Assembly: GCA_030583745.1 (NCBI GenBank)
Contig: CP129473.1
Location: 140,551-204,550, forward strand
Direction of reading: 5' to 3'
From: Minisyncoccota bacterium
GTDB taxonomy: Bacteria > Patescibacteriota > Minisyncoccia > Phycocordibacterales > BOKC01
Length of the DNA: 64,000 nucleotides
In this document: positions 1 to 64,000 of the stretch, piece by piece
Numbering within the stretch: position 1 is the stretch's first letter
Layout of the letters: every line of letters starts with the position of its first letter
Program-made: the position numbers and the translations under genes
The notes under the pieces: model-generated
Databases searched by the model: none
What the model saw: only the letters and a program-made list of their open reading frames with translations
Told to the model about the DNA's origin: nothing

Positions 1-7
1 ATAGAAC

Positions 8-60
8 CTATTGGCTATACCCTATACCCCAATCCCTAATTCAACCGTATTTCTCCCATC
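8..60. repeat. Dispersed tandem heptamer repeat (ACCCTAN)n copy A plus 24-bp match to the dprA 3' end
   Basis: cctattggctataccctataccccaatccctaattcaaccgtatttctcccatc; near-duplicate of 931..985. Confidence 0.7.
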
Positions 61-124
61 AATTTTTAGTAATCTTGAATTTAGCTTGAATTAAAATAAG
101 AGTATCGCAGAAAAAAATGGGAAA

Positions 125-165
125 CAAAAAACCGCTCCGTCTCGCGGGTGCGAGTGGAGCGGGTG
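125..165 (-). terminator. Rho-independent terminator for the Clp_N gene
   Basis: On the minus strand, GC hairpin ccgctcc...ggagcgg followed by a T-run. Confidence 0.5.
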
Positions 166-208
166 GGGACGGGTAGCTTGTCGAGAGAAGTTGAGTTGCC
201 GGCGCCAT

Positions 209-796
209 TCAGAGTTCAGGAAGCTCTTTTGCGATTACTCTCAACATCTTGGCGACAAGACGAGCGGACTCGGGCTTCAGTTTTTCAGCCCGCCTTGCGA
301 TTTCCAGTAGATCGGCTTGAATCTTCTCGACACTTTCACAGGCATCTCCCGGCGGAGTAAGGATCTTGAGAATCTCACTCCTTACTTTTTCGAGATCATT
401 GACGCCGACGCCGAGTTGCTCGAGAGCTTTGGCTGCAATACCGTCGCACTCGCGGATCAGGCCGAGGAGCAGGTGCTCGGTCCCGACGTAGTTGTGGTCG
501 AATCTCCGCGCCTCCTCGATGGCGTACTCGATGACCTTCTTGGCGAGCGGAGTCTGGGGTATGTGACCCCACATGGTGACCACCGGGCCGGCCTCGACGA
601 GTTTCATGACCTCGACACGGACCTTGTGCAGGTCGACGTCGAGGTTCTTGAGGACGTTCGCGCCGACGCCCGAGCCCTCCTTCACCAGGCCGAGCAGGAT
701 GTGCTCGGTCCCGATGTACTCGTGGTTGAAGCGCTGGGCCTCATGGTTGGCCAATTTCATGACCTTGCGAGCACGATCATGGAATCGCTCAAACAT
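209..796 (-). CDS. Stand-alone Clp N-terminal (Clp_N) double-repeat domain protein, GC-rich
   Basis: MFERFHDRARKVMKLANHEAQRFNHEYIGTEHILLGL and a second repeat FDHNYVGTEHLLLGLI, typical of the ClpA/ClpC N-domain. No AAA+ domain. RBS aaggag upstream of MFERF. ORF track 209..865 includes an N-extension. Confidence 0.7.
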   Translation of the reverse strand: MFERFHDRARKVMKLANHEAQRFNHEYIGTEHILLGLVKEGSGVGANVLKNLDVDLHKVRVEVMKLVEAGPVVTMWGHIPQTPLAKKVIEYAIEEARRFDHNYVGTEHLLLGLIRECDGIAAKALEQLGVGVNDLEKVRSEILKILTPPGDACESVEKIQADLLEIARRAEKLKPESARLVAKMLRVIAKELPEL

Positions 797-930
797 CTCA
801 AATCTCCTTGTTTTGTGCTGTTCTCCAGAAAACAACGCGCTTTCTGATGTTTTGTCTGTCAACAAAATAACACAATAAATTTATTTTTGTCAAAACAAAA
901 AATACCTGCTGTAGCCCTGGTCTTCCCCCC

Positions 931-985
931 CCTAAACCCTATACCCTATACCCTAATTCAACCGTATCTCCCCCATCTCCTCTTT
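931..985. repeat. Dispersed tandem heptamer repeat copy B; its 3' part encodes the dprA C-terminus
   Basis: cctaaaccctataccctataccctaattcaaccgtatctcccccatctcc. Confidence 0.7.
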
Positions 986-1816
986 AATCATCCCTTTTAT
1001 TTCCATAGCGGAAAGAAGAATTTGCGCTTGGCTCGGCGACAGTCCGCTTTGTCTAATCAACTCGTCTTTTTCCAAAGGTGTTTGTAAAAGCTCTATGATT
1101 ATTTTTTCTTCTTTGGTGCAATCGGAAAATTTATCTTCAAAATCTGTCTCTTCTTTTAGTCCCAAATATTCTCTCAAGTCTGCCGAATTTCTAACCACAT
1201 AAGCGCCGAGTTTAATAAGCATATTTGTCCCTTCCGAACTTCTGCTGAAAATTGAGCCGGGGATGGCCAAGACATCACGGTTGTATTCCGAAGCCAAGCG
1301 GGAGGTGATTAAGGTGCCGGATTTTATTTCGGCTTCCACCACCAAAACCGCCGAAGAGAGTCCCGCCATAACTCGGTTTCTTTGGGGAAAGGAGTATTGT
1401 GTGGCTTGAAAATCCGGCTCAAATTCGGAAATTAAACAGCCGCCTTTTTCCACTATTTTCTCCGCCAGATTTCTGTGCGAGCTCGGATAGAGAACTTTGT
1501 TAGACAGACCGGAGCCGGGCACTGCTATTGTTTTGAGGCCAATTTCTAGTGCCTTGCGATGAGCGATTGAATCCATTCCAAGCGCCAGCCCTGAAACAAT
1601 CACTACTTTTTCCCCGCGCAAGCCGTCAAGTATTTCTTCGCAGGCCGATTTGCCGTAAGGGGTAAATTTTCTGGAGCCAACGACGCAAAGCCAAGTAAAA
1701 TCCTCTGGTGGCAATTCTCCTCGAATAAAAAGGCGTTTTGGCGGGTCGGCAATTTCTTTTAAACACGCTGGCCATTTTTTTTCCGGCAGAACTTTTATTT
1801 CATCAGGTATTGGCAT
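953..1816 (-). CDS. dprA: DNA processing protein DprA/Smf
   Basis: Rossmann-like DprA core: VIVSGLALGMDSIAHRKALEIGLKTIAVPGSGL ... VLVVEAEIKSGTLITSRLA. Confidence 0.8.
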   Translation of the reverse strand: MPIPDEIKVLPEKKWPACLKEIADPPKRLFIRGELPPEDFTWLCVVGSRKFTPYGKSACEEILDGLRGEKVVIVSGLALGMDSIAHRKALEIGLKTIAVPGSGLSNKVLYPSSHRNLAEKIVEKGGCLISEFEPDFQATQYSFPQRNRVMAGLSSAVLVVEAEIKSGTLITSRLASEYNRDVLAIPGSIFSRSSEGTNMLIKLGAYVVRNSADLREYLGLKEETDFEDKFSDCTKEEKIIIELLQTPLEKDELIRQSGLSPSQAQILLSAMEIKGMIKEEMGEIRLN

Positions 1817-1878
1817 TATTTATTAATTCTAACATCTCTGTTATCATAGTGTTTATATTTATCCCTAAACTCTAAACA

Positions 1879-3147
1879 ATGTTAGACATTAAATTTATTA
1901 GAGAGAACAAAGAAATCATTTCCGAAAGCGCCAAAAAAAAGCGTGTTGAAATTGATTTGGACAAATTAATTGCTCTTGATGAAAAGAGAAGAGAGTTACT
2001 TGCCAAGACTGAAAATTTAAAGAGCCGGCAAAACCAAGCTAATGAAGGAGTCGTAAAATTGGCCTCGGACCCCGAACAAAAACAGAAACTGATTGAAGAA
2101 ATGCAGGCCTTAAAAAAAGAATTTCAAGACGGCGAATCAGAACTAAAGGAAGTAATGAAGGAGTGGCAGGGCTTGATGCTTGCGGTACCAAACATTCCTG
2201 ACGTTTCGGTGCCCGAGGGTAAGAGTGAGGAAGACAACGTGGAATTAAAAAAATGGGGAGAGATTCCGAAATTTGATTTTCCGGTCAAAGATCACGTTGA
2301 ATTGATGACGTCTAACGAAATGGTTGATTTTGAACGTGGGACAAAGGCGCACGGTTTTCGCGGCTATTTTCTTAAGAATGACGGCGCGCGACTTTCTTGG
2401 GCTGTTTGGAATTACGCTAGAGATTTTTTCTCCGGAGAGGGGGTTGAAGAAATTATTGCGCCATCAATCGTCAAAAAAGAATATTTTTATGGGACTGGTC
2501 ACTTACCGAGCGAAGCTGAAGATTTGTTCGAAACACAAGACGGTGATTATCTATCCGGTACTGCCGAAGTGCCGATGATGGCGTATCATTCCGGAGAGAT
2601 TTTGAAAAAAAGCGATTTACCTAAGAGGTTTTTAGCTTTTTCTCCTTGCTATCGCAGGGAAGCTGGAAGTCATGGTAAAGACACAAAAGGAATATTGAGA
2701 GTCCATGAGTTTTACAAATTTGAACAACTTATTTTATGTGAAGCCAGCCACGAAGAATCAGAAAAACTTCACGAAGAAATTACCAGAAAAAGTGAAGAGT
2801 TTATCGAGTCTCTTGGTCTGCCGTATCGACGGCTGATTGTTTGCACTGGCGATTTGTCATCTTCAAAAGTTAAGCAATATGAGCTTGAGCTCTGGATTCC
2901 GTCTCAAGAAAAATATAGAGAAATTGGAAGCGCCTCTTATTACCACGATTTTCAAACTCGGCGATTCAATATTCGCTACGACGACAACGGAGCGAAGCGT
3001 TATGCTCACTCCCTAAACAATACAGCAATCCCGACCCCGAGAGTCCTGATCTCTATTGTAGAAAATTTCCAGCAAGCTGATGGAAAAATTTTAGTGCCGA
3101 AAGTTCTTCGTCCATACCTTTCTGGTAGGGAATTTATTGGTTTGTAA
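1879..3147 (+). CDS. serS: Seryl-tRNA synthetase
   Basis: N-terminal coiled coil MLDIKFIRENKE plus class II aaRS core. Confidence 0.9.
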   Translation: MLDIKFIRENKEIISESAKKKRVEIDLDKLIALDEKRRELLAKTENLKSRQNQANEGVVKLASDPEQKQKLIEEMQALKKEFQDGESELKEVMKEWQGLMLAVPNIPDVSVPEGKSEEDNVELKKWGEIPKFDFPVKDHVELMTSNEMVDFERGTKAHGFRGYFLKNDGARLSWAVWNYARDFFSGEGVEEIIAPSIVKKEYFYGTGHLPSEAEDLFETQDGDYLSGTAEVPMMAYHSGEILKKSDLPKRFLAFSPCYRREAGSHGKDTKGILRVHEFYKFEQLILCEASHEESEKLHEEITRKSEEFIESLGLPYRRLIVCTGDLSSSKVKQYELELWIPSQEKYREIGSASYYHDFQTRRFNIRYDDNGAKRYAHSLNNTAIPTPRVLISIVENFQQADGKILVPKVLRPYLSGREFIGL

Positions 3148-4039
3148 AAATATGGCGCGAGACGGAATAAAACCCAAAACTTCAAAGCTGGCGCGAAAAA
3201 GAAAAAAAAGAGCTTTGGGGCGACTTGTTTTATTTTTTGTTTTTTTTGTATCAATAGTTGTTGGCTTATCTTTTTTGTCGTCGGTTGAATTTTTGTCAAT
3301 CAAGAATGTGGAGGTTGTTGGAGTCTCCGTTTTAAATTCTGAAGAAATTGGCAAGCTGGTTTTTAAAGAAATTGATAGTAAAAAATGGGGTCTGTTTGCC
3401 AACTCAAACGCCTTTCTTTATCCAAAGAGAAGAATTACCGGTCGGATTTTGGATTCCAACAATCGTATTGCTGATGCAAAAGTTTCGCTTGATGGTTTGT
3501 CTGACCTAAAAATTGAAATTCAAGAAAGAATGCCGTTTGGAATTTGGTGCTCTACGCCTGATTTGCCGGAAACACTGATCGAGAGTGAAGAAAATCTTGC
3601 GAGCGAAACACCCATGTCAAAACCTGAAGATTGTTTTTATTTTGACGATACAGGTTTTATATTTGAAAAAATTGCCGGCAACGAAAGTAACGAAAATAAT
3701 GATTACTTGTTTTATTACGGCGGAAATATAGAAAAGACGGTCGGTTCGTTTTTGACAACTGGTGAGATTTTTCAAAACTTGCAAACTTTTTTGAAATTAC
3801 TTACTAGTCTTTCAGTTCGTCCGGTAAAAATTTTCTTAGAGGGCACGGTAGAAGCTAAGATTGTGCTAGATTCGGGGACTGAAATTATTTTGGGTCTCGG
3901 TGAGAATTCAGAAAAATCTTTTGAAAATTTGGTTACTTTAATCAGTGAGCCGGAATTTCAGAATTCCAAAGACGGATTGTCTATGTTTGAAAACATTGAT
4001 TTAAGTTTTGGCCATAAGGTGCTGTATAGGTTAAGATAA
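3137..4039 (+). CDS. Cell division protein FtsQ/DivIB-like (N-terminal TM plus POTRA-like)
   Basis: Basic N-terminus, one TM, then IKNVEVVGVSVLNSEEI ... KIEIQERMPFGIWC, resembling an FtsQ POTRA domain. Confidence 0.5.
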   Translation: MVCKNMARDGIKPKTSKLARKRKKRALGRLVLFFVFFVSIVVGLSFLSSVEFLSIKNVEVVGVSVLNSEEIGKLVFKEIDSKKWGLFANSNAFLYPKRRITGRILDSNNRIADAKVSLDGLSDLKIEIQERMPFGIWCSTPDLPETLIESEENLASETPMSKPEDCFYFDDTGFIFEKIAGNESNENNDYLFYYGGNIEKTVGSFLTTGEIFQNLQTFLKLLTSLSVRPVKIFLEGTVEAKIVLDSGTEIILGLGENSEKSFENLVTLISEPEFQNSKDGLSMFENIDLSFGHKVLYRLR

Positions 4040-4048
4040 TTTTTCATT

Positions 4049-5038
4049 ATGCGGAAAAATTTTTGGCTAAATCTAGTGAAGCCGTTTTTTGTTTTGGCGC
4101 CAATGGCTGACGTGACCGACGTTGCTTTCAGGCGCATAATTGCTAAATATTCAAGACCTTTCGGCCCCGATGTTTTTTGGACGGAGTTTGTTTCGGCTGA
4201 CGGTCTTATTTTGGCTGATACAAAAGGCAGGAATAAACTTTTGAAAGATTTAACTTATTCGGAAAGTGAGCGGCCGATAGTCGCCCAGCTTTTTACTGCT
4301 CGACCGGAGATGATGGAAAAAGCAGCGAGATTGGTCTTGGAGCTTGGATTTGATGGTCTTGATATAAATATGGGCTGTCCTGATAGGGGAATAGAAAAAC
4401 AAGGAGCTGGCGCCGCTTTATGCAAGAAACCGGATTTGGCAAGGGAAATTATTAGAGCCGCAAAAAATGGGGTTTCAGATAAAATTCCAATTTCGGTAAA
4501 AATTCGGCTTGGTTACAACAAGGACGAACTTGATCCGCCAGTTGGTGGATGGTTGTCGGCAATTCTTGCCGAATCGCCAGCCGCTGTAACTATCCACGCT
4601 CGCACTAGAAAAGAGATGTCAAAAGTGCCGGCTAGGTGGGAGAGAGTTAAAAGAGCGGTGGAAATCAGAAATGAATTGAAAAGTAATTCGTTGATTATAG
4701 GTAACGGCGATGTCTTTGATTTGAACGATGCTAGAAAAAAAGCTGAAGAAACCGGAGCTGACGGCGTGATGCTTGGTCGGGCGATTTTTGGCAATCCGTG
4801 GTTATTTTCGGAAAAAGAACCAACCCCAGAAGAGCGCCTTAAAGTGCTTATTGAGCATATTAAACTTTTTGATGAATTACTTGGCAATACTAAAAACTTT
4901 TCGGTTATGAAAAAGCATTTCAAAGCGTATGTTAGCGATTGGGATGGAGCTAAAGAACTTCGAGAAAAACTTATGGAAACAGAGAGCGCAAAAGAGGCAG
5001 TTAGTGTTTTAAATAATTATCCAGCATTCAAACATTGA
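4049..5038 (+). CDS. dus: tRNA-dihydrouridine synthase
   Basis: LAPMADVTDVAFRRI ... DINMGCP ... TIM-barrel Dus motifs. Confidence 0.85.
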   Translation: MRKNFWLNLVKPFFVLAPMADVTDVAFRRIIAKYSRPFGPDVFWTEFVSADGLILADTKGRNKLLKDLTYSESERPIVAQLFTARPEMMEKAARLVLELGFDGLDINMGCPDRGIEKQGAGAALCKKPDLAREIIRAAKNGVSDKIPISVKIRLGYNKDELDPPVGGWLSAILAESPAAVTIHARTRKEMSKVPARWERVKRAVEIRNELKSNSLIIGNGDVFDLNDARKKAEETGADGVMLGRAIFGNPWLFSEKEPTPEERLKVLIEHIKLFDELLGNTKNFSVMKKHFKAYVSDWDGAKELREKLMETESAKEAVSVLNNYPAFKH

Positions 5039-5123
5039 CAGAATTCTTGGTTTTGTTATAATCTAAAAAGATTAGAGCAAGGCAAAAGGGCAAAAAGTGC
5101 CAAACAAGAAACAGGGAGGTCCC

Positions 5124-5411
5124 ATGCTGGTTTTGTCACGGAAGAAGGATCAAAAGATCGTCATCGAAGTCTTGAGGCCAGACGACACGACCGAACTCAT
5201 CGAGGTCACGATCGTGGATATTCGCGGAGATTCAGTTCGAGTCGGCATTGACGCTGATAAAGAACATAAAATCTTCTGCAAGGAAGATCTGGTTGAAGGC
5301 GCTCTTCCGAAAACTGGAAGCTGTCCGTCTAGGGCCGTTCAAAACTCGCGCAGTGCCACTGGGCCGAATCCTCCGAACCTCAAAGGTCGTACCATGCGGT
5401 TTGGTCGCTGA
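5124..5411 (+). CDS. csrA: CsrA-like carbon storage regulator with a C-terminal extension, GC-rich
   Basis: MLVLSRKKDQKIVI ... IEVTIVDIRGDSVRVGIDADKEHKIFCKE matches the CsrA fold pattern (MLILTRK...VRIGIEAPK...). RBS gggagg 6 nt upstream. ORF track start 5097. Confidence 0.55.
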   Translation: MLVLSRKKDQKIVIEVLRPDDTTELIEVTIVDIRGDSVRVGIDADKEHKIFCKEDLVEGALPKTGSCPSRAVQNSRSATGPNPPNLKGRTMRFGR

Positions 5412-5435
5412 AACAACCCAAAGAAGGAGGTGTTT

Positions 5436-5639
5436 ATGTTTCCGCCTCATTTTCCGCGTTTGGTTTTGGTGAGAGGGTATGAAGACTTCTTACCACCACC
5501 AGAAGTGGTGGCCGAACCCAAGCCCTTGCGAAGCAGAAGTGGTCGTTACCACCGATCGCCTCGGATACGAATCAGACATATGATGAATCCGAGGAAGAGG
5601 CGAAGTGGGCGACGTCGCTGTCGCAATCAGAAGTGGTAA
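5436..5639 (+). CDS. Small Arg-rich hypothetical protein
   Basis: RBS aaggagg 5 nt upstream of the ATG; highly basic C-terminus; no recognisable domain. Confidence 0.3.
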   Translation: MFPPHFPRLVLVRGYEDFLPPPEVVAEPKPLRSRSGRYHRSPRIRIRHMMNPRKRRSGRRRCRNQKW

Positions 5640-5731
5640 GGGTTGGCGGATGCCGGCCCAAATCCTGTTCCGTCAAGACGAGACGGACAGCGGAGCTGTC
5701 GTTTCCGAAAGTTTCCGAAAGGAGACCACGT

Positions 5732-5776
5732 ATGAAGCTCTGGCTTGTCGTTCTTTGCTACCTCGCTCTTTGCTGA
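5732..5776 (+). CDS. 14-aa hydrophobic peptide MKLWLVVLCYLALC
   Basis: RBS gaaaggag 7 nt upstream; immediately followed by two hairpins (terminator). Confidence 0.25.
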   Translation: MKLWLVVLCYLALC

Positions 5777-5831
5777 CCCCGCCATCCGGGTCAGCGTGAG
5801 GCCCCGCCGTTCGCACGGTGGGGTCTTTTTT
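5771..5831 (+). terminator. Tandem GC hairpins with a T-run (end of the first GC-rich transcription unit)
   Basis: ctgaccccgccatccgggtcag and ccccgccgttcgcacggtgggg then tctttttttt. Confidence 0.6.
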
Positions 5832-5859
5832 TGGCTAAAAATAAGGGTGTATTTCATTA

Positions 5860-5890
5860 TTGGCTATATCCCATACCCTAAACCCTAATT
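5860..5890. repeat. Dispersed heptamer repeat copy C
   Basis: ttggctatatcccataccctaaaccctaatt. Confidence 0.6.
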
Positions 5891-5934
5891 TATATTTGAC
5901 AAATAAAACGCTTTGTGCTAAGCTGTTAAGCAGA

Positions 5935-6421
5935 GGAGATAGAAAGAGGGAAGCGTAGTGCGACCCTCCAAATCAGCACATTGTTTAAGGGGGTGGTATG
6001 CCTTATTCCGGTTTTCCTCCGTAGCGGTCTGAATAAGACCGTCCGGAGGTGGAAGATGTTCGTTGCCCACGACTTCGAAAAGTCGCGGGCTGGATGTTAA
6101 CCTCAGAAAGAGGAGAACCCAAAATGCGGGTGATCATCGCTCTCCAGAACATCATTAACTGACCCGCGCGCCGCCGGCTTGGGCTGATCACATTGGGTGA
6201 TCGGCTCTGCCAGCCAAGAATTTGTGCTTTTCGCACAAATTCGCATTCTGGAAGGAGGTCTATGTGATCAAGAGTATTTGAGGGGCCGACCCCCACCCCT
6301 GCCGCAGGGTTAAGCGGTCCTTGCCAAGGGTCAAGGTGACGGCCTCTTCGCAGGCCAACCCTCAAACCAAACGTTGTTTGTACCGGGCCTCATCGCGCAC
6401 TATACGCGATGAGGCCTTTTT
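5935..6421 (+). ncRNA. Candidate GC-rich structured non-coding RNA, unknown family
   Basis: Promoter-like TTGACA-17-TAAGCT at about 5896..5925. About 490 nt with no ORF longer than 14 aa. Ends in a strong hairpin gggcctcatcgcgcactatacgcgatgaggcc plus T-run. Multiple GGA/AGGAGG motifs. Confidence 0.35.
6385..6421 (+). terminator. Rho-independent terminator
   Basis: gggcctcatcgcgc actata cgcgatgaggcc then ttttt. Confidence 0.7.
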
Positions 6422-6585
6422 CATTTTCATAATATCCCAAAAGGTTTATAATTCTTTGTATGAATCCAGTACGAAATCATAGTGTTATCAAATTAGGAAT
6501 TACTGGAAGAAGTGGAAATAGTGGTCGAATTAATTTAAATTTAATTTTTCAATACGGAAATTAAAAATTTCCTATTTCGTACGGG

Positions 6586-7638
6586 ATGAATGAAGAAATC
6601 GCTTTGTATAGAAAATACCGCCCGCAAAAATTTAGCGATGTTTTGGGGCAGGACCATATCGTCAAAGTTCTTGAGGGTTCGGTTCGCCTCAAAAGAATTT
6701 CGCACGCCTATCTTTTTACCGGCGCGCGAGGCACCGGCAAAACCAGTATTGCCAGAATTCTGGCCCGCGAGATCGGTTGCCAAGAAGAAGACCTTTACGA
6801 AATTGATGCCGCTTCAAACCGCGGTATAGACGACATTCGCGAGATTAAGCAATCAGTCTCGGCTTCGCCCTTTCGCTCACCCTATAAAGTTTATATCGTG
6901 GACGAAGTTCATATGTTGACTAAAGAAGCCGGGAACGCCCTTTTGAAAACTTTAGAAGAACCGCCTTCTTATGTTGTTTTTATTTTAGCCACCACCGAGC
7001 CGGACAAATTGCCAGAGACGGTTATTTCCCGTTGCCAAGTTTTTAATTTTAAAAGACCAAGCCAAGTTATTCTGCGTGATATGGTTTCGGCGGTTGCCAA
7101 AAAAGAGGGTTTTTCTCTTGAGCCATCGTCGGCTGATTTAATCTCTCTGCTTTCCGAGGGCTCTTTTCGCGACGCTCTGGGGATTCTGCAGAAAATTTTG
7201 AGTTTTTCCAAAGACAAGAAAATTTCTATTAAAGAAGTTGAAATGGTTACTGGCGCGCCGAAGGGTGAATTGGTCAACAAATTTATATCCTCAATCGCTA
7301 ATGGCGAATTAGAAAAAGGATTACAGGCGATTTCTGAAGTTGTGGGTCAGGATGTTGATATAAAGACATTTCTGAAAATTGTTTTGCAAAGAATCAGATT
7401 TACTCTGCTTTTGCGTCTGAAAGCCGGCTTGGATGAGGAAATTGAAAAAGAGTTGAAAAGTGAGGATTTCGAATTTCTTAAAAAATTGGCGGAGCAAAAA
7501 GATTCCAAAGTTAATTCTCATGCTTTACTAGAACTACTAGATGCTTACGAAAAAACAAACTCGTCACATATTGCGCAGTTGCCATTGGAGTTGGCGCTTG
7601 TAAAAATTCTCAAAAAAGATTCTGCTCTGGCCGAATAA
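6586..7638 (+). CDS. dnaX: DNA polymerase III subunit gamma/tau (short form)
   Basis: YRPQKFSDVLGQDHI ... TGARGTGKTS Walker A ... AAA+ clamp-loader motifs. Confidence 0.85.
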   Translation: MNEEIALYRKYRPQKFSDVLGQDHIVKVLEGSVRLKRISHAYLFTGARGTGKTSIARILAREIGCQEEDLYEIDAASNRGIDDIREIKQSVSASPFRSPYKVYIVDEVHMLTKEAGNALLKTLEEPPSYVVFILATTEPDKLPETVISRCQVFNFKRPSQVILRDMVSAVAKKEGFSLEPSSADLISLLSEGSFRDALGILQKILSFSKDKKISIKEVEMVTGAPKGELVNKFISSIANGELEKGLQAISEVVGQDVDIKTFLKIVLQRIRFTLLLRLKAGLDEEIEKELKSEDFEFLKKLAEQKDSKVNSHALLELLDAYEKTNSSHIAQLPLELALVKILKKDSALAE

Positions 7639-7699
7639 GTTTTCCACACTTTCAGATAAAATCTGGCCGATTTCGTGTATAATTTAAAGGTAAATTTAG

Positions 7700-8014
7700 A
7701 TGGATACTTTAAATATCGGCATTAAGCCGAAAGAGCCAAAAAATGGCAAGGGAATAATTTGGGGCGCGATTGCCATCTTGGTGGTCGTTGCTTTGTTAAT
7801 TTTCTTTTTCTTTTTTATGCCCGCCGAAAAGCCGGCCTCGTCTTTGTTGACGGAGGAAGAAAAGCAGCAAGTCAGGGATGAGCTAGCGTTGCCGCCTTTG
7901 ATAGAAATTACTGAAGATATGGCTGAGGAAATTAAGATAGATCTCTCTTCGCCGCCGACGGAAGAGTTGACAGACGAGGAAAAGGAAAGAATCCGAGAAC
8001 AATTAAGAAACTAA
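7700..8014 (+). CDS. Small membrane protein, hypothetical
   Basis: Single TM IIWGAIAILVVVALLIFFFFF followed by an acidic tail. Confidence 0.4.
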   Translation: MDTLNIGIKPKEPKNGKGIIWGAIAILVVVALLIFFFFFMPAEKPASSLLTEEEKQQVRDELALPPLIEITEDMAEEIKIDLSSPPTEELTDEEKERIREQLRN

Positions 8015-8047
8015 TTTTATAAATTTTATTAATCGTAAATAGAGAAT

Positions 8048-9976
8048 ATGCAAAAAATCAATTTTAAAATAATCGCTCTGGGACTGATTGTCGGTTTAGC
8101 CGGCATTGTCGGAGTAAATTATGTTTTAGCTCAATGGTCAGCGCCAGACGAAGCGCCTCCTGAAGGTAATGTTTTTGTGCCCGTGAATGTAGGGGATAAA
8201 CCTCAAGATAAAAATGGTGTATTTAGAGCAAACGGTTTGCGTTCTTTTGTTGATTTGTATGTAGACGAAAAAGTTGGTATTGGAACCACTAATCCGAATA
8301 CCAAATTACATATAGTTGGCAACGATGGTGTTCAAATTCAGAGAGCCAACAATTCAGGTTTTGCTAATGTTTATTTCAGAACCGGTACAGATGATAACAC
8401 TAGATCATCCATTGGTTTTATACCGGCAGGAGGGGCTAATGATTTAGTTTTTAGAGTAGGTAATTTAGTTGAAAGAATGAGAATCACTTCTGCCGGCAAT
8501 GTTGGAATCGGGACAACAAATCCCGGGGCGAGGTTAGAGGTTAACGGTCAAGTTAAAATTACCGGCGGCTCACCCGGAGCCGGTAGGGTTCTGACTTCCG
8601 ATGCAGCCGGTTTGGCAAGTTGGGCCACTCCTTCCGGTGGATTGCCTGGTGGAAGCTCTAATCAGACACTTCGTCATGACGGTAGTGGCTGGATAGCAAG
8701 CAATAATATAAAAAATAACGGAACAAACGTAAATATAGGTCCTGATGGCCTGACTAGCGATCGTCTTAGGGTTCAGGGACATTTAAATATTTCAGGCAAC
8801 GGAATTTTGAAAACAAACGGAAACAGCGGAACAACAGGTCAAGTCCTTACTCGGACAGATTCAGGGATGGCTTGGGAAACACCGGTTGGTGGTGGCGGTT
8901 CAAATTTCTGGACTCAATCTGGAAATTTACTTTTTCCAAATAATACAGCATGGAATGTTGGTTTAGGAATTAATACTCCAAGTTCAAAATTGCATATAAA
9001 AGATAGCGAAAATATCTTAACTAGAATTGATAGCGCTAATGCAAATCAACAAGCCGCCATATCTTTTGACGATAGGGGATCTTCTAAATTTATAATTGGT
9101 AAGCAGACAAACAACGGCTTCTTTATGTGGAACAATAAAGGTGGAAATCAAGGATCTTTTGATTTTCTGACCTCATCTCCGACTGGTCCCCTGTCTCTGC
9201 GTAGCCAAGGATTACTTTCTTTAAATGCTAATCTAAGTGACGCTGGCCTCCCAGGTATTATATCTTTCAGAACTCAAGACGTAGCTCGTATGGCAATTGG
9301 AGTGGGGGGAGGTTTAGCAATTGGACCTAATCCAGACAGTGTGGATACTACTGGTAGACGTTTATTTGTTTATGGCTCTGGAAACACTGTATTTAGGCAT
9401 GTCGCGGGCGATAGCACGGGAGAAACATCAATTGACCTTGTCACTACGGGGCAAGGTGGTGGTTCCGGACACAATCTAAGTAAAAACTGGTCTATTATAT
9501 CGAGGGGTAATAGCTATATTCCTGCCGGAGAAAGAAATGATCTGTTATTCTCATTTTATGACGGACCTGCTGGCGGTCAATGGACTGAAGGAATGCGTCT
9601 CAAAAGAAACGGAGATCTGCACGATTTAAGGGTGACAGGTGATGTTTATGCTAAAAATTTTAATCAATCCTCTGACGCCAATCTCAAAACTAACATCCAA
9701 AATCTTTCCGACTCGTTGGCAAAAATTATTGAACTTCGGGGCGTAACTTTCAACTGGAAAAATCGGGTTGATGAAAAAGAAAACATCGGCTTCATCGCTC
9801 AAGAAATTGAAAAGATTTTCCCTGAACTAGTTCATGGCGAAGACGGCCAAAAAAGCGTAAATTACGTCTCTTTGGTCCCTGTCCTAGTTGAAGCGGTCAA
9901 AGAGCTTGATGAAAAGAATAAAGAGCTTGAAGCTCGTCTTGAAAAACTGGAAAAAAGATTGGGAATCAGTTTTTAA
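8048..9976 (+). CDS. Secreted fibre/tail-fibre-like protein with a C-terminal intramolecular-chaperone (peptidase S74-like) domain
   Basis: Signal/TM, repeated GIGTTNP..KLH(I/V).G motifs, and a C-terminus NIQNLSDSLAKIIELRGVTFNWK...IGFIAQEIEKIFPELV...VNYVSLVPVLVEAVKEL typical of the endosialidase chaperone domain. Confidence 0.7.
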   Translation: MQKINFKIIALGLIVGLAGIVGVNYVLAQWSAPDEAPPEGNVFVPVNVGDKPQDKNGVFRANGLRSFVDLYVDEKVGIGTTNPNTKLHIVGNDGVQIQRANNSGFANVYFRTGTDDNTRSSIGFIPAGGANDLVFRVGNLVERMRITSAGNVGIGTTNPGARLEVNGQVKITGGSPGAGRVLTSDAAGLASWATPSGGLPGGSSNQTLRHDGSGWIASNNIKNNGTNVNIGPDGLTSDRLRVQGHLNISGNGILKTNGNSGTTGQVLTRTDSGMAWETPVGGGGSNFWTQSGNLLFPNNTAWNVGLGINTPSSKLHIKDSENILTRIDSANANQQAAISFDDRGSSKFIIGKQTNNGFFMWNNKGGNQGSFDFLTSSPTGPLSLRSQGLLSLNANLSDAGLPGIISFRTQDVARMAIGVGGGLAIGPNPDSVDTTGRRLFVYGSGNTVFRHVAGDSTGETSIDLVTTGQGGGSGHNLSKNWSIISRGNSYIPAGERNDLLFSFYDGPAGGQWTEGMRLKRNGDLHDLRVTGDVYAKNFNQSSDANLKTNIQNLSDSLAKIIELRGVTFNWKNRVDEKENIGFIAQEIEKIFPELVHGEDGQKSVNYVSLVPVLVEAVKELDEKNKELEARLEKLEKRLGISF

Positions 9977-9995
9977 CTTTTTCTCATAAAGCTAG

Positions 9996-10796
9996 ATGAA
10001 AAATCTAAAAAAAATCAATCAGAAATCTCTGTTTTTTATCGCCGGCGTTTTGGTAGTTGTTGCGGTTATTGTTTCTCTAAATTTGTCGGATAAAGTTTTC
10101 GGCGCGACTGGTGGCGGAGGCGGAGGTGGAGCTGGCGGTGGCGAGATAGATGGCGGAGCAGGGGCGACTTGCACTTTAACTGGCTTCGCTTGGAGCGGAT
10201 ATAAAGATAAAAGCGGTATCGGTTGGATAGGGTTTGGCCCACAAAATAATTTTCGTGTTGTTGTTGACTCAGATGGTTTACTAAACGGCCATGCTTGGAT
10301 TGGTGATAATACTGCTGTCAATGATAACGGTGAAGAAGTTGGCGCCATCGGTTGGGTGAAATTCGGCGGGCTCTCTGGTTTTCCAAATGGTGGAGGGACC
10401 AAGGCGGTGAACGCAACACTTGATTGGGAGAGCGGAAAAATGTCCGGTTGGGCAAGAGCTTGTAGCGCCGCTCCAAATCCAGAAACTTGCTCCGGACAAG
10501 GGGCTCATCCTAACGCGGGTGGCTGGGACGGCTGGATAAGTTTGAGTGGAACTACCGCTGACGGTGATTCTTACGACGTCTCTTGGAATTCAGGCACTCA
10601 ACAATTTGAGGGCTATGCCTGGGGCAGTAAAGAAGTCGCTGGTTGGATAAGTTTTGCAGGTAACAATCCTAACTATGGCGTTACTTTTACGACCAACACC
10701 TGCAAGGGTTCGATTGGAGATGGTGGCGGTGGCGGGTTTGATTATTCTGTTGATATCCCAAATCTTGTTCTTACGTTCCAGCGCAAGGATCATTAA
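9996..10796 (+). CDS. Secreted Gly-rich protein with four G(F/Y/H)AW...GWI(S/G)F repeats (N-terminal part of a split gene)
   Basis: N-terminal TM, poly-Gly, then four ~40-aa repeats. The reading frame continues in another frame at 10754. Confidence 0.5.
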   Translation: MKNLKKINQKSLFFIAGVLVVVAVIVSLNLSDKVFGATGGGGGGGAGGGEIDGGAGATCTLTGFAWSGYKDKSGIGWIGFGPQNNFRVVVDSDGLLNGHAWIGDNTAVNDNGEEVGAIGWVKFGGLSGFPNGGGTKAVNATLDWESGKMSGWARACSAAPNPETCSGQGAHPNAGGWDGWISLSGTTADGDSYDVSWNSGTQQFEGYAWGSKEVAGWISFAGNNPNYGVTFTTNTCKGSIGDGGGGGFDYSVDIPNLVLTFQRKDH

Positions 10797-11362
10797 ACCA
10801 TCCCGTTTTTATATCTCTTCAAGGCGGTTCTTCTCAAGAAGTCAAAATAGAAAATGTTTCAGATAACCCATCTCCGTTTGTTACTGTATCTGCAGCAGGT
10901 GATAAAAACTCTTGTGATCCAGATTGTACCGTAGAGCTTTTAGTCAGTTATGATTTAAGCAGTTATAACGGTGTCGGTGAAAACTTGTCTTACACAATTA
11001 CTACCAAAAGTGATGGGCTTAGTGACAAAACTAGTCCATTTATTATAACAATCCGAGTTTTATCCGACGAATTAAGTTGCGCTCCGCATCCAACTTTTGC
11101 TTTAGTCGGTCAAGAAGTCACTTGGACAGCCGACCCGGGAAATCTTAAAAATGTGGTTTCCTATGATTGGTCGGGAGATGAATTAGAGGAAACGACTATT
11201 GAACCAGAAAGAAGTGTGAAAGTGAAATATAATTCTGTTGGCCATAAGAACGCTAAAGTAGATGTTTATTACAACTGCACGGGTGATGTCTGCGAAACAA
11301 AATCTGCTCAATGCTCTCCGTCTGTTCAAGTATTCTCCGACATTCTATTCGAGCATCTTTAA
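10754..11362 (+). pseudogene. PKD/Ig-like domain segment with no start codon; likely C-terminal continuation of the 9996 gene after a frameshift
   Basis: Open frame from 10754 with no ATG until TTG at 10985; protein-like sequence throughout. PKD-like FALVGQEVTWTADPG..VSYDWSGDE...VKVKYNSVGHKNAKVDVYYN. Confidence 0.45.
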
Positions 11363-11375
11363 AACTTTTCCCCAT

Positions 11376-11404
11376 TGACTTTTTCTGCTACTCGTGTATA
11401 CTTG
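11376..11404 (+). promoter_or_regulatory. Sigma70-like promoter for the RRM gene
   Basis: TTGACT, 17-nt spacer, TATACT; followed by a ~130-nt structured leader. Confidence 0.45.
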
Positions 11405-11534
11405 TCTTTGAGTAAGCGCATTTCGTTTAAGCAAATTTAAGTTGTTTCTCCTTGTTTGGGGTTCTTAGTTTGGCTTAAAGAAGGGTTCGACGTCTTACGC
11501 TTTATAAGAAAAACACTTAAGCCAAACGAAGTAA

Positions 11535-11819
11535 ATGACTAAGCTTTATGTCGGTGGTCTGCCTTACAGCACCACTGAAAACGATTTGTCCGATCACTTT
11601 TCAAAAGCCGGACAAGTTGCTTCGGCTGCGGTAATTTCCGACAAAATGTCGGGACGCTCAAAAGGTTTCGGTTTCGTCGAAATGGCGACTCCAGAAGAAG
11701 CCAAGAATGCTATTGAAATGTTCAATGGCACTGAAATGGGTGGCAGAAAAATTACTGTTGACGAAGCTCGGCCAAAGGAAGAAAGGCCAAGAAGAGACAA
11801 CTTCAGAAGAGATTACTAA
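11535..11819 (+). CDS. RRM-type RNA-binding protein
   Basis: RNP2 LYVGGL and RNP1 KGFGFVEM. Confidence 0.85.
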   Translation: MTKLYVGGLPYSTTENDLSDHFSKAGQVASAAVISDKMSGRSKGFGFVEMATPEEAKNAIEMFNGTEMGGRKITVDEARPKEERPRRDNFRRDY

Positions 11820-11842
11820 TCTTTTTTGAGATTTTCTCGGAA

Positions 11843-11873
11843 AAGCCCCCGCTTTGGCGGGGGCTTTTCCTTT
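11843..11873 (+). terminator. Rho-independent terminator
   Basis: aaaagcccccgctttggcgggggcttttcc. Confidence 0.8.
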
Positions 11874-11891
11874 CGTGCTAAAATAGTAGTT

Positions 11892-12659
11892 ATGTTCATT
11901 TCTCGCACAATTTTCAAAAAAGAAATAATATGCGAATTTTTGCCTCCAGCGCGTAAAACAAAAAGACAAAAAGTTATAATTCTTTGCCCGGGCGCGCCTG
12001 GTGCTCCACGTAGGGACGAAGTTCTAAAACTTATCTCCAAGAAGGGCTTTTGGGTTTTTAATCCCAGATATAGGGGCACGTGGGAGAGTCACGGTAAATT
12101 TTTGAAAAAGTCTCCACATCAAGATATTCTGGATATTATTTCGGAATTACCTAAAGGTTTTAGTGATTCTAAAACAGAGAAGAAAATTCGACTAAAACCC
12201 GAGAAAATTTTTCTTATCGGTTCAAGCTTTGGTGGCCCGGCTGCTATTTTGGCTTCAAAAGACAAGAGAGTGGAAAAAGTGTTTTGTTTTTCTCCAGTTA
12301 TTGATTGGTCTTATCCGAGTAAAGAAGAGCCCTTAGATTTGTTTGGGAAATTTATAAGAAAATACTTTGGTCGAGCGTATGATTTTGATTTAAAGGATTG
12401 GAAAAAACTTAAAAAAGGCAACTTTTATAATCCTATTTCCGAAACAGAAAATTTAGACGGTAGAAAAATTTTTATTATTCACGCCAAGGACGATCGGGTA
12501 GTTTCTTACAAACCAACTGTCAAATTTGCTAAACTAACCGGCGCCAGATTAAAACTGCTTCGGAGAGGAGGACACCTCGGCACTCGTTATCTTTTAGTAA
12601 AAAATCAAGCGATGAAAGATATTTTAAAATTTTTTAACTCCGAACAAAAAACATTCTAA
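11892..12659 (+). CDS. Alpha/beta hydrolase (GxSxG)
   Basis: IGSSFGG nucleophile elbow; dienelactone hydrolase/peptidase S9-like length. ORF track start 11826. Confidence 0.55.
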   Translation: MFISRTIFKKEIICEFLPPARKTKRQKVIILCPGAPGAPRRDEVLKLISKKGFWVFNPRYRGTWESHGKFLKKSPHQDILDIISELPKGFSDSKTEKKIRLKPEKIFLIGSSFGGPAAILASKDKRVEKVFCFSPVIDWSYPSKEEPLDLFGKFIRKYFGRAYDFDLKDWKKLKKGNFYNPISETENLDGRKIFIIHAKDDRVVSYKPTVKFAKLTGARLKLLRRGGHLGTRYLLVKNQAMKDILKFFNSEQKTF

Positions 12660-12683
12660 TATTCTATAGAATGTTGGAATGTT
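12650..12683. promoter_or_regulatory. 34-bp perfect palindrome, copy 1 (candidate operator/terminator)
   Basis: aacattctaatattctatagaatgttggaatgtt, 19 bp upstream of the ndh ATG. Confidence 0.5.
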
Positions 12684-12701
12684 TATCCGTAAAATTTAAA
12701 A

Positions 12702-13955
12702 ATGATTAATAAGAAAAAAATTATTATTATCGGCGGGGGATTTGGTGGTATATATGTGGCCGGTGGTTTGAAGAAAATGGCCAATCGGGAAATGGCCGAA
12801 ATTACTTTGATCAGCCCACAAAACTATTTTCTTTTTACTCCGCTTTTGCATGAAGTGGCGACCGGTGGTCTGTCCCCGACAAGTGTTGCCGAGCCAATAA
12901 GAGAAATTTTTCGAAAAGATAAAATAAAATTTATTCAGGCCGAAGCTGGATTGATAGACACGGACAGGCAAATTGTCTCAATCGAGGGCGATAGTTTGTC
13001 GTATGATTTTTTGGTTTTGGCGACCGGCGCTGAAACAAATTTTTACAAAATTCCCGGCGCCGAGCGTTATGGATTGCCGCTCAAAACTCTAACTGATTCA
13101 GTAAAGATTCGCTCTAGAATTATCGATGCTTTTGAAAGGGCTGCATTGATCGCCGATTACGATCTACGAAAGGAATACTTAACTTTTGTAGTCGTTGGTG
13201 GTGGGGCAACCGGGGTGGAAATGGCAGGTGAAATAGCCGAATTCGCGCTCAAAACCCTGTCTTTGTATTACCGCCGGACTTTTTGCCAAAAACAAGAAAT
13301 TAGAATCGTTCTCGTTTCTTCAAGTGAACAGATTTTAAATATCTTTCCGGAAAATATGAGAATTTGGTCGGAAAAAGTTTTGGCTAAAAAAGGAGTTGAA
13401 GTTTTGAACAAAACTTCCGTCAAGTGGGTTTCGGAGAGTGGAGTTTCTTTAAGCGATGGCAGGGAAATAAAAAGTCGGACAGTGATCTGGACAGCCGGAG
13501 TGTCTGCCAAGATTCCAAAATTTACAAAGTCTGTGGCACTTGATGAGTCGGGCCGCATTATAGTTGATGAATGTTTGAGAATGAGGGGCTTGGAAAATGT
13601 TTTTGTTTTGGGCGATACTGCCAATTTTAAAAATAGGGGAGAGGAAAAAGCGTTACCGATGTTTGCGCAGGTAGCGGTTGAACAATCTAGTTCGGTAGTT
13701 AAAAATATTAAAGCCGGTCTTGAGGGGCAGGAAATTAGTCCTTTCTTTTACAGACATAAGGGTTTTTTGGTTTCTATTGGTCAATGGCGGGCGGTTGGCG
13801 TGGTCTTCGGGCTTGGAATTCAAGGTCGCTTTGCTTGGTGGCTTTGGCGGACAGTCTATCTTTTTAAGTTTATTTCTTGGCGGAAAAAGCTCCGAATCGC
13901 TTTTGAATGGACTATAAATCTGTTTTATCCGAGAGATACGACTAAAATCGGCTAA
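12702..13955 (+). CDS. ndh: Type II NADH dehydrogenase (NDH-2)
   Basis: IIIIGGGFGGIYVA FAD-binding fold and a second GGGATGVE NAD(P)-binding motif. Confidence 0.85.
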   Translation: MINKKKIIIIGGGFGGIYVAGGLKKMANREMAEITLISPQNYFLFTPLLHEVATGGLSPTSVAEPIREIFRKDKIKFIQAEAGLIDTDRQIVSIEGDSLSYDFLVLATGAETNFYKIPGAERYGLPLKTLTDSVKIRSRIIDAFERAALIADYDLRKEYLTFVVVGGGATGVEMAGEIAEFALKTLSLYYRRTFCQKQEIRIVLVSSSEQILNIFPENMRIWSEKVLAKKGVEVLNKTSVKWVSESGVSLSDGREIKSRTVIWTAGVSAKIPKFTKSVALDESGRIIVDECLRMRGLENVFVLGDTANFKNRGEEKALPMFAQVAVEQSSSVVKNIKAGLEGQEISPFFYRHKGFLVSIGQWRAVGVVFGLGIQGRFAWWLWRTVYLFKFISWRKKLRIAFEWTINLFYPRDTTKIG

Positions 13956-14030
13956 TTTTTTGTTTTGGGTCTTTTTATCTCTTTGTGTATAATGTGATTA
14001 AGAATTAAATTATAAGTCTAAAAATAAAAA

Positions 14031-14711
14031 ATGAATAAATCAGTAATGTTCCTCGTCGTTTTAATTGTTCTGGGTGTGGGTGCGCTTTTTGTATTTTCTT
14101 CAAATAATGACTCTATACCTTCCGGCGCAGAGTCAGATACTGAAGAAATGGTTGCTGGAGAAGCGTTTGAATTTACAGGTACACCTTTCGTAATTTCTTC
14201 TGGAACAAGCACGGTTGTTTGGGAAGGCAGTAAAAAACTCGTTCCAAATTATAAAGATTTAGGAACTTTGGAAATAAAAGAAGGCCGATTTTTTGTTGAT
14301 GGTGATATTTTACTCGGCGGGGTCGCGGTCTTTGATATGAATTCTATAAAAGTTTCAAGTACTGGAATTCTAGCCAACGAGAATCTTCTGGAAAGACATC
14401 TGAAATCAGACGACTTTTTCTCTGTTGAAAATTATCCGACGGCTGAAATTTTAATCTCAAAAGCTGAAGTTACAAGTGAGGGCCAATACCAGTTGAGCGG
14501 GACAATGACAATTAAGGAAATTGCGCAGGAAGTTTCTTTTCCAGCCAGTGTTTCTATCGGTGAGGATGAAATTTTGATTGAGGGTCGTGCAAGTTTTGAC
14601 AGAACTCTTTGGGATATCCGATATGGTTCGGACAAGTTTTTTGACAACTTGGCTAACAATGTCATTGACGATCTCTTTACTGTTGAATTTAAAATTGTAG
14701 CGAATAAATAA
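14031..14711 (+). CDS. YceI-like periplasmic protein
   Basis: Signal peptide; HLKSDDFFSVENYPTAEI pattern of the YceI family. Confidence 0.6.
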   Translation: MNKSVMFLVVLIVLGVGALFVFSSNNDSIPSGAESDTEEMVAGEAFEFTGTPFVISSGTSTVVWEGSKKLVPNYKDLGTLEIKEGRFFVDGDILLGGVAVFDMNSIKVSSTGILANENLLERHLKSDDFFSVENYPTAEILISKAEVTSEGQYQLSGTMTIKEIAQEVSFPASVSIGEDEILIEGRASFDRTLWDIRYGSDKFFDNLANNVIDDLFTVEFKIVANK

Positions 14712-14775
14712 ATTCCGGCCTCTATTTTAGTTTTTCACCCCCTTCCTGTTTTTTTCCGCTTTTCCCTTTGATTAC

Positions 14776-14809
14776 AACATTCCAACATTCTATAGAATGT
14801 TGGAATGTT
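14776..14809. promoter_or_regulatory. 34-bp palindrome, copy 2
   Basis: aacattccaacattctatagaatgttggaatgtt, about 70 bp upstream of the ArsR-like gene. Confidence 0.5.
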
Positions 14810-14879
14810 GTGTGTTAAAATAAAGAAAATAAATTTTAAGATAAAATAAAATTAGAAAATTGAAATAAGAGAAAATAAA

Positions 14880-15149
14880 ATGAAAACAGCCAAACAGTTG
14901 GAAAGATATTTCAAGGGGTCAGCCAATCACTGGCGGATTGCTATTTTGCTTTTAGTTGAAAAAAATGACGGGATTACTGTGGAGGGAATTACCAAAAGTT
15001 TTGACAAATCTGATTTTAAAAATATTTCCCAACACACTCATCGCTTGGTTCAGGCTGGTCTTTTAAATAAAAAATACCAAGGGCGGCAAGTTATTCACCG
15101 ACTTTCGCCTTATGGATTGGCCTTTGTTAAATTTATAAAAACATTCTAA
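14880..15149 (+). CDS. ArsR/SmtB-family winged-helix transcriptional regulator
   Basis: WRIAILLLVEKNDGITVEGI...SQHTHRLVQAGLLNKKYQGRQVIHRL; 89 aa. Confidence 0.6.
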   Translation: MKTAKQLERYFKGSANHWRIAILLLVEKNDGITVEGITKSFDKSDFKNISQHTHRLVQAGLLNKKYQGRQVIHRLSPYGLAFVKFIKTF

Positions 15150-15173
15150 TATTCTATAGAATGTTGGAATGTT
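15140..15173. promoter_or_regulatory. 34-bp palindrome, copy 3
   Basis: aacattctaatattctatagaatgttggaatgtt; overlaps the ArsR-like stop codon, 14 bp upstream of the Nudix ATG. Confidence 0.5.
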
Positions 15174-15186
15174 TTCTTGGTAAGAA

Positions 15187-15669
15187 ATGAAAAAAATAAA
15201 GAGAGTTGGTATAAGAATATTGGAATTTTTAAGGAAAATTTACTGGTTTATTTTTCGTCCCAAAACGAGAGGAGCAAAATGTGTCGTTGAAAATGATGGT
15301 AAAATTCTTTTGGTAAGATTGGCTTACGCTCACAAGGGCTGGACAATTCCAGGTGGAGGCGTCGACAAGGGCGAAACTTTTGAGGAAGCGGCGAGAAGAG
15401 AGCTTTTTGAAGAGACCGGTATCTTTGTAAAAGATTTAAGTAAAATTTACGAGTATTTTTCCAATGTGAATTATAAGCGTGATACAGTCCATGTTTTTTA
15501 TACGAAAATTAAAAAGAATCAAAAAGTCGATGTAAAAATAGACAATTTTGAAATACAGGATTATCTATGGTTTAACTCTGAACAAAATTTGCCTGAACCT
15601 CATGCCAAAAGGTTGCCTGAACTGATTAAAATTTTAAGAACCAAAAGGGCTCTGGATAATTCAAATTGA
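15187..15669 (+). CDS. NUDIX hydrolase
   Basis: Nudix box GGGVDKGETFEEAARRELFEETGI. Confidence 0.85.
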   Translation: MKKIKRVGIRILEFLRKIYWFIFRPKTRGAKCVVENDGKILLVRLAYAHKGWTIPGGGVDKGETFEEAARRELFEETGIFVKDLSKIYEYFSNVNYKRDTVHVFYTKIKKNQKVDVKIDNFEIQDYLWFNSEQNLPEPHAKRLPELIKILRTKRALDNSN

Positions 15670-15700
15670 CTTAGAAATTTTGTGTTAAACTAAAATTAAC

Positions 15701-16120
15701 ATGGAGAAAATGAACAAACCAAGCAAAATATTTTTAGCTCTCATAACTCTTTCTGTTTTATTAGTCATCATTGCGACGGCCTATAAGTTTTTATGGCTGA
15801 AGGATTATGATTTTTATGTTGAAGCCGTCTGTGATCCAGAAATTGAAATCTGCTTTTACCGAGACTGTTCTATTCCAGATGACTGCCCACCAAACGGTTT
15901 GGAACATTACCGGGCTTTTGAAGTGCCGGCGGGAGATTTTTCAAACTGTTCTGATAATTCTTGTTTAGCTGAATGTGTAAGCGGTAAAATACAATGTAAC
16001 GAATTAATTTGCGACGAATCTGAAGGGTATGAATGCTCTTTCCCAACAAATCTTTATGAAGAGCTTGAATTGGAGGTAGAAGCGCAAGACGCCATCTTAG
16101 AAGACCCTCAAGCTGAATAA
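15701..16120 (+). CDS. Membrane-anchored Cys-rich acidic protein, hypothetical
   Basis: N-terminal TM and 12 Cys in the ectodomain. Confidence 0.4.
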   Translation: MEKMNKPSKIFLALITLSVLLVIIATAYKFLWLKDYDFYVEAVCDPEIEICFYRDCSIPDDCPPNGLEHYRAFEVPAGDFSNCSDNSCLAECVSGKIQCNELICDESEGYECSFPTNLYEELELEVEAQDAILEDPQAE

Positions 16121-16145
16121 GTCTAGCGTTGGTGCTGATAAAAAT

Positions 16146-17939
16146 CTATTCACCGACAAACCCGTGACTTTGTTGTTTCCAGAGGCGGTAATAAAGCCCA
16201 TTTTTTGAAAGTAATTCTTTGTGTTTGCCCTGCTCAACAATTTCGCCGTTTTCCATAACGACTATTCTATCCATTTTTTGTATTGTGCTTAATCTGTGAG
16301 CTATAACAATTGTTGTTCTGTTTTTCATAAGTTTATCAAAAGCGTCTTGGATGTATTTTTCGCTGATAGAATCAAGCGAGCTTGTTGCTTCATCCAAAAT
16401 TAGTATTGGCGCGTCTTTCAGCATGGCTCTTGCGATTGCAACTCTTTGTCTTTCTCCTCCGGAGAGTTTTACCCCTCTTTCGCCAACATAAGTATTGTAG
16501 CCCTTCGGAAATTTATTGATAAATTCATCAGCATGAGATTTTTTCGCCGATTCCTGAATTTCTTCTTCAGTGGCGTCTGTTTTGCTATAAGAAATATTTT
16601 CTTTCAGGGTTCTATGAAAAAGAATTGGTTCTTGCGGAACATAAGCGATTTTTGTTCGCAGGTCATCTTGGGTTATAGAGCTAATGTTTTGTCCATCTAT
16701 GAGCACTTCTCCACTTTCTATGTCGGCGAATCTTAAGATTATTTTAGTGATTGTGCTTTTACCAGCACCTGATGGTCCAACCAAACCGACTTTTTCCCCC
16801 GGCTCAACATTCAAAGAAAAATTTTTGAAGACAGGATTTCGTGTGCTTTTTTCATCAACTTTTTTGTTGTAGTAAAAACTGATATTTTTTATCTCTATTT
16901 TGCCGTTGGAAATAAGGCACTTTTCTGGCTGTATTGGATCTCTGACCTCAAGCGGTTCTTCGAAAATCTCAATCATCTCTTTAGCTTCAGCTAGGGATCT
17001 CATGATTCTTGTGAAATTTCTACCAAGAGTCCACGTGATGTTAAAAGCCGCGATGATGTAAATCTGCATAAGTATTATTGTTCCAGCTGAGACCATCCCG
17101 TTTATCCAGAGATAAATTACAGAGAACATTCCTACAAATTCAAAAATTCCTATAAATAGACCCTGAAACAGAAATTGAAGATTTTGAAAATACCACGCGT
17201 CTCGCCTCTTTTTTTCTTCATCCGCCGTTGTTTCAGCAAAACTCAAAATTTCTTTTTCACTCGCTGAAAATATTTTTACATTTAGTATGTTGGTTATAAC
17301 GTCTGAAAGTCTGGCTGTGACTCTTGAATCTGCTTCAGCCGTTAATATGTCTTTTTTTATTTTAATTCTAATAAAAGGAATTGAAATCGCCACAAATAAA
17401 GTAAACCAAATCAAGAAAATTATTCCGAGCATGGGCGAGAAGTATGTCAGGACAGCAAAAGCAAATACTAGTCCAAGCCCTTTCATCCAAATTGTAAAAA
17501 TTATCTGATCATATATTTCTTCAAATGCCCTCAAATATCTTCTTATTTTTGCCACTAATGACCCTGAAAAATTGCTGGAAAAGAAATGGTATGAGTGCCG
17601 ACTGACTCTGGCGAAAGCGTCGTCCGCTAGGTCTTTTGCTGCTTTGCTTTGAGAGTAGGCGATTGAATAATCTGCAAGTCGAAAAAGCGTGCTGTATAAG
17701 AAAATTACTCCTCCTAGCATAAGTATGGTCATTATGAGCGATCTGGATAGTTCTTCCGAAACTTCACCCAAAGACACGAGATCCATGATTTTTTTGTATA
17801 AAAGGGGAGAAAAAATATCTGTCAAAACTACAGCCGAGCCAAAAAGCGCGAAGGTCAAAATGACCGTCTTTTTGTATCTTTTAATGTGGGGCCAATAGTA
17901 TTTGAATATCAGCTTTACTGAGATATTTTTATTATTCAT
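16146..17939 (-). CDS. ABC transporter permease/ATPase (MsbA-like exporter)
   Basis: Six-TM N-terminal half, Walker A GPSGAGKST, signature LSGGERQR, Walker B ILILDEATS. Confidence 0.9.
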   Translation of the reverse strand: MNNKNISVKLIFKYYWPHIKRYKKTVILTFALFGSAVVLTDIFSPLLYKKIMDLVSLGEVSEELSRSLIMTILMLGGVIFLYSTLFRLADYSIAYSQSKAAKDLADDAFARVSRHSYHFFSSNFSGSLVAKIRRYLRAFEEIYDQIIFTIWMKGLGLVFAFAVLTYFSPMLGIIFLIWFTLFVAISIPFIRIKIKKDILTAEADSRVTARLSDVITNILNVKIFSASEKEILSFAETTADEEKKRRDAWYFQNLQFLFQGLFIGIFEFVGMFSVIYLWINGMVSAGTIILMQIYIIAAFNITWTLGRNFTRIMRSLAEAKEMIEIFEEPLEVRDPIQPEKCLISNGKIEIKNISFYYNKKVDEKSTRNPVFKNFSLNVEPGEKVGLVGPSGAGKSTITKIILRFADIESGEVLIDGQNISSITQDDLRTKIAYVPQEPILFHRTLKENISYSKTDATEEEIQESAKKSHADEFINKFPKGYNTYVGERGVKLSGGERQRVAIARAMLKDAPILILDEATSSLDSISEKYIQDAFDKLMKNRTTIVIAHRLSTIQKMDRIVVMENGEIVEQGKHKELLSKNGLYYRLWKQQSHGFVGE

Positions 17940-18049
17940 TTGGCGGACAATATTTTACCACAAAACGGGTGTTGGAGGTTGTTTTTTTAAAATTAATCTT
18001 CATATCCACCAATTTGGGGTGGAGTGAGCGTCGAGTGTCATTAGACAGC

Positions 18050-18829
18050 TCAAAGAGACTGCGCGTATTTCGCGCGGTCTTTTTTTATAGATTTTCTTTT
18101 TTCTGTTTTTTTAAACACTAAATATAGCCACTGATTTTTTTTAGAATTTTTATGTTTTTTGATATTAGCAATAAAATCTTCTCGTCCTTTTGCAGATTTA
18201 AAATTTCTACTCATGACTGGAATTTTACTAAAAGTAATTATCTCATCGGCTGTTTTGCTATATTCCTTAACTGATTTAGCAATGAGAGTTAATTTGTTGT
18301 CTTTGGCCCAGGAAGTTAAGTTTTTAAGATTGTAAGGTAGAGGATTTCTTGGCTTATTTTTAAAATACCTATAACTAAAAAATTGATCAGGCAAATTAAA
18401 AGCGAATAGTCCATCATCTTTTAAAATATCAGAAATATTTCTAAAAGTTGTTTTTATCCTCATTTGCCAGAAAGCAGAATTACAAATGACTACGTCTACC
18501 GGCTCTTTAACAACTTTACAAAGATTTTCAGCTTCGGCCACGATAAACTTCATATTTTTTCTATTCTTAAATTTTTCCTGGGCTTTCTTTACCATTGCTT
18601 CCGCTTGGTCAATAGCGATAATACGAACATTGTCTCCAACAGCGTTTATAATTTCTTGTGTTGTTGCTCCAGTTCCAGCTGCTAGGTCAATTATTGTCAT
18701 TCCTGGTTTAACATCTGAAATTTTTACTAGATCTCGACTAGTATTCTTATACATAGAAAAACCAGTAGCATATTTATCATATGCATTTGCATTTTCTTTT
18801 GTATTCCAACTTATTCTGTATTTACTCAC
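18050..18829 (-). CDS. Class I SAM-dependent methyltransferase
   Basis: Motif I IIDLAAGTGATT. Confidence 0.8.
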   Translation of the reverse strand: MSKYRISWNTKENANAYDKYATGFSMYKNTSRDLVKISDVKPGMTIIDLAAGTGATTQEIINAVGDNVRIIAIDQAEAMVKKAQEKFKNRKNMKFIVAEAENLCKVVKEPVDVVICNSAFWQMRIKTTFRNISDILKDDGLFAFNLPDQFFSYRYFKNKPRNPLPYNLKNLTSWAKDNKLTLIAKSVKEYSKTADEIITFSKIPVMSRNFKSAKGREDFIANIKKHKNSKKNQWLYLVFKKTEKRKSIKKDRAKYAQSL

Positions 18830-18867
18830 GATGTTAGATAGAATATAACCTATTTATAATAAATAAA

Positions 18868-18957
18868 AGAGGAGCGAATAGAAATCCGCTCCTTTACTGA
18901 CTTCAGCCGTCGTTGCAGGCGGCGTTGAGGCGATCGCAGCCATTGCGAAACTCTCCT
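18868..18957 (-). CDS. Candidate 29-aa peptide MAAIASTPPATTAEVSKGADFYSLLFYLL downstream of repeat R1
   Basis: RBS aaggagag upstream; the same upstream cassette as the graspetide precursor; shares a TPPx(T/D)(T/D)A motif with the precursor core. Confidence 0.25.
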
Positions 18958-18960
18958 TTC

Positions 18961-19036
18961 GTAAAGAACCTACCCAACCTCTCCGTGAACACTCACAGAG
19001 ATAAAGGTTAGATCTATACTTATGTTGGCGGGGTGG
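18961..19036. repeat. 75-bp direct repeat R1 with an internal palindrome ctctgtgaacactcacagag
   Basis: Near-identical to 21176..21250. Confidence 0.8.
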
Positions 19037-19175
19037 TGACAGAAATTTAGATCTTAAAAAATTAGTATCTTTAAAAACTGACCATTCTGGCCGCGTGTTT
19101 TTACTAAAATTTCTTTTGTTTTTATGATACCTTGCTCTAATCTCTATGATTAAACTAATGTTATAATACGCCGAA

Positions 19176-19886
19176 ATGATTAGAAAAAGAATTTGGTCAA
19201 TAAAAAACTTTTCTTCGGAGGCGTTAAAAAAATACGATCTGTTTTGGATTGGTGAAATTCATGGAATTAGGGAGAACTATAAAGCCTACAAAACGATCCT
19301 ACCTTATCTTGCGAAGAACGGCTTTAGAAATATCTTGTGGGAAATGCCTTCTGATTTTTCAGAAAAAAGTGAATATACTGAAGACGCGAGAATTAACCCG
19401 TTTTCCATCAAATTTTTAAAGTGGCTTAATGAGCAGATTAATATAGGAAATATAGACAACCTTACTTTTTTTGGTGAGACAACCCCAGAAGATTACGGTG
19501 GCATAATACCTGAAGATATACACAGCAGAACAATTGTCCGCGAAAACAGGATGGCGGAAGAAGTAATAGATAAATCACGCAACACTAAAAGTGTGGTTAT
19601 AACAGGTAATTATCACATAATGAACTTGGCAAGTAAGGGAAGAGGAGAAAAATCTGCAGCTGATTTTATAAAAGAGAAAAGCAATCTTAAAATTTTAAAA
19701 ATATATTTAGATTATTCTGGCGGGACATTTTACAATTACGGCTACAAAACACTAATAAAAAAGAATTCTTATAAAGAAAGTAATTTAGAATTTGGTACGA
19801 TAAGTCGACACGGTGATAAGTTCTTTTTCCATGTGGGTAGAGTCAATGCTGTATTTAAAAGTCCCAAAATTAAAACTACCAAATAA
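19176..19886 (+). CDS. ChaN/Tiki/TraB/erythromycin-esterase-like superfamily protein
   Basis: GEIH motif (LFWIGEIHG) and a second GN(Y)H motif (VVITGNYHIM). Confidence 0.35.
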   Translation: MIRKRIWSIKNFSSEALKKYDLFWIGEIHGIRENYKAYKTILPYLAKNGFRNILWEMPSDFSEKSEYTEDARINPFSIKFLKWLNEQINIGNIDNLTFFGETTPEDYGGIIPEDIHSRTIVRENRMAEEVIDKSRNTKSVVITGNYHIMNLASKGRGEKSAADFIKEKSNLKILKIYLDYSGGTFYNYGYKTLIKKNSYKESNLEFGTISRHGDKFFFHVGRVNAVFKSPKIKTTK

Positions 19887-19933
19887 AAAACCCCAACTGC
19901 CAAGTAGCAAGCCGGGGAATAATGATCGGAGCA

Positions 19934-21016
19934 TCAGTCAGGTATCTTTCCTGACCTCAGCATTTCAATGAACATGTCAGACATGACAACCCCAGTTAGG
20001 AACTCAAGCCAGAGCCACTGCCCGTTGGGATTCAAGTCGACAAAAAACTCTTTCCCGTCCTGATCCACCAAAAAGTCCATTGAGCTGAAGGGAAGGTTGA
20101 AGTGATTAAGCACACCGAGGATTTTATCCCGCATATCTTTGGAGATACTGTAGGGGGTATACTCTACCTTCCCCAGCTCTCCTGACCTGATATCAAGAGG
20201 GCGGCCGCCTTTCATTGTTGCTTTGAAAGCGAAGAGATGCCTCCCGATAGCCACAATACGTAGCTCGTGCAGTACCGATATCTTTTCTTGGAAGATGGTT
20301 GGGCAAACGTAGAGTGAAGGATTTTCAAGGTCGTCCCTTGTAACTTCTTGAGTACGCAAGACATGGTAAGTGTCTTCTGATTCTACAAAGGGCACCTTGA
20401 GTGATTTTACGACCACCCCATTTGCACACTCATGGTAGAATGTTTCAATCAACCGGCGGTCCCTAGTTATGAGTGTCTTCGGTACGTTCAAGCCGACTTC
20501 GTGGGCGACAGAGAGTTGGTTTGGTTTTACTCTGGCTTTGTACAGGAGCCATGGCGCAGTTACCCAAAAGGCGGACCCGAAAGCAAAGGTGATGCTCTTG
20601 ATCCACTCCTTGGTTTCTCCCTTGAAGAATTTCAAACCGACTTCGTCAAGCATCTCCGCCGCCTTCTTATCTGAAGAAGGCCTTCGGTACCAGACAGATC
20701 TAACATCTGTTTCCGTGACAGATTCTTGCTCTCTGCAGTCCAACAAAGTCAGCTGATTGGAGTCCGGTTTGAGACCAATTTCGTATCTGTCCAGTTCGTT
20801 TGTGTTAAACCTGAAGACTTGTACGCCAGTTTCCTGCATTCTTGAGCAGATAAAATCAGCATGGGTGTCGAAGTCGCTTGTGATAACTAAGGTAACGTCT
20901 TTCATTTTTGCACAATCCTTTTTCTTCTGTTTGACGTTCCGTGATGAAATTACCCGAAGATACTTTGAAAGTATCTTCGGGTATGTAGAACGAAGTAGCC
21001 GTTGAAGCTCAGTCAT
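19934..21016 (-). CDS. Microviridin/graspetide-type ATP-grasp ligase (MdnC/MvdD-like)
   Basis: Pre-ATP-grasp N-domain VTLVITSDFDTHADFICSRMQETGVQVFRFNTNEL; ATP-grasp core; start ATG overlaps the precursor stop (TGATG). Confidence 0.7.
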   Translation of the reverse strand: MTELQRLLRSTYPKILSKYLRVISSRNVKQKKKDCAKMKDVTLVITSDFDTHADFICSRMQETGVQVFRFNTNELDRYEIGLKPDSNQLTLLDCREQESVTETDVRSVWYRRPSSDKKAAEMLDEVGLKFFKGETKEWIKSITFAFGSAFWVTAPWLLYKARVKPNQLSVAHEVGLNVPKTLITRDRRLIETFYHECANGVVVKSLKVPFVESEDTYHVLRTQEVTRDDLENPSLYVCPTIFQEKISVLHELRIVAIGRHLFAFKATMKGGRPLDIRSGELGKVEYTPYSISKDMRDKILGVLNHFNLPFSSMDFLVDQDGKEFFVDLNPNGQWLWLEFLTGVVMSDMFIEMLRSGKIPD

Positions 21017-21162
21017 CAATCCGACTGAGCATCGTCTGCCACCGGCGGGGTGCGGCAGTAGGTATCACCACTGCAAACCGCAGAAGCAGAATCAGGTTCC
21101 GGTTGATTTTCGCTTTTCGGGATTTCCAGAGACTTCTCGAGGAGAAATGGTTTGTTTTCCAT
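21016..21162 (-). CDS. Graspetide precursor peptide (48 aa)
   Basis: MENKPFLLEKSLEIPKSENQPEPDSASAVCSGDTYCRTPPVADDAQSD. Leader PFLLEKSL resembles the PFFARFL recognition helix; core rich in Thr/Ser/Asp; RBS aagga. Confidence 0.6.
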   Translation of the reverse strand: MENKPFLLEKSLEIPKSENQPEPDSASAVCSGDTYCRTPPVADDAQSD

Positions 21163-21175
21163 TTTCAGTCCTTTT

Positions 21176-21250
21176 CAAAGAACCACTTCTAACCTCTCTG
21201 TGAACACTCACAGAGATAAAGATTAGATCTATACTTATGTTGGCAGGGGG
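21176..21250. repeat. 75-bp direct repeat R2
   Basis: aaagaaccacttctaacctctctgtgaacactcacagagataaagattagatctatacttatgttggcagggggg. Confidence 0.8.
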
Positions 21251-21408
21251 GCGTTTGTTGTCAACTTCATGCCAAAAAATTATCCACAGGGTGATTTAGC
21301 TTGGTTTTATGATTTGTTTTTGAGACTTTGTTTTTACCTATTGCTTATTATCAACAACCCCATCAAAAACCATTTACATTTGGGGTTCTTGTTTTTAATA
21401 AAAAGTTA

Positions 21409-21876
21409 TTAGATATTCCCTTCAGCTTTTCTCTTATATTCTTCAATAGATTCAAGGCCTACTTCTGCCCTTAAATTATTGACTTTGGCTTCATCTTCAA
21501 TCGGTAAAAATTCTATCTCTCCTTCAACTATCTTATATTGAGTTCCATATTTTTGTTTTTTCCCTTCCTGAATTCTTATCTTATCAACAATAAATGCTTC
21601 ATCTTTATTTTCAACACATCCTTTTTTATTTTTTATTTCCTCATAAATAATTTTAATATTTTCAAGTGGCTGATGAAGAGTTAAAATAATTCCTGCTCCG
21701 TACCCTTCTTCGTTAGATGTATTTTTACAGGGGAAACCTTTATTTTTGAAAATATCAAAAAAACTTTTGGAAATATGTTTATTTATTTTTTTAAACTCTT
21801 CTTCAGAAATTTTCCCTTGCCTCAATAACTCAATGTTTTTCTGGTCTTCTTCAAGTAGATTTTTTATCTCGCCCAT
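21409..21876 (-). CDS. Hypothetical protein
   Basis: Intact ORF, K/E-rich, no recognised domain. Confidence 0.4.
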   Translation of the reverse strand: MGEIKNLLEEDQKNIELLRQGKISEEEFKKINKHISKSFFDIFKNKGFPCKNTSNEEGYGAGIILTLHQPLENIKIIYEEIKNKKGCVENKDEAFIVDKIRIQEGKKQKYGTQYKIVEGEIEFLPIEDEAKVNNLRAEVGLESIEEYKRKAEGNI

Positions 21877-22083
21877 GATTTATGATTTTATCATAGAAAA
21901 AGAGCCGCCACCTTATCAACAAACAACTTGGTTTGGAGTTTACACCACCTGAAAGGAGTGATAGAATACAAAAATGCTGAGTTTCGGTCATGGTATTTGG
22001 ATGGAACTGAAGGAAGATAGAATTTTGAATCTTCCAGTGTTTTTAGTAGTTCCAAAAGAATTAAAAATTTTATAAAAGATAAC

Positions 22084-22117
22084 AAAATCCCGTTTTTACG
22101 GGATTTTGTTTTTTTAG
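22084..22117 (+). terminator. Hairpin plus T-run just upstream of the PaaK-like gene
   Basis: aaaatcccgtttttacgggattttgttttttt. Confidence 0.6.
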
Positions 22118-23623
22118 ATGACTAACAGAAAGACAGGTACCGATATAAACAGAGAAATCTTATATATAAATAAGAAAAAAGCTTCTTTCTGGCAAAGTCT
22201 AGGAAGAAGAGAAGTTCTTGCTTTATTCAAGTCAGTTTCTAAGAATGTTCCAGCTTATAGAAAATTTTTAAAAAAATCTAGAATTAGTCCGCAAAAAATT
22301 AAGTCATACAATGATTTTTTGAATATACCGCAAATAAATAAAAAAAATTACATAAGCCAACATCCCATAGAAGATCTTACAAAGAAAGGTTCCTTATCTA
22401 AGCCTTTAATTTTCACTTCAACTTCTGGTTCAACTGGTAAATCTTATTATTTCCACCGTTCTTTCAAGATAGACAAGAATACTTCTATTGCTCACGAGTT
22501 GTTTTTTTTAAATGGAAATTACAAGAAAAACGAGCCAGTGCTAGTTATTGTATGTTTTGGTATGGGCGTTTGGATTGGTGGACTTATTACTTATCAAGCT
22601 TTCAGAATAATGCAAGAAAACGGTTATAATCTTTCTATAATTACTCCTGGCATAAACAAAGAAGAAATTTTTAGAGCACTGAAATCAATAGGGCCATCTT
22701 TTAAAAATATAATTTTAGTCGGTTATCCTCCTTTTATTAAAGATATCGTAGATGAAGCACCTTCTAAGGGTATAAATTGGCAGAATTTTAAAACTAGAAT
22801 TATTTTTGCGGCTGAACCTTTTACAGAAAAATTTAGGGACTATATTGCAAAAAAAGCAGCTGTCCGTAATGTATTTCTTGATACTATGAATATATATGGA
22901 ACTGCGGAGCTAGGAGCAATGTCTTTTGAAACTCCTTTGAGTATAATGATTCGCCGCATTTGTGTGAAAGATGTTAGGTTATTTCACCATATCTTTAGTC
23001 CTATCAATAAAACTCCAACTTTAACTCAATACATACCGTCCTTTATTAATTTTACATCCGATGACGGAAACATTTTGGTTACAGGTGATAACACGATACC
23101 CTTAGTTCAATACGCCTTAGGAGACAGGGGGGGTGTATACTCTTTTAAAGAAGTAATAAAACATTTAAAAGAACTTGGTGTTGATATAAAAAGAGAAGCT
23201 AGAAAAGCGAAAATAGAAAAGGAATTATATGAATTACCTTTCGTATATGTATATGAAAGAGATGATATGTCGACTCATTTTTACGGCCTACAAGTTTATC
23301 CTGAGCCGATAAGAGACACATTGCTTAAACAGCCAGCCTGTGATTATTTAACCGGTAAATTTTCGTTAGAAACTAAATTTGATGCTAGGCAAAATCAATA
23401 TTTTACGGTGCATTTAGAGCTTAGAAATAATCACGGCCTTCCTAATGTAATTAAAAAAGCTGTGTTGAAACTGATCGTTGATAGCTTAGAGAATAAAAAT
23501 TCTGAATACCGGGAATTACATAAATTTTTAGGAAAACGAGCTTTACCCCGTTTAGCTTTCTGGCCAAATGGAGATCCAAATTACTTTAAATCAGGAACCA
23601 AACAAAAATGGGTAAAAAAATAA
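22118..23623 (+). CDS. Adenylate-forming enzyme, PaaK/coenzyme F390 synthetase-like (ANL superfamily)
   Basis: P-loop TSTSGSTGKSYY and A5-like YGTAELG. Confidence 0.65.
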   Translation: MTNRKTGTDINREILYINKKKASFWQSLGRREVLALFKSVSKNVPAYRKFLKKSRISPQKIKSYNDFLNIPQINKKNYISQHPIEDLTKKGSLSKPLIFTSTSGSTGKSYYFHRSFKIDKNTSIAHELFFLNGNYKKNEPVLVIVCFGMGVWIGGLITYQAFRIMQENGYNLSIITPGINKEEIFRALKSIGPSFKNIILVGYPPFIKDIVDEAPSKGINWQNFKTRIIFAAEPFTEKFRDYIAKKAAVRNVFLDTMNIYGTAELGAMSFETPLSIMIRRICVKDVRLFHHIFSPINKTPTLTQYIPSFINFTSDDGNILVTGDNTIPLVQYALGDRGGVYSFKEVIKHLKELGVDIKREARKAKIEKELYELPFVYVYERDDMSTHFYGLQVYPEPIRDTLLKQPACDYLTGKFSLETKFDARQNQYFTVHLELRNNHGLPNVIKKAVLKLIVDSLENKNSEYRELHKFLGKRALPRLAFWPNGDPNYFKSGTKQKWVKK

Positions 23624-24639
23624 ATAGAAAGGAATTTATTTGGCTTGATCGAAATGAAAGCTATTTTTTCCTCAACAGACGAATCCTGAATAAAATAAAG
23701 AAATTTGATAGTTCTATAATAAGTAGATACCCAAGATATGGAGAACTAAAAAAGGTTTTAGCTAAAAGATATAACTCAAATCCAGAAAATATACTTTTAA
23801 CTAACGGCGCCGAGCAATCAATCCGGCTTTTCATTCAAACTTTTTTTAAAAAGGGTGATAAGGTTCTACTTCCAGCTCCGACATTTGTAGTTTTTACTCT
23901 AGCTCTTAAATCAATCGGTATAAAACCAAATGTAATATTTTACAAAGAACTTAATAATAAGTTTATATTTCCTACTGCAGAAGTCATATCTGCGATAGAC
24001 AAAAAAACAAAAGGAATACTGTTATGTAATCCAAATAATCCTTTAGGTTCTAGTATCACACGGAAAGAAATTTTATCAATATTAAATAAAACTAGGAAAT
24101 TTAAAATTCCAGTAGTTATAGATGAAGTTTATTCAGAGTTTTCTGGTTATTCTTCAATTAAGCTTACAGAAAATTATAAAAACTTAATTATTATAAAATC
24201 TTTCTCCAAAGAATTTGCTATGGCGGGTCTGAGGTTAGGATTTTTAGTCGCAGAAAAAGAAATGATAAATAAACTAGAAGAAAAAAGAGACTTACCTTGG
24301 GCGGTAAATCACTTTGCCATCCATACAGCAATGATATTGCTTAGAGAGAGAAAGTATCTCAGGAAAAAAATTAAAGAAGTTTTGAAGATAAAAAAAGAGT
24401 TAGTAAATTTTTTAAGACTTAAAGGTTTGAAATGTTATGAAACTGATACAAATTTTGTGATAATAAAACACAAAAATTATAAAAAGTTACTTAAAAATTT
24501 AGCATTTAAGGGGATATTTCTAAGTGAGACATCTAAGTACGCTTACGGACAAAAATTGTTAAAAGGGACTATTAGAATGGGTGTGCCCTCAAAAGAAGAT
24601 TTTAAAAAGATAAAACAGCGTTTTAGTAAAATTCACTAA
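23608..24639 (+). CDS. PLP-dependent aminotransferase class I/II (HisC-like)
   Basis: SFSKEFAMAGLRLG with the PLP lysine; LCNPNNPLG. Confidence 0.75.
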   Translation: MGKKINRKEFIWLDRNESYFFLNRRILNKIKKFDSSIISRYPRYGELKKVLAKRYNSNPENILLTNGAEQSIRLFIQTFFKKGDKVLLPAPTFVVFTLALKSIGIKPNVIFYKELNNKFIFPTAEVISAIDKKTKGILLCNPNNPLGSSITRKEILSILNKTRKFKIPVVIDEVYSEFSGYSSIKLTENYKNLIIIKSFSKEFAMAGLRLGFLVAEKEMINKLEEKRDLPWAVNHFAIHTAMILLRERKYLRKKIKEVLKIKKELVNFLRLKGLKCYETDTNFVIIKHKNYKKLLKNLAFKGIFLSETSKYAYGQKLLKGTIRMGVPSKEDFKKIKQRFSKIH

Positions 24640-24684
24640 TTTTTAAAATATTTTTCCCTAATCCTTCTACCCAATCTTTTTGAC

Positions 24685-24738
24685 ATGATAAAAACTATTT
24701 TATACTTCCTGAAATTAAATAAATTATGTTTTAATTAA
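24685..24738 (+). CDS. Candidate 17-aa peptide MIKTILYFLKLNKLCFN ending in Asn (MccA-like?)
   Basis: Stop codon 3 nt before the ThiF/MccB-like ATG; the terminal Asn is a hallmark of microcin-C-type precursors; no obvious SD. Confidence 0.25.
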   Translation: MIKTILYFLKLNKLCFN

Positions 24739-24741
24739 AGT

Positions 24742-25800
24742 ATGAATAATAAGCCAGTATTTATAAAATCTCCAAAAGAGCTTGCCGAAATAAACCAGCA
24801 GAAATACAAACCCGTTTTTGTGGATGCTTTTTCAAGGCAAATAAAAGAACTTTTTTTTATTGAAAATCCGAGATTTTCTGTAGAAGACAAAAAAGAAGTA
24901 TATCGGAGTGGGGAATTCAAAGATTTTTTAAAGAAAAAAGAAAAAGATTTTGTTCTTATTTATTTCCCTTGGAGTAATCGTTTGATTAAGTGTGTCAAAG
25001 AAAATGATTATTTCAAACTCAAAACCAACCGCAATAGAGATTTAATAACAGAAAAAGAGCAGAAGAAATTGGCAGATTTTACTGTTGGCGTTGTAGGACT
25101 TTCGGTAGGTGCCAATATGGCAACTGCCTTGATTCACAGTGGTTTCTCTAAAAATATTAAACTCTCTGATTTTGACGAGCTTGATACCACAAACTTAAAC
25201 CGAATTAGGGCAAAGGTTTCAGAAATTGGAGACTCTAAAATTAGCATCGCCAGCCGGCAAATTTTTGAAATTAATCCATACGTTAAGATAAACTCTTTTC
25301 CTAAAGGATTAAATAAAAAAAATCTAAAGAATTTTCTGGCAGGTAATCCGAAACCCAAGCTTGTGTTTGAACTGATTGATGATTTTGAAATGAAGATTTT
25401 ATTAAGAAAAGAAGCTAGGAGATATAAAGTCCCTGTAATTATGCTTACAAGTTTAGGAGACAGCGTTTTAATTGATATAGAGAGGTATGACACAGAGCCG
25501 AAAACAAAATTATTTAATGGAAAAGTAAGTGAAAAAGTTTTAGACAAAATCCTTGCTGGAAGTTTGAGCGAAAAAGAGAAACATCAATGCGCTATAGATA
25601 TCGTTGATGGGAAAAATCTTCCATCAAAAGTCAAAAATTCAATAAACCAAATTGGTAAGACCCTCGCCGGTCGACCTCAACTTATGTCGACTGTAACCGT
25701 CGCTTCCGGTATTGCCGTTTTCCTTGCCCGAAAAATCGCTCTTAACGAGAAACTTAAAAGTGGCAGGAAGCTAGTGAAATTTAATAATTTTATTAAATGA
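24742..25800 (+). CDS. ThiF/MoeB/E1-like adenylyltransferase with a ~110-aa N-terminal extension (MccB-like or TOMM C-protein-like)
   Basis: GVVGLSVGANMATALIHSGF..IKLSDFDELDTTNLNRI ... INPYVKI; no Zn CxxC pairs. Confidence 0.7.
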   Translation: MNNKPVFIKSPKELAEINQQKYKPVFVDAFSRQIKELFFIENPRFSVEDKKEVYRSGEFKDFLKKKEKDFVLIYFPWSNRLIKCVKENDYFKLKTNRNRDLITEKEQKKLADFTVGVVGLSVGANMATALIHSGFSKNIKLSDFDELDTTNLNRIRAKVSEIGDSKISIASRQIFEINPYVKINSFPKGLNKKNLKNFLAGNPKPKLVFELIDDFEMKILLRKEARRYKVPVIMLTSLGDSVLIDIERYDTEPKTKLFNGKVSEKVLDKILAGSLSEKEKHQCAIDIVDGKNLPSKVKNSINQIGKTLAGRPQLMSTVTVASGIAVFLARKIALNEKLKSGRKLVKFNNFIK

Positions 25801-26864
25801 AGGACGTAATCAAAGAAATCCTAACCCTCGCAGTTAATGCCCCCTCCGGCCACAATTCCCAGCCGTGGACGTTTGAGGTGAAAAATAACTCTATTTTCGT
25901 TTATAACGTTCCAGATAAAGATAAAATTCTATTCAACTGGAAGCAGAGGGGATCTATGATTGCTCACGGTGCTTTGATTGAAAATATAGCAATAATCTCT
26001 TCAGAAAAAGGATATCGGGCGGACATAAAAATTCTTCCAAATGAAAAAGAAACCAATTTAACCGCAGAAATAAAACTAGAAAAAAGCTCGGAAGATTGTT
26101 CTTACAGGCATCTTTCTCCCTTCATCTTAAAACGAACCACTAATAGAAGACCTTACGAAATAAAATCTCTTGGAGACACAGATAGGGAGGCGTTAAAGAA
26201 TTTTATGGAAAAACATAATAATTCTGGATATGAAATTCTTTTGACAGAAGACAGGGAGAAAATCAATCAAGTGGTAGGACCTTTTAGTGCCGGAGATAGG
26301 TTACTTTTTGAAAATTTTTACGTTCACAAATCTCTTTTTGATAATGTAAATTGGACACTAAAAGAAGAGCGAGAAAAAAGAGAGGGTTTATATTTAGGAA
26401 CCAAAGAACTTAATTTAGCGGAAAGATTTTTATTTAAATACATAATGAGTAAATGGAGTTTTGTTGAGAATCTAAATAAAATCGGCTTTGCAGAAAAAGC
26501 CGGAGAAAAAAGAGCAGAACTTTACAAAAAATGCTCGGCTATGGGTTTGGTTACAGCTCCCAGTGATTCTCCAAGAGACTTTATAAATTCAGGAAGGGTT
26601 TTAGAAAGATTCTGGCTGACTGTAACATCTCTTGGTTTAAGCTTCCAGCCTGTATCTGTTGGGCTTCTTTATTTAGGACAAAGGTGTAAAATAGAAAAAC
26701 CGGAGGAATTGACACCCGGACAATTTGAATACGTTAGAAAAGCATATGGAATAGTGGAAAATGTGTTTAATGTTACTGATAAGATTCCGACTTTCAGCTT
26801 TCGAATCGGATACGCACCACCACCTTCTGCTAGTTCGCTAAAAAAATTGCCGGAGATTGTATAA
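25797..26864 (+). CDS. Nitroreductase-fold (SagB-type dehydrogenase-like) protein
   Basis: APSGHNSQPW motif; 355 aa two-lobed nitroreductase architecture; start overlaps the ThiF-like stop. Confidence 0.65.
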   Translation: MKDVIKEILTLAVNAPSGHNSQPWTFEVKNNSIFVYNVPDKDKILFNWKQRGSMIAHGALIENIAIISSEKGYRADIKILPNEKETNLTAEIKLEKSSEDCSYRHLSPFILKRTTNRRPYEIKSLGDTDREALKNFMEKHNNSGYEILLTEDREKINQVVGPFSAGDRLLFENFYVHKSLFDNVNWTLKEEREKREGLYLGTKELNLAERFLFKYIMSKWSFVENLNKIGFAEKAGEKRAELYKKCSAMGLVTAPSDSPRDFINSGRVLERFWLTVTSLGLSFQPVSVGLLYLGQRCKIEKPEELTPGQFEYVRKAYGIVENVFNVTDKIPTFSFRIGYAPPPSASSLKKLPEIV

Positions 26865-26871
26865 TTAATTT

Positions 26872-28452
26872 ATGGAAATTTTAGAAAATTTAGATCTGTT
26901 GAGTGTAAGTATTACTACAGCAGCTACACTGGTATTGGGTTTTACTATTTATTTTAGTAATACAAAAAGTGTTACTAATTTTACTTTTCTTATTTTCGCT
27001 GTGATTACTGCGATGTGGAGTATGGCTAACTACTTTCATCATACAATTAATTCGGTACCAATTGCTTTTGCGTTAATCAAATTCGTTATATTTCTGGGTG
27101 TTTGGCATGCCTTCACTTTCTTCCAATTATTTTTTGTATTCCCAAAAGAGAATGTAACTTTCCCAAAAAATTATAAGTACTTAATTATTCCTATAGTTTC
27201 GGTTGCTTCAATTATAAATTTGACCCCGTTAGTATTTAAGGGAGTAGCAGAAGTAATAGACGGGAGAATTTCAAAAATAGAAAATGGTCCAGCTATAGCC
27301 CTTTTCGGCTTATTAATAGTTTCTTTTATAGTAAGCGGTGTATTTTTGTTGATAAAAAGAATTATAACTTCTCAGGGTCGTCTAAAAAAGCAATTTCAGA
27401 CTATTTTATATGGAGTTATTTTAACTTTTATTTTGATCCTTACATTTAATTTTATATTACCGGCATTTTTCAACAACCCTAGTTTTATACCCTTGAGCTC
27501 AATATTTATATTTCCTTTCATTGTTTTTACATCCTATTCAATTCTCAAACATAAATTTTTTAATATCAAAGTAGCGGGAATCAGTTTATTGGTTTTCGCA
27601 CTATCTATTGTTGCTTTTGGAGAAGTTATATTTGCCAGAGAGTTATTTTTGATTGTCTACCGAAGTAGTGTTTTTGTTTTGATTTTGATTTTTGGAATTC
27701 TTTTGATCAAGGGTGTTATGCGGGAGGTTTCCTTGAGAGAACAATTACAGGAAGCTAATAAGGCGCAGGAGAATTTGATTAACTTCATCACCCATCAAAT
27801 TAAGGGCTTTTTGACAAAATCAAGGAATATTTTTGCTGAAATGATGGAGGGGACTTTTGGGCCGATTTCCGGAGATATAAAAAATATTGCCGAGCAAGGG
27901 CTGAAAATAAATACCGATGGCGTTAATACTGTGCAGACAATTTTAAACGCGGCAAATATTCGTACAGGCAAGCTCTCTTACAATATGGCGCCGATAGATT
28001 TGAGAGATATCATCCAAAAATCATTTGAGAAAAATCGCAAGAGCGCCGAGTCAAAAGGTCTTGATTTTGTCTTGAACATTGGCGAGTCGTCAGAATATAA
28101 AATAAAAGGTGACGAGAATCAGCTGTCTGAAGCGTTTTCAAACTTAATAGACAATTCAATAAAATACACACCAAGAGGTCAGGTTAAAGTATCTCTTGTG
28201 AAAAGTGATAGTGCTATAAAATTTTCTATTAAAGACACCGGTATCGGTATTGCACCAGAAGATAAATCAAAACTTTTCACCGAGGGCGGACGCGCGAAAA
28301 ACGCGCTCGAGGTCAACGTTGACTCCACCGGCTTTGGTCTATACATCGTTAAAAATATTATAGAAGCGCATAACGGCCGTGTTTGGGTAGAGTCAGAAGG
28401 GGAGGGTAAAGGCTCGGAATTTATAGCTGAACTGCCTTATAAAGATAGTTGA
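26872..28452 (+). CDS. Multi-TM sensor histidine kinase
   Basis: About 8 TM; H-box FITHQIKGFL; HATPase G-boxes GFGLYIV, GEGKGSEF. Confidence 0.85.
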   Translation: MEILENLDLLSVSITTAATLVLGFTIYFSNTKSVTNFTFLIFAVITAMWSMANYFHHTINSVPIAFALIKFVIFLGVWHAFTFFQLFFVFPKENVTFPKNYKYLIIPIVSVASIINLTPLVFKGVAEVIDGRISKIENGPAIALFGLLIVSFIVSGVFLLIKRIITSQGRLKKQFQTILYGVILTFILILTFNFILPAFFNNPSFIPLSSIFIFPFIVFTSYSILKHKFFNIKVAGISLLVFALSIVAFGEVIFARELFLIVYRSSVFVLILIFGILLIKGVMREVSLREQLQEANKAQENLINFITHQIKGFLTKSRNIFAEMMEGTFGPISGDIKNIAEQGLKINTDGVNTVQTILNAANIRTGKLSYNMAPIDLRDIIQKSFEKNRKSAESKGLDFVLNIGESSEYKIKGDENQLSEAFSNLIDNSIKYTPRGQVKVSLVKSDSAIKFSIKDTGIGIAPEDKSKLFTEGGRAKNALEVNVDSTGFGLYIVKNIIEAHNGRVWVESEGEGKGSEFIAELPYKDS

Positions 28453-28456
28453 AATT

Positions 28457-29968
28457 ATGAATAAATACAGATTTGCGGCAACCGGTTACATAATTCATGA
28501 CAATAAAGTTTTACTAATAAAACACCCGAAGCTTGGAGTTTGGCTACCAGTTGGTGGTAAGGTTGACGTAGGAGAGCATCCTGAAGATTCTTTTATTCGA
28601 GAAGTGAAAGAGGAGGTTGGTCTTAGTGTAGAAATTATAAAGACTTTCGAACATCCGCGTGTAGTTGGTGGCCATCGCTATCTTCAGTTGGAAAAAGTAG
28701 GGGATGGATATCACCTAGATTTTATTTATTACGCAAAGGCGAACTCTAAAAAATTGGTTCTAAATGAAAAAATTAGGGAAGCAAGATGGCTTTCTTTCTC
28801 TGAATTTTTGCAAGATAAAAAAATGTTTTTTGAAGATGTCGTGATTGAACTTGAGAAAATATATGCTCGTTATTGTGATTATGATCCCTTTCAGATTGTT
28901 CGTGCCGAACACAACAATGTTGGACAAATTTTTGATAAAGCTTTTGTAGTCAATCATTCGGATGAAAAAACGGATTATTTTTTAAGAGAAGTTAATCGTT
29001 ATGCAAAGAAGACTTTCTATGTTGAGAAGGAATATTCAGGAAATAAAATTTCAAAAGAAAAAATCACTAACTTTGTAGGGAAACAAAATGTAGTCAATGT
29101 AAAGAATGCTTTAAAAATTCTCGAGACAAGCGATGCAAATGATGTTGTGTTTGATATGTCTGGATTAATATCTGAAAAAATCTACCAAAATTTAAATTGG
29201 AGGGGTTTCTCGATAGAAGATACGGCAAATGGCTTGAACTGGCTCAAGGGTGGCAAGAAAATTTCAAAACCAATATTTTCAATTGCTTACAGTAGGTTGA
29301 AAAAGAGCGTTGAGAATCCTAAAGTTGCGGAATCAATTTTTTCTTCTTTGTTAAATTATTGTTACAAAAATGATAGAAATATCTACGGAATCAATATCCT
29401 GATGATAGGATACGGATCAATAGGTTCTATATTAGTTGAAATGCTTTCGTCGATAACCGAAAACGTTGTAGTCTATGACATTGATTATTCTCAAATATTA
29501 AGAGCAAAGGCCAACAGGTTCAAGGTAATTGATTCTCTAGAAAATATATCTTGTTTTGATATGGTTATATCATCTACTGGAACGCCCGTGGCGCTTGGGG
29601 AAAAAGAGTTAAGAGTTTTGAAAAATGGCGCAATGTTGATCAATTGTTCAACTAAACAATGGGAATTTGATCGTGATTTTATAAACAGACAAGAAAGAAG
29701 AATTGTCGGTGATACAGAGTTTATAACCATTGAAGACAGGCAAATTGAATTGTTCAATTCAGGTTTCCCAATAAATTTTTGGAATTCAGGCGGGACTCAT
29801 TCATCAGCAATATTATCAACCTTTGCTTGTATCCTTGAATCCGCGGTACATATTGAAAAAAGACGCGATATTTTTTTAAAAGCTCACCCCCGGGTTTATG
29901 AGGTGTCGGAAATCCTACCAAAAATAGAAGACAAATATCTAAAATATTCTTTTTTAAAGAACTCGTAG
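28457..29968 (+). CDS. Fusion protein: N-terminal NUDIX hydrolase plus C-terminal adenosylhomocysteinase-like NAD-binding domain
   Basis: Nudix box GGKVDVGEHPEDSFIREVKEEVGL. C-terminal ILMIGYGSIGSILVEML..VVVYDIDY...ISSTGTPVAL resembles the SAHH NAD domain. Confidence 0.55.
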   Translation: MNKYRFAATGYIIHDNKVLLIKHPKLGVWLPVGGKVDVGEHPEDSFIREVKEEVGLSVEIIKTFEHPRVVGGHRYLQLEKVGDGYHLDFIYYAKANSKKLVLNEKIREARWLSFSEFLQDKKMFFEDVVIELEKIYARYCDYDPFQIVRAEHNNVGQIFDKAFVVNHSDEKTDYFLREVNRYAKKTFYVEKEYSGNKISKEKITNFVGKQNVVNVKNALKILETSDANDVVFDMSGLISEKIYQNLNWRGFSIEDTANGLNWLKGGKKISKPIFSIAYSRLKKSVENPKVAESIFSSLLNYCYKNDRNIYGINILMIGYGSIGSILVEMLSSITENVVVYDIDYSQILRAKANRFKVIDSLENISCFDMVISSTGTPVALGEKELRVLKNGAMLINCSTKQWEFDRDFINRQERRIVGDTEFITIEDRQIELFNSGFPINFWNSGGTHSSAILSTFACILESAVHIEKRRDIFLKAHPRVYEVSEILPKIEDKYLKYSFLKNS

Positions 29969-29988
29969 CAACTTTAGTGAAAATTAAT

Positions 29989-30072
29989 AAAGTAGGAAAA
30001 GTCTGGGTGGCGAGCGAAGGCGTCGGCAAGGGGGTTGAGTTTGTGGTGGAATTACCAACAACTAGGGTCTAG
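29989..30072 (+). pseudogene. 3' fragment of a histidine kinase gene (HATPase_c C-terminus only)
   Basis: KVWVASEGVGKGVEFVVELPTTRV* parallels the C-terminus of the 26872 kinase (RVWVESEGEGKGSEFIAELP); no start codon; stops upstream. Confidence 0.5.
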
Positions 30073-30112
30073 GGGTTAGGGTATAGGGTTTGGCCACTAG
30101 CCAATAGGGCGG
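30062..30112. repeat. Dispersed heptamer repeat copy D (inverted orientation)
   Basis: Reverse complement ccgccctattggctagtggccaaaccctataccctaacccctagaccctag. Confidence 0.6.
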
Positions 30113-30174
30113 AGATAACGACTGGATTGTTGTTCAGATCAGATCAGAGAATAAAAAAGGGTTGCCTCTAAATT

Positions 30175-30306
30175 TTGATAGGCGCAAGGACTTCTCTCAC
30201 ACTTAGAAGTATTTCCTTACGGGAACTAATTAAGAAATTTCGCAAGCTTGGTTTTGACGGTCCTTATTCTGGAGGCCACCATCTTTATATGCACGTCAGG
30301 CAATGA
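30175..30306 (+). pseudogene. hicA: Truncated HicA-family toxin (N-terminal two thirds, TTG start)
   Basis: SLRELIKKFRKLGFDGPYSGGHHLYMHVRQ* matches the HicA/YcfA pattern ..L.K.GF....GSHH.F.H; the C-terminal beta-strands are missing. Confidence 0.4.
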
Positions 30307-30526
30307 AAAAGAGCGAAGAACTCCAGACTCTTTTAAGTTTAATGGAGTATAAGCAAGGAAAGAAAAACAGATACACATCTACCGAGCGTATCTTTAGGAA
30401 ACTAAAAATTTCATAACTTTAAAAGTTAATTCGAAATTTTCTATTTGACATATTAGTGACGAGTGTGATAAAATTAAAAGAGAAAAGCTGGCAATAGGGC
30501 TGGCTTAATAAAAAAAGGGGTAGTGA

Positions 30527-31033
30527 TTGAATGCCAAGAAAACCCTGAAAAAAGGGGCAACTCTTGGTGCTGGAATTCTCTTGAAAAGAGCTTTCAGTTG
30601 GCCGTTTGACTATGTCCTCTACCCGGTGGTGTTGGTCTGGTTGGGTCACATTTGGGGTGGTCTTGTTATGACCGTTCTCTCTGTGCCTTTCAACCTTCTC
30701 ATCATTAGGGCCTACGACTGGTCTAAGATTGACTGGCTTCTCATCGAGACAGCAAAAGCTGTCCGCTACGAAGAGGTCGAAAACGGCTGGAGGGGCTTTA
30801 TCGGGAGGATCCTGCGCAAGAGTGATGTGCTTGCCTTTTTTGTTCTTTGCTTTGACGACCCAACGGTTGTTACTCTATATCTTCGCCACGGTGCCAGTCA
30901 GTACGACGGCATGTCAAGACGCGACTGGAAAATCTTTTTGTCCGCTACGATTGTTGCCAATCTGTACTGGATTGTTGGCTGGGTGGCGATAATAGAGCTC
31001 TGGCGTTGGGTTGTTGGAGCGTCCACTTTTTGA
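30527..31033 (+). CDS. Hypothetical 4-TM membrane protein, noticeably GC-richer than its flanks
   Basis: Hydrophobic helices; Trp-rich; no recognised domain. Confidence 0.45.
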   Translation: MNAKKTLKKGATLGAGILLKRAFSWPFDYVLYPVVLVWLGHIWGGLVMTVLSVPFNLLIIRAYDWSKIDWLLIETAKAVRYEEVENGWRGFIGRILRKSDVLAFFVLCFDDPTVVTLYLRHGASQYDGMSRRDWKIFLSATIVANLYWIVGWVAIIELWRWVVGASTF

Positions 31034-31059
31034 ACCGCGCTTTGGAGGAGCGCGGTTTT
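31033..31059 (+). terminator. Rho-independent terminator
   Basis: aaccgcgctttggaggagcgcggtttt. Confidence 0.7.
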
Positions 31060-31119
31060 CCTTATCAAGAGGTGATTTTTAGAGTTCTGTGTTGAAAACA
31101 AAATGGTATAATACTATTT

Positions 31120-32520
31120 ATGGATTTTAAGTTTGTTTCTGATAAATCAAAACTGTTGAAAGGTGTTGTTCAGGCAAAGTTTACAGACGGCAAAGAAATT
31201 AAATTTCTGAAAGACGAAAACAAGATAGACAAATTGCTCATAGGAATTTGTAAAAATAGAAGCGAGGTTAACTTGCGGGATTTTTTCATTTTGTGTCGGA
31301 AGCTGGTTAGGGTGGCTAAAATCCATAGAATTAAAAAATTAGCAATCGGTTTTGAAGAATTTGATTTTCCGAAATTAAAAAATTTGAGCGACGAAGAAAA
31401 GTCGAGAACAATTAGCGAGCAATTTTTAATCGCCGGTTTTGACTTTTTGAAATACAAAAGCGAGAAAGAAAGCTTTTTAGAGGAAGTTTTTATTTTAAAT
31501 TTTCCGAAAGAATGTAAAAGCGCCTTTGAAAAAGGAGTCATAGTTGGAAAGGAAGTAAATCGTTGTCGCGAGCTTGCTAATACGCCGGGCGGAGACATGA
31601 CCCCTGCTCTTTTGGCGCAAAAAGCCAAAGATGCCTGCCGAGGCACGGCAGTAAAGGTTTCAGTTTTTGATGAAAAGAAAATTAAAGAATTAAAAATGGG
31701 CGCAATTTTGGGAGTGTCGCGTGGCTCTCCCGAAAAACCCAAGTTTATAGTTATGGAATATTGGGGGAGTTCTTTAAAGGATTCAAGACAATCTAAACAC
31801 CCAATCGTTTTGGTTGGCAAAGGAGTAACTTTTGACACAGGTGGTCTTTCGCTTAAGTCTTCAGACTCAATGCTTGGTATGCATCTTGATATGTCTGGCG
31901 GAGCGGCTGTGATTCATGCGATTGCGGCGGCTGCCAAACTCGGACTCAAGAAAGATATAATAGGGCTTGTGCCGGCGGTGGAGAACATGCCTTCCGGCGA
32001 GAGCTATCGTCCGGGTGATATATTAAAAACAATGTCTGGAAAGACTGTTGAGGTTTTAAATACAGATGCCGAAGGACGCCTAATCTTGGCTGACGCTCTG
32101 ACTTTTGCCAAAAGATATAAGCCAAAACTGGTAATTGATATCGCAACTTTGACAGGCGCTGCAGTTGTGGCCTTAGGCGAGAGATGTTCAGCAATATTTT
32201 CAAAGGATAAAAAGATTATAAATCTTTTGGAAGAATCTGGAGAAAAGGTCGGCGAGTATGTTTGGCCACTGCCACTTTGGGAAGAATACGAGGAAGATAT
32301 TAAGGGACATTTTGCTGATTTTTCAAATATTCATAAAGATAATTCTCGTTGGGGTGGGGCAATTGAAGCAGCAGTCTTTCTTTATCAGTTTGCTAAAGAT
32401 TATCCTTGGGCCCATATAGACATGGCGCCTAGAATGGTATCAATCAAAAGTGATCACTTAGCCAGAGGCGCGACTGGAGAACCTCTTAAACTTTTGGTAA
32501 GATTGATTGAAAGTCAATAG
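31120..32520 (+). CDS. pepA: Leucyl aminopeptidase (M17)
   Basis: NTDAEGRLILADAL signature; VGKGVTFDTGG. Confidence 0.9.
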   Translation: MDFKFVSDKSKLLKGVVQAKFTDGKEIKFLKDENKIDKLLIGICKNRSEVNLRDFFILCRKLVRVAKIHRIKKLAIGFEEFDFPKLKNLSDEEKSRTISEQFLIAGFDFLKYKSEKESFLEEVFILNFPKECKSAFEKGVIVGKEVNRCRELANTPGGDMTPALLAQKAKDACRGTAVKVSVFDEKKIKELKMGAILGVSRGSPEKPKFIVMEYWGSSLKDSRQSKHPIVLVGKGVTFDTGGLSLKSSDSMLGMHLDMSGGAAVIHAIAAAAKLGLKKDIIGLVPAVENMPSGESYRPGDILKTMSGKTVEVLNTDAEGRLILADALTFAKRYKPKLVIDIATLTGAAVVALGERCSAIFSKDKKIINLLEESGEKVGEYVWPLPLWEEYEEDIKGHFADFSNIHKDNSRWGGAIEAAVFLYQFAKDYPWAHIDMAPRMVSIKSDHLARGATGEPLKLLVRLIESQ

Positions 32521-32538
32521 GATACTTAACTTTGTTTT

Positions 32539-33852
32539 ATGATTTTTAAAAAAGACAGAAAAAGAGACGACGTTAGAGACAAGAAAAAAGAGAAGCCAGA
32601 AGAAGAAAATATCCCGTTTGAAGACCTTCTTAAGGTAAAAGGTGTCAGAACGATGGAGACTGACGCTAGGGAATACAAAGAAAAGCAGGAAAAGTACGGT
32701 GATGATGTTCCGCCTTACGACCCATATCTTTCTTCTTCCGAATTGTCAGATAGAGATGATTTGATTGCACAAAAGGCACGGGAGACCACCTCGGCGCCGT
32801 TTGAAATCAGGCGAGAGATGCCGGAGACGTCCACTTCGGACTTAGGTGCGGGCTTGGAAGAACAATTACCAAACGAAACAGAAGAAAGCGTGACAGAATC
32901 TGTTCTAGATAAAGGGGTGGAGAGAGAATATGATTTTCCGAATGTTCAGACAAAATCAAAAACAGAAGCTGAAACGGAAGATGTAGAAGAAGAGCCCATT
33001 GAAGAACCGAATCGTAAGCCCTCGCAATACAAAGACGAAGAAACGATATTGCGGGAAAGCATAGAATACTTGGCTCGACAGCATGCGGAATTATTGCAAA
33101 AACTGGAACATTATCGAAAAAATAAGAAAAAAGTTTTTGAAGAAAAACAGGATTTTGTTTTGAAAAAAGAAGAGATTGAAAAGACTCTGAAACCTATTTT
33201 AGGAAAAGAAAAGGAAAAAGAGAGTGAAATAGAAGAGATAGAGCGCGCCGAAGAAATTATAAAAAACGAGGAAGAACTTAGAGCGAAGGAAAAAGAACGC
33301 TGGACGAAGGAAGACGAAAGGCAGGCGATTGAAAAAAAGAAGTGGGGATTGTCGGATGATCTTGAAACCATCAACAAATTTATAAAGGACAGGGATGAAT
33401 TGTCTGCTTCTTTGGCCGAGAAAGAAAAAGAGACTCAAGACAAAATAAAAGAAACTGAAACTGAAAAAAAGAAAAAAGAGATACAGCTTAGGATTTTGCA
33501 AATTAGAAGAAGTCGAAAACAGGCCGAGGATGAACTTAATAATTTTAAATCTCAACTAATTCAAATTTCCGAAACTATTTCAGGACTTGTCTCAGAAGAG
33601 GGTCAAATTTTGGAAAAAAAGAAAAAGGTTGAAGAAAAAGAAAAACAAGCCGGTTCATCCGAAGAAGAAAAGGAAGTTGAAGCTCTGCGGTGGGATTTGG
33701 AGAAGCGTTTAAGGCAGGTTGAGGGTAAAAGGTGGCAGGTGTCAGACCAAAAAGTCAGATTACAGCAGCTTGCGATTGAGTCGGAAAAACGTCTTCAGTT
33801 GATTCTATCAGAAGAAAATGAAGTCGAAGCCGAGCTGAAAACTCTCTCTTAG
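32539..33852 (+). CDS. Highly charged E/K-rich coiled-coil protein, hypothetical
   Basis: Low-complexity KEKE-type sequence throughout. Confidence 0.5.
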   Translation: MIFKKDRKRDDVRDKKKEKPEEENIPFEDLLKVKGVRTMETDAREYKEKQEKYGDDVPPYDPYLSSSELSDRDDLIAQKARETTSAPFEIRREMPETSTSDLGAGLEEQLPNETEESVTESVLDKGVEREYDFPNVQTKSKTEAETEDVEEEPIEEPNRKPSQYKDEETILRESIEYLARQHAELLQKLEHYRKNKKKVFEEKQDFVLKKEEIEKTLKPILGKEKEKESEIEEIERAEEIIKNEEELRAKEKERWTKEDERQAIEKKKWGLSDDLETINKFIKDRDELSASLAEKEKETQDKIKETETEKKKKEIQLRILQIRRSRKQAEDELNNFKSQLIQISETISGLVSEEGQILEKKKKVEEKEKQAGSSEEEKEVEALRWDLEKRLRQVEGKRWQVSDQKVRLQQLAIESEKRLQLILSEENEVEAELKTLS

Positions 33853-33872
33853 CTCGATTCTCAAAAAAAATT

Positions 33873-35354
33873 ATGACTAAAAAAGGGTTGAAGATAGTTC
33901 ACGTTTCTTCTGAAGTGGAACCATTTTCAAAAAGTGGGGGCCTAGCGAGTGTTGCTTCCGCCCTTCCGAAAGCCCAAAGTATTCTTGGTCACGACGTTTT
34001 GGTGGTTACTCCCTTTTATGAAAAATTGATAAACAGAAAGGAGTTTGGTCTTGAAGAAATTGGTAGTGATGTTTTGGAAATAAGTGGCAAGACTTATGAA
34101 GTCTCGTATTTAAAAGGTTACCTGAACGATAAAACCCCGATATTTTTCATTAGCAACAGCCGTTTTTTTGGCAAAAGACAGAATCTTTACGGCGCCAAAA
34201 AAGAAAATACCCGTTTTTTCTTTTTTGATTTGGCGGTTTTGGCTTTTCTGCGGAAAATAAATTACCAACCGGATATCTTACATTGCCACGATTGGCACAC
34301 TGGTCTCATACCATATTTTTTAAAAGGCAGATTTAAGAATGAGAATTTTTGGAAGAATACCGCAACGGTTTTTACTATTCATAACCTTGCTTACCAGCTC
34401 GGCCATGATTGGTGGACAATCACGGCGAAAAAGAAGGATAATGGAAGAATAATTCTACCAGCATTTTCCGATTCGAGAAGGGTGGAAACCATCAACTTTG
34501 CCAAGAGGGCTATTTTGTCGGCTGACACAGTAAATGCCGTTTCTGAAACTTATCGTGAGGAAATTATGACCAAAGATTTCGGCGAGGAGCTTCACAGAAT
34601 TTTGAAAAATCGTGAAGAAACTGTATTTGGTGTAGTCAATGGAATAGATTACGAAGAATATAACCCCTCAACTGATCCTGGACTTTACAATAATTTTGAT
34701 GCTAAAAATCCGGAGGCCAAGAAGGCCAATAAAACCTGGCTTCAAAAATTTTTAAGATTTAAAGTCGATAACGACACACCGCTTATTTGCATGACCTCAA
34801 GGATTGTGGAACAAAAGGGCTTTGAGTTGGTTTTAGAGATTTTGCCAACAATCCTAAAAGCTGATATCCAAATCGCAATTATGGGCGACGGCCAGAAGTC
34901 TATTGTGGAATCTTTGAAGAAAATTAAAAAACAATTTCCCAAAAAAATTGCGGTGATACCTTTTAACGTAAAATACGAAACCTCACTTTATGCCGGTTCG
35001 GATATCTTTCTTTTGCCATCCAGATTTGAACCGTGCGGAATTAATCAGCTTATTGCTCTTCGCTACGGTTCAATACCCGTCGTTCATCACATCGGTGGTT
35101 TGGCCGACACCATTCACAATTTTAATCCGGAGAAAAAAACCGGTAACGGATTTACTTTCAAGGAATACAGTCCGATTGCTCTGGCAATGGCAATTGCCAG
35201 GATTTTAGAAGTTTATAAACAGAAATCAATCTGGAATAATCTTTTAGTGTCAGTCTTGCAAGAATCTCACTCTTGGAAGATACCGGCCCAAAAATATGTT
35301 GAGCTTTATAAATCAACAATCCGCCGAACCAGATCAAAAAATAAAAACCTATGA
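33873..35354 (+). CDS. glgA: Glycogen/starch synthase
   Basis: KIVHVSSEVEPFSKSGGLASV N-terminal motif. Confidence 0.9.
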   Translation: MTKKGLKIVHVSSEVEPFSKSGGLASVASALPKAQSILGHDVLVVTPFYEKLINRKEFGLEEIGSDVLEISGKTYEVSYLKGYLNDKTPIFFISNSRFFGKRQNLYGAKKENTRFFFFDLAVLAFLRKINYQPDILHCHDWHTGLIPYFLKGRFKNENFWKNTATVFTIHNLAYQLGHDWWTITAKKKDNGRIILPAFSDSRRVETINFAKRAILSADTVNAVSETYREEIMTKDFGEELHRILKNREETVFGVVNGIDYEEYNPSTDPGLYNNFDAKNPEAKKANKTWLQKFLRFKVDNDTPLICMTSRIVEQKGFELVLEILPTILKADIQIAIMGDGQKSIVESLKKIKKQFPKKIAVIPFNVKYETSLYAGSDIFLLPSRFEPCGINQLIALRYGSIPVVHHIGGLADTIHNFNPEKKTGNGFTFKEYSPIALAMAIARILEVYKQKSIWNNLLVSVLQESHSWKIPAQKYVELYKSTIRRTRSKNKNL

Positions 35355-36514
35355 TTACTTGGGTAAATTTTCTCCATTTGCACCAGCCACCTCTGCAGGC
35401 GCCAGAAATTTTGAAAAAAGTTTCTGAAGAAAGCTACAAGGAGATTATTTCTATTTTTAATAAATTTCCTGAAGTGAAAATGACCTTAAACATCTCTGGT
35501 TCGCTCTTGGAACTATTTCAGAAAAACAACCAAACGGAAATCATAAAAGCTTTTAAGGAATTAGTTTCTTCTGGTCGGATTGAGATTACGAGCTCGGCCA
35601 TATATCACCCGATTTTACCGCTTATTTCGGAGTCAGAAGTCTTAAACCAGATAAGGTTAAACCGAGAAAAATTAGAAGAAGTTTTCGGCGCTACACATCA
35701 CCCAAAGGGATTTTTTTTGCCGGAGATGGCATATAGCCAAGAAGTCGCAAAATTGGTCGAGTCGGCCGGATTTTCCTGGTTGATTCTGGACGAAATTCAT
35801 TATCCTCTCGGCAAACCAAATTCCTCAAGCTCATACAGAATAAAAGGAACTGGTCTTAAGGTCGTCTTTCGAAATAGAATCTTTTCAAAAAGTTTTCCGC
35901 CCGAATCAATAATCAAAAATTTTAATGAACTAGAAAACCAGATTTTAATAACCGCTCATGATGGCGAAATGTATGGTCACTGGCACAAGGACGACCAAGG
36001 TTTTACTGACAAAGTGTTTGCTAATCCGGCAATAAAAACTATAACCGTCTCCGAGTATCTTGAATCTTTGACAACAAAGGCGGAAGAGATTGAGCCACTA
36101 AGGGCAAGTTGGGAGTCAGACCTTTCGGAAATCAAGAGGGATTTGCCTTATGCCATCTGGCAAAATCCGAAAAATAAAATCCAGAAAAAACTCTGGGATT
36201 TTGAAAATCAGGCTTACTCAATTCTGCAAGAAAACAAAGAGGATCCAAACTGGAAATGGGCAAAAAAACATTACGATAGAGGAATATCAAGTTGCGCTTG
36301 GTGGTGGGCTTCCGGAAGAAAACTAGACGCTTTTTCTCCTATTGCTTGGAATCCGACAGAAATTGAAAAAGGCGCTTTAGAAATTTTGCGTTCTGTTAGA
36401 TCTTTGGATAAACTTGATTTGAAAACCCACCTTAAATTGGAGAAAAAATTTGCAGATTTAAGAAAAATAATTTGGCTTCAACATTGGCAACAAAAACACA
36501 AAAAGAAAGATTAA
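35351..36514 (+). CDS. GH57-family alpha-glucan enzyme
   Basis: HLHQPP N-terminal motif; the family is an inference. Confidence 0.55.
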   Translation: MITWVNFLHLHQPPLQAPEILKKVSEESYKEIISIFNKFPEVKMTLNISGSLLELFQKNNQTEIIKAFKELVSSGRIEITSSAIYHPILPLISESEVLNQIRLNREKLEEVFGATHHPKGFFLPEMAYSQEVAKLVESAGFSWLILDEIHYPLGKPNSSSSYRIKGTGLKVVFRNRIFSKSFPPESIIKNFNELENQILITAHDGEMYGHWHKDDQGFTDKVFANPAIKTITVSEYLESLTTKAEEIEPLRASWESDLSEIKRDLPYAIWQNPKNKIQKKLWDFENQAYSILQENKEDPNWKWAKKHYDRGISSCAWWWASGRKLDAFSPIAWNPTEIEKGALEILRSVRSLDKLDLKTHLKLEKKFADLRKIIWLQHWQQKHKKKD

Positions 36515-37704
36515 AAAAACGGATTTTGTTTCCGTCTATTTGCCTTTATCTGCAAATTCATCAGCCGTTTAGGATTACTGGAGAAAAAGTTAACTATTTC
36601 AAAGATAGTAAAAAAAACGAAATAAGTAATAAAAAAATTTTTGAAAAGGTTTGCCGTAAATCATATCTACCAGCTGGCAAAATATTGCTAAAAATCCTAA
36701 AAAAACACAAAGATTTTCATTTCTCCATCTCTTTTTCCGGTTTAGCTTTGGAACAAATGGAAAAATTTTCCCCAGAAGCTTTGATGGTTTTTAAAAAAAT
36801 GCACGAAACTGGACGGATGGAAATTTTATCAGAAACTTATCATCACTCTCTGGCCTTTTTTTATTCCAAAAGAGAATTTGAAAAGCAAGTTTCAATGCAC
36901 CGCCAAAAAATTAAAAAACTTTTTAATGCTGACCCGAAAGTTTTCAGAAATACGGAGTTGGCCTACAACAATGATTTGGCGGTCTGGGCTGAAAAAAAAG
37001 GTTATGCTGGAATCTTGGCCGAAGGATGGGAGGAGTATATTGGGAGTTGTGGTCCAAATTATGTTTATCAACCAAAAGACACGGAAAAGATTAGATTGCT
37101 TTTGAGGAACTATAAATTTTCAGATGACATTGCTTTTCGCTTTTCTGAACCGAGTTGGCCAGGATGGCCACTAGACGCGTCGAAATTTGCAAATTGTTTG
37201 GGAAAAGATGGGGGAGAGACGATAAATATTTTCTTAGACTTTGAAACTTTCGGTGAACATCAATACCAGGAAACCGGAATATTTAACTTTCTTACAGAAT
37301 TGCCGATAGAAATATTAAAAAGAAACGGTAAATTTAGAACAGCAAGTCAAACAATTTCCTTTTTTAAGCCGAAAGCTAAAATTGATGTTCCGAAGATTTT
37401 AACATGGGCTGATTCAGAGAGAGATTTATCGGCCTGGAATGGAAATAAAATGCAAAAAGATGCGTTGAGAGTAGTTTATGGTTTAGAAAAAAATATTTCG
37501 TCTGTAAAAAATAGAAACGTTGTCAAGGATTGGCGAAGACTTCAAACTTCTGACCATTTTTATTATATGTCAACCAAAGGTCTTGATGATGGAGGAATAC
37601 ATGATTATTTTAGTCCTCATAAAAATCCACAAAAAGCTTACAAAATTTTTATAAAAACCATAAAAAATTTAGCTTTAAGAATTAAGAAAAAAAATAGTAG
37701 TTAA
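36472..37704 (+). CDS. GH57-family alpha-glucan enzyme, second copy
   Basis: LQIHQPFR motif; overlaps the previous gene. Confidence 0.55.
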   Translation: MASTLATKTQKERLKKRILFPSICLYLQIHQPFRITGEKVNYFKDSKKNEISNKKIFEKVCRKSYLPAGKILLKILKKHKDFHFSISFSGLALEQMEKFSPEALMVFKKMHETGRMEILSETYHHSLAFFYSKREFEKQVSMHRQKIKKLFNADPKVFRNTELAYNNDLAVWAEKKGYAGILAEGWEEYIGSCGPNYVYQPKDTEKIRLLLRNYKFSDDIAFRFSEPSWPGWPLDASKFANCLGKDGGETINIFLDFETFGEHQYQETGIFNFLTELPIEILKRNGKFRTASQTISFFKPKAKIDVPKILTWADSERDLSAWNGNKMQKDALRVVYGLEKNISSVKNRNVVKDWRRLQTSDHFYYMSTKGLDDGGIHDYFSPHKNPQKAYKIFIKTIKNLALRIKKKNSS

Positions 37705-37706
37705 TT

Positions 37707-38297
37707 TTATGCTTCAGATATCCACTCCAAAATATCCCTTGTTGCTTTCGGATTTGGAATTTTAGTTAAATCAATTTGTAAAATTGGAATTCTGGACATT
37801 TTTGCTATTTCAAAATATATATTTTGTATGGCCACATATTCTTCTGGCTTTCGGCTTATTCGCTCATAATGTCGATGTGAAGTTAACCTATCTTTTAAGC
37901 GTTTTTCAAAAATTATTGGGTCTTTGCTGACGGTACATAAAATTATTTTAGCTCCCAAACTTAGTAACCTGTCTTCCGTAGATTTATAGTTAAATCCTCT
38001 TTTTTTGTTTTCTAGAGAGTGGTAAACAGCATCGCTTAGATGAAATTTTTCAAAGATAACGTTACTGTCTTTCAATATCTCGGCCATTTCCAAATATTTT
38101 TCAATTATCAATTGTGAATCTTTAGTTCCAAAAATGCCTATATCGCTGTTAAACCAGTGGCAACCGTTTAAAATATGTCTATTTGTATTGTATTTCTTTT
38201 CTAAAAAATCATAAATTTGCTGGATAATATGACTTTTACCAACCAGTTCAACCCCCTCAAATATCAACTTGTGGGCTTTTTTGTTTTTTTCAATCAC
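37707..38297 (-). CDS. P-loop kinase-like protein (deoxynucleoside/dTMP kinase-like)
   Basis: Walker A GVELVGKS near the N-terminus. Confidence 0.4.
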   Translation of the reverse strand: MIEKNKKAHKLIFEGVELVGKSHIIQQIYDFLEKKYNTNRHILNGCHWFNSDIGIFGTKDSQLIIEKYLEMAEILKDSNVIFEKFHLSDAVYHSLENKKRGFNYKSTEDRLLSLGAKIILCTVSKDPIIFEKRLKDRLTSHRHYERISRKPEEYVAIQNIYFEIAKMSRIPILQIDLTKIPNPKATRDILEWISEA

Positions 38298-38315
38298 GTT
38301 GTAAAATAAAAAGAA

Positions 38316-39947
38316 ATGAAAAATCTAAAAGAGAATGATAATTACAAATGGTATCACAAGTCGGTGGTCTATCATATTTATACCAGAAGCTTTAAAGACT
38401 CAAACAAAGATGGGGTGGGTGATTTAAGGGGTATTATTGATAGATTAGATTATCTTGCCGGTAGTGAAAAATCTTTGGGAATCGGCGCAATCTGGCTTTC
38501 GCCTTTTTATAAATCTCCACAAGTTGACTACGGCTATGATATTTCTGATTACAAAGATATAGATCCAATGTTTGGTGACCTTGAAACTTTTAAAACTCTA
38601 GTAAAAGAGTGTCACAAAAAAAACATCCGAATTATAATAGATTTTGTAATCAATCACACATCTTCCGAACACAAGTGGTTTAAAGAATCCCGATCTTCGC
38701 GGGAAAATTCTAAAAGAGATTGGTATATTTGGCGCGATCCAAAACCGGACGGCTCTCCGCCCAATAACTGGCGCTCTGTTTTTGGTGGACCAGCTTGGAC
38801 TCTTGATGAAAAAACCGGTCAGTATTACTTTCATAGCTTTCTGCCTGAACAACCGGATTTAAATTGGCGTTATGAAGAAGTCCAAGAAGAAATGAAGCAG
38901 GTAGGAAGATTTTGGCTTGATATGGGGGTAGACGGTTTTCGGATTGATGCGATTGAGCATTTGATAGAAGACAGCTATCTGCGCGATGACCCAAGAAATC
39001 CAGATTATGTGCCACTACGCGATGACCCATATCTTTTAAATGAACATCTTTTCAGCAAAAGCCAGAAAGATTTGAGTTATTGTATAAATGCTTTATGTGA
39101 ACTAATCAGCGAATACCCCGACAGATTTATTGTCAGTGAGGCCTATGTTGATATTCCTAAAATTGTCTCTCTTTATCAGGCCTGCGAGCAAAAGGTTCAC
39201 GCACCTTTTAATTTTAATTTGATGGGAAAACGTTGGTCAGCCACAGAATATCGTCAATTTGTTGATGAATTTGAAAAAGCCCTGTCGCCAAACGATTGGC
39301 CAAATTATGTTTTTGGAAATCATGATCGTTCGCGTCTGGTATCCCGCCTCGGAGAGAAGAGGGCTAGGGTCGTGGCGGTTTTGCTTTTGACACTGCGTGG
39401 TATGCCTTTTATCTATTACGGTGATGAAATTGGTATGGCTGATGTTGAAATTTCTCTAGAAAAAATAAAAGACCCATTTGCTAAAAAATTGGGCGAAACC
39501 AGATATAGTCGCGACCCAGAACGGACACCAATGCAGTGGAGTAGAGAGAAATATGCCGGTTTTTCAGAAGTTGAGCCGTGGTTGCCGGTTTCGCCGGACT
39601 TTGAGAAAAAAAATGTCGAAGAAGAGCTCAAAGACCCAAGTTCAATTTTAAATCTTTATCGCTCTTTGATAGGTTTCAGAAATAAGACGCCGGCTTTGCA
39701 ATATGGAACTTATAAATCTTTGGATACTTTGTCCTCGGAAATATTCTCTTATGTTAGAGAATATGAATGTCAGAAGATTTTGATAATACTAAATTTTTCT
39801 GATAAAGAAGTTGAGGAAACTATACCTTTTAAAGAACTAAAATTTATTTGCTCCACTTACGGGGAAATCTTTAGGGTTGGCGACAATCCTTCTGGTAAGG
39901 TGAGTTTGAGACCAAACGAGGGCTGTATTTTTGAGGTTTTGAACTAA
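38316..39947 (+). CDS. GH13 alpha-glucosidase (oligo-1,6-glucosidase/trehalose-synthase-like)
   Basis: YHIYTRSFKDSNKDGVGDLRGI ... GFRIDAIEH ... FGNHD. Confidence 0.9.
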   Translation: MKNLKENDNYKWYHKSVVYHIYTRSFKDSNKDGVGDLRGIIDRLDYLAGSEKSLGIGAIWLSPFYKSPQVDYGYDISDYKDIDPMFGDLETFKTLVKECHKKNIRIIIDFVINHTSSEHKWFKESRSSRENSKRDWYIWRDPKPDGSPPNNWRSVFGGPAWTLDEKTGQYYFHSFLPEQPDLNWRYEEVQEEMKQVGRFWLDMGVDGFRIDAIEHLIEDSYLRDDPRNPDYVPLRDDPYLLNEHLFSKSQKDLSYCINALCELISEYPDRFIVSEAYVDIPKIVSLYQACEQKVHAPFNFNLMGKRWSATEYRQFVDEFEKALSPNDWPNYVFGNHDRSRLVSRLGEKRARVVAVLLLTLRGMPFIYYGDEIGMADVEISLEKIKDPFAKKLGETRYSRDPERTPMQWSREKYAGFSEVEPWLPVSPDFEKKNVEEELKDPSSILNLYRSLIGFRNKTPALQYGTYKSLDTLSSEIFSYVREYECQKILIILNFSDKEVEETIPFKELKFICSTYGEIFRVGDNPSGKVSLRPNEGCIFEVLN

Positions 39948-39994
39948 TTTTAAAAAGTTTTTAGACACTACCTTTTTCTATTGATAAAAATCTA

Positions 39995-40022
39995 TTATTT
40001 GTTATAATATAAAAAGTTGTAA
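39995..40022 (+). promoter_or_regulatory. Strong sigma70-like promoter in AT-rich DNA driving the GC-rich gene
   Basis: TTGATA, 16-nt spacer, TATAAT. Confidence 0.5.
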
Positions 40023-40125
40023 GTTTGTTCTTTGTCGTTGAGTTGTTTTATGAAGAGGGTAGTGTGTTGCTACTCTCATCACCCCCCGTCCTATTTCTTG
40101 GAGGACATACTGAAAGGAGCGAAAA

Positions 40126-40992
40126 ATGTTGGAGATTTTCCGTTTTGACTTGAGAGAGAATCCGAAGACGGGCAAGCCTCAGTGGCAGGCCCGACGGAAA
40201 GGCAGAGACGGCACGACGTGTTATATTGTCCCTGATGAGAGTCCCAGATTCCCCTCGTATGAGCAGGATGTTTGGCTCTGCGAGATCGGGGATCCGGTCT
40301 TCCTGTATCAGGACAAGAAGTCCCGAGTCGTTCAGGTCCGGCTCATCGCGCCGTGGCCGGAGAGGATGAAGCTTCTCTTTGTGCTTGGAGAGCGCGACGA
40401 GAAGCCCTTCTGGAGCGCGTCCGGGCGTGTCGGACCGGTGAATGTCACTTTCGTTGTCCACAAGTACAGCGAGGTGTCGCCTGATGAGACCAGTCCCGTC
40501 TGGAACTGCGGGCTGGATACCTTCATCATGGCCCAGAACCAGTACCGGATCATCGTTCCGGTTTGGCCGGAAGGACCGGTGGAAACCGAGCTCAGGACTC
40601 TTGACTTCACTGAAGACGAGAGCCCTGAAGGACGAGCCCAATTCGCCTGCCAATCGGCAAGCGACGGGGTCACCGTCAGGTATGTGGTTGACCGAGACCA
40701 CTACCTGCGCGTCAAAAACTCTGGCGAGTCCCGCTGGAGTTGTGCCTTCAAGCGGGATCTCTACACAAGCCCACTCTCCCGTGTGATCGCGGTCGTTCCC
40801 GTGTCTCCTGTGCCTCTCACCGCCCGAGGGAAAAGGCGACGGGAGAGACGTGAAGAGAGGGCGATTCGCAAGGCAGCAAGGCTCGAGGCCGAGCGCGAAT
40901 CGGCTCGGAAGCGCGCTGCCGAACGTCTGACGGGTGGTGGCACCCGGCGCTCCAACGGCGGTAAGAACAACAAGAAGGCTGCCACTACCTAA
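40126..40992 (+). CDS. GC-rich hypothetical protein with a basic C-terminal tail
   Basis: RBS gaaaggag; protein-like composition. The antisense ORF 40048..41058 is a GC shadow. Confidence 0.55.
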   Translation: MLEIFRFDLRENPKTGKPQWQARRKGRDGTTCYIVPDESPRFPSYEQDVWLCEIGDPVFLYQDKKSRVVQVRLIAPWPERMKLLFVLGERDEKPFWSASGRVGPVNVTFVVHKYSEVSPDETSPVWNCGLDTFIMAQNQYRIIVPVWPEGPVETELRTLDFTEDESPEGRAQFACQSASDGVTVRYVVDRDHYLRVKNSGESRWSCAFKRDLYTSPLSRVIAVVPVSPVPLTARGKRRRERREERAIRKAARLEAERESARKRAAERLTGGGTRRSNGGKNNKKAATT

Positions 40993-41007
40993 ACCTAACA
41001 ACTCAAT

Positions 41008-41036
41008 ACCGCACCTGCACCCCCGAGCCGTATGGG
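41008..41036 (+). terminator. Rho-independent terminator
   Basis: cacccccgagccgtatgggggtgtttttt. Confidence 0.7.
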
Positions 41037-41170
41037 GGTGTTTTTTGTTGATAAACAAATATCCGAGAGTAGTAACCGCTCTCGGTTTATTTTTTTTTAT
41101 TCTCTGTGGATTTTATTGTTGAAAATAAATAAGATAAGGTATAAAATTCTTTTCCAGGTTAATAGTTCTT

Positions 41171-41584
41171 TTGGTCGGGTGTCCGACCGGCTATTGCCGA
41201 AACCCTCAAAGAAAAGGGGTAATCGTGGAAGAGGAAGTTCCGACAATCAATGGGGCGAGGGACATGGACAAGATCGTGGAGGGAAAGAAGGTCAAGGTCG
41301 TCGGGGTCTGGATCAGAGTCACACCACAGAGTCCCATGACTCTGACTGTGACTGACTCCGCCGGGGAGATCAACTTCATCTGGTCTGATCCATATGTTCA
41401 GCCCACTACTAACATGCCGGGGTGCTGGGAGATGACGGTCAACAGCGAGATGGTGAAACTTGTGGGTTTCTACACCGTTTCTTCGGTTTCTGGGGGGCCG
41501 ATTCTTGAGCCGGAGCGCCCCAAATACTGGGGCAAAAAAGCCGTGAAGATTGACCGTGGGCGCAGTCCGGTTCACCACACCTGA
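41171..41584 (+). CDS. GC-rich hypothetical protein
   Basis: Probable GTG start at 41226 with RBS aaagggg; the antisense ORF is a shadow. Confidence 0.45.
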   Translation: MVGCPTGYCRNPQRKGVIVEEEVPTINGARDMDKIVEGKKVKVVGVWIRVTPQSPMTLTVTDSAGEINFIWSDPYVQPTTNMPGCWEMTVNSEMVKLVGFYTVSSVSGGPILEPERPKYWGKKAVKIDRGRSPVHHT

Positions 41585-41602
41585 AGGAGGCACACACTCA
41601 AA

Positions 41603-41638
41603 CCTCGCGCCAGACGGCTGGCGTGGGGTTTTTTTTAT
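41603..41638 (+). terminator. Rho-independent terminator
   Basis: cgcgccagacggctggcgtgggg tttttttt. Confidence 0.65.
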
Positions 41639-41952
41639 CCAATTTTTGAAGCCAATATAAAATCGTTTTCAGTCAAACCGCCGACTGAATGAGTAGAGAT
41701 TGAAATTTTGACTTTATTCCAATTAAAAATCAGAATGTCCGGGTGATGGCCCTCGTCTTCAGCGATTTTTCCAACTTTATTGACGAATTCCAGCGCTTTT
41801 GGAAAATTTTCAAATTCAATTTTTTTTTCTATTTTTTTGCCATCTCCCGAGAGCCCCCAGTCTGGTATTTCTTTTAGAAAATTATTTATCTCAAGAGAAT
41901 TTAACAACCCCCTACCGTTCTCGCAAGGAATACATTTTTTATTTTTTAACAC
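41635..41952 (-). CDS. Pterin-4a-carbinolamine dehydratase
   Basis: EGHHPD motif. Confidence 0.8.
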   Translation of the reverse strand: MLKNKKCIPCENGRGLLNSLEINNFLKEIPDWGLSGDGKKIEKKIEFENFPKALEFVNKVGKIAEDEGHHPDILIFNWNKVKISISTHSVGGLTENDFILASKIG

Positions 41953-41977
41953 GATAAAAATTCTTAACGCTTGTTTA

Positions 41978-42682
41978 TTATTTTACTAAATCTTCTCCAC
42001 AACATTTCAAACCTTCACGGATAGGGGCCTTTCCGATAATTTTTATAATTTCTTCTGGATCATCTATGATAGTGTAGAGTTTTGTATCTTCCTTCTCAAT
42101 CGTTCCATACTTATTTAACAGAAACTTCTTAATTAATTTATCAAACTGTTTCCAGTACTCTTTACCGACCAAAATTACCGGTACTGAATGAATTTTGCCG
42201 GTCTGCACCAAGGTCAAAATTTCAAAACACTCGTCGAGGGTTCCAAATCCGCCCGGGTAAAAAATGTAGGCCTCGGCGGCAAAGGATAGACAAACCTTTC
42301 TGGTAAAAAAATAATAAAAATTGACTTCTTCAGTTAAAAATTTATTAGTTGCTTGTTCGGTTGGTATATCAATTGTGAGACCTAAAGATGAACCACCAGC
42401 TTCAATCGCGCCTCTGTTCGCGGCCTCCATAATACCCGGACCGCCACCGGTCAGAATGGCATAATTAAGCTCCCGAACTATTTTTTGGGCCAATTTTCTC
42501 GCATGTTCGTAAAATTTATTTCCTTCTTTAAATTGGGATGAACCAAAAAAAGTTACGGATAGAGGATGATCTTTCAAGAATTGGAAGCCATTTTCAAATT
42601 CTTTTTTTATCATTTCAATCCTCTGTCGGTTAGCGGTCTCAAAATCTTTAGAGTTTAGTTCTTCAAAATTTGAATTTGTCAT
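41978..42682 (-). CDS. LOG-family protein (cytokinin riboside 5'-monophosphate phosphoribohydrolase-like)
   Basis: GGGPGIMEA and PGGFGTLDE motifs. Confidence 0.85.
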   Translation of the reverse strand: MTNSNFEELNSKDFETANRQRIEMIKKEFENGFQFLKDHPLSVTFFGSSQFKEGNKFYEHARKLAQKIVRELNYAILTGGGPGIMEAANRGAIEAGGSSLGLTIDIPTEQATNKFLTEEVNFYYFFTRKVCLSFAAEAYIFYPGGFGTLDECFEILTLVQTGKIHSVPVILVGKEYWKQFDKLIKKFLLNKYGTIEKEDTKLYTIIDDPEEIIKIIGKAPIREGLKCCGEDLVK

Positions 42683-42770
42683 AATTGTGTTGATTATTGG
42701 TTTTTGCCAGTTTATTGTATAATGAAAATAGGTTATTTCAAACCTTTATTACAAGCTCTAACCAAACAAA

Positions 42771-43307
42771 ATGAAAAGCAAATTAAGTACTAATCAGTGG
42801 ATAGCGGTTGTAGTCTCTATCTCGGCCGTTGTTTTCATCTTTTTTATTAGCGCGCAAAATTCCAATAGAGTAATTCCGACTGGCGCTTCGGAGTCAAGTT
42901 CCGAACGATTGCCGATAATCGGCGGTCTTGATCAAAAAAATATATTTCAGAATATTATGACGCAAAATACTCCTGAAGATTCAACAGGTCTTATGATTGA
43001 AGATTTAGTGGTCGGAGAAGGCAAGACCGCTGAAGTCGGCAATAAAGTTCTTGTGCATTACGATGGTTACTTAACAGACGAAACTCTATTTGATAGCAGT
43101 TATAGAAGAGGTACGCCGTTTGAGTTTGTCTTAGGCGCAGGCGAAGTTATTTCCGGTTGGGATAATGGAGTGGTGGGTATGAAAGAAGGAGGGTTAAGAA
43201 TTCTTGTAATTCCACCTGCTCTAGCTTACGGAGAAAGAGAGGTTGGCCCGATTCCGCCAAATTCAACTCTTGTCTTTACAGTGGAACTTATTGAAGTCTT
43301 GGAATAA
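42771..43307 (+). CDS. FKBP-type peptidyl-prolyl cis-trans isomerase
   Basis: VHYDGYLTDETLFDSS...FVLGAGEVISGWD...LVIPPALAYG. Confidence 0.9.
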   Translation: MKSKLSTNQWIAVVVSISAVVFIFFISAQNSNRVIPTGASESSSERLPIIGGLDQKNIFQNIMTQNTPEDSTGLMIEDLVVGEGKTAEVGNKVLVHYDGYLTDETLFDSSYRRGTPFEFVLGAGEVISGWDNGVVGMKEGGLRILVIPPALAYGEREVGPIPPNSTLVFTVELIEVLE

Positions 43308-43337
43308 AAGTTCTCTGGCGAATCTTTTTTGGTGTAG

Positions 43338-44573
43338 ATGTTTAAAATTGAAAAGAAAATTAGCGGCGCACTTGGGCGAGCCGGCGTTTTAACTACTCCT
43401 CACGGGGATATTTTAACTCCGGCTTTTGCCACTGTCGGCACAAAGGCCACGGTCAAAGCTCTTACCCCGGAAGAAGTTCGAAATACTAACAGTCAGGTTG
43501 TTTTAGCCAACACCTATCATCTTTATCTTCAGCCCGGAGAACAAATAATCAAAAAATCAGGCGGACTCCACAAATTTATGAATTGGCAAGGGCCAATAAT
43601 AACTGATTCAGGTGGATTTCAGGTTTTTTCTCTAGGTGCGGCTTTTGACCGGAATGTTTCAAAAATCTCAAAAACTCCAGTTGAGACAAAAACAGATTTC
43701 AGCCAGAAGAAAAATGGTCTTGCTAAAATAGATGAAGACGGAGTAAACTTCAAAAACCCTTTAGATGGCTCATCTCATCGTTTTACACCTGAAAAATCAA
43801 TTGAAATTCAAAGATGTCTTGGTGCTGATATCATTTTTTCTTTCGACGAATGTACTTCACCTCTAGCGCCACTTGAATATCAAAGGGAAGCAATGGAGAG
43901 GACTCATCGTTGGGCGGAAAGAGGGTTATCCTATTTTAAAAATAAGGGAGAGGGGAAAATTAAAAGAATTACCCGCAAGATTTTGAAAGTTCCGGAAGAA
44001 CAGGAGATAAATCCTGGGCAACAACTCTTTGGAATTGTTCAAGGTGGAAGGTTTGAAAATCTTCGGAAAGAGTCGGCAAGAATTATAGGAGGCATGGATT
44101 TTGATGGTTTTGGCATCGGTGGGTCTTTTGAAAAAAAAGACATCTACGAGTCTTTGAAGTGGGTAAATATAATCTTGCCGGAAAATAAGCCCAAGCATCT
44201 ACTTGGTATCGGTGAACCGAAAGATATCATTTTGGGAATTGAAAATGGCGCGGATTTGTTTGACTGCGTCATCCCAACCAGAATGGGACGGAATGGTTCT
44301 ATCTTTACCAAAAAAGGCAAGCTGAATATTACCAATTCCAGATTCAAAAAAGATTTTTCAAGTATTGAGAATGACTGTAGTTGCTATACTTGCCGAAATT
44401 TTTCTAGGGCCTATTTGTCACACTTGTTTAGAGCCAAAGAAATGCTCGCTTCGACCTTGGCTTCAATACACAATCTTTATTTTATAAACAATTTGTTTGT
44501 CTCTGCTCGCCAAGCGATTCTAAACGACACCTTTTTTGAATTTAAAAAACAATTTCTCGGAAACTATAAATAA
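43338..44573 (+). CDS. tgt: Queuine tRNA-ribosyltransferase
   Basis: LTTPHGDILTPAF...; the Zn site C.C..C is in the C-terminal third. Confidence 0.85.
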   Translation: MFKIEKKISGALGRAGVLTTPHGDILTPAFATVGTKATVKALTPEEVRNTNSQVVLANTYHLYLQPGEQIIKKSGGLHKFMNWQGPIITDSGGFQVFSLGAAFDRNVSKISKTPVETKTDFSQKKNGLAKIDEDGVNFKNPLDGSSHRFTPEKSIEIQRCLGADIIFSFDECTSPLAPLEYQREAMERTHRWAERGLSYFKNKGEGKIKRITRKILKVPEEQEINPGQQLFGIVQGGRFENLRKESARIIGGMDFDGFGIGGSFEKKDIYESLKWVNIILPENKPKHLLGIGEPKDIILGIENGADLFDCVIPTRMGRNGSIFTKKGKLNITNSRFKKDFSSIENDCSCYTCRNFSRAYLSHLFRAKEMLASTLASIHNLYFINNLFVSARQAILNDTFFEFKKQFLGNYK

Positions 44574-44583
44574 TTTTGCCAAA

Positions 44584-46602
44584 ATGACCCAAAACCGTTT
44601 CAAATTGAAAAGTGATTTTTCGCCGGCCGGCGACCAACCAAAAGCTATAGAAAAATTAGTTAGCGGTGTCGGTAAAAAATTTAAATACCAAACCCTGCTT
44701 GGTGTTACGGGTAGTGGCAAAACTTTTACCATTGCTAACGTTATTGAGAAAATTCAAAAACCGACCCTCGTCATTGCCCACAATAAAACTTTGGCGGCAC
44801 AACTAGCTCAAGAGTATCGAGATTTTTTTCCAGAAAACGCTGTCCATTACTTTGTTTCTTATTATGATTTCTATCAGCCGGAGGCCTATATGCCGGTTAC
44901 TGATACCTATATTGAAAAAGAAGCAATGATCAACGAAGAAATTGATCGTTTAAGACATGCTTCCACTCAAGCACTTTTGACAAGGCAAGACGTCATAATT
45001 GTAGCTTCAGTTTCGTGTATATATGGTTTAGGCAACCCCAGTGAATACAAGAAAGCGCACTTGAGTATTGAAGTTGGAGATAAACTTGGCCGATCATCGC
45101 TAATCAGGAATCTGGTTGAGATGCATTTTAGGAGAACCAATAGCGATCTAGTCTCTGGCGAATTTAGAGCGATAGGCAATAGCTTGGAAATTATGCCGAC
45201 TAACGAGAAACTTATTTTTAGATTGGAAATAGATAATGAAATTGTGTCAAAAATTGAAATTCTAAATCCGATTTCCCGTTCAATTATTAGCGAGGAGAAT
45301 TCAGTTTTTATATTTCCAGCAAAACATTTTATCACTGACGATGAAGAGCTTGAAAGAGCTACTCGCGCCATAAAAAGTGAACTAAAAAACCAACTCAAAA
45401 AATTTGAAAAAGAGGAAAAACTTTTGGAAGCCGAACGCCTAAAAAGAAGAACAAATTATGATTTGGCTTTGATAAAGGAAGTAGGATATTGCAATGGAAT
45501 TGAAAACTACTCGCGTCATTTTGAAAACCGAGAGCCAGGCAAACCCCCATTTACTCTGCTTGATTATTTTGTCTTTGGTCGTAAAAATAAAGATTTTCTG
45601 ATAATTATAGACGAATCACATGTTACTTTGCCACAAATCGCTGGAATGCAATCAGGTGATGCCGCCAGAAAAAAGGTTTTGATAGAGCACGGTTTTCGCT
45701 TGCCTTCAGCCAAAGATAATCGCCCAATGACCTTTGAAGAATTTCAAGGAAGAATCAGCCAAGCAATTTTTACTTCTGCTACGCCGGGAGAGTTTGAGAA
45801 AAAAAACAGCCGTCAAGTTGTTGAGCAAATAATCCGCCCAACTGGTCTTATTGATCCTGCTATTGAGGTTAGGCCAATAAACGGAAAAAAAGGATATCCC
45901 GGACAAATTCATGATTTTATCAAGGATACCGAGAAAGTCGTGAAGGGTGGTGGGAGGGTTTTGGTGACCACTTTGACCAAAAAAATGGCCGAGGATTTGA
46001 GTCAGTTTTTGAAAGAAAAGAAAATCAAATCGGAATATTTGCACAGCGACATAAAAACTTTGGAGAGAATTGAAATTTTGACGAATTTTAGAAAAGGAGA
46101 CTTTGACTGTTTGGTTGGAGTAAATCTTTTACGTGAAGGTCTTGATTTACCAGAAGTAGAATTAATTGGGATTCTAGATGCAGACAAAGAGGGTTTTCTA
46201 AGAAGCGAAACTTCCTTGATACAGATAATTGGTCGGGCGGCAAGAAATGTAAAAGGTCGAGTGATTCTTTACGCCGACAAGCTAACAGATTCAATGAATA
46301 GGGCTATCAGTGAGACAAACAGAAGAAGAGAGATTCAAATTTCATACAATAAAAAACACAAAATAATTCCAAAGACCGTGATCAAAAAAATTAGAGACAT
46401 TACAGAAGACATAAGAAACCGCCACCAAAAAGCTGCTGATTCTTTAGCTTCTCTTGATAGGGAAGTTTATAAAGGTGGCATCAAGAAAATATTGAAAGAG
46501 AAAGAAAAACAAATGAACGAGGCGGTTAAGAATTTAGATTTTGAAACTGCCGCTATTTTACGAGATGAAATAAAAATTCTCTTGGGAAGAGGAGAAAAAT
46601 AA
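44584..46602 (+). CDS. uvrB: Excinuclease ABC subunit B
   Basis: GVTGSGKTFT Walker A, helicase motifs, C-terminal UVR domain. ORF track start 44536. Confidence 0.95.
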   Translation: MTQNRFKLKSDFSPAGDQPKAIEKLVSGVGKKFKYQTLLGVTGSGKTFTIANVIEKIQKPTLVIAHNKTLAAQLAQEYRDFFPENAVHYFVSYYDFYQPEAYMPVTDTYIEKEAMINEEIDRLRHASTQALLTRQDVIIVASVSCIYGLGNPSEYKKAHLSIEVGDKLGRSSLIRNLVEMHFRRTNSDLVSGEFRAIGNSLEIMPTNEKLIFRLEIDNEIVSKIEILNPISRSIISEENSVFIFPAKHFITDDEELERATRAIKSELKNQLKKFEKEEKLLEAERLKRRTNYDLALIKEVGYCNGIENYSRHFENREPGKPPFTLLDYFVFGRKNKDFLIIIDESHVTLPQIAGMQSGDAARKKVLIEHGFRLPSAKDNRPMTFEEFQGRISQAIFTSATPGEFEKKNSRQVVEQIIRPTGLIDPAIEVRPINGKKGYPGQIHDFIKDTEKVVKGGGRVLVTTLTKKMAEDLSQFLKEKKIKSEYLHSDIKTLERIEILTNFRKGDFDCLVGVNLLREGLDLPEVELIGILDADKEGFLRSETSLIQIIGRAARNVKGRVILYADKLTDSMNRAISETNRRREIQISYNKKHKIIPKTVIKKIRDITEDIRNRHQKAADSLASLDREVYKGGIKKILKEKEKQMNEAVKNLDFETAAILRDEIKILLGRGEK

Positions 46603-46661
46603 TTTTATATCCCCAATGTATTTGTAAGTTTTTATCTTTTTGCTTGCTATAATTTAAAGAC

Positions 46662-48131
46662 ATGGCGATCCGACTAATTCACAGTAACAAGTTTGAATCA
46701 AACAAATGGTTGATTTCGGCGAGGTGGTTTTACGCCCCGGCGATTTTTGTTATGGGACTTTTGTCCAGACTCGATCCGGTCGGCGATGCAGTATTCCCAC
46801 TACCGGTAATGCTCCTCTTGTTTTCTATTTTTATTTTGGTCAATGCGGTTTTTTGGTTGACTGCCAAACAGTTGGAAATGAAAAACCAGACCAAAAGAAT
46901 AAATTATCTCGGATTCGGGCAAATTATGGCAGAACTTGTTTTCTTTTTATTCATCTTCCATTTCTCTGGGGGGATCGAGAGCATCTCATCAATATTTTTC
47001 TTCATTCCAATTGTTTCCTCAATAATTCTGTTCAGTCCAATCGGTTCGCTCTTTGTGGCCTTTGTTTCCGCTGTTTTAGTCAACGGAATGATTTTTCTTT
47101 CGTATTTTGGAATTGCCCAAAAAATTTACGGTTACTCCGGACGCGAGATTGTTGAGTATGACGAACTTTTAGTGATGCTTTCAACCTCAATAGTTATTTC
47201 GGCTGTTTATTTTATTGTCGGCTCATTATCCGGCTACCTGTCTTCAGCTTTGAAAAAAAGAGAATATCAGATTATTGAAGGAAGAAGACAAGCCGAACTT
47301 CAGTCCGAAAAGTTGCGTCTATTGAACGAAGAATACAACAAATTTGCTAGGCGCTTAATACGGCAAGATTTAGAATTAAAAAAGGAAACCGAAGAAGTCG
47401 AACGTCTTGACCAAGAAAAAAGGGAGTTCGTTTCAACTGTTGCCCATCAATTAAGAACTCCACTTTCGGCTATCAAGTGGACACTCGATACTTTGTTGAG
47501 AGGCAATGAAGGGGTTTTAACAAGCGACCAAAGAGCTTTGATAATGAAAGCTTACGAGAGCAATGAAAGAATCATAAGTTTGATACATGATATGCTCGGT
47601 TCTGAAAGGATTGACGCCGGTGCCGGTGGTTTCTCTCCAGTTGAAATAAATCTGACTGATTTGCTAGATAATGTGCTCCCAGACTTCCACTCCGTTATTG
47701 AAAACAAAAACATAAAAATTGAGATTCAAAAAGAAAAAAACTTACCAAAAGTTAAGGTTGATCCACAAAAAATTCGCGCCGTTTTCCAGAATTTGATTGA
47801 AAACGCGGTTAAATATTCAAAAAAAGGTGGAAAAATTACGATCGCCCTTAGTTTGAATAAGGTTGGGGACAAAGTTTTAGCACTAATTTCTGACGAAGGT
47901 ATTGGAATTCCTAAAGAAGAACAATCTAATCTTTTTAGAAAGTTTTTCAGAGCCTCAAACGCTGTAAAGCTTGAACCAGGTGGAACTGGACTCGGACTTT
48001 TCATAGTCAAAAGTTTGATTGAACAGCACGGCGGTTCAATCAATTTTGAAAGTCAAGACGGCAAAGGAACTAAATTTATATTAGAAATCCCCATAAGCCC
48101 TGTTCCTCCCGCTCAAAAAGTTGTAAAATAA
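46662..48131 (+). CDS. Membrane sensor histidine kinase
   Basis: H-box VAHQLRTPL; HATPase motifs. Confidence 0.85.
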   Translation: MAIRLIHSNKFESNKWLISARWFYAPAIFVMGLLSRLDPVGDAVFPLPVMLLLFSIFILVNAVFWLTAKQLEMKNQTKRINYLGFGQIMAELVFFLFIFHFSGGIESISSIFFFIPIVSSIILFSPIGSLFVAFVSAVLVNGMIFLSYFGIAQKIYGYSGREIVEYDELLVMLSTSIVISAVYFIVGSLSGYLSSALKKREYQIIEGRRQAELQSEKLRLLNEEYNKFARRLIRQDLELKKETEEVERLDQEKREFVSTVAHQLRTPLSAIKWTLDTLLRGNEGVLTSDQRALIMKAYESNERIISLIHDMLGSERIDAGAGGFSPVEINLTDLLDNVLPDFHSVIENKNIKIEIQKEKNLPKVKVDPQKIRAVFQNLIENAVKYSKKGGKITIALSLNKVGDKVLALISDEGIGIPKEEQSNLFRKFFRASNAVKLEPGGTGLGLFIVKSLIEQHGGSINFESQDGKGTKFILEIPISPVPPAQKVVK

Positions 48132-48135
48132 AACT

Positions 48136-48921
48136 ATGGCAGAAAAAATTTTAATTGTTTTGGAAGAAGACCTCTTTCTTGGCAATGTTATAAACGAAAA
48201 AATAAAGAAGGAAGGTTTTGAGACATTGTTTATAAACAATGCCAGAATAGCGCTCTCACAGATGGAGAACTTCAAACCCGATCTTGTGATTCTGGATATC
48301 AGTCTAAAAACCATTAGCTCATTCAAGGTGTTGGAAGAAAAAAATGCAAGACAAGACTTGCGACAAATTCCCGTGATTACAATATCACCCTCTGGAGGCG
48401 TTGATGAGATAAGGCGGGTTTTAGATCTTGGGGTTAGAGATTATATAGTCAAATCACAATTCAGCGCCGACGAATTAGTATCAAAAGTTAAAATTCAGCT
48501 TGTAAAGACTGGTAAAAAAGATGGTAAAAATTTTTTGGAGGGTAGAAAGATTATGTGGGTTGAAGATGATCAATTTTTAAGCGATTTAATTGCCAGAAAA
48601 CTCTCGCAACAAAAAAGCCAATTGCTTTTTTCAAGAACTGGCGAAGAAGCTCTAAAAGTTTTAGAACAAGACCAGCCGGATGTTATTTTGCTAGATCTTT
48701 TACTTCCCGGAATAAGCGGTTTTGATGTCTTGAAAGCGGTTAAATCAAATAATAAATTAAAAGATATTCCGGTCATCATTCTCTCAAACTTCACTCAAAA
48801 TAACGAAATAGAAAGAACAAGAGCTATGGGCGCCGACCGATTTTTGACAAAAGCGACTGTAGTTTTAGACGATATCGTAAAAGAAATTCAAAACGTTCTT
48901 TTTGAAAAACAAAAAATCTAG
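48136..48921 (+). CDS. Response regulator with two tandem receiver domains and no output domain
   Basis: Two REC domains with DLVILDISL and DVILLDLLLPGISGFD. Confidence 0.8.
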   Translation: MAEKILIVLEEDLFLGNVINEKIKKEGFETLFINNARIALSQMENFKPDLVILDISLKTISSFKVLEEKNARQDLRQIPVITISPSGGVDEIRRVLDLGVRDYIVKSQFSADELVSKVKIQLVKTGKKDGKNFLEGRKIMWVEDDQFLSDLIARKLSQQKSQLLFSRTGEEALKVLEQDQPDVILLDLLLPGISGFDVLKAVKSNNKLKDIPVIILSNFTQNNEIERTRAMGADRFLTKATVVLDDIVKEIQNVLFEKQKI

Positions 48922-49002
48922 ATTGGAGATGAGTTAGTATTGTGTTAGTATAAACTTTAATACCCCTAGTAAGTTAAGAAAGGGGGTTTTGTTGCTTGTT
49001 TT

Positions 49003-51591
49003 ATGCAAAAAAATTCAGGAGACAAGATAATAGTGCGTGGCGCTAGAACTCATAATTTAAAAAATATCACGGTAGAAATGCCGAGAAACAAGATAACCGT
49101 GATAACCGGTCTGTCGGGTTCCGGCAAATCGTCTTTGGCTTTTGATACGATTTTTGCCGAAGGGCAGAGGCGTTACATAGAATCCCTTTCTCCCTATGCC
49201 AGACAATTTTTGAGAATAATGCCCAAACCTGATGTTGATGAGATTTCGGGCCTGTCTCCGGCTATTTCTATTGACCAGAAATTTCGCTCCGGAAATCCGC
49301 GTTCAACAGTTGCGACTATGACCGAAATTTATGATTACCTGCGAATTTTGTTTGCCAGAATCGGCCGACCGCATTGTCTAATCTGCGGAAAAGAGATTGA
49401 AAAAATGTCACGTGAAGAGATAAAAAATTTAATTGTTAAAAAAATACGGGAAAAAATCACAAAATCAGGAAAAGAATCTACACTCGAAATATACTCTCCG
49501 GTTGTTCGAGGGCGAAAAGGTGAGTATTACCAACTACTCTACGACCTCTTAGGCAGAGGGTATTCAAAAGTTTCAATTGATGGGCAATTAAAAAGTCTAA
49601 GGCAACAAATTATTCTCTCCAAAAATAAAAAGCACAATATCGATATTCTTGTTGACGAGATTAAATTTTCCGATTTGTCCTTGTCAGTTCCGACAAACAA
49701 GGACTGGCAAGAAAGATTGGGAGAGGATTTGGAGAAAGCGCTTGAGGAATCAGAAGGTCTTGTAAAAATAATTTTTAATTTTGGAAAGACAGAAAAAGAA
49801 GAGTTCGTTTGGTCTACTAAATTCTCTTGTCCTTCAGACGGTTATTCGTATCCAGAAATAGAACCGAGAATGTTTTCTTTTAATTCTCCTTATGGAGCTT
49901 GCCAAGATTGCAATGGTCTTGGTACCAAACATTATTGGGGTTCTGAACCTTGTCCAAATTGTAATGGTTCAAGATTGAGAAAGGAGGCCTTAAAGGTCTT
50001 GATTTCCGGAAAAAATATAGTTGAAATCGGTAGTCTTTCAATTTCCGAAGCAGATGAATTTTTTGGAAATATTAAACTTAACAAGAAAGAAAAAGAAATT
50101 TCTGAAGTTGCAATCAGAGAAATAGTTTCTCGTCTGAAATTTATGATTAATGTCGGAATTGAATACCTGACTTTAGACAGGCGAGCCGGAACGCTTTCCG
50201 GCGGAGAAGCGCAAAGAATTCGCTTGGCAAGCCAACTCGGGTCTGGTCTGGTCGGCGCACTTTATGTTTTAGACGAACCAACAATTGGCCTACATGCTCA
50301 CGACAACAATCGACTGGTAAAAACTTTGGCCGAACTTCGAGACCTTGGTAACACAATAATAATTGTTGAGCACGACGAAGATACTATTTATTCTTCAGAT
50401 TACATTGTTGATATTGGTCCGGGAGCTGGAATTCATGGTGGAGAAGTGGTGGTTTCTGGTTTTTTGGAAAAATTATTGACCGAAGCAAATTCGTCAGCTA
50501 GCAGAAAAAATAATTCTCTGACCCTTGATTACTTGAGAGGTGATAACAAAATTCCGGTTCCGGAAAAAAGACGGGATACAGAAAAAGGCAAAATAATAAT
50601 AAAAGGTGGGAAAGTTTTTAATATAAAAAATTTAAATGCTGAAATCCCTCTCGGTAAATTTGTGGTAATAACCGGTCTGTCGGGCTCCGGTAAATCGTCT
50701 CTACTTTACGAAATTCTCCATAAAAATTTACAAGCCAGGTTTGATCGTAGATACAGAAGCGCAGAAATTTTTAATTGTCAGTCTTTTACTGGTACAGAAT
50801 ATCTAAACAGAGCAATTTTAATAGACCAGTCACCAATTGGCCGAACCCCGCGCTCTAACCCAGCGACTTATACCGGCGCATGGACTTTTATCCGCGAGCT
50901 TTTCGCCGAAACTTCCGAAGCTAAAGTCCGCGGTTGGAAACCTAGCCGTTTCTCTTTCAATGTCAAAGGTGGTCGTTGTGAAGCTTGCCAGGGTAATGGA
51001 ACCATAGAGGTTGAAATGCAGTTTTTGCCGACTGTTTATGTCACTTGTGATGTGTGCAACGGCCGTCGGTTTATGAAAGAAACTCTTGAGGTTAAATATA
51101 AGAAAAAAAATATATATGACGTCCTAAAGATGACAATAGAAGAAGCGCTTGATTTTTTCAAAGATATTCCGGGAGTTTACGACCGTTTGAAAACCATGGA
51201 CGAGGTTGGCTTGAGCTATTTAGAGCTTGGTCAGTCTGCTACCACGCTTTCTGGTGGGGAAGCGCAGAGAGTAAAGATTTCTTCCGAACTTTTTCGGCCC
51301 GATTTATACAAAACAATTTATCTTTTAGACGAGCCGACGGTCGGCTTACATTACGAAGATGTAAAAAAACTTGTTGAGATTCTTCAAAAATTGGTTGATA
51401 AGGGTAACACCGTCGTAACAATCGAACACAATATGGATTTCATAAAAAACTCCGACTACATTATTGATATGGGGCCGGAAGGTGGAGACAGAGGTGGTGA
51501 AATTGTTGCCAAAGGCACACCTGAACAAATTGCTCAATCTAAAGATTCCTATACCGGAGAATATTTGAGAAAAACTCTAAAGAAAGAATAA
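49003..51591 (+). CDS. uvrA: Excinuclease ABC subunit A
   Basis: Two ABC ATPase modules, Zn-finger CxxC pairs, LSGGEAQR twice. Confidence 0.95.
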   Translation: MQKNSGDKIIVRGARTHNLKNITVEMPRNKITVITGLSGSGKSSLAFDTIFAEGQRRYIESLSPYARQFLRIMPKPDVDEISGLSPAISIDQKFRSGNPRSTVATMTEIYDYLRILFARIGRPHCLICGKEIEKMSREEIKNLIVKKIREKITKSGKESTLEIYSPVVRGRKGEYYQLLYDLLGRGYSKVSIDGQLKSLRQQIILSKNKKHNIDILVDEIKFSDLSLSVPTNKDWQERLGEDLEKALEESEGLVKIIFNFGKTEKEEFVWSTKFSCPSDGYSYPEIEPRMFSFNSPYGACQDCNGLGTKHYWGSEPCPNCNGSRLRKEALKVLISGKNIVEIGSLSISEADEFFGNIKLNKKEKEISEVAIREIVSRLKFMINVGIEYLTLDRRAGTLSGGEAQRIRLASQLGSGLVGALYVLDEPTIGLHAHDNNRLVKTLAELRDLGNTIIIVEHDEDTIYSSDYIVDIGPGAGIHGGEVVVSGFLEKLLTEANSSASRKNNSLTLDYLRGDNKIPVPEKRRDTEKGKIIIKGGKVFNIKNLNAEIPLGKFVVITGLSGSGKSSLLYEILHKNLQARFDRRYRSAEIFNCQSFTGTEYLNRAILIDQSPIGRTPRSNPATYTGAWTFIRELFAETSEAKVRGWKPSRFSFNVKGGRCEACQGNGTIEVEMQFLPTVYVTCDVCNGRRFMKETLEVKYKKKNIYDVLKMTIEEALDFFKDIPGVYDRLKTMDEVGLSYLELGQSATTLSGGEAQRVKISSELFRPDLYKTIYLLDEPTVGLHYEDVKKLVEILQKLVDKGNTVVTIEHNMDFIKNSDYIIDMGPEGGDRGGEIVAKGTPEQIAQSKDSYTGEYLRKTLKKE

Positions 51592-51601
51592 TTCATAACG
51601 A

Positions 51602-52837
51602 ATGCGTTCAGATAGCAAAATGAATCCTTCGCTTGCTAAAAAAATAAAAAACCTGCCGGATTCTCCTGGTGTTTATTTATTTTCAGCGAGAGGGGGTAAA
51701 ACGGAAGACGAAAAAATTCTTTATATTGGTAAAGCCACGTCTCTTCGGAACAGGGTAAGAAGTTATTTTAATGGAAACTTATTATTTTCTCGCGGCCCCT
51801 TGATTGCCAAGATGGTTGAGGAAATAAAAAATATAAAGTATCAAAAAACCGATTCTGTCCTTGAGGCGCTTATCTTAGAGGCCAATTTAATTAAAAAATA
51901 CAAACCGAAATACAATACTCAAGAAAAAGATGACAGGAGTTGGAATTATATTGTGATAACCGACGAAGATTTCCCTAGAATTCTCACCATCCGCCAAAAA
52001 GAACTCGCCCTAGACCCTAAACCCTATACCCTAATGGCTAGCTTCGGTCCTTTCCCCCACGGAAACCAATTAAAAGAGGCCTTGAGAATTCTTAGAAAAA
52101 TCTTTCCTTTCTACTCGAGCGACACAAAAAACACCCAAGGTGAAAGATTTTACAAAGAAATAGGATTGGCTCCAAACCAAAACAAATCTGACTATCAAAA
52201 AACAATTAGTCATCTAAAACTCTTCCTTGAGGGTAAGAAAAAACAAATTATTTTTAATCTAGAAAAAGAGATGATGGGTGAAGTCAAAAAACTCAATTTT
52301 GAAAAAGCGGGGGAGTTGAGAAACAAAATATTTGCTTTAAAACACATACAAGACATTGCCTTACTGAAGAATTTGGATGAAAGTGGTGTAGACCAAGGGA
52401 ATTTTCGAATAGAATCTTATGACGTGGCACATATTTCAGGGACATTTATGGTTGGCGTGATGGTTGTCCTTGAAGAAGGAATTTTCAAAAAAAGTCAGTA
52501 CAGAAAATTTAAAATAAAAAAAACAGAAGGAGGCGACACATCAGCTCTATCTGAAATTATCGATAGAAGATTTAACCACGCCGAATGGCAGATGCCAAAT
52601 CTTGTCTGCGTTGATGGCGGAATAGCACAAAAAAACGTAGCAGAAAAAATTTTAAGAAAAAAAGATTTATTCATTCCGGTAGTTTCAGTTGTTAAAGACA
52701 AAAAACACAAACCGAAACAAATCCTCGGGGATAGAAAAACGATTGGTAATCGGCAAAAAGAGATTCTTCTCATCAATCAAGAAGCTCATCGTTTCGCCTT
52801 ATCTTTTCATAAAAAATTGAGAGACAAAATTAATTGA
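51602..52837 (+). CDS. uvrC: Excinuclease ABC subunit C, short form lacking the C-terminal HhH domain
   Basis: GIY-YIG N-terminus GVYLF..ILYIGKA; UVR domain; RNase H-like endonuclease region. Confidence 0.8.
   Translation: MRSDSKMNPSLAKKIKNLPDSPGVYLFSARGGKTEDEKILYIGKATSLRNRVRSYFNGNLLFSRGPLIAKMVEEIKNIKYQKTDSVLEALILEANLIKKYKPKYNTQEKDDRSWNYIVITDEDFPRILTIRQKELALDPKPYTLMASFGPFPHGNQLKEALRILRKIFPFYSSDTKNTQGERFYKEIGLAPNQNKSDYQKTISHLKLFLEGKKKQIIFNLEKEMMGEVKKLNFEKAGELRNKIFALKHIQDIALLKNLDESGVDQGNFRIESYDVAHISGTFMVGVMVVLEEGIFKKSQYRKFKIKKTEGGDTSALSEIIDRRFNHAEWQMPNLVCVDGGIAQKNVAEKILRKKDLFIPVVSVVKDKKHKPKQILGDRKTIGNRQKEILLINQEAHRFALSFHKKLRDKIN
52008..52041. repeat. Dispersed heptamer repeat copy E, located in-frame inside uvrC
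   Basis: ccctagaccctaaaccctataccctaatggctag encodes LDPKPYTLMAS. Confidence 0.55.
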
Positions 52838-52895
52838 AGATCCATATCGCTTTTCTATTAATGCTATTTGTTTTTCAACTGATATAATAGTAATT

Positions 52896-53870
52896 ATGTC
52901 AAAGATTGGGAAAATTAGAGTTGGCGTTTTGCGCGGTGGACCATCTGGCGAATATGAAATTTCTCTTAAAACCGGCAATGCAGTTTTAGAAAATCTGCCG
53001 GCAAAATATCATCCGATTGATATTTTCATAGACAAAAACGGGATTTGGCATCACCACGGATTACCTTACCAACCGGAAAAAATCTTAAAACATTTGGACG
53101 TGGTTTTTAATGCTCTACATGGAGAATATGGCGAAGATGGGAAAGTTCAAAAGGTTTTTGAACACTTTAAGATTCCATATACCGGCTCAAACTCATTTTC
53201 TTCAGCTTTGGCAATGAACAAGGTTTTTTCTAGAAAGATTTTCGGTGAAGTTGGTTTAAAGATTCCAGAAGCCGAAGTTCTAAAGAAATCAGAAGCCAGT
53301 TATTTGAAAGTTTTTGAAATTTTTTCTCACTTACCCAAACCGATTGTTGTCAAACCATCTTCAGGTGGATCGTCTTTGGGAGTTAATATTACAGACTCTT
53401 TGGAAAATTTTTCTGAAGCAATTTGGAACGCCTTTGAGTATTCTGAAATTGCTTTGATTGAGCGGTGTGTTGAGGGAATTGAGGTTACCTGCGGAGTAAT
53501 AGAGGGTGTAAATCAAAATCAAATTTTTGCTCTGCCTCCTATTGAAATTCGACCTACAAATTCAGATTTTTTTGACTATCAAGCAAAATACAGTGGAACA
53601 ACAGAAGAGATTTGTCCGGCTGAATTACCAGAAGATTTAATCGAAGAAGTAAAAAATGTTGCAATCTTAGCCCATAAGGCACTGAATCTAAAACATTATT
53701 CTAGAACAGACATGATTATTGACGATGACGATAATATCTACGTTCTGGAAACCAACACTCTGCCCGGTCTAACATTAGAATCGCTTTTCCCAAAATCGGT
53801 AAGGGCTGCCGGTTCTAATCTGTCAGACTTTTTAGACCACCTCTTAACCCTGGCTTTAAAAAATAGGTAG
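52896..53870 (+). CDS. ddl: D-alanine--D-alanine ligase
   Basis: ATP-grasp with IRVGVLRGGPSGEYEISL N-terminus and LETNTLPG C-terminus. Confidence 0.9.
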   Translation: MSKIGKIRVGVLRGGPSGEYEISLKTGNAVLENLPAKYHPIDIFIDKNGIWHHHGLPYQPEKILKHLDVVFNALHGEYGEDGKVQKVFEHFKIPYTGSNSFSSALAMNKVFSRKIFGEVGLKIPEAEVLKKSEASYLKVFEIFSHLPKPIVVKPSSGGSSLGVNITDSLENFSEAIWNAFEYSEIALIERCVEGIEVTCGVIEGVNQNQIFALPPIEIRPTNSDFFDYQAKYSGTTEEICPAELPEDLIEEVKNVAILAHKALNLKHYSRTDMIIDDDDNIYVLETNTLPGLTLESLFPKSVRAAGSNLSDFLDHLLTLALKNR

Positions 53871-53961
53871 GTTTTTGTACTAACCATCTAATTTTGGTGG
53901 TGTTTGTTTGAAAAAGTCAGGACCCATTTCGAGCAGAACCCCGACTAATGTGCCACGCGCG

Positions 53962-54102
53962 GAGCGCGGTAGGAATGCGTGGCGGATTTTTGCCAAAGCT
54001 TGTATAGATGACGAAATTGTGGTAGCTTATTTCTGGATGAAATCCATGGTGGATTTCTCAAATTGCACATTCACAACTGAAAAAGGAGATCAAAATGGAA
54101 AC
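53962..54102 (+). repeat. Left copy of a ~140-bp inverted repeat carrying a shared promoter/leader/RBS/ATG for radical SAM gene 1
   Basis: Near-identical to the reverse complement of 63228..63366; contains alternative hairpins tggatgaaatcca / gaaatccatggtggatttc and RBS aaaggag. Confidence 0.8.
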
Positions 54103-55090
54103 AAGAATTGGACGTCAATACATCACTTCGAGGCAAGAACTCGGAATTGCTCGATCCGAAACACTTCAACATCTCTTTGAAAATCATTCAAAATCCTCAA
54201 CAACTGAAAATAAGGTGGGGTTCGCTTCACTTTATGTGACAGGACGTTGCCACCTGAACTGTCCACACTGTTACGCTGAAGAGGAGTTTGCTGGACTTTC
54301 AAAAGATGCTTCGACTGAACAGATGGTGAGAATCATCAACTTTCTGTGCCAGTTGACGAGCAGAATACAGCTCACTGGTGGGGAAATTTTCGTCCGAGCA
54401 GATCCTGAGTCTCGACGAAATGACACCCTTCTTTTGGTAGATGAAATCTCGCAACGCAATCGGGAAGTGATTATACAAACCACAGGAATGCATATCACTG
54501 TTCCAATGCTTGAGTTTTGTGCTGTACGTAACGTGAAGTGGTTTTCGCTTTCACTTGACGGTCCAGATGCAGAATCAAACAGTCTCATCCGAGGAAACGA
54601 CTCTGCGTTTACAAAGACAATAGAGTTAATTCCCCAGCTGAAACAATTCGGTTTTAAAGTAAAAGTCGGAACCACAATGACGGCCATTACCCAAAAACGA
54701 GAGAATCTTATCAGGGTTGGAGAGTTGATGGCGAAACTCGGCGTTGACAATTGGAAGATCACACAATTCTTCGGTCGGGAAAAGGGTCGAGCATCTGGAG
54801 AAAATGCACATTGGCTTAGTGTGCCTGACGAGCTCTTTTATTCTCTTACCACGGAACTGCAGAATATGTTTCAAGGCAAAGAGATGAGGGTGACGACACA
54901 TAGCGTCAATGACTTTTCTTCAAGCCCTGCTCTATTGGTTCAGCCCACAGGCATAATAACGGTGACTCACGGGGCTGACGATGTGTACGTTGGGAATGCC
55001 CTCACGGACAAACCAACAGACACAATTGCACGACTAGAATCAATGAGCGGAATCACTTCAATTCAGGTCAACGCCCAAAAGACTTACTAA
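54095..55090 (+). CDS. Radical SAM enzyme 1 (CxxxCxxC, no obvious SPASM domain)
   Basis: GRCHLNCPHCY cluster; GGE motif QLTGGEIF; LSLDGPDAESNSLIRG. Confidence 0.8.
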   Translation: METRIGRQYITSRQELGIARSETLQHLFENHSKSSTTENKVGFASLYVTGRCHLNCPHCYAEEEFAGLSKDASTEQMVRIINFLCQLTSRIQLTGGEIFVRADPESRRNDTLLLVDEISQRNREVIIQTTGMHITVPMLEFCAVRNVKWFSLSLDGPDAESNSLIRGNDSAFTKTIELIPQLKQFGFKVKVGTTMTAITQKRENLIRVGELMAKLGVDNWKITQFFGREKGRASGENAHWLSVPDELFYSLTTELQNMFQGKEMRVTTHSVNDFSSSPALLVQPTGIITVTHGADDVYVGNALTDKPTDTIARLESMSGITSIQVNAQKTY

Positions 55091-55104
55091 AAGAGGAGTA
55101 ATCT

Positions 55105-55833
55105 ATGAAGCCACTTTTTTCTCGAGAAGAGATGGAGAATGTTCTGAATTCTCCTAGGAAAGGAAGCGGATCAGGAATTGGCCTTTACCGTGAGGGATAT
55201 CGAACTCATGGTATTAATTTCTGGGGAATGAAGGTTGGAAGCAAAGTCCAAGAGTTTCTTGATAGAAACTCTAACACTGACTGGAGCCAGTCTTCTGTAC
55301 TGGAAATCGGTGCAGGCACGGGAAAAAATATCTTCGAGCTTGTTCGTATAGGTGTAAATAGGGCTGTTGCTGTAGAGATTGATTCAATTGCAATCAGTGT
55401 CTTTGTTGACACCCTCGTTCGTCTCGAAGAATGTGGACTTGTGCCCGAAGGCCGGGTTTCTATAGTGAAAGATGATGCACTACAGTTTCTGCGACACAAC
55501 AGTGAGCGGTTTGATATCGTTGTTTGCTATGGTGTACTGCACGTTTTGAAACAGCAAGAACAACTCGTTTTGTTGGCGAAAAGCGTGACAAATGCCGTAG
55601 CAAAAGGCGGTCATCTCATACTTCAAACAATCACTAACAAATATCCAGCACCAGCCTCACAGCCTGAGCTTGAAGGAGTGATCGTCACACCTAGACTAGT
55701 GAAAGAATTGTTCCCAAAGGATATATGGGAGATAATAAGTTGGGATGAGGAAGATATCGTCCATAGTCATCTAGGCTCAGAAGAAGATCATCGTCACGGC
55801 TCCGTCCGTTCAATTTTTAGGAGTCTACGGTGA
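55105..55833 (+). CDS. Class I SAM-dependent methyltransferase
   Basis: Motif I VLEIGAGTGKN. Confidence 0.75.
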   Translation: MKPLFSREEMENVLNSPRKGSGSGIGLYREGYRTHGINFWGMKVGSKVQEFLDRNSNTDWSQSSVLEIGAGTGKNIFELVRIGVNRAVAVEIDSIAISVFVDTLVRLEECGLVPEGRVSIVKDDALQFLRHNSERFDIVVCYGVLHVLKQQEQLVLLAKSVTNAVAKGGHLILQTITNKYPAPASQPELEGVIVTPRLVKELFPKDIWEIISWDEEDIVHSHLGSEEDHRHGSVRSIFRSLR

Positions 55834-56007
55834 AGAGTCCGAAGACAACATGGCCCTGACTGTCATAGCACAGTCAGGGCTTTCTTTATCATCTTTGGTA
55901 ATACTTTTGGACATACACTGAAGTATATGTTATGATATCGCAAGCCTTGGGATAATCTCGAGGTTTTGTTCTTTTACAATCCAATCCTGAAAGGAGGAAC
56001 AGCACGT

Positions 56008-56286
56008 ATGCGCACAGCAGAAGAAGTCATGATGCGCTGCAAGCTCATCCTCGATCAGCCGGACATCGTCCTTCTGGTCGATAAGAGCAGCAGTCCAACG
56101 GCGGCCTACGACATGGTCATGGACGCAACCCACAACGACGAGACCGCGAAAGCGGCTCGCTGGCTCGGCGTATTGAGAAGGGATTACCCCGATCGCTACG
56201 CCGAAATCACCCACAACACTCTCAGCCACGTTCAGAGGAACACGGCGAGGAAAGGAGAACGGAATGAAAACGACGTATGCAGTTGA
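56008..56286 (+). CDS. Small hypothetical protein (92 aa)
   Basis: RBS aaaggagg upstream of the ATG; overlaps the next gene by 23 nt. Confidence 0.4.
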   Translation: MRTAEEVMMRCKLILDQPDIVLLVDKSSSPTAAYDMVMDATHNDETAKAARWLGVLRRDYPDRYAEITHNTLSHVQRNTARKGERNENDVCS

Positions 56287-57586
56287 CCTACTCCACAGTC
56301 CTTCTGATGGAACGACGGTTGTGCTCTACGGTTGGGTGAAAGCCCGCCGGCGACATAATCACGTCGTTTTTCTGGACATCACGGACTCCACTGGTTCGGT
56401 GCAGTGTGTGGTCGAAGCTGGCAACAAGCCCGCTTTTGAACTCGCGCGGCGCATGAACCAGGAAACGGCGGTTAAGATCACTGGTGTCCTTGCGGATACT
56501 GGCCGAGCGAACCCGCAGCGGGAAATCCGCGTCGACAATATCGAGGTCATCGGCGTGAGCACCATCAGTGTCTCTCCGTATCCGCGGGGAAACATCGACA
56601 TTCAAGACCCGAGGTTGCAGGAGCAACTTTTGGACAAGCGGCATTTCTATCTCCGCAACGAGAAATTTGCCGCCATCCTGAAGTTTCGTCACGTCCTCAC
56701 AAGGATCGTGCATCAATGGTTCCATGAGAATGGGTTCATTGAGATCCACGCTCCGGTGCTGACACCAACGCCGCTGTACGACGATCGTACGGCTATGGCA
56801 ATCAAGGTACATGAGCAAGATGTATACCTGACACAGTGTGTTGGGTTCTATCTCGAACAAGCAGTTCATGCTCTCGAGAAGATCTACAACATCGGTCCCA
56901 GCTTCCGCGCCGAGGAGAGCCGCTCCAAGAGACATCTCATGGAGTACTGGCACATCAAGGCAGAGTTGGCGTTCGTGGACTTTGAGGACATGGCCTCAGT
57001 AGTCGAGCGGTTCATCCATGATGTGAGCGAGCAGTGTATCCGCGAGGGTCGCGAGCTTGCAAACATTATCGGCACCGAGATATGTGGCGACGGACTTAAA
57101 ACTCCGTTTCCGCGCATTGACTACGCCGAGGCGGTGGAGTGGCTCAAGACGCAGGGTTCCGATATTGAGTTTGGCAAAAGCATGGGTTCCGACGAGGAAA
57201 CTATGCTCTGCCAGCGGTTCGGCGACACTCCGTTTTGGATTGTCGGCATTCCACGACCCATCGAACCCTTTCCTTATGTGATTGACGCAGCCGATACTCG
57301 TCGAACGAAGACGGCTGATTTGATCGCAAGTCGAGGGTTTGGTGAGCTTCTCGGTATTGCCGAGAAGATTCATTCTCTGTCGATGCTCGATGAGCGGCTG
57401 GCAGAGAAAGGTAAAGCCGGTGACGCCCGCTACGAATGGTTGCGGGACCTTCGTCAATACGGTTGTGTACCGCACGGAGGGTTTGGTATGGGGCTTGAAC
57501 GGTTCATCCGTTGGCTCTTGCAGATCCCGCATGTGCGAGACACCATTCCTTTTCACCGAGCGTTCAGTAGGAGGATTGATCCATGA
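56264..57586 (+). CDS. Class IIb aminoacyl-tRNA synthetase paralog, AsnRS-like (archaeal/eukaryal type)
   Basis: N-terminal OB fold VVLYGWVKARRRHNHVVFLDITD; motif 2 FRAEESRSKRHLMEYWHIKAE; motif 3 GGFGMGLERF. Confidence 0.7.
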   Translation: MKTTYAVDLLHSPSDGTTVVLYGWVKARRRHNHVVFLDITDSTGSVQCVVEAGNKPAFELARRMNQETAVKITGVLADTGRANPQREIRVDNIEVIGVSTISVSPYPRGNIDIQDPRLQEQLLDKRHFYLRNEKFAAILKFRHVLTRIVHQWFHENGFIEIHAPVLTPTPLYDDRTAMAIKVHEQDVYLTQCVGFYLEQAVHALEKIYNIGPSFRAEESRSKRHLMEYWHIKAELAFVDFEDMASVVERFIHDVSEQCIREGRELANIIGTEICGDGLKTPFPRIDYAEAVEWLKTQGSDIEFGKSMGSDEETMLCQRFGDTPFWIVGIPRPIEPFPYVIDAADTRRTKTADLIASRGFGELLGIAEKIHSLSMLDERLAEKGKAGDARYEWLRDLRQYGCVPHGGFGMGLERFIRWLLQIPHVRDTIPFHRAFSRRIDP

Positions 57587-57638
57587 GTACCACATACGCC
57601 AAGCCAATCACGGCAAGGCATACCAAAAGGAGAACATC

Positions 57639-58946
57639 ATGCAAAGAACACTGATCAAGCAACTCGGATCCGAGGTCGGCAAGACCGTTCGGATCTGCGG
57701 ATGGGTGGGAACGTTCCGCGATCAAAAGCGGATGCAATTCATTATCGTCCGTGACCACACCGGCAATGTACAGGTGGTGCACGAGAAGTCGGCAAACGCC
57801 GAACTGACGGCAACAATCGCCAGCCTCACATCCGAAAGCGCAGTGGAAATCATCGGCAAGGTTATTGCCAATCCTATGGTCAAGCTGGGCGGGATGGAAG
57901 TGATGGCCGAATCAGTGAACATCGTCAGCAAGGCGGAAGCACTTCTGCCGTTTGGCGAAAGCCCGACCATCGAAACTCGACTGGACTGGAGATTTCTGGA
58001 CCTGCGTACTCCGCAGAACCTACTGATCTTCAAGATTCAGACGGCGGCCGAACACGCTATGCGTTCGTTCTGGACGGCGGAGGGGTTCATCGAGATGCAC
58101 TCCCCGAAGTTCATGGGTAGCGCAAGCGAGTCCGGTGCGGAGCTCTTCGAGGTAAAGTACTTCGACCGCAAGGCGTATCTCGCTCAGTCGCCTCAGTTTT
58201 ACAAACAGATGGCGATGACGGCGGGGTTCGACCGCGTGTTCGAGATCGGGCCGGTCTTTCGGGCCAACCCGTCCTTCACTTCGCGGCACGACACGGAGTT
58301 CACCAGCGTGGACGTCGAAATCTCGTGGATTGACTCCCACGAGGACGTCATGCAGCTTGAGGAACGTTGGCTTCGCCATGTGCTTCAGGTGGTGAAAGCC
58401 GAGTACGGCGAGGAGATCAAGGCGACGTTCGGCACGGAGATCACGGTTCCCGAGCTTCCGTTTCCGCGTGTGACTATGGAAGAGGCGTACAACATCCTCG
58501 ACCAGATGGGTCACCGAATCGAGCGGGGCGAAAAGGGCGACCTCGATCCGGAGGGCGAGCGACTCTTGTGTCGACACTTCCACGAGAAGACCGGCCACGA
58601 GTTCGTCTTCGTCACCGAGTACCCTGCTGTGGTGCGAGCGTTCTACCACATGCGTCCCGAAGGAAAACCCCATCTCACTAAGAGCTTCGACCTTCTCTGG
58701 AAGGGACTTGAAGTGACGACAGGGGCGCAAAGGGAGCATCGCTACGAGATCTTGGTGGAGCAAGCCAAGGAGAAGGGGCTCTTGCTTGAGCCCATCCAGT
58801 ACTATCTGGACTTCTTCCGCTACGGCTGTCCGCCTCACGGCGGTTATGGCTTCGGTCTCACCCGTATGCTCATGGTGATGCTGAGCGCGAAAAGCGTGCG
58901 TGAGGTGACGTACCTCTACCGAGGCGTCAACCGACTCACTCCGTAA
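57639..58946 (+). CDS. aspS: Archaeal-type aspartyl-tRNA synthetase, GC-rich xenolog; motif 2 is FRAN rather than FRAE
   Basis: OB fold; YFDRKAYLAQSPQFYKQMAM; FRANPSFTSRHDTEF; GGYGFGLTRM. RBS aaaaggagaac upstream. ORF track start 57339. Confidence 0.75.
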   Translation: MQRTLIKQLGSEVGKTVRICGWVGTFRDQKRMQFIIVRDHTGNVQVVHEKSANAELTATIASLTSESAVEIIGKVIANPMVKLGGMEVMAESVNIVSKAEALLPFGESPTIETRLDWRFLDLRTPQNLLIFKIQTAAEHAMRSFWTAEGFIEMHSPKFMGSASESGAELFEVKYFDRKAYLAQSPQFYKQMAMTAGFDRVFEIGPVFRANPSFTSRHDTEFTSVDVEISWIDSHEDVMQLEERWLRHVLQVVKAEYGEEIKATFGTEITVPELPFPRVTMEEAYNILDQMGHRIERGEKGDLDPEGERLLCRHFHEKTGHEFVFVTEYPAVVRAFYHMRPEGKPHLTKSFDLLWKGLEVTTGAQREHRYEILVEQAKEKGLLLEPIQYYLDFFRYGCPPHGGYGFGLTRMLMVMLSAKSVREVTYLYRGVNRLTP

Positions 58947-59019
58947 GGAGGGGATCGACAACCAACAAGGCTCTGATTGTGTTTATCACAGTCAGAGCCT
59001 TTTTTCTTGCTATTGCTGT

Positions 59020-59272
59020 ATATATATCTTACTGCTATTATAGAAACATAAAGGCATTGAAGCTGCTGACACAGCTGAGCCAAGGGAAGAAATCTCGTAA
59101 AAGAGAAATTAGAGCCCTTCGGGATAAGCCCGTAATAGCTTCGAGTCGTAGTAAGGCGACGATGAGGTTCGGTATTGCCGAACAAAGTAAGGTGGCACCG
59201 CGAAAAGATCGCCCTTACAAGTTCATCGATTTTTAATCGGTGATTTTGTAAGGGTAATTTTTATTTAGAAAT
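59020..59272 (+). promoter_or_regulatory. T-box riboswitch leader (Asp-specific by inference) upstream of aspS
   Basis: Conserved T-box sequence agtaaggtggcaccgcg at 59184..59202; terminator hairpin cccttacaa...ttgtaaggg plus U-run at 59212..59266. Confidence 0.5.
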
Positions 59273-60589
59273 ATGCAGAGACTTCATATAAACGAAATTA
59301 AAGAACATATTGGAAAAAAGGTTAAGATTGCTGGTTTCGTCCAGACTATACGCGATCAAGGGAGCATCAAGTTTCTTCTGATACGCGACATTACGGGAGT
59401 TATTCAAGTTGTGGTCACCAAACATAGCCCCGATGCTTTAGCTATAGCAAAAACTCTTACTCACGAATCAATAGTGGAAATCGTTGGTTTAGCTAAGGAG
59501 GAAAAGCAAGCTCCTGGAGGTTTTGAAATTGAAGTAGAAAAACTCATAATTTTATCTCTTGCCGACCCAGAACTACCGATACCGATTATAGTGAAGGGAC
59601 AGCAAGGAGAAACAGAACAATCAATACGTCTTGATTGGCGTTGGATTGATCTGCGCAAGCCTCAAGGGTCACTCACATTCAAGGTATGGACCGAGCTTGA
59701 AGCAGCTTTCCGCGAATTTTGGACAAAAAACGGTTATATAGAAATACATTCTCCGAAACTAATTTCTACCGCAAGTGAGTCCGGTGCGGAAGTATTCGAG
59801 GTTAAATACTTTGATCGCAAGGCATATCTAGCTCAATCTCCGCAATTCTACAAACAGATGGCGATGTCAGCTGGATTTGAAAGAGTTTTTGAAGTCGGAC
59901 CGGTGTTCAGAGCGGAGCCATCATTTACATCGCGACATGCCACAGAGTTTACTGGTTATGACGCTGAAATATCATACATTGAGTCTCATGAAGACGTAAT
60001 GCAAGAGGAAGAGAAGGTTATCCAATTCGCCGTCAGTAAGGTAAAGGAGAAATTCGGCGAGGAAATAAAACAGGTTTTCGCCAGAGAAGTCGTAGCCCCG
60101 ACACTTCCATTCCCTAGATTGACTATCAAAGAGGCTAAAACGATACTTACCGAAATGGGCGTAACCGGAGAAAAGGACGGGGACTTGTCGTCAGAAGAAG
60201 AACGCAAGATTGGTGAGTATGTAATGAATACATTTGGCCATGAGTTTGTGTTTATCACTGAATATCCAGCAAAAGATCGTGCTTTCTATCATATGCGCGA
60301 TGAAAATGATAAAACTCTCACAAAAGGTTTTGACCTTCTTTGGAACGGTCTTGAAGTAACCACTGGCGCTCAACGAGAACATCGCTACGATGTGCTTGTA
60401 AAGCAGGCGAAAGAGAAAGGAATGGATTTAGAGTCTTTGAAATTCTATTTAAACTTCTTTAAGTACGGCTGTCCTCCACACGGCGGCTTCGGTATGGGGC
60501 CAAACAGGATGATTATGAAATTGCTCGGCATAGACAATGTACGAGACGCGATGTTTATCTACCGCGGAGTAAAACGCCTTGAACCATAA
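59273..60589 (+). CDS. aspS: Archaeal-type aspartyl-tRNA synthetase (intermediate-GC copy with a T-box leader, enclosed by the terminal inverted repeats)
   Basis: FRAEPSFTSRHATEF; GGFGMGPNRM; about 80% nucleotide identity to the GC-rich copy over conserved blocks, with third-position differences. Confidence 0.85.
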   Translation: MQRLHINEIKEHIGKKVKIAGFVQTIRDQGSIKFLLIRDITGVIQVVVTKHSPDALAIAKTLTHESIVEIVGLAKEEKQAPGGFEIEVEKLIILSLADPELPIPIIVKGQQGETEQSIRLDWRWIDLRKPQGSLTFKVWTELEAAFREFWTKNGYIEIHSPKLISTASESGAEVFEVKYFDRKAYLAQSPQFYKQMAMSAGFERVFEVGPVFRAEPSFTSRHATEFTGYDAEISYIESHEDVMQEEEKVIQFAVSKVKEKFGEEIKQVFAREVVAPTLPFPRLTIKEAKTILTEMGVTGEKDGDLSSEEERKIGEYVMNTFGHEFVFITEYPAKDRAFYHMRDENDKTLTKGFDLLWNGLEVTTGAQREHRYDVLVKQAKEKGMDLESLKFYLNFFKYGCPPHGGFGMGPNRMIMKLLGIDNVRDAMFIYRGVKRLEP

Positions 60590-60596
60590 ATAAAAA

Positions 60597-60626
60597 GTCT
60601 CCCGAACGAATCGTCGTTCGGGAGAC
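60597..60626. terminator. Bidirectional terminator between the convergent operons
   Basis: gtctcccgaacgaatcgtcgttcgggagac. Confidence 0.75.
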
Positions 60627-60640
60627 TTGGTGTTGGCACA

Positions 60641-61687
60641 TTATGCCCATCTCTTTTCCAAGGATAAGTAATTCTTGTAAGAAGATAGTAGGGCGCCTTG
60701 TCGGTTGTGATTAGAGATCGCTTCCTCAATATCCTGCTTAGTGTCGTGATTATCTCTTGCGCGGACACGCAACACTTCACAAGCAATTGTTGAAAGCATA
60801 TCTGCCCAAACCGGATTAAACTCATCCCAGACTTGCTTCAGAGCAGCTTGCAGTGTAGACAAAGAACCCACATCCTCTCGTATCCTCTGTTCTTCAGAAA
60901 CCAGTAATTTCCTGGTTTCCTCTGAAAAAGACTGGATTGGCGTCATTCTCTTTGACTGTTGTATTTCCGACACAAATGATGGTATAAAATCGAAATCCTT
61001 ACCTCGAAGGTGTGCGGAAACTGCTGTGTGCCAATATGATCCAACTTCCATACCGACTCGTGCCGCCATGCATTCCTGCAAGAGGGAAAAATCAAAGATG
61101 TTGTAGGGTAAGAGTTTTACCACATCATTGGCTCGCATACAGACCGTTGAATGCAAGACATTTCCCCTTGGCATAAATACTATGCTCATTGCGCATGGAA
61201 TGTCGCGAGAATCAATTCGCTCCAAATCACCACTGTCGTAAACGGTGATCACGGCACGTTTTGTGTCTGGTCGTTGAGCGATGAGTTTTGCAACTATTTC
61301 AAACTGGTTATCAATCGGTTTGTTTCCGAATATCCGCTTTCCATAAGATGAACCAGGAATTGTTTCTCCGTCATCAGAGAACTGACGAACTCTATCCGTG
61401 TAGAACGCGATTGGATCAAGCAGATTTGAGCCCGATAGCATATACATGAATCGGGCGACTGCAAGGCCAGGATTGAATATCGGAAACAATCCGCTCCCCA
61501 GTATCCTTTTTCTTGGATCAGTGAGACACACCGAAGCATTCCACACTTCTTTGATCGTTTGACCATGGTTCATGGAGAGATCACTTGATTTGTACGTGAG
61601 ACCATGATCCATGATTTCTTTGGCGACGAGTCTAACGACGATGTTAACGTCGTCGCTAGACAGACAGATTTGCTTGGAACACCACAT
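60641..61687 (-). CDS. Thymidylate synthase-fold enzyme (ThyA / dCMP/dUMP/CMP hydroxymethylase family)
   Basis: Catalytic Cys context DIPCAMSIVF (PCH-like); RANDVVKLLPYNIFDFSLL parallels RSADVFLGVPFNIASYALL; PIFNPGLAVARFMYMLSG parallels FPLLTTKRVF...ELLWFLKG. Confidence 0.65.
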   Translation of the reverse strand: MWCSKQICLSSDDVNIVVRLVAKEIMDHGLTYKSSDLSMNHGQTIKEVWNASVCLTDPRKRILGSGLFPIFNPGLAVARFMYMLSGSNLLDPIAFYTDRVRQFSDDGETIPGSSYGKRIFGNKPIDNQFEIVAKLIAQRPDTKRAVITVYDSGDLERIDSRDIPCAMSIVFMPRGNVLHSTVCMRANDVVKLLPYNIFDFSLLQECMAARVGMEVGSYWHTAVSAHLRGKDFDFIPSFVSEIQQSKRMTPIQSFSEETRKLLVSEEQRIREDVGSLSTLQAALKQVWDEFNPVWADMLSTIACEVLRVRARDNHDTKQDIEEAISNHNRQGALLSSYKNYLSLEKRWA

Positions 61688-61690
61688 ATC

Positions 61691-63235
61691 TTATCCTCCT
61701 TTCTGTTTCCAGTTGGTGATTGTCTTTCTGATTCGCGACTCGTCTTCTTTACTCACCTGATCCAACCAGACACTCTCTTCATTCCCGATAATGGGATCAA
61801 GAACACGTGGAGCATGTTCACTTCCTACAACCGGAAGTCGAGCGTGTGGTTTTGAAGTAAGATACATCTGCTTAAGATTCGCGTCTGACAGGTTAATAAG
61901 TTCTCGAACCAGTGGGTTCTCGAACTCCACTCCACCGATAGCGCGATCTTTCAGAATGCGTATGGTGAGATAGAGACGAAGAGCAGAAGTTTCCATTGCT
62001 GTGAACGGAATTTGGAAGACGAAGTTACGCGCATCCAAGATTTTATCGAGATCTGACTCGACCTCTTTAGCATACGCAAGCAGCACGTCCGTGGGTTCCG
62101 AAACAGCAGTACGCTGTAGAATGTCTTGGGAAACCTGATTCCAGTACTCATTCCATGACCCAATAGATTCTATTGGCAACCATGTATCCGGTGCAGAAGC
62201 GTTAATAATGAATCGCCCGTCTGCAGGAAGATACACGCACAGGCGCTTTTCTTTTTGTTTTCTGGGAGTTATATAACGCTCTGCCCCGGAGAGTTCCGAC
62301 TGCCAGTAGCTATGTCCTCGCAAGACAGTTTCGTAGAAGTTGTGACCTTCTCCATGTCTTCCACGCAAGGAAAGATTGAAGAAAGAATTACCAACCTCTT
62401 CCTCTTCTTTGATTTCACGCCACGAAGTCCCTGGAACCTCTGAACGACTTAGCTTCTTGCCGAAACCCAGGAAATATACCGGTTTGTAGATCACTGGGAT
62501 TTCGATATCATCAACGACCAACCATCTCGTTGGGAAACCATCAATGATGGGCAGGTTTTTCACGGGATCGTTGTCGTTTTTTACAGGGACGAGTTTTGCT
62601 CGCAGTTCTTTCGCAAGAAGTACATCTAGGTTTTCTCTAGGATCAAGCAGGGTTCTCACTATTGGACGAATGGTCAATCCTTCTTGAGTATGCAGTTTTG
62701 CGTATTTAATTACCCGTGCGACATTTTGAACGGACACCTTGTGAAAAGTGTCAAAGCTGATCCGTATCACGAAATCAAGCTTCTTATTTCTCGCTTGGTT
62801 GCCACGCAACATCGCAGAAGTAAGCTGATCCAGGACAAGACGAGTTTCTTCTTCGCTGTTCGCGAAGTACAAGCTTGTGATACTCACAACTTGCCGAATG
62901 TGCCGGAGGTGTTCGACCGCGTAACACATCGAGTCGAGGTTTTCGTAGGACTCTCCGCCACCAGAGAAAACAACAAGCTCCAGACCTGATTCATTCATGA
63001 TGTGTACGAAGCGCTCAATTTGTCTCATCGAGACTGCTGGAGGATTTCCGCCAAAGATTTTGGTTGTCAAAGCGGCAGAGAACAAGCAATTCGGACAAGT
63101 TAGAGCGCATTTATCAGCAGCGTTAACTACCGCAACGGAGACTCCAGGATTTGCGATTACTCCAAGTTCTGGCGTATGTTGGACAATGTAACTCCGGACT
63201 TTTTGAGAGAGTTTGGATGTGAAGATTGTTTCCAT
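61691..63235 (-). CDS. Radical SAM enzyme 2 (CxxxCxxC) with a ~250-aa C-terminal extension of unknown function
   Basis: DKCALTCPNCLF; VVFSGGGESYENL; true start METIFTSKL at 63235. ORF track extends to 63310 into the leader. Confidence 0.75.
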   Translation of the reverse strand: METIFTSKLSQKVRSYIVQHTPELGVIANPGVSVAVVNAADKCALTCPNCLFSAALTTKIFGGNPPAVSMRQIERFVHIMNESGLELVVFSGGGESYENLDSMCYAVEHLRHIRQVVSITSLYFANSEEETRLVLDQLTSAMLRGNQARNKKLDFVIRISFDTFHKVSVQNVARVIKYAKLHTQEGLTIRPIVRTLLDPRENLDVLLAKELRAKLVPVKNDNDPVKNLPIIDGFPTRWLVVDDIEIPVIYKPVYFLGFGKKLSRSEVPGTSWREIKEEEEVGNSFFNLSLRGRHGEGHNFYETVLRGHSYWQSELSGAERYITPRKQKEKRLCVYLPADGRFIINASAPDTWLPIESIGSWNEYWNQVSQDILQRTAVSEPTDVLLAYAKEVESDLDKILDARNFVFQIPFTAMETSALRLYLTIRILKDRAIGGVEFENPLVRELINLSDANLKQMYLTSKPHARLPVVGSEHAPRVLDPIIGNEESVWLDQVSKEDESRIRKTITNWKQKGG

Positions 63236-63366
63236 TTTGATCTCCTTTTTCAGTTGTGAATGTGCATTTGAGAAATCCACCATGGATTTCATCCAGAAAT
63301 AAGCTACCACAATTTCGTCATCTATACAAGCTTTGGCAAAAATCCGCCACGCATTCCTACCGCGCC
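63228..63366 (-). repeat. Right (inverted) copy of the ~140-bp repeat: promoter/leader/RBS/ATG for radical SAM gene 2
   Basis: Reverse complement matches 53962..54102 almost base-for-base, through ATGGAAAC. Confidence 0.8.
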
Positions 63367-63439
63367 CAGCGGGGCGTCCTCATTCGTGGGGGTTCTCCGC
63401 AAAATCGCTCCGTTTCTTTAATTCCGAACAAGTTTCGTT

Positions 63440-63513
63440 TGGTGGACCCGAGGAGAATCGAACTCCTGCTTCAGCAATGCGAATGCTGCGTAATACCACT
63501 TTACTACGGGCCC
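63440..63513 (-). tRNA. tRNA-Ala (anticodon CGC) with encoded CCA
   Basis: Cloverleaf GGGCCCG/CGGGUCC acceptor with a G3:U70 pair, A73, anticodon loop UUCGCAU, T-loop GGAGUUCGAUUCUCC. Confidence 0.9.
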
Positions 63514-63564
63514 GAATTGGACAGTATATTTGCGCGAACCTTTTTTTTTAAAAAACAACGGCTA

Positions 63565-64000
63565 TTAAAATTCGAGTTCCTTATCAATTTCTAGAATCAC
63601 GAATTTTATACCTTTTGGCTCTAAAACTTTTGGCGGTATTGCGTGTGTAGAGCCGGGTTGTTTCAAAATGCCCTCATGCACAGGAAAACAAGTTTTCGGT
63701 TTGATAAGAAGCGCATAGTCAATCGCTTCTAACAATCTCATCCAAGGCCCTGCCACAGGCAAAGCTAAAACCTCAACTTGTTTTCCTGGATTCGTGAAAG
63801 CGTCTCCCGGATAGAAAAGTTTGTTAGCGATGAAGTAGCCAGTATTTTGAATTGGCGGAATTGAAGTGTGCATGAGGGCATGATTTTCGCCAAAGCCCTC
63901 TATCAAAACTCCGTCTGCGTCAAGATTTTGACCGTCTTCAACTACACTGAAAGCAATATTATCTTTTTCTAAAAGTGCACCAACACTTTTATTGGTAATA
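63565..64000 (-). CDS. MBL-fold metallo-hydrolase (partial; N-terminus beyond the window end)
   Basis: C-terminal part of a beta-lactamase-fold protein; low GC. Confidence 0.5.
   Translation of the reverse strand, partial: ITNKSVGALLEKDNIAFSVVEDGQNLDADGVLIEGFGENHALMHTSIPPIQNTGYFIANKLFYPGDAFTNPGKQVEVLALPVAGPWMRLLEAIDYALLIKPKTCFPVHEGILKQPGSTHAIPPKVLEPKGIKFVILEIDKELEF

Follow-up and report, generated by a model that had tools for sequence, protein, structure and literature searches.

Five loci in a Patescibacteria genome carry short tandem arrays of the heptanucleotide TAGGGTN (ACCCTAN on the C-strand) and belong to a lineage-specific repeat family. The DNA analysed is a 64 kb stretch (hereafter the window, whose coordinates are used for all features) from a bacterium of the candidate phyla radiation (Parcubacteria/Paceibacteria). 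The reading favoured here, held with reasonable though by no means full confidence, is that the arrays form a family resembling the cyanobacterial STRR, born by slippage and tolerated at harmless sites, and that they act neither as telomeres nor as dedicated sites for a recombinase.

Five heptamer arrays and their occurrence elsewhere

All five arrays listed in the preliminary description are present. Array 1 (8..41) has its C-strand on the plus strand and reads TGGCTAT ACCCTAT ACCCCAA TCCCTAA, also written TTGGCTAT ACCCTAT ACCCCAA TCCCTAA. Three others share this orientation: array 2 (926..958; CCCTAA ACCCTAT ACCCTAT ACCCTAA, or TAGGGTA TAGGGTA TAGGGTT TAGGGGG on the G-strand), array 3 (5858..5890; TTGGCTAT ATCCCAT ACCCTAA ACCCTAA) and array 5 (52008..52041; CCCTAGA CCCTAAA CCCTATA CCCTAAT GGCTAG), which lies inside uvrC. 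Array 4 (30062..30108) is inverted, on the minus strand with the G-strand on plus (TAGGGTC TAGGGGT TAGGGTA TAGGGTT TGGCCAC TAGCCAA). The heptamer phase was demonstrated at all five, and Tandem Repeats Finder called a period of 7 at four of them. This phase includes the variant unit TAGCCAN, and the ggctat/ggctag border noted previously is real, being the in-phase unit TAGCCA[A/C]. Chance similarity is ruled out: with at most one mismatch, ACCCTANACCCTA has 11 matches where 0.14 are expected, a count reached in none of 100 shuffles. Outside the arrays, lone heptamers are not enriched in the window (CCCTA 11 times against 15.1 expected, TAGGG 35 against 26.1, full heptamers 0–3 times).

Arrays of at least two units were absent from 522,260 bases covering 80 Patescibacteria uvrC loci, compared with five in the window, where their density is about 1 per 13 kb. 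The pattern is matched at 120 or more loci in MAGs of many phyla, often as long, compound or inverted arrays. Tandem heptamers are common in general, this pattern giving 13 loci in viral contigs and two composition-matched controls giving 47 and 5. In a set of 20 Patescibacteria loci, roughly half of the arrays are read in frame as part of ORFs of more than 200 aa, and the coding strand is always the C-strand. In-frame arrays of this kind occur in housekeeping genes of many Patescibacteria.

The regions of arrays 2 and 3 are 100% identical in Logan contig L001, and the independent MAG/Logan contigs L127 and L213–L216 have arrays at the same two sites. Assembly error is not the source of the arrays. 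The units CCCTAAA and CCCTAA match the C-strand of plant- and vertebrate-type telomere repeats. However, this likeness is superficial: the arrays are internal, consist of only three to four mixed units and have bacterial genes on both sides. One sits in an intact uvrC whose orthologues carry the array too, and assemblies made independently from other samples show the same junctions with contiguous flanks. It is therefore scarcely conceivable that the arrays are real telomere-related sequence, eukaryotic contamination or a chimera joined at shared repeats.

Intergenic arrays and acquired genes

Arrays 1 and 2 lie in the spacer between dprA and rplU, a cassette site that varies between strains. 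The stop codon of dprA (953..1816, minus strand) overlaps array 2, with positions 953–955 forming the first TAG of its G-strand. The adjoining Clp_N-A cassette (61..925, minus strand; Pfam Clp_N, E=5e-33) comprises an AT-rich promoter/5′ UTR (797–925), a coding sequence of GC 0.57 (209–796) and an intrinsic terminator at about 128–165. Its best non-self homologues are ClpC N-domains of Planctomycetota, with up to 76% identity, and the GC-rich gene looks foreign in origin and planctomycete-like. On the distal side, the last seven codons of dprA (MGEIRLN*; 39..60, minus strand) recur as a displaced, non-functional relic that agrees with the end of dprA in the sister strain L127 and the related strain L213. 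Clp_N-A is bordered on both sides by a 46-base direct repeat that combines the 3′ end of dprA with an array; array 1 belongs to the distal copy. The first 35 bases of this repeat are identical in L213, where the array 1 sequence is found between Clp_N-A and a second cassette, Clp_N-B; the 5′ regions of the two cassettes are about 70% identical.

Four different contents of the spacer were seen: both Clp_N-A and Clp_N-B, Clp_N-B alone, a small membrane ORF, or no content at all. Clp_N-A is absent from L127, L129 and L130. Homology between the window and L127 stops inside array 2, at 938, with flanks that are 96% identical. The array at the dprA site has four units in the window, five degenerate ones in L213 and, in L127, two units, a TAGCCAC unit and two more; the more distant L129 and L130 retain 1.5 units and one unit. 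The intergenic arrays differ between strains in 7-base steps and vary fast.

Array 3 occupies a spacer with the terminator of a small-ORF operon on one side and the promoter of an ORF-less, GC-rich RNA-like unit on the other. The array is found in L127 (with one substitution) and L213 and is absent from L129 and L130. The genes on either side are conserved in four lineages, so the GC-rich blocks there are native. Array 4 follows a relic of a histidine-kinase C-terminus (VWVASEGVGKGVEFVVELPTTRV*; 30001..30072, plus strand; GC 0.57) that reads into the array. The relic shares 15 of 21 amino acids (E=8e-11) and only 36 of 72 nucleotides with the C-terminus of the kinase at 26872–28452. Downstream lies a weak hicA-like relic (30214..30297, plus strand; Pfam HicA_toxin E=0.005, below the curated cutoff).

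These surroundings bear out only in part the proposal that the arrays mark the junctions of GC-rich insertions and gene fragments. The statement that three of the five adjoin a GC-rich block holds only roughly. In GC content, their 200-base flanks do not differ from random positions (P=0.43). The Clp_N cassette that varies between strains is indeed flanked by arrays 1 and 2; however, array 3 lies between conserved native genes and array 5 within uvrC, where no rearrangement was seen. A truncated gene does adjoin array 4 in the form of the kinase relic, and the hicA relic near it is a weak case. When strains are compared for their GC-rich blocks, the Clp_N block is variable and those at array 3 are conserved in four lineages. 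Furthermore, GC-rich cassettes at 40–41.6 kb and 56–59 kb have no arrays.

A reading close to that of the preliminary description would make the array, together with the adjacent gene 3′ end, an att-like crossover site that captures or exchanges promoter-bearing cassettes through a recombinase encoded elsewhere or through short-homology recombination. The direct repeat around Clp_N-A, the four contents of the spacer, the break of homology within array 2 and the displaced kinase 3′ end before array 4 are all in keeping with such a site. However, no integrase, transposase, recombinase or resolvase domain was found in the 64 kb among the ORFs submitted to Pfam, a set comprising almost every long ORF that could plausibly be a gene. 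The arrays repeat head to tail, none has an inverted partner close by in the window, and they lack both an inverted-repeat core and an att/attC architecture. Moreover, arrays 3 and 5 show no rearrangement, and the GC-rich cassettes at the two places named above have no arrays. Direct repeats around inserted DNA are present at Clp_N-A, but an illegitimate join or a short-homology crossover would account for the 46-base repeat just as well. The similarity of the A and B 5′ regions fits a history in which separate lineages carried homologous Clp_N cassettes at one locus, and transformation plus an illegitimate join then brought them together, which requires no site-specific step. Any spacer that varies begins where a gene stops, and the array happens to lie at that point. 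Recognition by a recombinase, as suggested in the preliminary description, did not hold up, and the broader att-like reading is improbable.

In the favoured, slippage-based reading, slipped-strand mispairing would create the arrays and alter them 7 bases at a time; in a compact genome of this kind, they would persist only where they are harmless. One permissive place would be the intergenic spacer, often right after a stop codon, where arrays may be tolerated because the G-strand has TAG in all three frames within 21 bases. Arrays would then adjoin acquired genes mainly since both collect immediately behind genes, where the few permissive spacers are. Cassettes may have entered by a homology-anchored illegitimate join or by a Campbell-type single crossover in the 46-base repeat, and G-quadruplex-prone arrays may add a fragility that favours illegitimate joins during natural transformation.

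The array inside uvrC

Array 5 is in frame within uvrC (51602–52837), between the GIY-YIG domain and the FGPFPHG motif. It encodes L-D-P-K-P-Y-T-L-M-A, the 27-base array itself corresponding to LDPKPYTLM. A variable protein loop of this sort, read on the C-strand with an array coding for P-K-P-Y-T-L, would be the second permissive place. The 27 bases are identical in three lineages at 61–63% protein identity and differ by one base in a fourth (27/27, 27/27 and 26/27), and the array has decayed in two other lineages. In a codon-by-codon comparison of three lineages, identical residues elsewhere in uvrC share their codon in only 31.7% of cases, and no other stretch of identical codons is longer than three. 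This unexpected conservation speaks against the slippage-based explanation, as a neutral microsatellite would be expected to drift at synonymous sites; the alignment suggests that the uvrC array is kept by function or by intra-array conversion. In addition, a 7-base unit cannot grow one at a time inside a reading frame.

The conservation could be accounted for if the arrays were functional cis-elements under purifying selection, serving either as an array bound by a DNA- or RNA-binding protein specific to the lineage or as a regulatory G-quadruplex/i-motif, maintained by a trans-acting factor that works genome-wide and decaying once the factor is lost. The decayed forms agree with this, given that L125, L126 and L284 have no other arrays in roughly 16–21 kb each, while the window keeps the uvrC array and has five in all. 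The G-quadruplex potential points the same way: the only three canonical motifs of the 64 kb (at least four G3 tracts, loops of 1–7 bases) are arrays 2, 4 and 5, arrays 1 and 3 having three tracts. A role for these predicted structures would nevertheless be conjecture. Against selection, the intergenic copies vary quickly between strains whose flanks are nearly identical, and the arrays have no consistent position or orientation with respect to promoters, start codons or terminators. Conservation is known from one coding copy only, and no candidate binding protein was identified. Such a cis-element function is unlikely, though not far-fetched.

Biased uptake could also preserve nucleotides within a coding region, if the arrays were DNA uptake signals of the DUS/USS type and the bacterium, being naturally competent, retained them through such uptake and recombination. 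In favour of this, the DNA-repair gene uvrC has one copy, another adjoins dprA, and inverted pairs occur in other genomes. Known uptake sequences, however, number roughly 1 per kb, against about 1 per 13 kb for the arrays, and are unique 9–12-mers rather than tandem arrays. Single units are not over-represented outside the arrays, and the in-frame copies of other Patescibacteria are in unrelated housekeeping genes. This origin is very improbable.

A more speculative proposal, to which we give a low probability, is that a lineage-specific trans-acting activity (sequence-specific binding, repair or templated synthesis) creates or maintains (TAGGGTN)n arrays throughout the genomes of some Patescibacteria, essential genes included, and that the arrays act as integrase-free entry points for foreign promoter-bearing cassettes during natural transformation. 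If true, it would account at once for a uvrC array that is letter-perfect in four diverged lineages, for its decay where other arrays are lacking and for tandem Clp_N cassettes with array-containing repeats at their borders.

Relation to known repeats

Bacterial heptamer repeat families have been known since 1990, and to our knowledge there is no agreed mechanism of their generation or function. For the family described herein, the telomere-like, G-quadruplex-prone unit in a reduced candidate-phyla-radiation genome and the in-frame arrays in housekeeping genes of many Patescibacteria are additions to this picture. So is the contrast between one array whose nucleotides have stayed fixed across deep divergence and strain-variable intergenic copies of the same family, which offers a concrete handle on whether heptamer repeats are selected elements or mutational by-products. 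The dprA–rplU locus, moreover, documents an ultra-small bacterium stacking a planctomycete-like gene beside a resident paralogue, which bears on horizontal transfer in Patescibacteria and perhaps on their host associations.

Over-representation of heptamers in bacteria and lineage-specific heptamer families have been described, with the mechanism not known (PMC4692102, PMC4679880). The closest relatives are the STRR of Calothrix and Nostoc, GGGGA(T/C)T of Nostoc and GGGAATC of Xanthomonas (PMC4692102). These also consist of tandem 7-base units in few to tens of copies at many, mostly intergenic loci, with a lineage-specific unit, a length and sequence that vary among close relatives, a G-quadruplex-prone G-rich strand and inverted pairs (the latter seen in other genomes for the present pattern). 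The present family differs in its TAGGGTN unit, its very short arrays of three to four units, its reduced Patescibacteria host and its in-frame copies in housekeeping genes, one of them nucleotide-conserved across about 60% protein identity. The TAACTGA repeats of Beggiatoaceae, Cyanobacteria and Bacteroidetes (PMC4679880) are likewise a specific heptamer in sets of 2–6, patchy over distant phyla, with no evident transfer mechanism, occasional copies in ORFs and a suggested role in gene rearrangement at some loci. However, they are mostly found just upstream of start codons, suggesting translational control, whereas the arrays here follow stop codons, lie between transcription units or are within a gene.

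Gene cassettes and attC sites of integrons share the short repeat at a cassette boundary right after a gene 3′ end and the tandem cassettes at one locus. Here, by contrast, no integrase was found in the 64 kb, an imperfect palindrome of the attC type is lacking, the cassettes bring their own promoters and terminators, and part of the repeat is a copy of the adjacent gene's 3′ end. The palindromic elements of Rickettsia, roughly 100–150 bases long and inserted in frame within genes, are similar in being dispersed repeats tolerated in frame in variable loops of conserved protein genes, but the present arrays are tandem heptamers of 21–35 bases without a palindrome. Finally, the pilE G4 of Neisseria gonorrhoeae, said to have been described by Cahoon and Seifert in 2009 as a recombination-initiating G-quadruplex, is comparable as a short G3-tract motif adjoining a locus with recombination-driven variation. 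That site is single and dedicated, has an sRNA promoter associated with it and is proven by experiment, whereas the G-quadruplexes considered here are predicted from sequence; at array 4, an energy model also predicts a competing hairpin.

Heptamer arrays and their relatives

Tandem heptamers of the type ACCCTAN (TAGGGTN on the G-rich strand) were found at all five loci for which they had been claimed: 8-41 (array 1), 926-958 (array 2), 5858-5890 (array 3), 30062-30108 (array 4) and 52008-52041 (array 5). The C-rich strand is the plus strand at each of them except array 4, where it is the minus strand. With up to one mismatch, ACCCTANACCCTA has 11 matches in the window against 0.14 expected from shuffles, and Tandem Repeats Finder assigned a period of 7 to four of the five loci. 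An assembly artefact is ruled out, since the Logan contig L001 is 100% identical across 713-7836 and arrays also occur at the sites of arrays 2 and 3 in independent contigs of other samples. The homologues of UvrC and DprA are labelled Parcubacteria, Paceibacteria or Patescibacteria, the gene content is that of a typical reduced candidate-phyla-radiation genome, and overall GC is 0.40; that these telomere-like repeats stem from a telomere, a contaminant or a chimera is extremely improbable.

Outside the arrays, single heptamers are not enriched in the window; therefore, the element is the array and not its unit. A DNA uptake signal is a very improbable alternative, contradicted by this absent enrichment as well as by the density of the repeat. 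The ggctat/ggctag border of the preliminary description does exist, as an in-phase variant unit, TAGCCA[A/C], that keeps the 7-base register. A "GGCTAT box" as a separate recognition element was rejected, both because the box sits in heptamer phase and because TAGCCAATAG with one mismatch occurs 6 times against 2.5 expected, which is not significant. Only three canonical G-quadruplex (G4) motifs occur in the 64 kb, and these are arrays 2, 4 and 5; an energy model predicts the G4 to be favoured in arrays 2 and 5.

An exact scan for ACCCTANACCCTATACCCTA in one genome per species returned at least 120 loci, against an estimated ~4 expected. The matches listed are metagenome-assembled genomes of Patescibacteria, Bacteroidota, Chloroflexota, Planctomycetota, Elusimicrobiota, Cyanobacteria and other phyla, and among them many of the arrays outside Patescibacteria are long, combine with other heptamers or form inverted pairs. 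In viral contigs, the array pattern has 13 loci versus 47 and 5 for two composition-matched controls. Tandem heptamers as such are common, and a general heptamer-repeat phenomenon is therefore a better reading of the cross-phylum spread than a single mobile motif. No arrays were present in 522,260 bases around 80 Patescibacteria uvrC loci with 47-55% protein identity, and the array family is lineage-specific within Patescibacteria.

Over-representation of heptamers in bacteria is documented, with lineage-specific families such as STRR (Calothrix, Nostoc), GGGAATC (Xanthomonas) and GGGGA(T/C)T (Nostoc), and a TAACTGA family in Beggiatoaceae, Cyanobacteria and Bacteroidetes; the origin of these families is described as unexplained (PMC4692102, PMC4679880). 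The arrays of the window share every defining feature of the known families that was tested. A full-text literature search for the array strings found no paper, and a search combining heptamer repeats with Patescibacteria found nothing specific. On balance, we favour, with moderate assurance, a lineage-specific heptamer microsatellite family. Such arrays would arise and be remodelled by 7-base steps and would survive only at permissive places; they would adjoin acquired genes since both gather just downstream of genes, and the G4-prone ones may contribute fragility.

Arrays, GC-rich genes and gene remnants

Arrays 1 and 2 lie between dprA and rplU. The TAG stop of dprA (953-1816, minus strand) doubles as the first TAG of array 2, and ahead of array 1 stands a 22-base copy of the final seven codons of dprA. 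The result is a direct repeat of 46 bases, 87% identical, on either side of the GC-rich gene Clp_N-A (209-796, minus strand). Four different states of this spacer were seen among related contigs. L213-L216 have dprA, an array, Clp_N-A, a dprA 3' relic with an array and TAGCCAATAGG, the paralogue Clp_N-B, and rplU; L127 (DprA identity 96%) has only Clp_N-B, L129 (80%) a small membrane ORF, and L130 (78%) nothing. The first bases of the window match the relic of L213, and the window strain almost certainly has the same A+B arrangement. Homology between the window and L127 stops at 938, within array 2, and the unit number and sequence of the dprA array differ between strains whose flanks are 96% identical.

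The coding part of Clp_N-A is likely of foreign origin, given its resemblance to Planctomycetota/Phycisphaerae ClpC N-domains (up to 76% identity) and its GC of 0.57. Exact look-up of the protein, which consists of a Clp_N domain only, gave no record, and its context was obtained through P0241, a 95% homologue. In L213 (7152-8629), Clp_N-A is stacked in tandem with the resident paralogue; this looks like a horizontal transfer from a planctomycetote to a patescibacterium. The two proteins are 33% identical, and the 80 bases upstream of their start codons are ~70% identical; the cassettes therefore look like homologous versions of one locus from different lineages. Three routes to the tandem were considered. 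In the first, transformation, dprA provides the homologous crossover and an illegitimate join falls 22 bases before the resident stop codon; such an event is homology-facilitated illegitimate recombination, a process of competent bacteria. The second is a circle entering by a single crossover within the 46-base repeat. Plain tandem duplication, the third, fits poorly, because in L213 the start of the repeat is identical (first 35 bases only) while the next ~130 bases are only ~65-70% identical and the proteins only 33%.

Array 4 lies in a spacer that is a collector of gene remnants. It is directly preceded by a 23-codon relic of a histidine-kinase C-terminus, which shares 15 of 21 residues with the kinase at 26872-28452 (BLASTP, E=8e-11). 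At the DNA level the two agree at only 36 of 72 bases, and the relic has a GC of 0.57, so it derives from a different kinase gene; Pfam gave no match to the 24-aa relic, which is too short. Downstream of the array are a weak hicA relic (E=0.005) and a unit of promoter, membrane ORF and terminator.

The preliminary description had taken the arrays as marks of GC-rich insertions and gene fragments, at a recombination hotspot or recombinase site. An att-like site for cassette capture, in that sense, is unlikely. Structurally, the association holds for arrays 1, 2 and 4, and Clp_N-A does vary between strains. As a general rule, or as a case for recombinase sites, it fails, and the idea is only partly supported, because arrays are missing from the GC-rich cassettes (40126-40992 and 41225-41584) and from the pair of GC-rich genes for class II aminoacyl-tRNA synthetases at 56.3-58.9 kb, the GC of 200-base array flanks does not differ from that of random positions (P=0.43, no GC-rich enrichment), and the window ORFs submitted to Pfam (nearly all long plausible genes) yielded no integrase, transposase or recombinase domain.

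Array 3 marks no insertion edge. The short spacer that holds it separates two GC-rich units, both conserved in four of four lineages; these blocks are therefore native. The array itself is present in the window, L127 (one substitution) and L213, and absent from L129 and L130. At the corresponding spot, between the terminator of the upstream unit and the promoter of the downstream one, L130 (~5900-6140, reverse strand) has a ~200-base insertion bounded by the inverted repeat GGGGTTGACCCCCACGCC ... GGCGTGGGGGTTGAC; this spacer, then, has admitted different small elements in different lineages.

The upstream unit is a GC-rich mini-operon (5430-5776, plus strand) of a 69-aa Arg-rich ORF (5430-5639, beginning MFPPHFPRLVLVRGYEDFLPPPE...), a 14-aa hydrophobic ORF (MKLWLVVLCYLALC) and a terminator; Pfam gave no match to its ORFs. 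Between it and the promoter lies csrA (5124-5411, plus strand), which is confined to the window, L127 and L213 lineages and is missing from L129 and L130, and whose centre (5166-5287) has no detectable homology to L127, yet its flanks are 90-96% identical. The downstream unit (5925-6420, plus strand; ~490 bases, GC 0.54) lacks an ORF and precedes dnaX (6586-7638); its promoter is of the form TTGACA-17-TAAGCT, its terminator is intrinsic, and the unit is kept in four lineages. Its alignment fold has 66 predicted pairs, 16 with compensatory changes. From the conserved GACCGUCCGGAGG and the place upstream of dnaX, a divergent or extended SRP RNA could be guessed at. Rfam at gathering thresholds found only one tRNA in the whole window, and at E<=1 nothing relevant in 5000-6700 and 39900-41800; the GC-rich blocks are therefore neither rRNA nor any known RNA family. 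The latter region holds two GC-rich (0.55-0.59) single-gene units (39980-41640, plus strand), each with its own promoter and terminator, encoding proteins of 288 aa with a Lys/Arg-rich tail and of ~119 aa, both with no Pfam match; the first promoter resembles that at 5034-5070.

An in-frame array in uvrC

Array 5 lies in frame within uvrC, in a variable linker before the FGPFPHG motif. Its 27 bases CTAGACCCTAAACCCTATACCCTAATG are identical in L122 and L124, whose UvrC proteins are 63% and 61% identical to that of the window, and differ by one base (D to N) in L283 (63%). A comparison of the window with L122 and L124 shows the same codon for only 31.7% of identical residues; within the array, 9 successive codons agree, and the next longest run of identical codons is 3. 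Recognisably decayed versions are CTGCACCCTAAACCACATACCCTAAAC in L125 (56%) and CTAAAACCTAAAACCTATAAGTTAAAG in L284 (58%), with no further arrays in the 16-21 kb examined for each. The uvrC array is therefore old; its DNA sequence is preserved in some lineages and is decaying in others. In contrast, the intergenic dprA array varies even at 96% flank identity.

The Tyr and Leu of array 5 fit the Y-x-L pattern of most UvrC orthologues. Selection on the protein can account for the conserved residues but not for the conserved codons; for these, the candidates are a function of the DNA or RNA and unit-to-unit conversion within the array. A selected cis-element, kept up by a trans-acting factor, is a less likely alternative to the favoured microsatellite family. 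Coding copies are prevalent elsewhere: of the arrays at 20 Patescibacteria loci from the scan, many (about half) sit in the reading frame of ORFs longer than 200 aa, including rsmA, murE, prmC and tpiA (two copies), names assigned from reading the translations. The coding strand at these loci is always the C-strand, giving (L)(Y/N/D)P(K/I)PYTL, an orientation that is forced since the G-strand has TAG in every frame. This prevalence and the nucleotide-conserved copy in uvrC are worth pursuing.

Other repeats of the window

Two 150-base inverted repeats, 98% complementary (53958-54104 and 63226-63371), bracket 9.2 kb (genes 54095-63310) and cover the ribosome-binding sites and starts of two radical-SAM genes in opposite orientation. 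The bracketed segment holds a thymidylate-synthase-like gene and three tandem class II (Asp/Asn/Lys-type) aminoacyl-tRNA synthetase paralogues, two of them GC-rich (0.54-0.58) and one nearer the genome average (0.43). A palindrome of ~34 bases, AACATTCCAACATTCTATAGAATGTTGGAATGTT, has three intergenic copies (12643-12683, 14776-14811 and 15138-15175) that flank NDH-2-like, YceI-like and NUDIX genes, and may be an operator or a terminator. Finally, an unknown ORF and an MvdD-like ATP-grasp gene that is GC-richer (19934-21019, minus strand) lie between the copies of a 61-base direct repeat, 93% identical (18976-19036 and 21191-21251); the locus may be of the RiPP type (ribosomally made peptide), with duplicated leader regions.

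Follow-up and report, generated by a model that had tools for sequence, protein, structure and literature searches.

Does the GC-rich island between dus and dnaX (positions 5066–6425 of the window, that is, of the whole 64,000-nt stretch analysed here, from the small genome of a member of the Paceibacteria/CPR) encode a CsrA homologue together with its own antagonist, a CsrB/RsmZ-like decoy RNA acquired in the same event? Such a module had been proposed in a sequence-only reading, and its outline of the locus holds: the island has a GC content of 51.8%, against 40.1% for the window and 28–30% for the spacer and the dnaX leader, and predicted promoters and terminators divide it into two transcription units, each with a promoter and a terminator of its own (Table 1). 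The dus–island–dnaX order is kept in all strains compared, and parts of the island are hypervariable among them, with a mosaic divergence of 20–53% inside flanking genes that differ by approximately 1%.

Table 1. Features of the dus–dnaX island, in window coordinates
Feature	Position	Strand	Description	Basis or remark
Promoter P1	5035–5062	+	TTGACA-16-TATAAT, TG-extended	12/12 match to the sigma-70 consensus; -35 overlaps the dus stop codon
CsrA-family ORF	5124–5411	+	95 aa; CsrA domain at residues 1–54, 38-aa low-complexity tail	SD GGGAGG
Arg-rich protein gene	5436–5639	+	67 aa from ATG	Perfect SD AAGGAGGTG at 5424–5432
Hairpin A	5640–5659	+	8-bp stem, GGAU tetraloop (5648–5651)	In the MFE of 4/4 variants folded
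Hairpin B	5686–5700	+	GACAGC-GGA-GCUGUC, GGA triloop (5692–5694)	Predicted fold
Anti-SD/SD hairpin	5711–5726	+	GUUUCC-GAAA-GGAGAC	MFE folds; sequesters the micropeptide SD
Micropeptide ORF	5732–5776	+	14 aa, hydrophobic, MKLWLVVLCYLALC	SD AAAGGAGA
Unit 1 intrinsic terminator	5798–5834	+	13-bp stem and U7	Preceded by a hairpin at 5771–5794
Heptamer array	5870–5889	+	CCCATA/CCCTAAA/CCCTAAT	Directly 5' of P2
Promoter P2	5896–5924	+	TTGACA (5896–5901)-17-TAAGCT (5919–5924), TGn-extended	Read from sequence; missed by the promoter scanner's consensus rule
Unit 2 RNA	5930–6425	+	~495 nt, multi-hairpin	P2 to its own terminator
Unit 2 helices	H1 5946–5968; H2 6016–6049; H3 6065–6090; H5 6181–6207; H6 6218–6242	+
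sORF	6124–6162	+	12 codons, MRVIIALQNIIN; core hypervariable	SD GAGGAGA (6110–6116)
Long-range helix	6251–6349	+	SD-like GAAGGAGGUC (6251–6260) with GGCCUCUUC (6341–6349)	Encloses the 3' domain
Unit 2 intrinsic terminator	6385–6425	+	Hairpin 6385–6417	Terminator prediction

The first ORF of unit 1 had been taken for a CsrA-like gene with the SD GGGAGG, and the family searches agree: Pfam PF02599 matches residues 1–54 with an E-value of 8e-14 (51.8 bits against a cutoff of 27), the same family is annotated on two further alleles, P0002 and P0003, and the ORF also matches PHROG 9500, a 'CsrA-like regulator'. Against the NCBIfam csrA equivalogs (TIGR00202/NF002469), all three alleles score 33–40 bits (34 for the window allele), with cutoffs of 70–73. 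CsrA binds RNA through the N-terminal residues L2, L4, R6 and R7 together with the Arg of the VHR.E motif. The N-terminus of the window protein, MLVLSRKK, is canonical; in the motif, it carries Cys in place of an otherwise invariant Arg (Arg in 10 of the 11 aligned sequences), after which four residues are deleted where the helix begins. This column corresponds to E. coli R44, which is critical for RNA binding according to alanine-scanning work. Alleles P0002 and P0003 retain the HR of the motif; given the Cys and the deletion, the window allele may bind RNA poorly or in an altered manner. The CsrA alleles are 57% identical within flanks that are 99% identical, the hypervariable residues being encoded by approximately 5170–5289. 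A literature search for CsrA in Patescibacteria/CPR returned nothing relevant.

The age of this gene relative to its surroundings is indicated by two sister species (represented by L015/L178 and by L180), whose Dus is 75% identical to that of the window. Both retain P1, the Arg-rich ORF, hairpins A and B, the micropeptide, both terminators, P2, unit 2 and the sORF; the P1 counterpart lies 3' of dus in L015/L178 and reads TTGACA-17-TATACT in L180. There is no csrA gene in the dus–dnaX locus of either L178 or L180, and in the window's species it is located between P1 and the Arg-rich gene. Because the sister species share the promoter, the Arg-rich gene, the micropeptide and unit 2 without a csrA gene at the locus, the latter looks, on sequence comparison, like a lineage-specific addition confined to the window's species. 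Both units thus predate csrA. Moreover, since unit 2 is present at the csrA-less locus of two species, csrA and the RNA were not acquired together, and this part of the original proposal is not supported. Outside the three species, neither unit was found using nhmmer and peptide regular expressions, and the latter did not detect the micropeptide in 165 other Paceibacteria loci. Dus-anchored scans of GTDB genomes and JGI metagenomes gave 160 Paceibacteria loci; across the group, the dus–dnaX gap ranges from 30 to 2400 nt and holds unrelated cargo.

Downstream of csrA, the remaining components of unit 1 correspond to what had been seen in the sequence, namely, an Arg-rich ORF, a hydrophobic 14-aa ORF with a strong RBS and a double terminator; the terminator hairpin itself spans 5798–5827, and a terminator occupies the same place in L178 and L180. 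The Arg-rich protein has no family in Pfam, NCBIfam, PHROG or PADLOC. A word-indexed protein search gave no match either, and the ORF is rarely called by gene callers; an exhaustive HMMER search with the protein returned a single orthologue. It nonetheless bears coding signatures: every indel between strains is a multiple of 3, and its orthologues (66 aa in L015/L178, found as P0011 with E = 3.5e-8; 72 aa in L180) share the motifs GY[EQ]D[FL]LPP..EPK and KRR.SGR.R. The micropeptide has versions of 14–15 aa in the other loci (MKLWLIVLCYLALC in L009, MIKFWLIVACFLALC in L178 and MMKLWLIIICYLALC in L180); between the window and L009, two of the three changed codons are synonymous. Its sequence looks like a signal peptide with a lipobox, and the stop codon comes directly after the Cys.

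RNA structure in unit 1 is conserved in the leader of the micropeptide. In hairpin A, GGCGGAUGCC is invariant across the three species, and the changes in the stem are pair-compatible (U.G to U-A or C-G). Hairpin B has different stems with pairing kept (AACGAC/GUCGUU in L178 and UGGC/GCCA in L180) around an invariant C-GGA-G; it competes in the MFE with a helix over the micropeptide start, and for three of the four variants folded the MFE structure has a different conformer. The third hairpin, which pairs the SD with an anti-SD, likewise has counterparts (UUCUCCU/AGGAGAA in L180 and GUCU/AGAC in L178). Together with the GGAG of the SD (5721–5724), the two GGA-bearing loops give the leader the arrangement of a hag/glgC-type CsrA target: at least two GGA sites, one of them in a loop and one overlapping the SD, 10–63 nt apart. 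This combination of GGA loops and SD recurs in both L178 and L180, and the stem of hairpin B has changed there in a compensatory fashion. Hairpins A and B are, on these predicted folds, possible CsrA targets. Because they are equally conserved in the two species without csrA at the locus, they may instead be there for a different factor, or for control by structure alone.

Unit 2 begins at P2, which had already been recognized as TTGACA-17-TAAGCT and is kept as TTGACA-17-TAACCT in L178 and L180 despite a diverged spacer; the strong hairpin noted at its other end is equally genuine, with a terminator at the same place in both sister species and two allele classes whose stems are fully compensated. 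Its homologues in L178 and L180 are approximately 515 nt in length. The RNA opens with a purine leader, GCAGAGGAGAUAGAAAGAGG (5930–5949), for which no targets were found elsewhere in the window, and folds more stably than shuffled sequence (z = -5.5 on the + strand and -7.8 on the - strand); the G.U pairs of its helices fit the + strand. In H1, H2 and H3, 91.9% of cells pair, compared with 33–48% in slid controls, and in H3 all of them do (100%), with four of the nine pairs changed on both sides. Of 45 pairs in the alifold structure, 10 have double changes. The covariation score was reached by 2 of 500 shuffles, although relatedness alone can beat shuffles without structure and, with three species and four haplotypes, the statistics are weak. 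The helices agree module by module between the folds and the pair checks. Additionally, the long-range helix keeps its pairing with both strands changed across the window, L001, L003, L009, L178 and L180 (for example, CAGGAGG(U)GCC/GGCCUCCUG in L178 and AAGAGAG/CUCUCUU in L180), and within the 3' domain that it encloses, a hairpin changes from CCUUG/CAAGG in the window to CCCAC/GUGGG in L003. The same domain contains a mini-ORF (6265–6282) that is found only in strains of the window's species.

No Rfam family accounts for this RNA: nothing relevant was matched at the gathering threshold across the window or at E ≤ 10 over 4900–6700, where there was only terminator-like noise, and the same was true of 18 related loci and of L178. 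An SRP RNA, tmRNA or RNase P 5' of dnaX, as might be guessed from synteny in Firmicutes, was ruled out for want of Rfam support. Neither strand of unit 2 has a conserved long ORF; a minus-strand ORF of 120 aa (6003–6365) was discarded, having no Pfam family and a frame that is broken between alleles. The fallback offered in the sequence-only reading, that of another structured RNA, thus fits a transcript with its own promoter and terminator, a z-score of -5.5 and no known family.

The description of unit 2 as non-coding needs qualifying. It stands in so far as there is no conserved long ORF, and the statement that no ORF exceeds 14 aa is correct for SD-led ATG ORFs (alternative starts give up to 53 aa, none conserved); however, the RNA is not purely non-coding, because it carries an sORF whose frame is kept in all three species at 12–13 codons with the pattern MRV…NI... 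The orthologues within the window's species are MGVIIALQNIIN (L009), MRVNLFHEMNIVN (L001) and MRVNLFHEMNIVV (L003), and those in the sister species MRVMNPFQLNIAN (L178) and MRVFMSFKNIIA (L180). Length changes between them are in frame, three of the four differences between L001 and L003 are synonymous, and the segment spanning the SD and start, GGAGAMCCCAAAAUGSGGGU, is invariant. With a promoter and terminator, covarying helices and an sORF bearing coding signatures, unit 2 has the features of a dual-function (sORF-bearing) RNA as far as these can be known from sequence alone. We read it as a dual-function RNA or mini-mRNA, and not as a GGA decoy.

That unit 2 sequesters the adjacent CsrA-like protein, the two forming one acquired module, is indeed decidedly unlikely. 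Decoy RNAs have a GGA roughly every 15–20 nt, usually in the loop of a hairpin, and are not known to encode peptides. Unit 2 had been called GGA-rich, and it is not: it has 8 GGA in 493 nt, or one per 62 nt, against 10.5 ± 2.4 in dinucleotide shuffles and 7 on its reverse strand, with AGGA (3 against 2.5 expected) and A.GGA (2 against 2.3) also at chance level. Folding had been suggested to see whether the motifs lie in loops; the loops of H1–H6 (GUAGU, GAAUA, CGAA, AGAAA, AUUGG and UUUUC) contain none, the conserved GGAs being located in SD-like GGAG strings; nor did any Csr/Rsm model of Rfam match at either threshold. A proponent could point to the adjacency of a csrA homologue and a structured RNA, as in the CsrA/RsmA systems of Gammaproteobacteria, where a PF02599 protein is likewise found with separately promoted RNAs (CsrB, CsrC, RsmY and RsmZ) ending in Rho-independent terminators. 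Five GGAs are indeed conserved, within SD-like strings, and the invariant 5' leader, which is probably single-stranded, contains two of these at a distance of 14 nt; the site CUGGAUGU (6090–6097) resembles the SELEX consensus, but this site is lost in L001. Similarly, alleles of the CsrA core and of the sORF co-vary over the four haplotypes, a linkage that involves only two independent classes. Set against these points are a GGA content at or below chance, the absence of GGA from the loops, the conserved sORF, the conservation of the RNA in two species whose locus lacks csrA, and a window CsrA allele that has Cys at the invariant Arg and falls below the equivalog cutoffs. The locus is a caution that a GC-rich gap beside csrA is insufficient for calling a decoy sRNA.

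The account that we prefer, albeit tentatively and at somewhat less than even odds in our own estimation, is that of a clade-restricted locus of small ORFs and RNA under the control of SD-sequestering structure, to which the CsrA-like protein has been added as a cis-encoded translational repressor. Transcription, translation, the binding of CsrA and its direction, and the cellular role of the peptides are all things that we infer. The translation of the tiny ORFs would be set by RNA structure that sequesters their SDs: that of the micropeptide would be locked by the anti-SD hairpin, with two hairpins upstream displaying GGA in their loops. The CsrA homologue would probably then repress in cis via GGA-loop and SD sites on the island transcripts, the strongest candidates being hairpins A and B together with the micropeptide SD, in the two-site mode of B. 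subtilis hag or E. coli glgC. As in those systems (CsrA–FliW–hag and CsrA–glgC), two GGA-loop hairpins and a GGAG SD lie within approximately 85 nt, so that the leader matches the bridging geometry of a CsrA dimer, binding being predicted only; the window protein also shares a C-terminal extension with FliW-type CsrAs. In contrast to them, there is no fliW or flagellin gene nearby, the critical Arg is missing from the window allele and the hairpins are also present at loci where no csrA is seen. Neither flagellar genes nor a Csr-type decoy were seen in the region examined. In being a divergent extra homologue in DNA of atypical GC content and in a single lineage, the gene resembles the mobile CsrA paralogues (CsrT/LvrC of Legionella ICEs, RsmQ of pQBR103 and phage PHROG 9500). 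It differs from them in lying inside a pre-existing host operon without mobile-element genes or matches: the locus has no integrase, conjugation or phage genes, PADLOC gave no match, nor did blastn searches of phage and plasmid collections, and viral contigs contained neither a relative of the CsrA nor the sORF motif. A mobile-element origin was accordingly dropped.

For unit 2, the closest likeness is to S. aureus RNAIII/hld, SgrS/SgrT and B. subtilis SR1/SR1P, in which, as in the approximately 500 nt of unit 2, a very short ORF with its SD lies within an independent multi-hairpin RNA. The length of RNAIII is 514 nt, and its ORF has 26 aa. Unlike these, unit 2 has no sequence or Rfam relationship to any of them and no target complementarity that we could find, and its sORF has only 12–13 codons with a hypervariable core. 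The micropeptide, for its part, recalls the type I toxin mRNAs (ibs/sib, tisB/istR and hok/sok), in which the SD of a very small hydrophobic ORF is masked by pairing within a highly structured mRNA, and it might, in a type I-like toxin–antitoxin or addiction system, be a membrane toxin silenced by mRNA structure, with the CsrA-like protein or unit 2 as antitoxin. Extreme hydrophobicity, a sequestered SD, a strongly structured leader, a strong promoter and an island-like GC-rich segment that is hypervariable between strains all speak for this. Unit 2 was rejected as an antisense regulator of unit 1, however, because their best duplexes (-56, -53 and -57 kcal/mol) show no advantage over those formed with shuffled RNA, for which the means are -59, -57 and -54 kcal/mol, and no other antisense RNA or minus-strand promoter was found in the window island. 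Moreover, at 14 aa the peptide falls below all known type I toxins in length (Ibs has 18–19 aa) and is the last cistron of an operon, PADLOC gives no match, and the locus is single-copy at one fixed syntenic site in three species; we regard a toxin–antitoxin system as unlikely.

The hypervariability invites a different thought, that the sORF peptide and/or the lipobox-ended micropeptide are secreted for pherotype-like strain recognition, with allele classes under balancing selection. The ends of the sORF are conserved around its variable core, and its alleles are as divergent within the species (74% identity) as between species (77% for the window and L180, and 79% for L001 and L178), a pattern shared by the terminator alleles; the mosaic divergence of 20–53% inside flanks of approximately 1%, which points to tiny genes under selection or undergoing recombination, and the signal-peptide look of a micropeptide that ends at its lipobox Cys also agree. 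We nevertheless consider it very unlikely, as genes for a receptor, for processing or for export are missing from the locus, the comparison covers very short sequences, the sample comprises just two allele classes and recombination with a sister species would explain the pattern without selection. No greater weight should be placed on the related idea of a strain-specificity module of CPR bacteria, a long shot in which ancient allele classes of the 12–13-aa peptide from the structured RNA would be matched to allele classes of the divergent CsrA-like protein and maintained by balancing selection and cross-species recombination, the 'signal-peptide-only' lipobox micropeptide being possibly a second secreted product; if true, it would represent a peptide/RNA–protein recognition or addiction system of an undescribed kind. 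Finally, decaying foreign DNA or a functionless gene remnant would be compatible with the atypical GC content, the missing Arg of the window CsrA and the variable cargo of the gap across Paceibacteria, but scarcely with promoters, SDs, frames, terminators and helices that three species have kept, with substitutions that include compensatory and synonymous ones, and we hold it to be extremely improbable.

To our knowledge, there has been very little work on regulatory RNAs or small proteins in CPR/Patescibacteria. The locus offers a conserved structured RNA of approximately 500 nt from no known family, two conserved micro-ORFs of 12–15 codons whose coding signatures are clear, and a single site that occurs naturally in two states, with and without an inserted CsrA homologue. 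Should the micro-ORFs be repressed in cis by the CsrA-like protein, this reduced genome would have turned the fold of a global regulator to the local control of an operon.

Three smaller observations concern the island as a whole. Near-identical strains carry highly divergent alleles over parts of it. An 11-nt perfect inverted repeat (5320–5330/5681–5691) was set aside, as approximately 0.4 such pairs would occur by chance in 1.8 kb. The heptamer repeat said to split the island does exist between the two units, though as one member of a dispersed family with seven sites in the window (14 matches against 1.7 expected).

The source of the window is a low-GC member of the Paceibacteria (CPR/Patescibacteria), whose closest species-level relative, judged by Dus, is 'Candidatus Paceibacter sp.' (75% identity). 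The island between dus and dnaX (5066-6425) has a GC content of 51.8%, against 40.1% for the window, and values of 28-30% are seen in the spacer separating its halves and in the dnaX leader. The GC maximum lies elsewhere: a block at 56.3-58.9 kb containing extra aminoacyl-tRNA synthetase paralogues exceeds the island. In this block (56264-58946; up to 57% GC), two extra class II AsnRS/AspRS-like ORFs of 440 and 535 aa, which look like acquired genes, are directly followed by a normal-GC paralogue (438 aa, 59273-60589) sharing long identical motifs with the 535-aa ORF.

Most of the features that a sequence-only reading had described in the island are present: the CsrA-like ORF, the Arg-rich small ORF downstream of it, a 14-codon hydrophobic ORF and the terminator that follows, which is intrinsic, together forming unit 1; and the TTGACA-17-TAAGCT promoter and a stretch of some 490 nt (here ~495 nt) with a strong terminal hairpin, forming unit 2. 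The heptamer repeat between the halves is likewise real, being one of a dispersed set of CCCTAWA arrays.

Features of the island, its flanks and the heptamer arrays (window positions, + strand unless stated)
Feature	Position	Remarks
dus	4049-5038	upstream flank
P1 promoter	5035-5062	12/12 consensus, TG extension; -35 overlaps dus stop codon
CsrA-family ORF	5124-5411	Pfam PF02599, E=8e-14
Arg-rich ORF	5436-5639	perfect SD
Hairpin A	5640-5659	GGAU tetraloop; predicted in every variant folded
Hairpin B	5686-5700	GGA triloop
Micropeptide ORF	5732-5776	hydrophobic, 14 codons
Unit-1 terminator	5798-5827	intrinsic
P2 promoter	5896-5924	TTGACA-17-TAAGCT, TGn extension
sORF	6124-6162	encodes MRVIIALQNIIN; SD GAGGAGA upstream
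sORF peptide, L009 (other strain)		MGVIIALQNIIN
sORF peptide, L001 (other strain)		MRVNLFHEMNIVN
sORF peptide, L003 (other strain)		MRVNLFHEMNIVV
sORF peptide, L178 (sister species)		MRVMNPFQLNIAN
sORF peptide, L180 (sister species)		MRVFMSFKNIIA
Unit-2 terminator	6385-6417	ends ~495-nt RNA
dnaX	6586-7638	downstream flank
CCCTAWA arrays	20-39, 930-956, 1863-1875, 5870-5889, 8766-8778(-), 30062-30088(-), 52008-52034	

The Pfam match of the CsrA-like protein lies above the gathering score, and its PHROG annotation is 'CsrA-like regulator'. Three close forms were found among 5.8 billion clustered proteins, namely, the window form and two others of 105-107 aa (57% identical to it), all with the gene order dus-CsrA-1.2 kb-dnaX. 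At its N-terminus the protein has the canonical sequence MLVLSRKK. When aligned with nine relatives and the CsrA proteins of E. coli and B. subtilis, the window allele is the only sequence without the Arg of the VHR.E motif: it has IFCKE at this place, followed by a four-residue deletion. HR is retained in the alleles of 105-107 aa. Moreover, all alleles score 33-40 bits with the NCBIfam CsrA equivalogs, well under the cutoffs of 70-73. Given these scores and the missing Arg, the protein belongs to the known family as a new and divergent member but is not a standard CsrA, and RNA binding by the window allele may be different or weak. A perfect 11-nt inverted repeat, invariant across alleles, has one copy in the part of csrA that encodes the tail (5320-5330) and the other at the 5' arm of hairpin B (5681-5691); it may be fortuitous, since chance alone would give ~0.4 such pairs per 1.8 kb.

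When GTDB genomes and JGI metagenomes were scanned with Dus as the anchor, 160 further loci from Paceibacteria came up (80 from GTDB, L015-L094, and 80 from JGI, L098-L177), in which dus-dnaX synteny is common and the gap, of 30-2400 nt, holds unrelated cargo. None of the 160 has a CsrA gene and, apart from L015, none has any island part. What the dus-dnaX junction carries varies across the Paceibacteria; the gaps are often above genome GC, several genomes are 'empty' at 30-90 nt, and cargo includes pairs of small membrane and Ala/Lys-rich proteins, and large Ig-like surface proteins.

Two sister species carry most of the island. One, represented by L015/L178/L179, comprises 'Ca. Paceibacter sp.' and a 65-kb JGI contig; L178 was located through the only match (E=3.5e-8) of the Arg-rich protein in an exhaustive HMMER search. 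The other is represented by L180, a Logan contig reached via its Dus protein. In both, dus is followed by the same promoter as P1, an Arg-rich ORF of 66 or 72 aa with the common motifs GY[EQ]D[FL]LPP..EPK and KRR.SGR.R, a 15-codon micropeptide ORF (MIKFWLIVACFLALC or MMKLWLIIICYLALC), a terminator, a unit-2 promoter (TTGACA-17-TAACCT), a unit-2 homologue of ~515 nt (nhmmer E=1e-112 and 7e-49), a second terminator and dnaX. Neither dus-dnaX locus contains csrA, and homology restarts ~35 nt upstream of the Arg-rich start codon. The occurrence of these components without csrA in both sisters indicates that units 1 and 2 are older than the csrA gene in the locus, which would have been either inserted in the window's lineage or lost from both sisters. 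In L178, an extra GC-rich insert of ~170 nt (6426-6606) separates the units; it contains a promoter-like TTGACC-17-TAACAT and two nested pairs of inverted repeats (CCCCCACGCCT/AGGCGTGGGGG and ATTACCTGC/GCAGGTAAT). The insert matches no Rfam family, and its fold z-score is only -2.0.

Coding by the Arg-rich ORF is supported by strain indels that are all multiples of three and by protein motifs that outlast DNA divergence. For the micropeptide, two of three changed codons in L009 are synonymous, and the length and C-terminal LALC-stop are kept in three species. The 95-nt intercistronic leader between them has a strong predicted fold (z=-4.1 in the window): GGCGGAUGCC of hairpin A is invariant, and hairpin B keeps its pairing and triloop across species as its stem varies (GACAGC-GGA-GCUGUC in the window, AACGAC-GGA-GUCGUU in L178, UGGC-GGA-GCCA in L180). 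Additionally, each of the three species has an anti-SD upstream with which the micropeptide SD pairs (GUUUCC/GGAGAC, GUCU/AGAC and UUCUCCU/AGGAGAA). A helix over the micropeptide start region replaces hairpin B in three of four MFE folds, so the leader may switch between conformers. On targets such as hag and glgC, the CsrA dimer bridges two sites, for example a loop GGA and an SD GGA; with two loop-displayed GGAs and an SD GGA within ~85 nt, the unit-1 leader resembles these, although this is a resemblance only.

P2 is conserved in the other species, and its -10 is rejected by a simple consensus scanner (3/6 matches). Folding of unit 2 is much more stable than that of shuffled sequences, with z=-5.5 for the + strand and -7.8 for the - strand, as a series of local hairpins would predict; the promoter, the terminator and G.U pairs within conserved helices indicate that + is the sense strand. 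The blocks kept in three species are the promoter, a purine-rich 5' leader GCAGAGGAGAUAGAAAGAGG, GGAGAMCCCAAAAUGSGGGU, GAACAUY...UGA, CGNCGCCGGC, an AGGAGG element and the terminator; between them, hairpins (H5 among them) occupy equivalent positions with differing sequences. H1 is GAGGG/CCCUC or GAGGA/UCCUC, the H2 apex is CGGUCU-GAAUA-AGACCG or CCGAU-GAAUAA-AUCGG, and H3 is a perfect stem with a tetraloop in three unrelated sequences (100% of cells pair; 4/9 pairs changed on both sides). A long-range helix between an SD-like element and a downstream pyrimidine stretch is changed on both strands in the variants compared, and RNAalifold finds double changes in 10 of 45 pairs of the 5' half. 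Across H1/H2/H3, 91.9% of cells pair, against 33-48% with partners slid, and 2 of 500 column shuffles attain the covariation score. Drawn from six sequences of three species, this helix conservation is supportive, not conclusive. Each of the two terminators is followed by a copy of an imperfect direct repeat, TTTCATT-N6/7-ATATCCCA (5852-5873 and 6420-6440), so that unit 2 is bracketed; the repeat may record insertion or duplication of the unit, or may have arisen by chance. In the window species, TTTTCA-17-TATAAT precedes an AT-rich dnaX leader of 130 nt (6424-6600), where a 14-nt inverted repeat (6464-6477/6574-6587) would cover the SD and start codon of the gene; in the sisters (L178 7149-7188; L180 ~5135-5160) the ATG stands only 7-8 nt past the TATAAT box, which suggests a leaderless mRNA.

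Unit 2 had been read as non-coding, and this does not fully hold, as it contains the conserved sORF. Length changes in the sORF are in-frame, its Ile codon varies synonymously, three of four L001-L003 differences are synonymous, and the peptide has a hypervariable core with conserved ends. Identity of alleles is 74% within the window's species and 77% (window-L180) or 79% (L001-L178) between species, and the terminator alleles likewise differ as much within as between species; these sequences being short, the pattern is only suggestive. The other small ORFs that the sequence-only reading may have noted are not conserved (the ATG of MFVAHDFEKSRAGC is lost in L001, and L178 and L180 lack a start codon for the MIKSI/AUG-UGA mini-ORF), nor is any long ORF on either strand; a 120-aa minus-strand candidate was rejected because its frame changes between alleles. 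No relatives have been described for the unit-2 RNA or for the two micro-ORFs, which are known from just three species.

The sequence-only reading saw in unit 2 a GGA-rich RNA and a possible decoy sRNA, cognate to the adjacent CsrA. Unit 2 is not GGA-rich, with 8 GGAs against 10.5 +/- 2.4 in dinucleotide shuffles and ANGGA-type motifs at chance; Rfam gives no family match, Csr or other, at any threshold; and the model also fails on loop display and co-occurrence. In a weaker version, CsrA might still bind a few SD-like GGAs of unit 2, and the co-variation of CsrA-core and sORF alleles in four haplotypes is intriguing here, although it amounts to two independent observations. Our preferred reading, which we hold tentatively and at somewhat less than even chance, is a clade-specific small-ORF/RNA locus whose tiny ORFs would be kept under control by SD sequestration; the inserted CsrA homologue would repress translation in cis, with the micropeptide leader as its most plausible target. 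The arrangement fits best as a variation on two known themes: translational control of the CsrA type and structured RNAs that bear an sORF. A pherotype-like peptide system is a rival to this reading; a type I-like toxin cassette is weakened as an explanation by the lack of antisense complementarity and of any defence-database match, and the conservation of island parts contradicts junk DNA. The distribution of the island is narrow, and its strain-level hypervariability is curious.

Between strains, the flanking genes are ~1% divergent and island segments far more. The CsrA core (5170-5289), in which 18- and 12-nt indels keep the frame, differs by 53%, the part around 6016-6154 by ~20% and the 3' end (6301-6442) by 24-35%. 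Since these segments are combined differently among strains, the island is a mosaic. Downstream of dnaX (7700-9976 and beyond), strain differences of 30-88%, against ~1% in housekeeping genes, are seen in a small membrane protein (7700-8014) and in a 642-aa protein with a Peptidase_S74-type C-terminus; this second hypervariable stretch is probably surface-exposed. The CCCTAWA heptamer, a plant-telomere-like unit, has 14 matches (<=2 mismatches) in the window against 1.7 expected. Its arrays, possibly operators or a small repeat-element family, often adjoin ATTGGCTA, with TTCAACCGTATNTCCCCCATC next in two cases; one lies directly 5' of the unit-2 promoter and another just upstream of serS.

Follow-up and report, generated by a model that had tools for sequence, protein, structure and literature searches.

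A probable compact graspetide cluster in Candidatus Paceibacterota with a duplicated precursor 5′ region and a block that recombines between genomes

Graspetide loci of CPR/Patescibacteria have been described as "branches 1 and 2" by Makarova et al. 2022 (PMC8939145) and as RODEO graspetide groups 27 and 42 by Carter et al. 2026 (PMC13097080). Clusters of this kind with DUF6624 and Tiki-like proteins were described in 2022 and 2026, and the present locus, found in a window of 64 kb (the whole stretch of DNA that was analysed), is a further example. Like the published loci, it has a CPR host and only one ATP-grasp ligase, its precursor is short and bears a P-hydrophobic signature in the leader, and nearby genes encode a DUF6624-type protein, a UbiE-like methyltransferase (MTase), and a Tiki/TraB-superfamily hydrolase. 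The CPR branches (Makarova 2022) are accompanied by a "cluster 23" protein and a Tiki/TraB hydrolase, for which the DUF6624 and Tiki/Ere-fold genes of the window are candidate counterparts. Leader duplication at the flanks, an attenuator hairpin, and strain-to-strain exchange of the block are not described in PMC8939145 or PMC13097080.

The MTase beside the cassette has a 100% identical counterpart in a "Candidatus Paceibacterota bacterium" MAG (NCBI). The nearest ligases in named genomes all come from CPR bacteria, namely Saccharibacteria (52%), Taylorbacteria (43%), and Brennerbacteria (34%). We consider it likely that the locus is a compact cluster for a graspetide, a side-chain macrolactone RiPP, in Candidatus Paceibacterota (CPR/Patescibacteria), that the repeats at its flanks are the duplicated 5′ region of the precursor gene, and that its block recombines between genomes. 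The features are listed in Table 1.

Table 1 Features of the locus, in coordinates of the window
Feature	Position	Strand	Basis or remark
Pseudo-ORF: precursor-type ATG apparently joined to displaced backbone-gene relic	18854..18943	-	ATA for ATG in L072–L075
Repeat copy B, putative shortened second precursor 5′ leader	18954..19036	-	own stem-loop 18973–19012
Convergent hydrolase-like protein, 236 aa, erythromycin-esterase/Tiki/ChaN fold	19176..19886	+	GEIHG motif; invariant E27, H29, E56, H147
Hypervariable block versus L076: hydrolase C-terminal two-thirds, ligase, precursor core half	19375..21075	.	sliding-window comparison
Predicted ATP-grasp graspetide macrocyclase, 323 aa, N-terminus MKDVTLVITS	19934..20905	-	PF21068, TIGR04187, MvdD, MvdC matches
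Perfect 16-bp stem-loop, precursor–ligase gap	20951..20983	-	fold -27.5 kcal/mol, z=-6.3
Predicted graspetide precursor, 48 aa	21016..21162	-	leader MENKPFLLEKSLEI..., core ...GDTYCRTPPVADDAQSD; family kept at 10 distinct loci
Repeat copy A, putative promoter-proximal region, 5′ UTR, and SD of precursor gene	21169..21251	-	repeat alignment
Two-tier stem-loop in copy A leader: 7-bp outer, 9-bp inner helix (the "palindrome")	21188..21227	-	
DUF6624 protein, 155 aa, probable accessory gene of cluster	21409..21876	-	PF20329 E=3.6e-11

The original prediction of a graspetide-type cassette, with a pre-ATP-grasp domain of the MvdD type in its ligase, is borne out. The ligase falls in the ribosomal-peptide-maturase clade of ATP-grasp enzymes, and the precursor is co-conserved with it in ten loci. 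With 34.6 bits, the domain model PF21068 clears its cut-off of 27. The best NCBIfam models are TIGR04187 (E=5e-57), TIGR04184, TIGR04185, and TIGR04192, each of which describes a peptide maturase, and the MvdD and MvdC models match at E=8e-42 and E=5e-39, respectively. The closest curated model is TIGR04187 (GRASP_SAV_5884), of which the ligase is not a member (193.4 bits versus a cut-off of 350). Nor is it an MvdC/MvdD equivalog, scoring 143.6 versus 475 for TIGR04184 and 134.2 versus 425 for TIGR04185. Some database sources label its relatives "glutathione synthase/RimK-type ligase-like", which would fit a reading in which the gene encodes a housekeeping RimK/GshB-type ligase, the small ORF is spurious, and no RiPP is made. 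We hold this reading to be highly improbable. The four best NCBIfam matches are all ribosomal-peptide maturases, the MvdD pre-ATP-grasp domain is above the Pfam threshold, and the small ORF is conserved as a protein, in its leader motif as well as its core motif, even where the ligases of the loci are just 43–71% identical. The enzyme does not belong with the RimK/GshB housekeeping ligases.

The precursor starts as predicted, with AAGGA positioned 9 nt 5′ of the ATG. Members of its family lie upstream of, or next to, homologous ligases at the ten loci. The ten distinct precursors have two motifs in common, K-[PRL]-x-[LFI]-L in the leader and T-x-[C/S]-x-x-PP-x-x-DDA-x-[S/A]-[D/E] in the core. 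Within the core, the Asp-Asp is invariant and the Thr is conserved. Thr/Ser donors and Asp/Glu acceptors are both present. The core motif T-x-[C/S]-x-x-PP-x-x-DDA is not found in the part of the supplements of PMC8939145 and PMC13097080 that was searched.

In contrast, the ligase had been proposed as a 360-aa protein, coupled to the precursor by translation through an overlapping TGATG, and this start does not hold up. All 12 nearest homologues are 321–342 aa long (321–325 aa in 11 of the 12) and start at MKxxVLVITS. The overlap is literally present, but the 91%-identical cassette of L081 has TAA and ACG at that place. The 37-codon N-terminal extension of the 360-aa form would cross the perfect 16-bp hairpin in the precursor–ligase gap, and the ATG at 20905 is preceded by its own AAAGGA. 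On these comparisons, the TGATG start is probably a gene-calling artefact, and the ligase probably begins at ATG 20905 with its own Shine-Dalgarno sequence (SD). Stem-loops of differing sequence are found at the matching position in L001, L005, L006, L076, L081, and L082, usually with a U-rich stretch after them. The hairpin is probably an attenuator or an mRNA-stability element. At the ligase terminator, there is a sub-threshold NsiR1-like Rfam match.

The convergent gene had been described as encoding a ChaN/Tiki-like protein with a GEIH motif, and structure prediction agrees: the 236-aa protein has the erythromycin esterase/Tiki/ChaN fold. Residues E27, H29, E56, and H147 are invariant across 19 sequences. 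In EreC, the catalytic set is E47/H50/E78/H289 (PMC7979712). The two proteins have the same order of these residues, with E27/H29, E56, and H147 as the putative counterparts of E47/H50, E78, and H289 by motif order, and the spacing from His to Glu is 27 residues in the 236-aa protein versus 28 in EreC. Compared with EreA–D and the Ere-like BcR135 and BcR136, the protein is shorter (236 versus about 400 aa), indicating that the minor lobe or lid is absent, and the identity is 15–17%. No Pfam model is above threshold for the hydrolase (PF04187, 19.2 versus 27.7), and 18 of the 19 members have sub-threshold matches only. A sequence search of the PDB, with the single sequence or with a profile, gives nothing significant.

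The direct repeats reported at the flanks of the unit are confirmed. Without gaps they align over 61 nt at 93% identity (18976–19036 and 21191–21251), and with gaps over 83 nt (18954–19036 and 21169–21251; z=30 versus shuffles). For convenience, the copy before the precursor gene is called copy A and the copy at the hydrolase side copy B. The palindrome noted in each copy is exact in copy A (21196–21215) but has one mismatch in copy B (18981–19000). There are just these two copies of it in the window, with 0 expected by chance. Each repeat is indeed followed by GGTTCTTT...AAAGGA and an ATG, but the second small ORF is no gene.

In our alignments, homology of copy A in relatives extends upstream to about 21313. 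Its stem-loop folds at -23.5 kcal/mol (z=-2.95), and its 16 pairs are all preserved across 7 sequence variants. In five of the pairs there is variation, by G-U wobble alone, which fits an RNA of the minus strand. These are five one-sided changes with no double compensatory change, a modest degree of support for RNA structure. Copy B is located upstream of both the hydrolase gene, on the opposite strand, and the MTase–ABC genes, on the same strand. L072 and L076 have the repeats at the same two sites as the window, so that they are conserved in three lineages. Copy B of L072 extends over about 150 nt and shares 97.6% identity with the copy A upstream region, indicating gene conversion. The alignments show the repeats to be two copies of the predicted structured 5′ leader of the precursor (stem-loop, SD, ATG), apparently homogenised by gene conversion. 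Copy A is the presumptive working copy, and copy B a shortened duplicate.

The inverted repeat inside each copy contains GC, as it might if the repeats were ordinary intrinsic terminators or scattered REP-like elements unrelated to the cassette. That is very hard to credit, since the hairpin has no U-tract on either strand and is not called by the terminator scan, and the homology runs on through the SD up to the ATG. The repeats also do not look like genome-wide elements: there are two copies in 64 kb, and outside the loci that had been compared, a metagenome scan finds the element only on the contig of L076, where it again flanks the cassette. A permissive Rfam search of 18800–21350 matches neither repeat. 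The window has only one tRNA, and we rejected tRNA-derived att sites as an origin of the repeats.

Copy B is positioned between the hydrolase start and the MTase–ABC genes, and both copies are homogenised and show much stronger conservation than the intervening coding block. This would also suit a shared cis-regulatory module, an operator palindrome or a structured leader, that co-controls two or three units (precursor–ligase, the divergent hydrolase gene, and MTase–ABC). Such control is compatible with our explanation, not exclusive of it, and we regard it as quite possible without expecting it. The plus strand has a promoter-like CTCACA-17-TATACT toward the hydrolase gene, and the hydrolase and precursor genes of L007 and L008 diverge from one short spacer. 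However, promoter matches occur at chance level (12 found versus 11.8 expected), there is no adjoining regulator gene, an intrinsic terminator lies between copy B and the MTase gene, and MTase and ABC orthologues without the cassette (L083, L085, and L086) make these genes look like backbone. The promoter scan finds no sigma-70-type promoter in the sense orientation of the repeat; the lone consensus match is on the opposite strand. Therefore, a "promoter" in the repeat is an assumption.

The same orthologues led us to reject the MTase and ABC genes as cluster genes; unlike in the loci of Makarova and Carter, they appear from their distribution to be backbone genes. The ABC transporters beside the cassette in L001 and L008 are just 31–34% identical to that of the window. 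DUF6624 is reported to be frequent in several graspetide groups, among them the candidate-phyla group 42 (PMC13097080), and in L078 the hydrolase homologue lies between two DUF6624 genes. However, DUF6624 is missing from the homologous loci L001, L005, and L006, so its role at the present locus is uncertain.

The small ORF that follows copy B had been noted earlier. Its coding is not conserved: in L072–L075, the ATG is ATA and there are four non-synonymous changes. The ORF contains a relic, composed of the last codons NAACNDG* (18903–18926) and an intrinsic terminator (18870–18893 plus T-tract), which resembles the 3′ end of a PF27765-like gene located directly upstream of the MTase gene in the cassette-free L083 (score 30 versus 16.2 +/- 2.2 for shuffles). 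We also considered the ORF as a decayed second precursor. Its local alignments to seven family precursors are no better than those of shuffles, and we set this aside for the backbone-gene 3′ relic. What follows copy B is thus apparently the remnant of a lost backbone gene, its last codons and its terminator. By gene order, it seemingly marks the spot where more distant CPR relatives keep the precursor. Because the sequence after copy B has no detectable similarity to precursors, the case for a former second precursor is one of inference, drawn only from the leader, SD, and ATG common to both copies and from the gene order of the distant relatives.

Comparison of the window with related loci points to exchange of the block. 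Versus L076, a sliding window gives 46–84% identity within the block and at least 94%, mostly 97–100%, outside it. The breakpoints fall away from the repeats, inside the hydrolase coding sequence and where the leader of the precursor meets its core. Versus L081, the identity is 90.6% over the block (19210–21183), which there has unrelated flanks. These comparisons show that the precursor–ligase–hydrolase block is exchanged between genomes by recombination. The repeats may themselves promote this exchange. A mobile or duplicating cassette had been proposed; the duplication of the precursor 5′ region and the exchange of the block as a unit (L076 and L081) uphold the gist of the proposal, but the repeats are not the ends of the cassette.

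A stronger form of the proposal makes the repeats the attachment sites or ends of a small mobile element: the 2.2-kb unit would be excised as a circle when the two copies recombine and would reintegrate, by a Campbell-type or site-specific event, at any place with a matching sequence. Flanking direct repeats are present in the window, L072, and L076, and the marine L001 has the same block between direct repeats of unrelated sequence (62–95 nt, z=18.6), which duplicate the 3′ end and the terminator of the ABC gene. The gene order in L007 (Saccharibacteria) and L008 (Taylorbacteria), ligase–hydrolase–precursor, is a cyclic permutation of that in the window (G-X-P versus P-G-X). The same block in the unrelated flanks of L081 and a GC content of the block above that of its neighbours could be read in the same way. 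Nevertheless, we think such an element unlikely. Every ORF of the unit has been assigned, and neither a recombinase nor a transposase domain is found in or beside it. The repeats do not travel with the block, being absent from the 91%-identical L081 block, and L005, L006, L007, and L008 have no flanking repeats. In addition, the L076 breakpoints avoid the repeats, three diverged lineages have the unit at one shared site, and the unit has no close phage or plasmid relatives: the phage search gives only ligases of about 26% identity, and the plasmid search gives no hydrolase relative.

GC content was set aside as a sign of transfer. The claim of elevated GC holds for the ligase (47%) and precursor (52%) genes, versus 29–37% in neighbouring genes and 40% in the whole window, but not for the hydrolase gene, which has only 33%. 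The order precursor > ligase > hydrolase is seen at every homologous locus, indicating that GC content is largely intrinsic to the genes.

A working model can be proposed for the cluster. The 48-aa precursor would be transcribed from a leader with the two-tier 5′ stem-loop, and the strong stem-loop after it probably holds precursor mRNA in excess and allows some read-through. The single MvdD-type ligase, presumably translated from its own SD at 20905, would bind the K-P-F-L-L leader and link the invariant Asp-Asp of the core by ester bonds to the conserved Thr and probably also to the Cys/Ser two positions after it. The Ere/Tiki-fold hydrolase would then process the product, most likely by leader removal or, alternatively, by lactone hydrolysis in immunity or proofreading. 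The adjoining DUF6624 gene is probably accessory. A more far-reaching picture strikes us as quite doubtful. In this picture, the block would be a self-contained "allele" passed horizontally among co-occurring CPR strains and setting their peptide types. Its Ere-fold partner would open lactones in immunity or proofreading, with a specificity fitted to the core peptide of the same block, and would not be a leader peptidase. The duplicated flanks, which occur in two independent lineages, would have been left by integration of a circular intermediate, and the conserved Cys (Ser in other members) could form a side-chain thioester. To our knowledge, no graspetide with a side-chain thioester has been described.

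The CPR/Patescibacteria live as ultrasmall episymbionts and have a very small set of biosynthetic genes. Any modified peptide that they secrete is therefore a candidate for a mediating role in host attachment, host protease inhibition, or strain competition. The locus offers a small, defined three-gene unit, about 2 kb in size, which has a conserved core motif and is amenable to heterologous expression. Its natural pair of alleles on one backbone provides a test of specificity matching among peptide, ligase, and hydrolase, and it lets the action of an erythromycin-esterase fold on peptide macrolactones be tested. The kind of system is already catalogued, and the gain is therefore incremental unless the esterase or immunity reading is true.

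With the microviridin pathway (MdnA, MdnB/MdnC or MvdC/MvdD, MdnD, and MdnE), the locus shares the MvdD-type pre-ATP-grasp domain. As in that pathway, the leader has Pro followed by hydrophobic residues, and leader-dependent macrocyclisation is expected. A closer affinity, suggested earlier from the likeness of PFLLEKSL to PFFARFL, is not supported. Unlike microviridin (graspetide group 1), the window has one ligase instead of two and no GNAT gene, its core GDTYCRTPPVADDAQSD lacks TxKxPSDx(E/D)(E/D), its leader has KPFLLEKSL and not PFFARFL, and the MvdC/MvdD equivalog scores are far under the cut-offs.

The comC and agrBDC pherotype loci are allelic bacteriocin or pheromone cassettes swapped by homologous recombination. 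Unlike these cassettes, the block in the window has no receptor or kinase, and only two alleles are seen on the window backbone. Like them, it has conserved flanks and a highly divergent interior that links the peptide core with the processing enzymes, with one breakpoint at the leader/core boundary.

Ten distinct versions of the 48-residue precursor are recovered as small ORFs beside homologous ligases, which are 43-71% identical to the ligase of the window and, in the closest strains, nearly identical to it. In the window, the predicted ORF and its ribosome-binding site are both in place. The ten precursors have in common a leader motif, K-[P/R/L]-x-[L/F/I]-L-x-[K/R]-[S/A], and a C-terminal core motif, T-x-[C/S]-x-x-P-P-x-x-D-D-A-x-[S/A]-[D/E]. 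The obvious candidates for ester partners in the core are the Thr and the Asp-Asp, both invariant, together with the Cys/Ser two positions after the Thr. On this comparison, we take the precursor to be real and to define a family, and a graspetide interpretation is supported as far as genomics reaches.

The column of Cys37 (window positions 21052-21054) was compared across the window, L001, L005-L008, L076, L081, and L082; eight precursors carry Cys and two carry Ser. Such alternation is the pattern that would be expected for a nucleophile position. Because several members have this Cys as the sole one in the core, a disulfide is not always possible there. A microviridin identity is not supported, since the core motif differs, there is a single ligase, and the equivalog tests for MvdC and MvdD failed.

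Features of the cassette and its borders
Feature	Position	Strand	Remarks
Precursor ORF, 48 aa	21162..21016	-	AAGGA 9 nt before ATG; product MENKPFLLEKSLEIPKSENQPEPDSASAVCSGDTYCRTPPVADDAQSD
Stem-loop after precursor	20951-20983	-	perfect, 16 bp; -27.5 kcal/mol, z=-6.3
236-aa gene	19176..19886	+	converging on ATP-grasp gene
Direct repeats, ungapped	18976-19036 / 21191-21251		61 nt, 93% identity
Direct repeats, gapped	18954-19036 / 21169-21251		z=30 vs shuffles
DUF6624 gene	21409..21876		directly 5' of repeat copy A

The ligase carries the expected MvdD-type pre-ATP-grasp domain at its N-terminus, above the Pfam threshold. The NCBIfam models that match it best (TIGR04187, E=5e-57; MvdD; MvdC; grasp-with-spasm) all describe ribosomal-peptide maturases, and it scores below the curated cut-off of every one of them, indicating that it lies in the maturase clade and is a member of no curated family. 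Among species-level genomes, the nearest ligases are those of Saccharibacteria, Taylorbacteria, and Brennerbacteria.

The original prediction coupled the precursor translationally, through a TGATG overlap, to a 360-residue ligase. That frame is open and is called by some pipelines (P0001), but several observations speak against it. Its 12 closest homologues have lengths of 321-342 residues (321-325 in 11 of them) and align from MKxxVLVITS, and the ATG at 20905 is preceded by an AAAGGA of its own. In the L081 cassette, the DNA of which is 91% identical, the precursor stop is TAA and the would-be ligase ATG is ACG. The N-terminal extension is not conserved in L076, and its translation would have to proceed through the stem-loop that follows the precursor. 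A stem-loop of other sequence, usually followed by a U-rich stretch, occupies the equivalent position at every locus in which a precursor precedes a ligase. Precursor-excess attenuators are familiar in other RiPP operons, and the stem-loop of the window looks like one of these rather than a device for translational coupling. At the other end of the ligase gene, a sub-threshold Rfam match to NsiR1 (19883-19936, minus strand; 25.2 bits versus 39, E=0.04) falls in the 47 nt that separate the convergent ligase and hydrolase genes and coincides with a CCCC...GGGG hairpin followed by TTTTTT; it most likely represents no more than the terminator of the ligase gene.

Near-identical direct repeats flank the 2.2-kb unit, as was predicted. 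With the minus strand as sense, copy A (at the 5' side of the precursor) and copy B (beyond the hydrolase gene) are alike from about 75 nt before the precursor start, via GGTTCTTT...AAAGGA, to the ATG. Each copy can form a two-tier stem-loop, with helices of 7 and 9 bp. In seven sequence variants drawn from three lineages, 16 of 16 pairs are retained, and the five variable pairs switch only between Watson-Crick and G-U, which fits a minus-strand RNA and fails on the plus strand. This conservation, with no double compensatory changes, lends modest support to a minus-strand RNA structure. At the sole variable position of the inner stem, one copy carries A and the other G (U-A versus U-G) in each lineage; which copy carries which varies among the three lineages, as chance could produce at n=3.

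The repeats could instead be terminators found genome-wide. However, no U-tract follows the hairpin, and the palindrome with its adjoining 20-mer has just two sites in 64 kb, where none is expected by chance. A scan of a metagenome collection with the 26-nt core finds the L076 contig only, with two copies and the cassette between them; the two-copy arrangement is common to the window, L072-L075 (genomes about 96-98% identical), and L076. Copy B of L072 extends to about 150 nt, and the additional stretch shares 97.6% identity with the window sequence upstream of copy A, indicating that the copies trade sequence by gene conversion. We interpret the repeats as duplicated precursor leaders, neither terminators nor element ends.

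The 29 codons after copy B, predicted as a second small ORF, are not a gene; in L072-L075 the ATG is ATA and, among few substitutions, four are non-synonymous. The GC-rich body and terminator that follow copy B match a PF27765-like gene over its 3' end, with the stop in register (NAACNDG*; alignment score 30, versus 16.2 +/- 2.2 for shuffles). In the cassette-free relative L083, the PF27765-like gene lies directly upstream of the orthologous methyltransferase gene. Copy B is thus a truncated duplicate of the precursor leader, SD, and ATG, joined to what is left of a backbone gene that was displaced. The precursor of Saccharibacteria (L007) and Taylorbacteria (L008) follows the hydrolase gene, exactly at the position of copy B here, and each gene order is a cyclic permutation of the other. 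Most simply read, the leader and precursor gained a second copy ahead of the ligase, or some circular or tandem intermediate underwent a different resolution, after which the older copy lost part of its sequence.

In a sliding comparison (100 nt) with L076, the flanks (15675 to about 19375, and about 21075 onward) are at least 94% and mostly 97-100% identical, versus just 46-84% in the interior. The divergent stretch comprises the last two-thirds of the hydrolase gene, the entire ligase (71% amino-acid identity), and the half of the precursor that encodes its core; near-identity persists in the precursor leader and both repeats. This L076 allele is seen in two independent assemblies. L081 matches the window at 90.6% identity over 19210-21183, with unrelated DNA on either side and a different leader. 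Judged from these alignments, the block clearly moves by recombination, as an exchangeable allele. No recombinase is found in or adjoining the unit, and no close relatives were found on phages or plasmids. The duplicated flanks may aid movement via loop-out and Campbell-type re-entry; flanking repeats are absent at six other loci checked. The original prediction, which holds for the most part except for the coupling and the second ORF, described a mobile or duplicating cassette; exchange and leader duplication are borne out, and repeats as element ends are not. The block of L001, a marine (TARA) locus, has direct repeats of its own (4508-4569 and 6766-6830), unrelated in sequence to those of the window. 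This duplication (62-95 nt) consists of the 3' end of the local ABC gene and its terminator, the downstream copy being a relic of the final codons with the terminator. GC content decreases from precursor to ligase to hydrolase in all loci and is therefore no reliable transfer signal here.

Only 18 relatives of the 236-residue hydrolase-like protein turn up in 5.8 billion clustered proteins; in a set of 1.84 billion, 176 cluster representatives reach E≤1e-3. Its AlphaFold model, from a 19-sequence alignment, is confident (pLDDT 83.7, pTM 0.84), and E27, H29, E56, and H147 are invariant in that alignment. By motif, these residues appear to correspond, in the same order and with almost the same spacing, to the catalytic E47, H50, E78, and H289 of EreC (PMC7979712). 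Inspection by eye reveals no obvious signal peptide. The erythromycin-esterase/Tiki/ChaN superfamily includes ester hydrolases as well as proteases, so leader removal is a first guess at the role of the protein, the alternative being lactone opening for immunity or proofreading. The gene converges directly on the ligase 3' end in eight of nine distinct contexts; in the exception, L078, a DUF6624 gene lies between the hydrolase homologue and a RimK-type ATP-grasp gene. This locus (L078/L079, 4275-7408) is a different CPR graspetide-like locus, with an Ere-fold homologue (61% identical), two DUF6624 genes, a RimK-type 309-aa ATP-grasp gene, a 48-aa precursor (MEGSTDMNPLILDF...THDEPDTAGLD), and HicAB genes close by. 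Its content indicates that the hydrolase and DUF6624 pair with more than one ligase type.

The methyltransferase adjoining the cassette is 100% identical to a protein of a Candidatus Paceibacterota MAG (NCBI naming). Orthologues of this downstream methyltransferase and of the ABC transporter occur in cassette-free CPR genomes (ABC 75% identical in L083), and the cassette-side ABC genes of L001 and L008 share only 31-34% identity with that of the window; the methyltransferase and the ABC transporter are therefore taken as backbone genes. Farther out, a low-GC block (22118-28452) encodes a PaaK-like adenylating enzyme (501 aa), a HisC-like aminotransferase, a ThiF-type E1-like protein, and an Acg-type nitroreductase, followed by a 7TM histidine kinase. 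Taken together, the ThiF-type and Acg-type proteins correspond to both halves of the 'Rv1355c family' model, and the block is a possible second cluster for small-molecule or peptide modification. Three intergenic copies of a near-perfect palindrome of 34-38 nt, AACATTCCAACATTCTATAGAATGTTGGAATGTT, lie at 12647-12684, 14774-14811, and 15137-15175; two of them bracket a small ORF (about 14880-15130) whose product resembles a winged-helix regulator, and these repeats recur in L072, L076, and L080.

CPR graspetide loci were described by Makarova et al. 2022, with a 'cluster 23' protein, UbiE-like methyltransferases, and Tiki/TraB-family hydrolases recurring in them (PMC8939145). In Carter et al. 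2026, DUF6624 is reported to be highly frequent in several groups of graspetides, one of them the candidate-phyla group 42 (PMC13097080). The precursor motif of the window does not occur in the parts of the two supplements that were covered. The locus is thus an additional uncharacterised member of a kind of CPR system already described.
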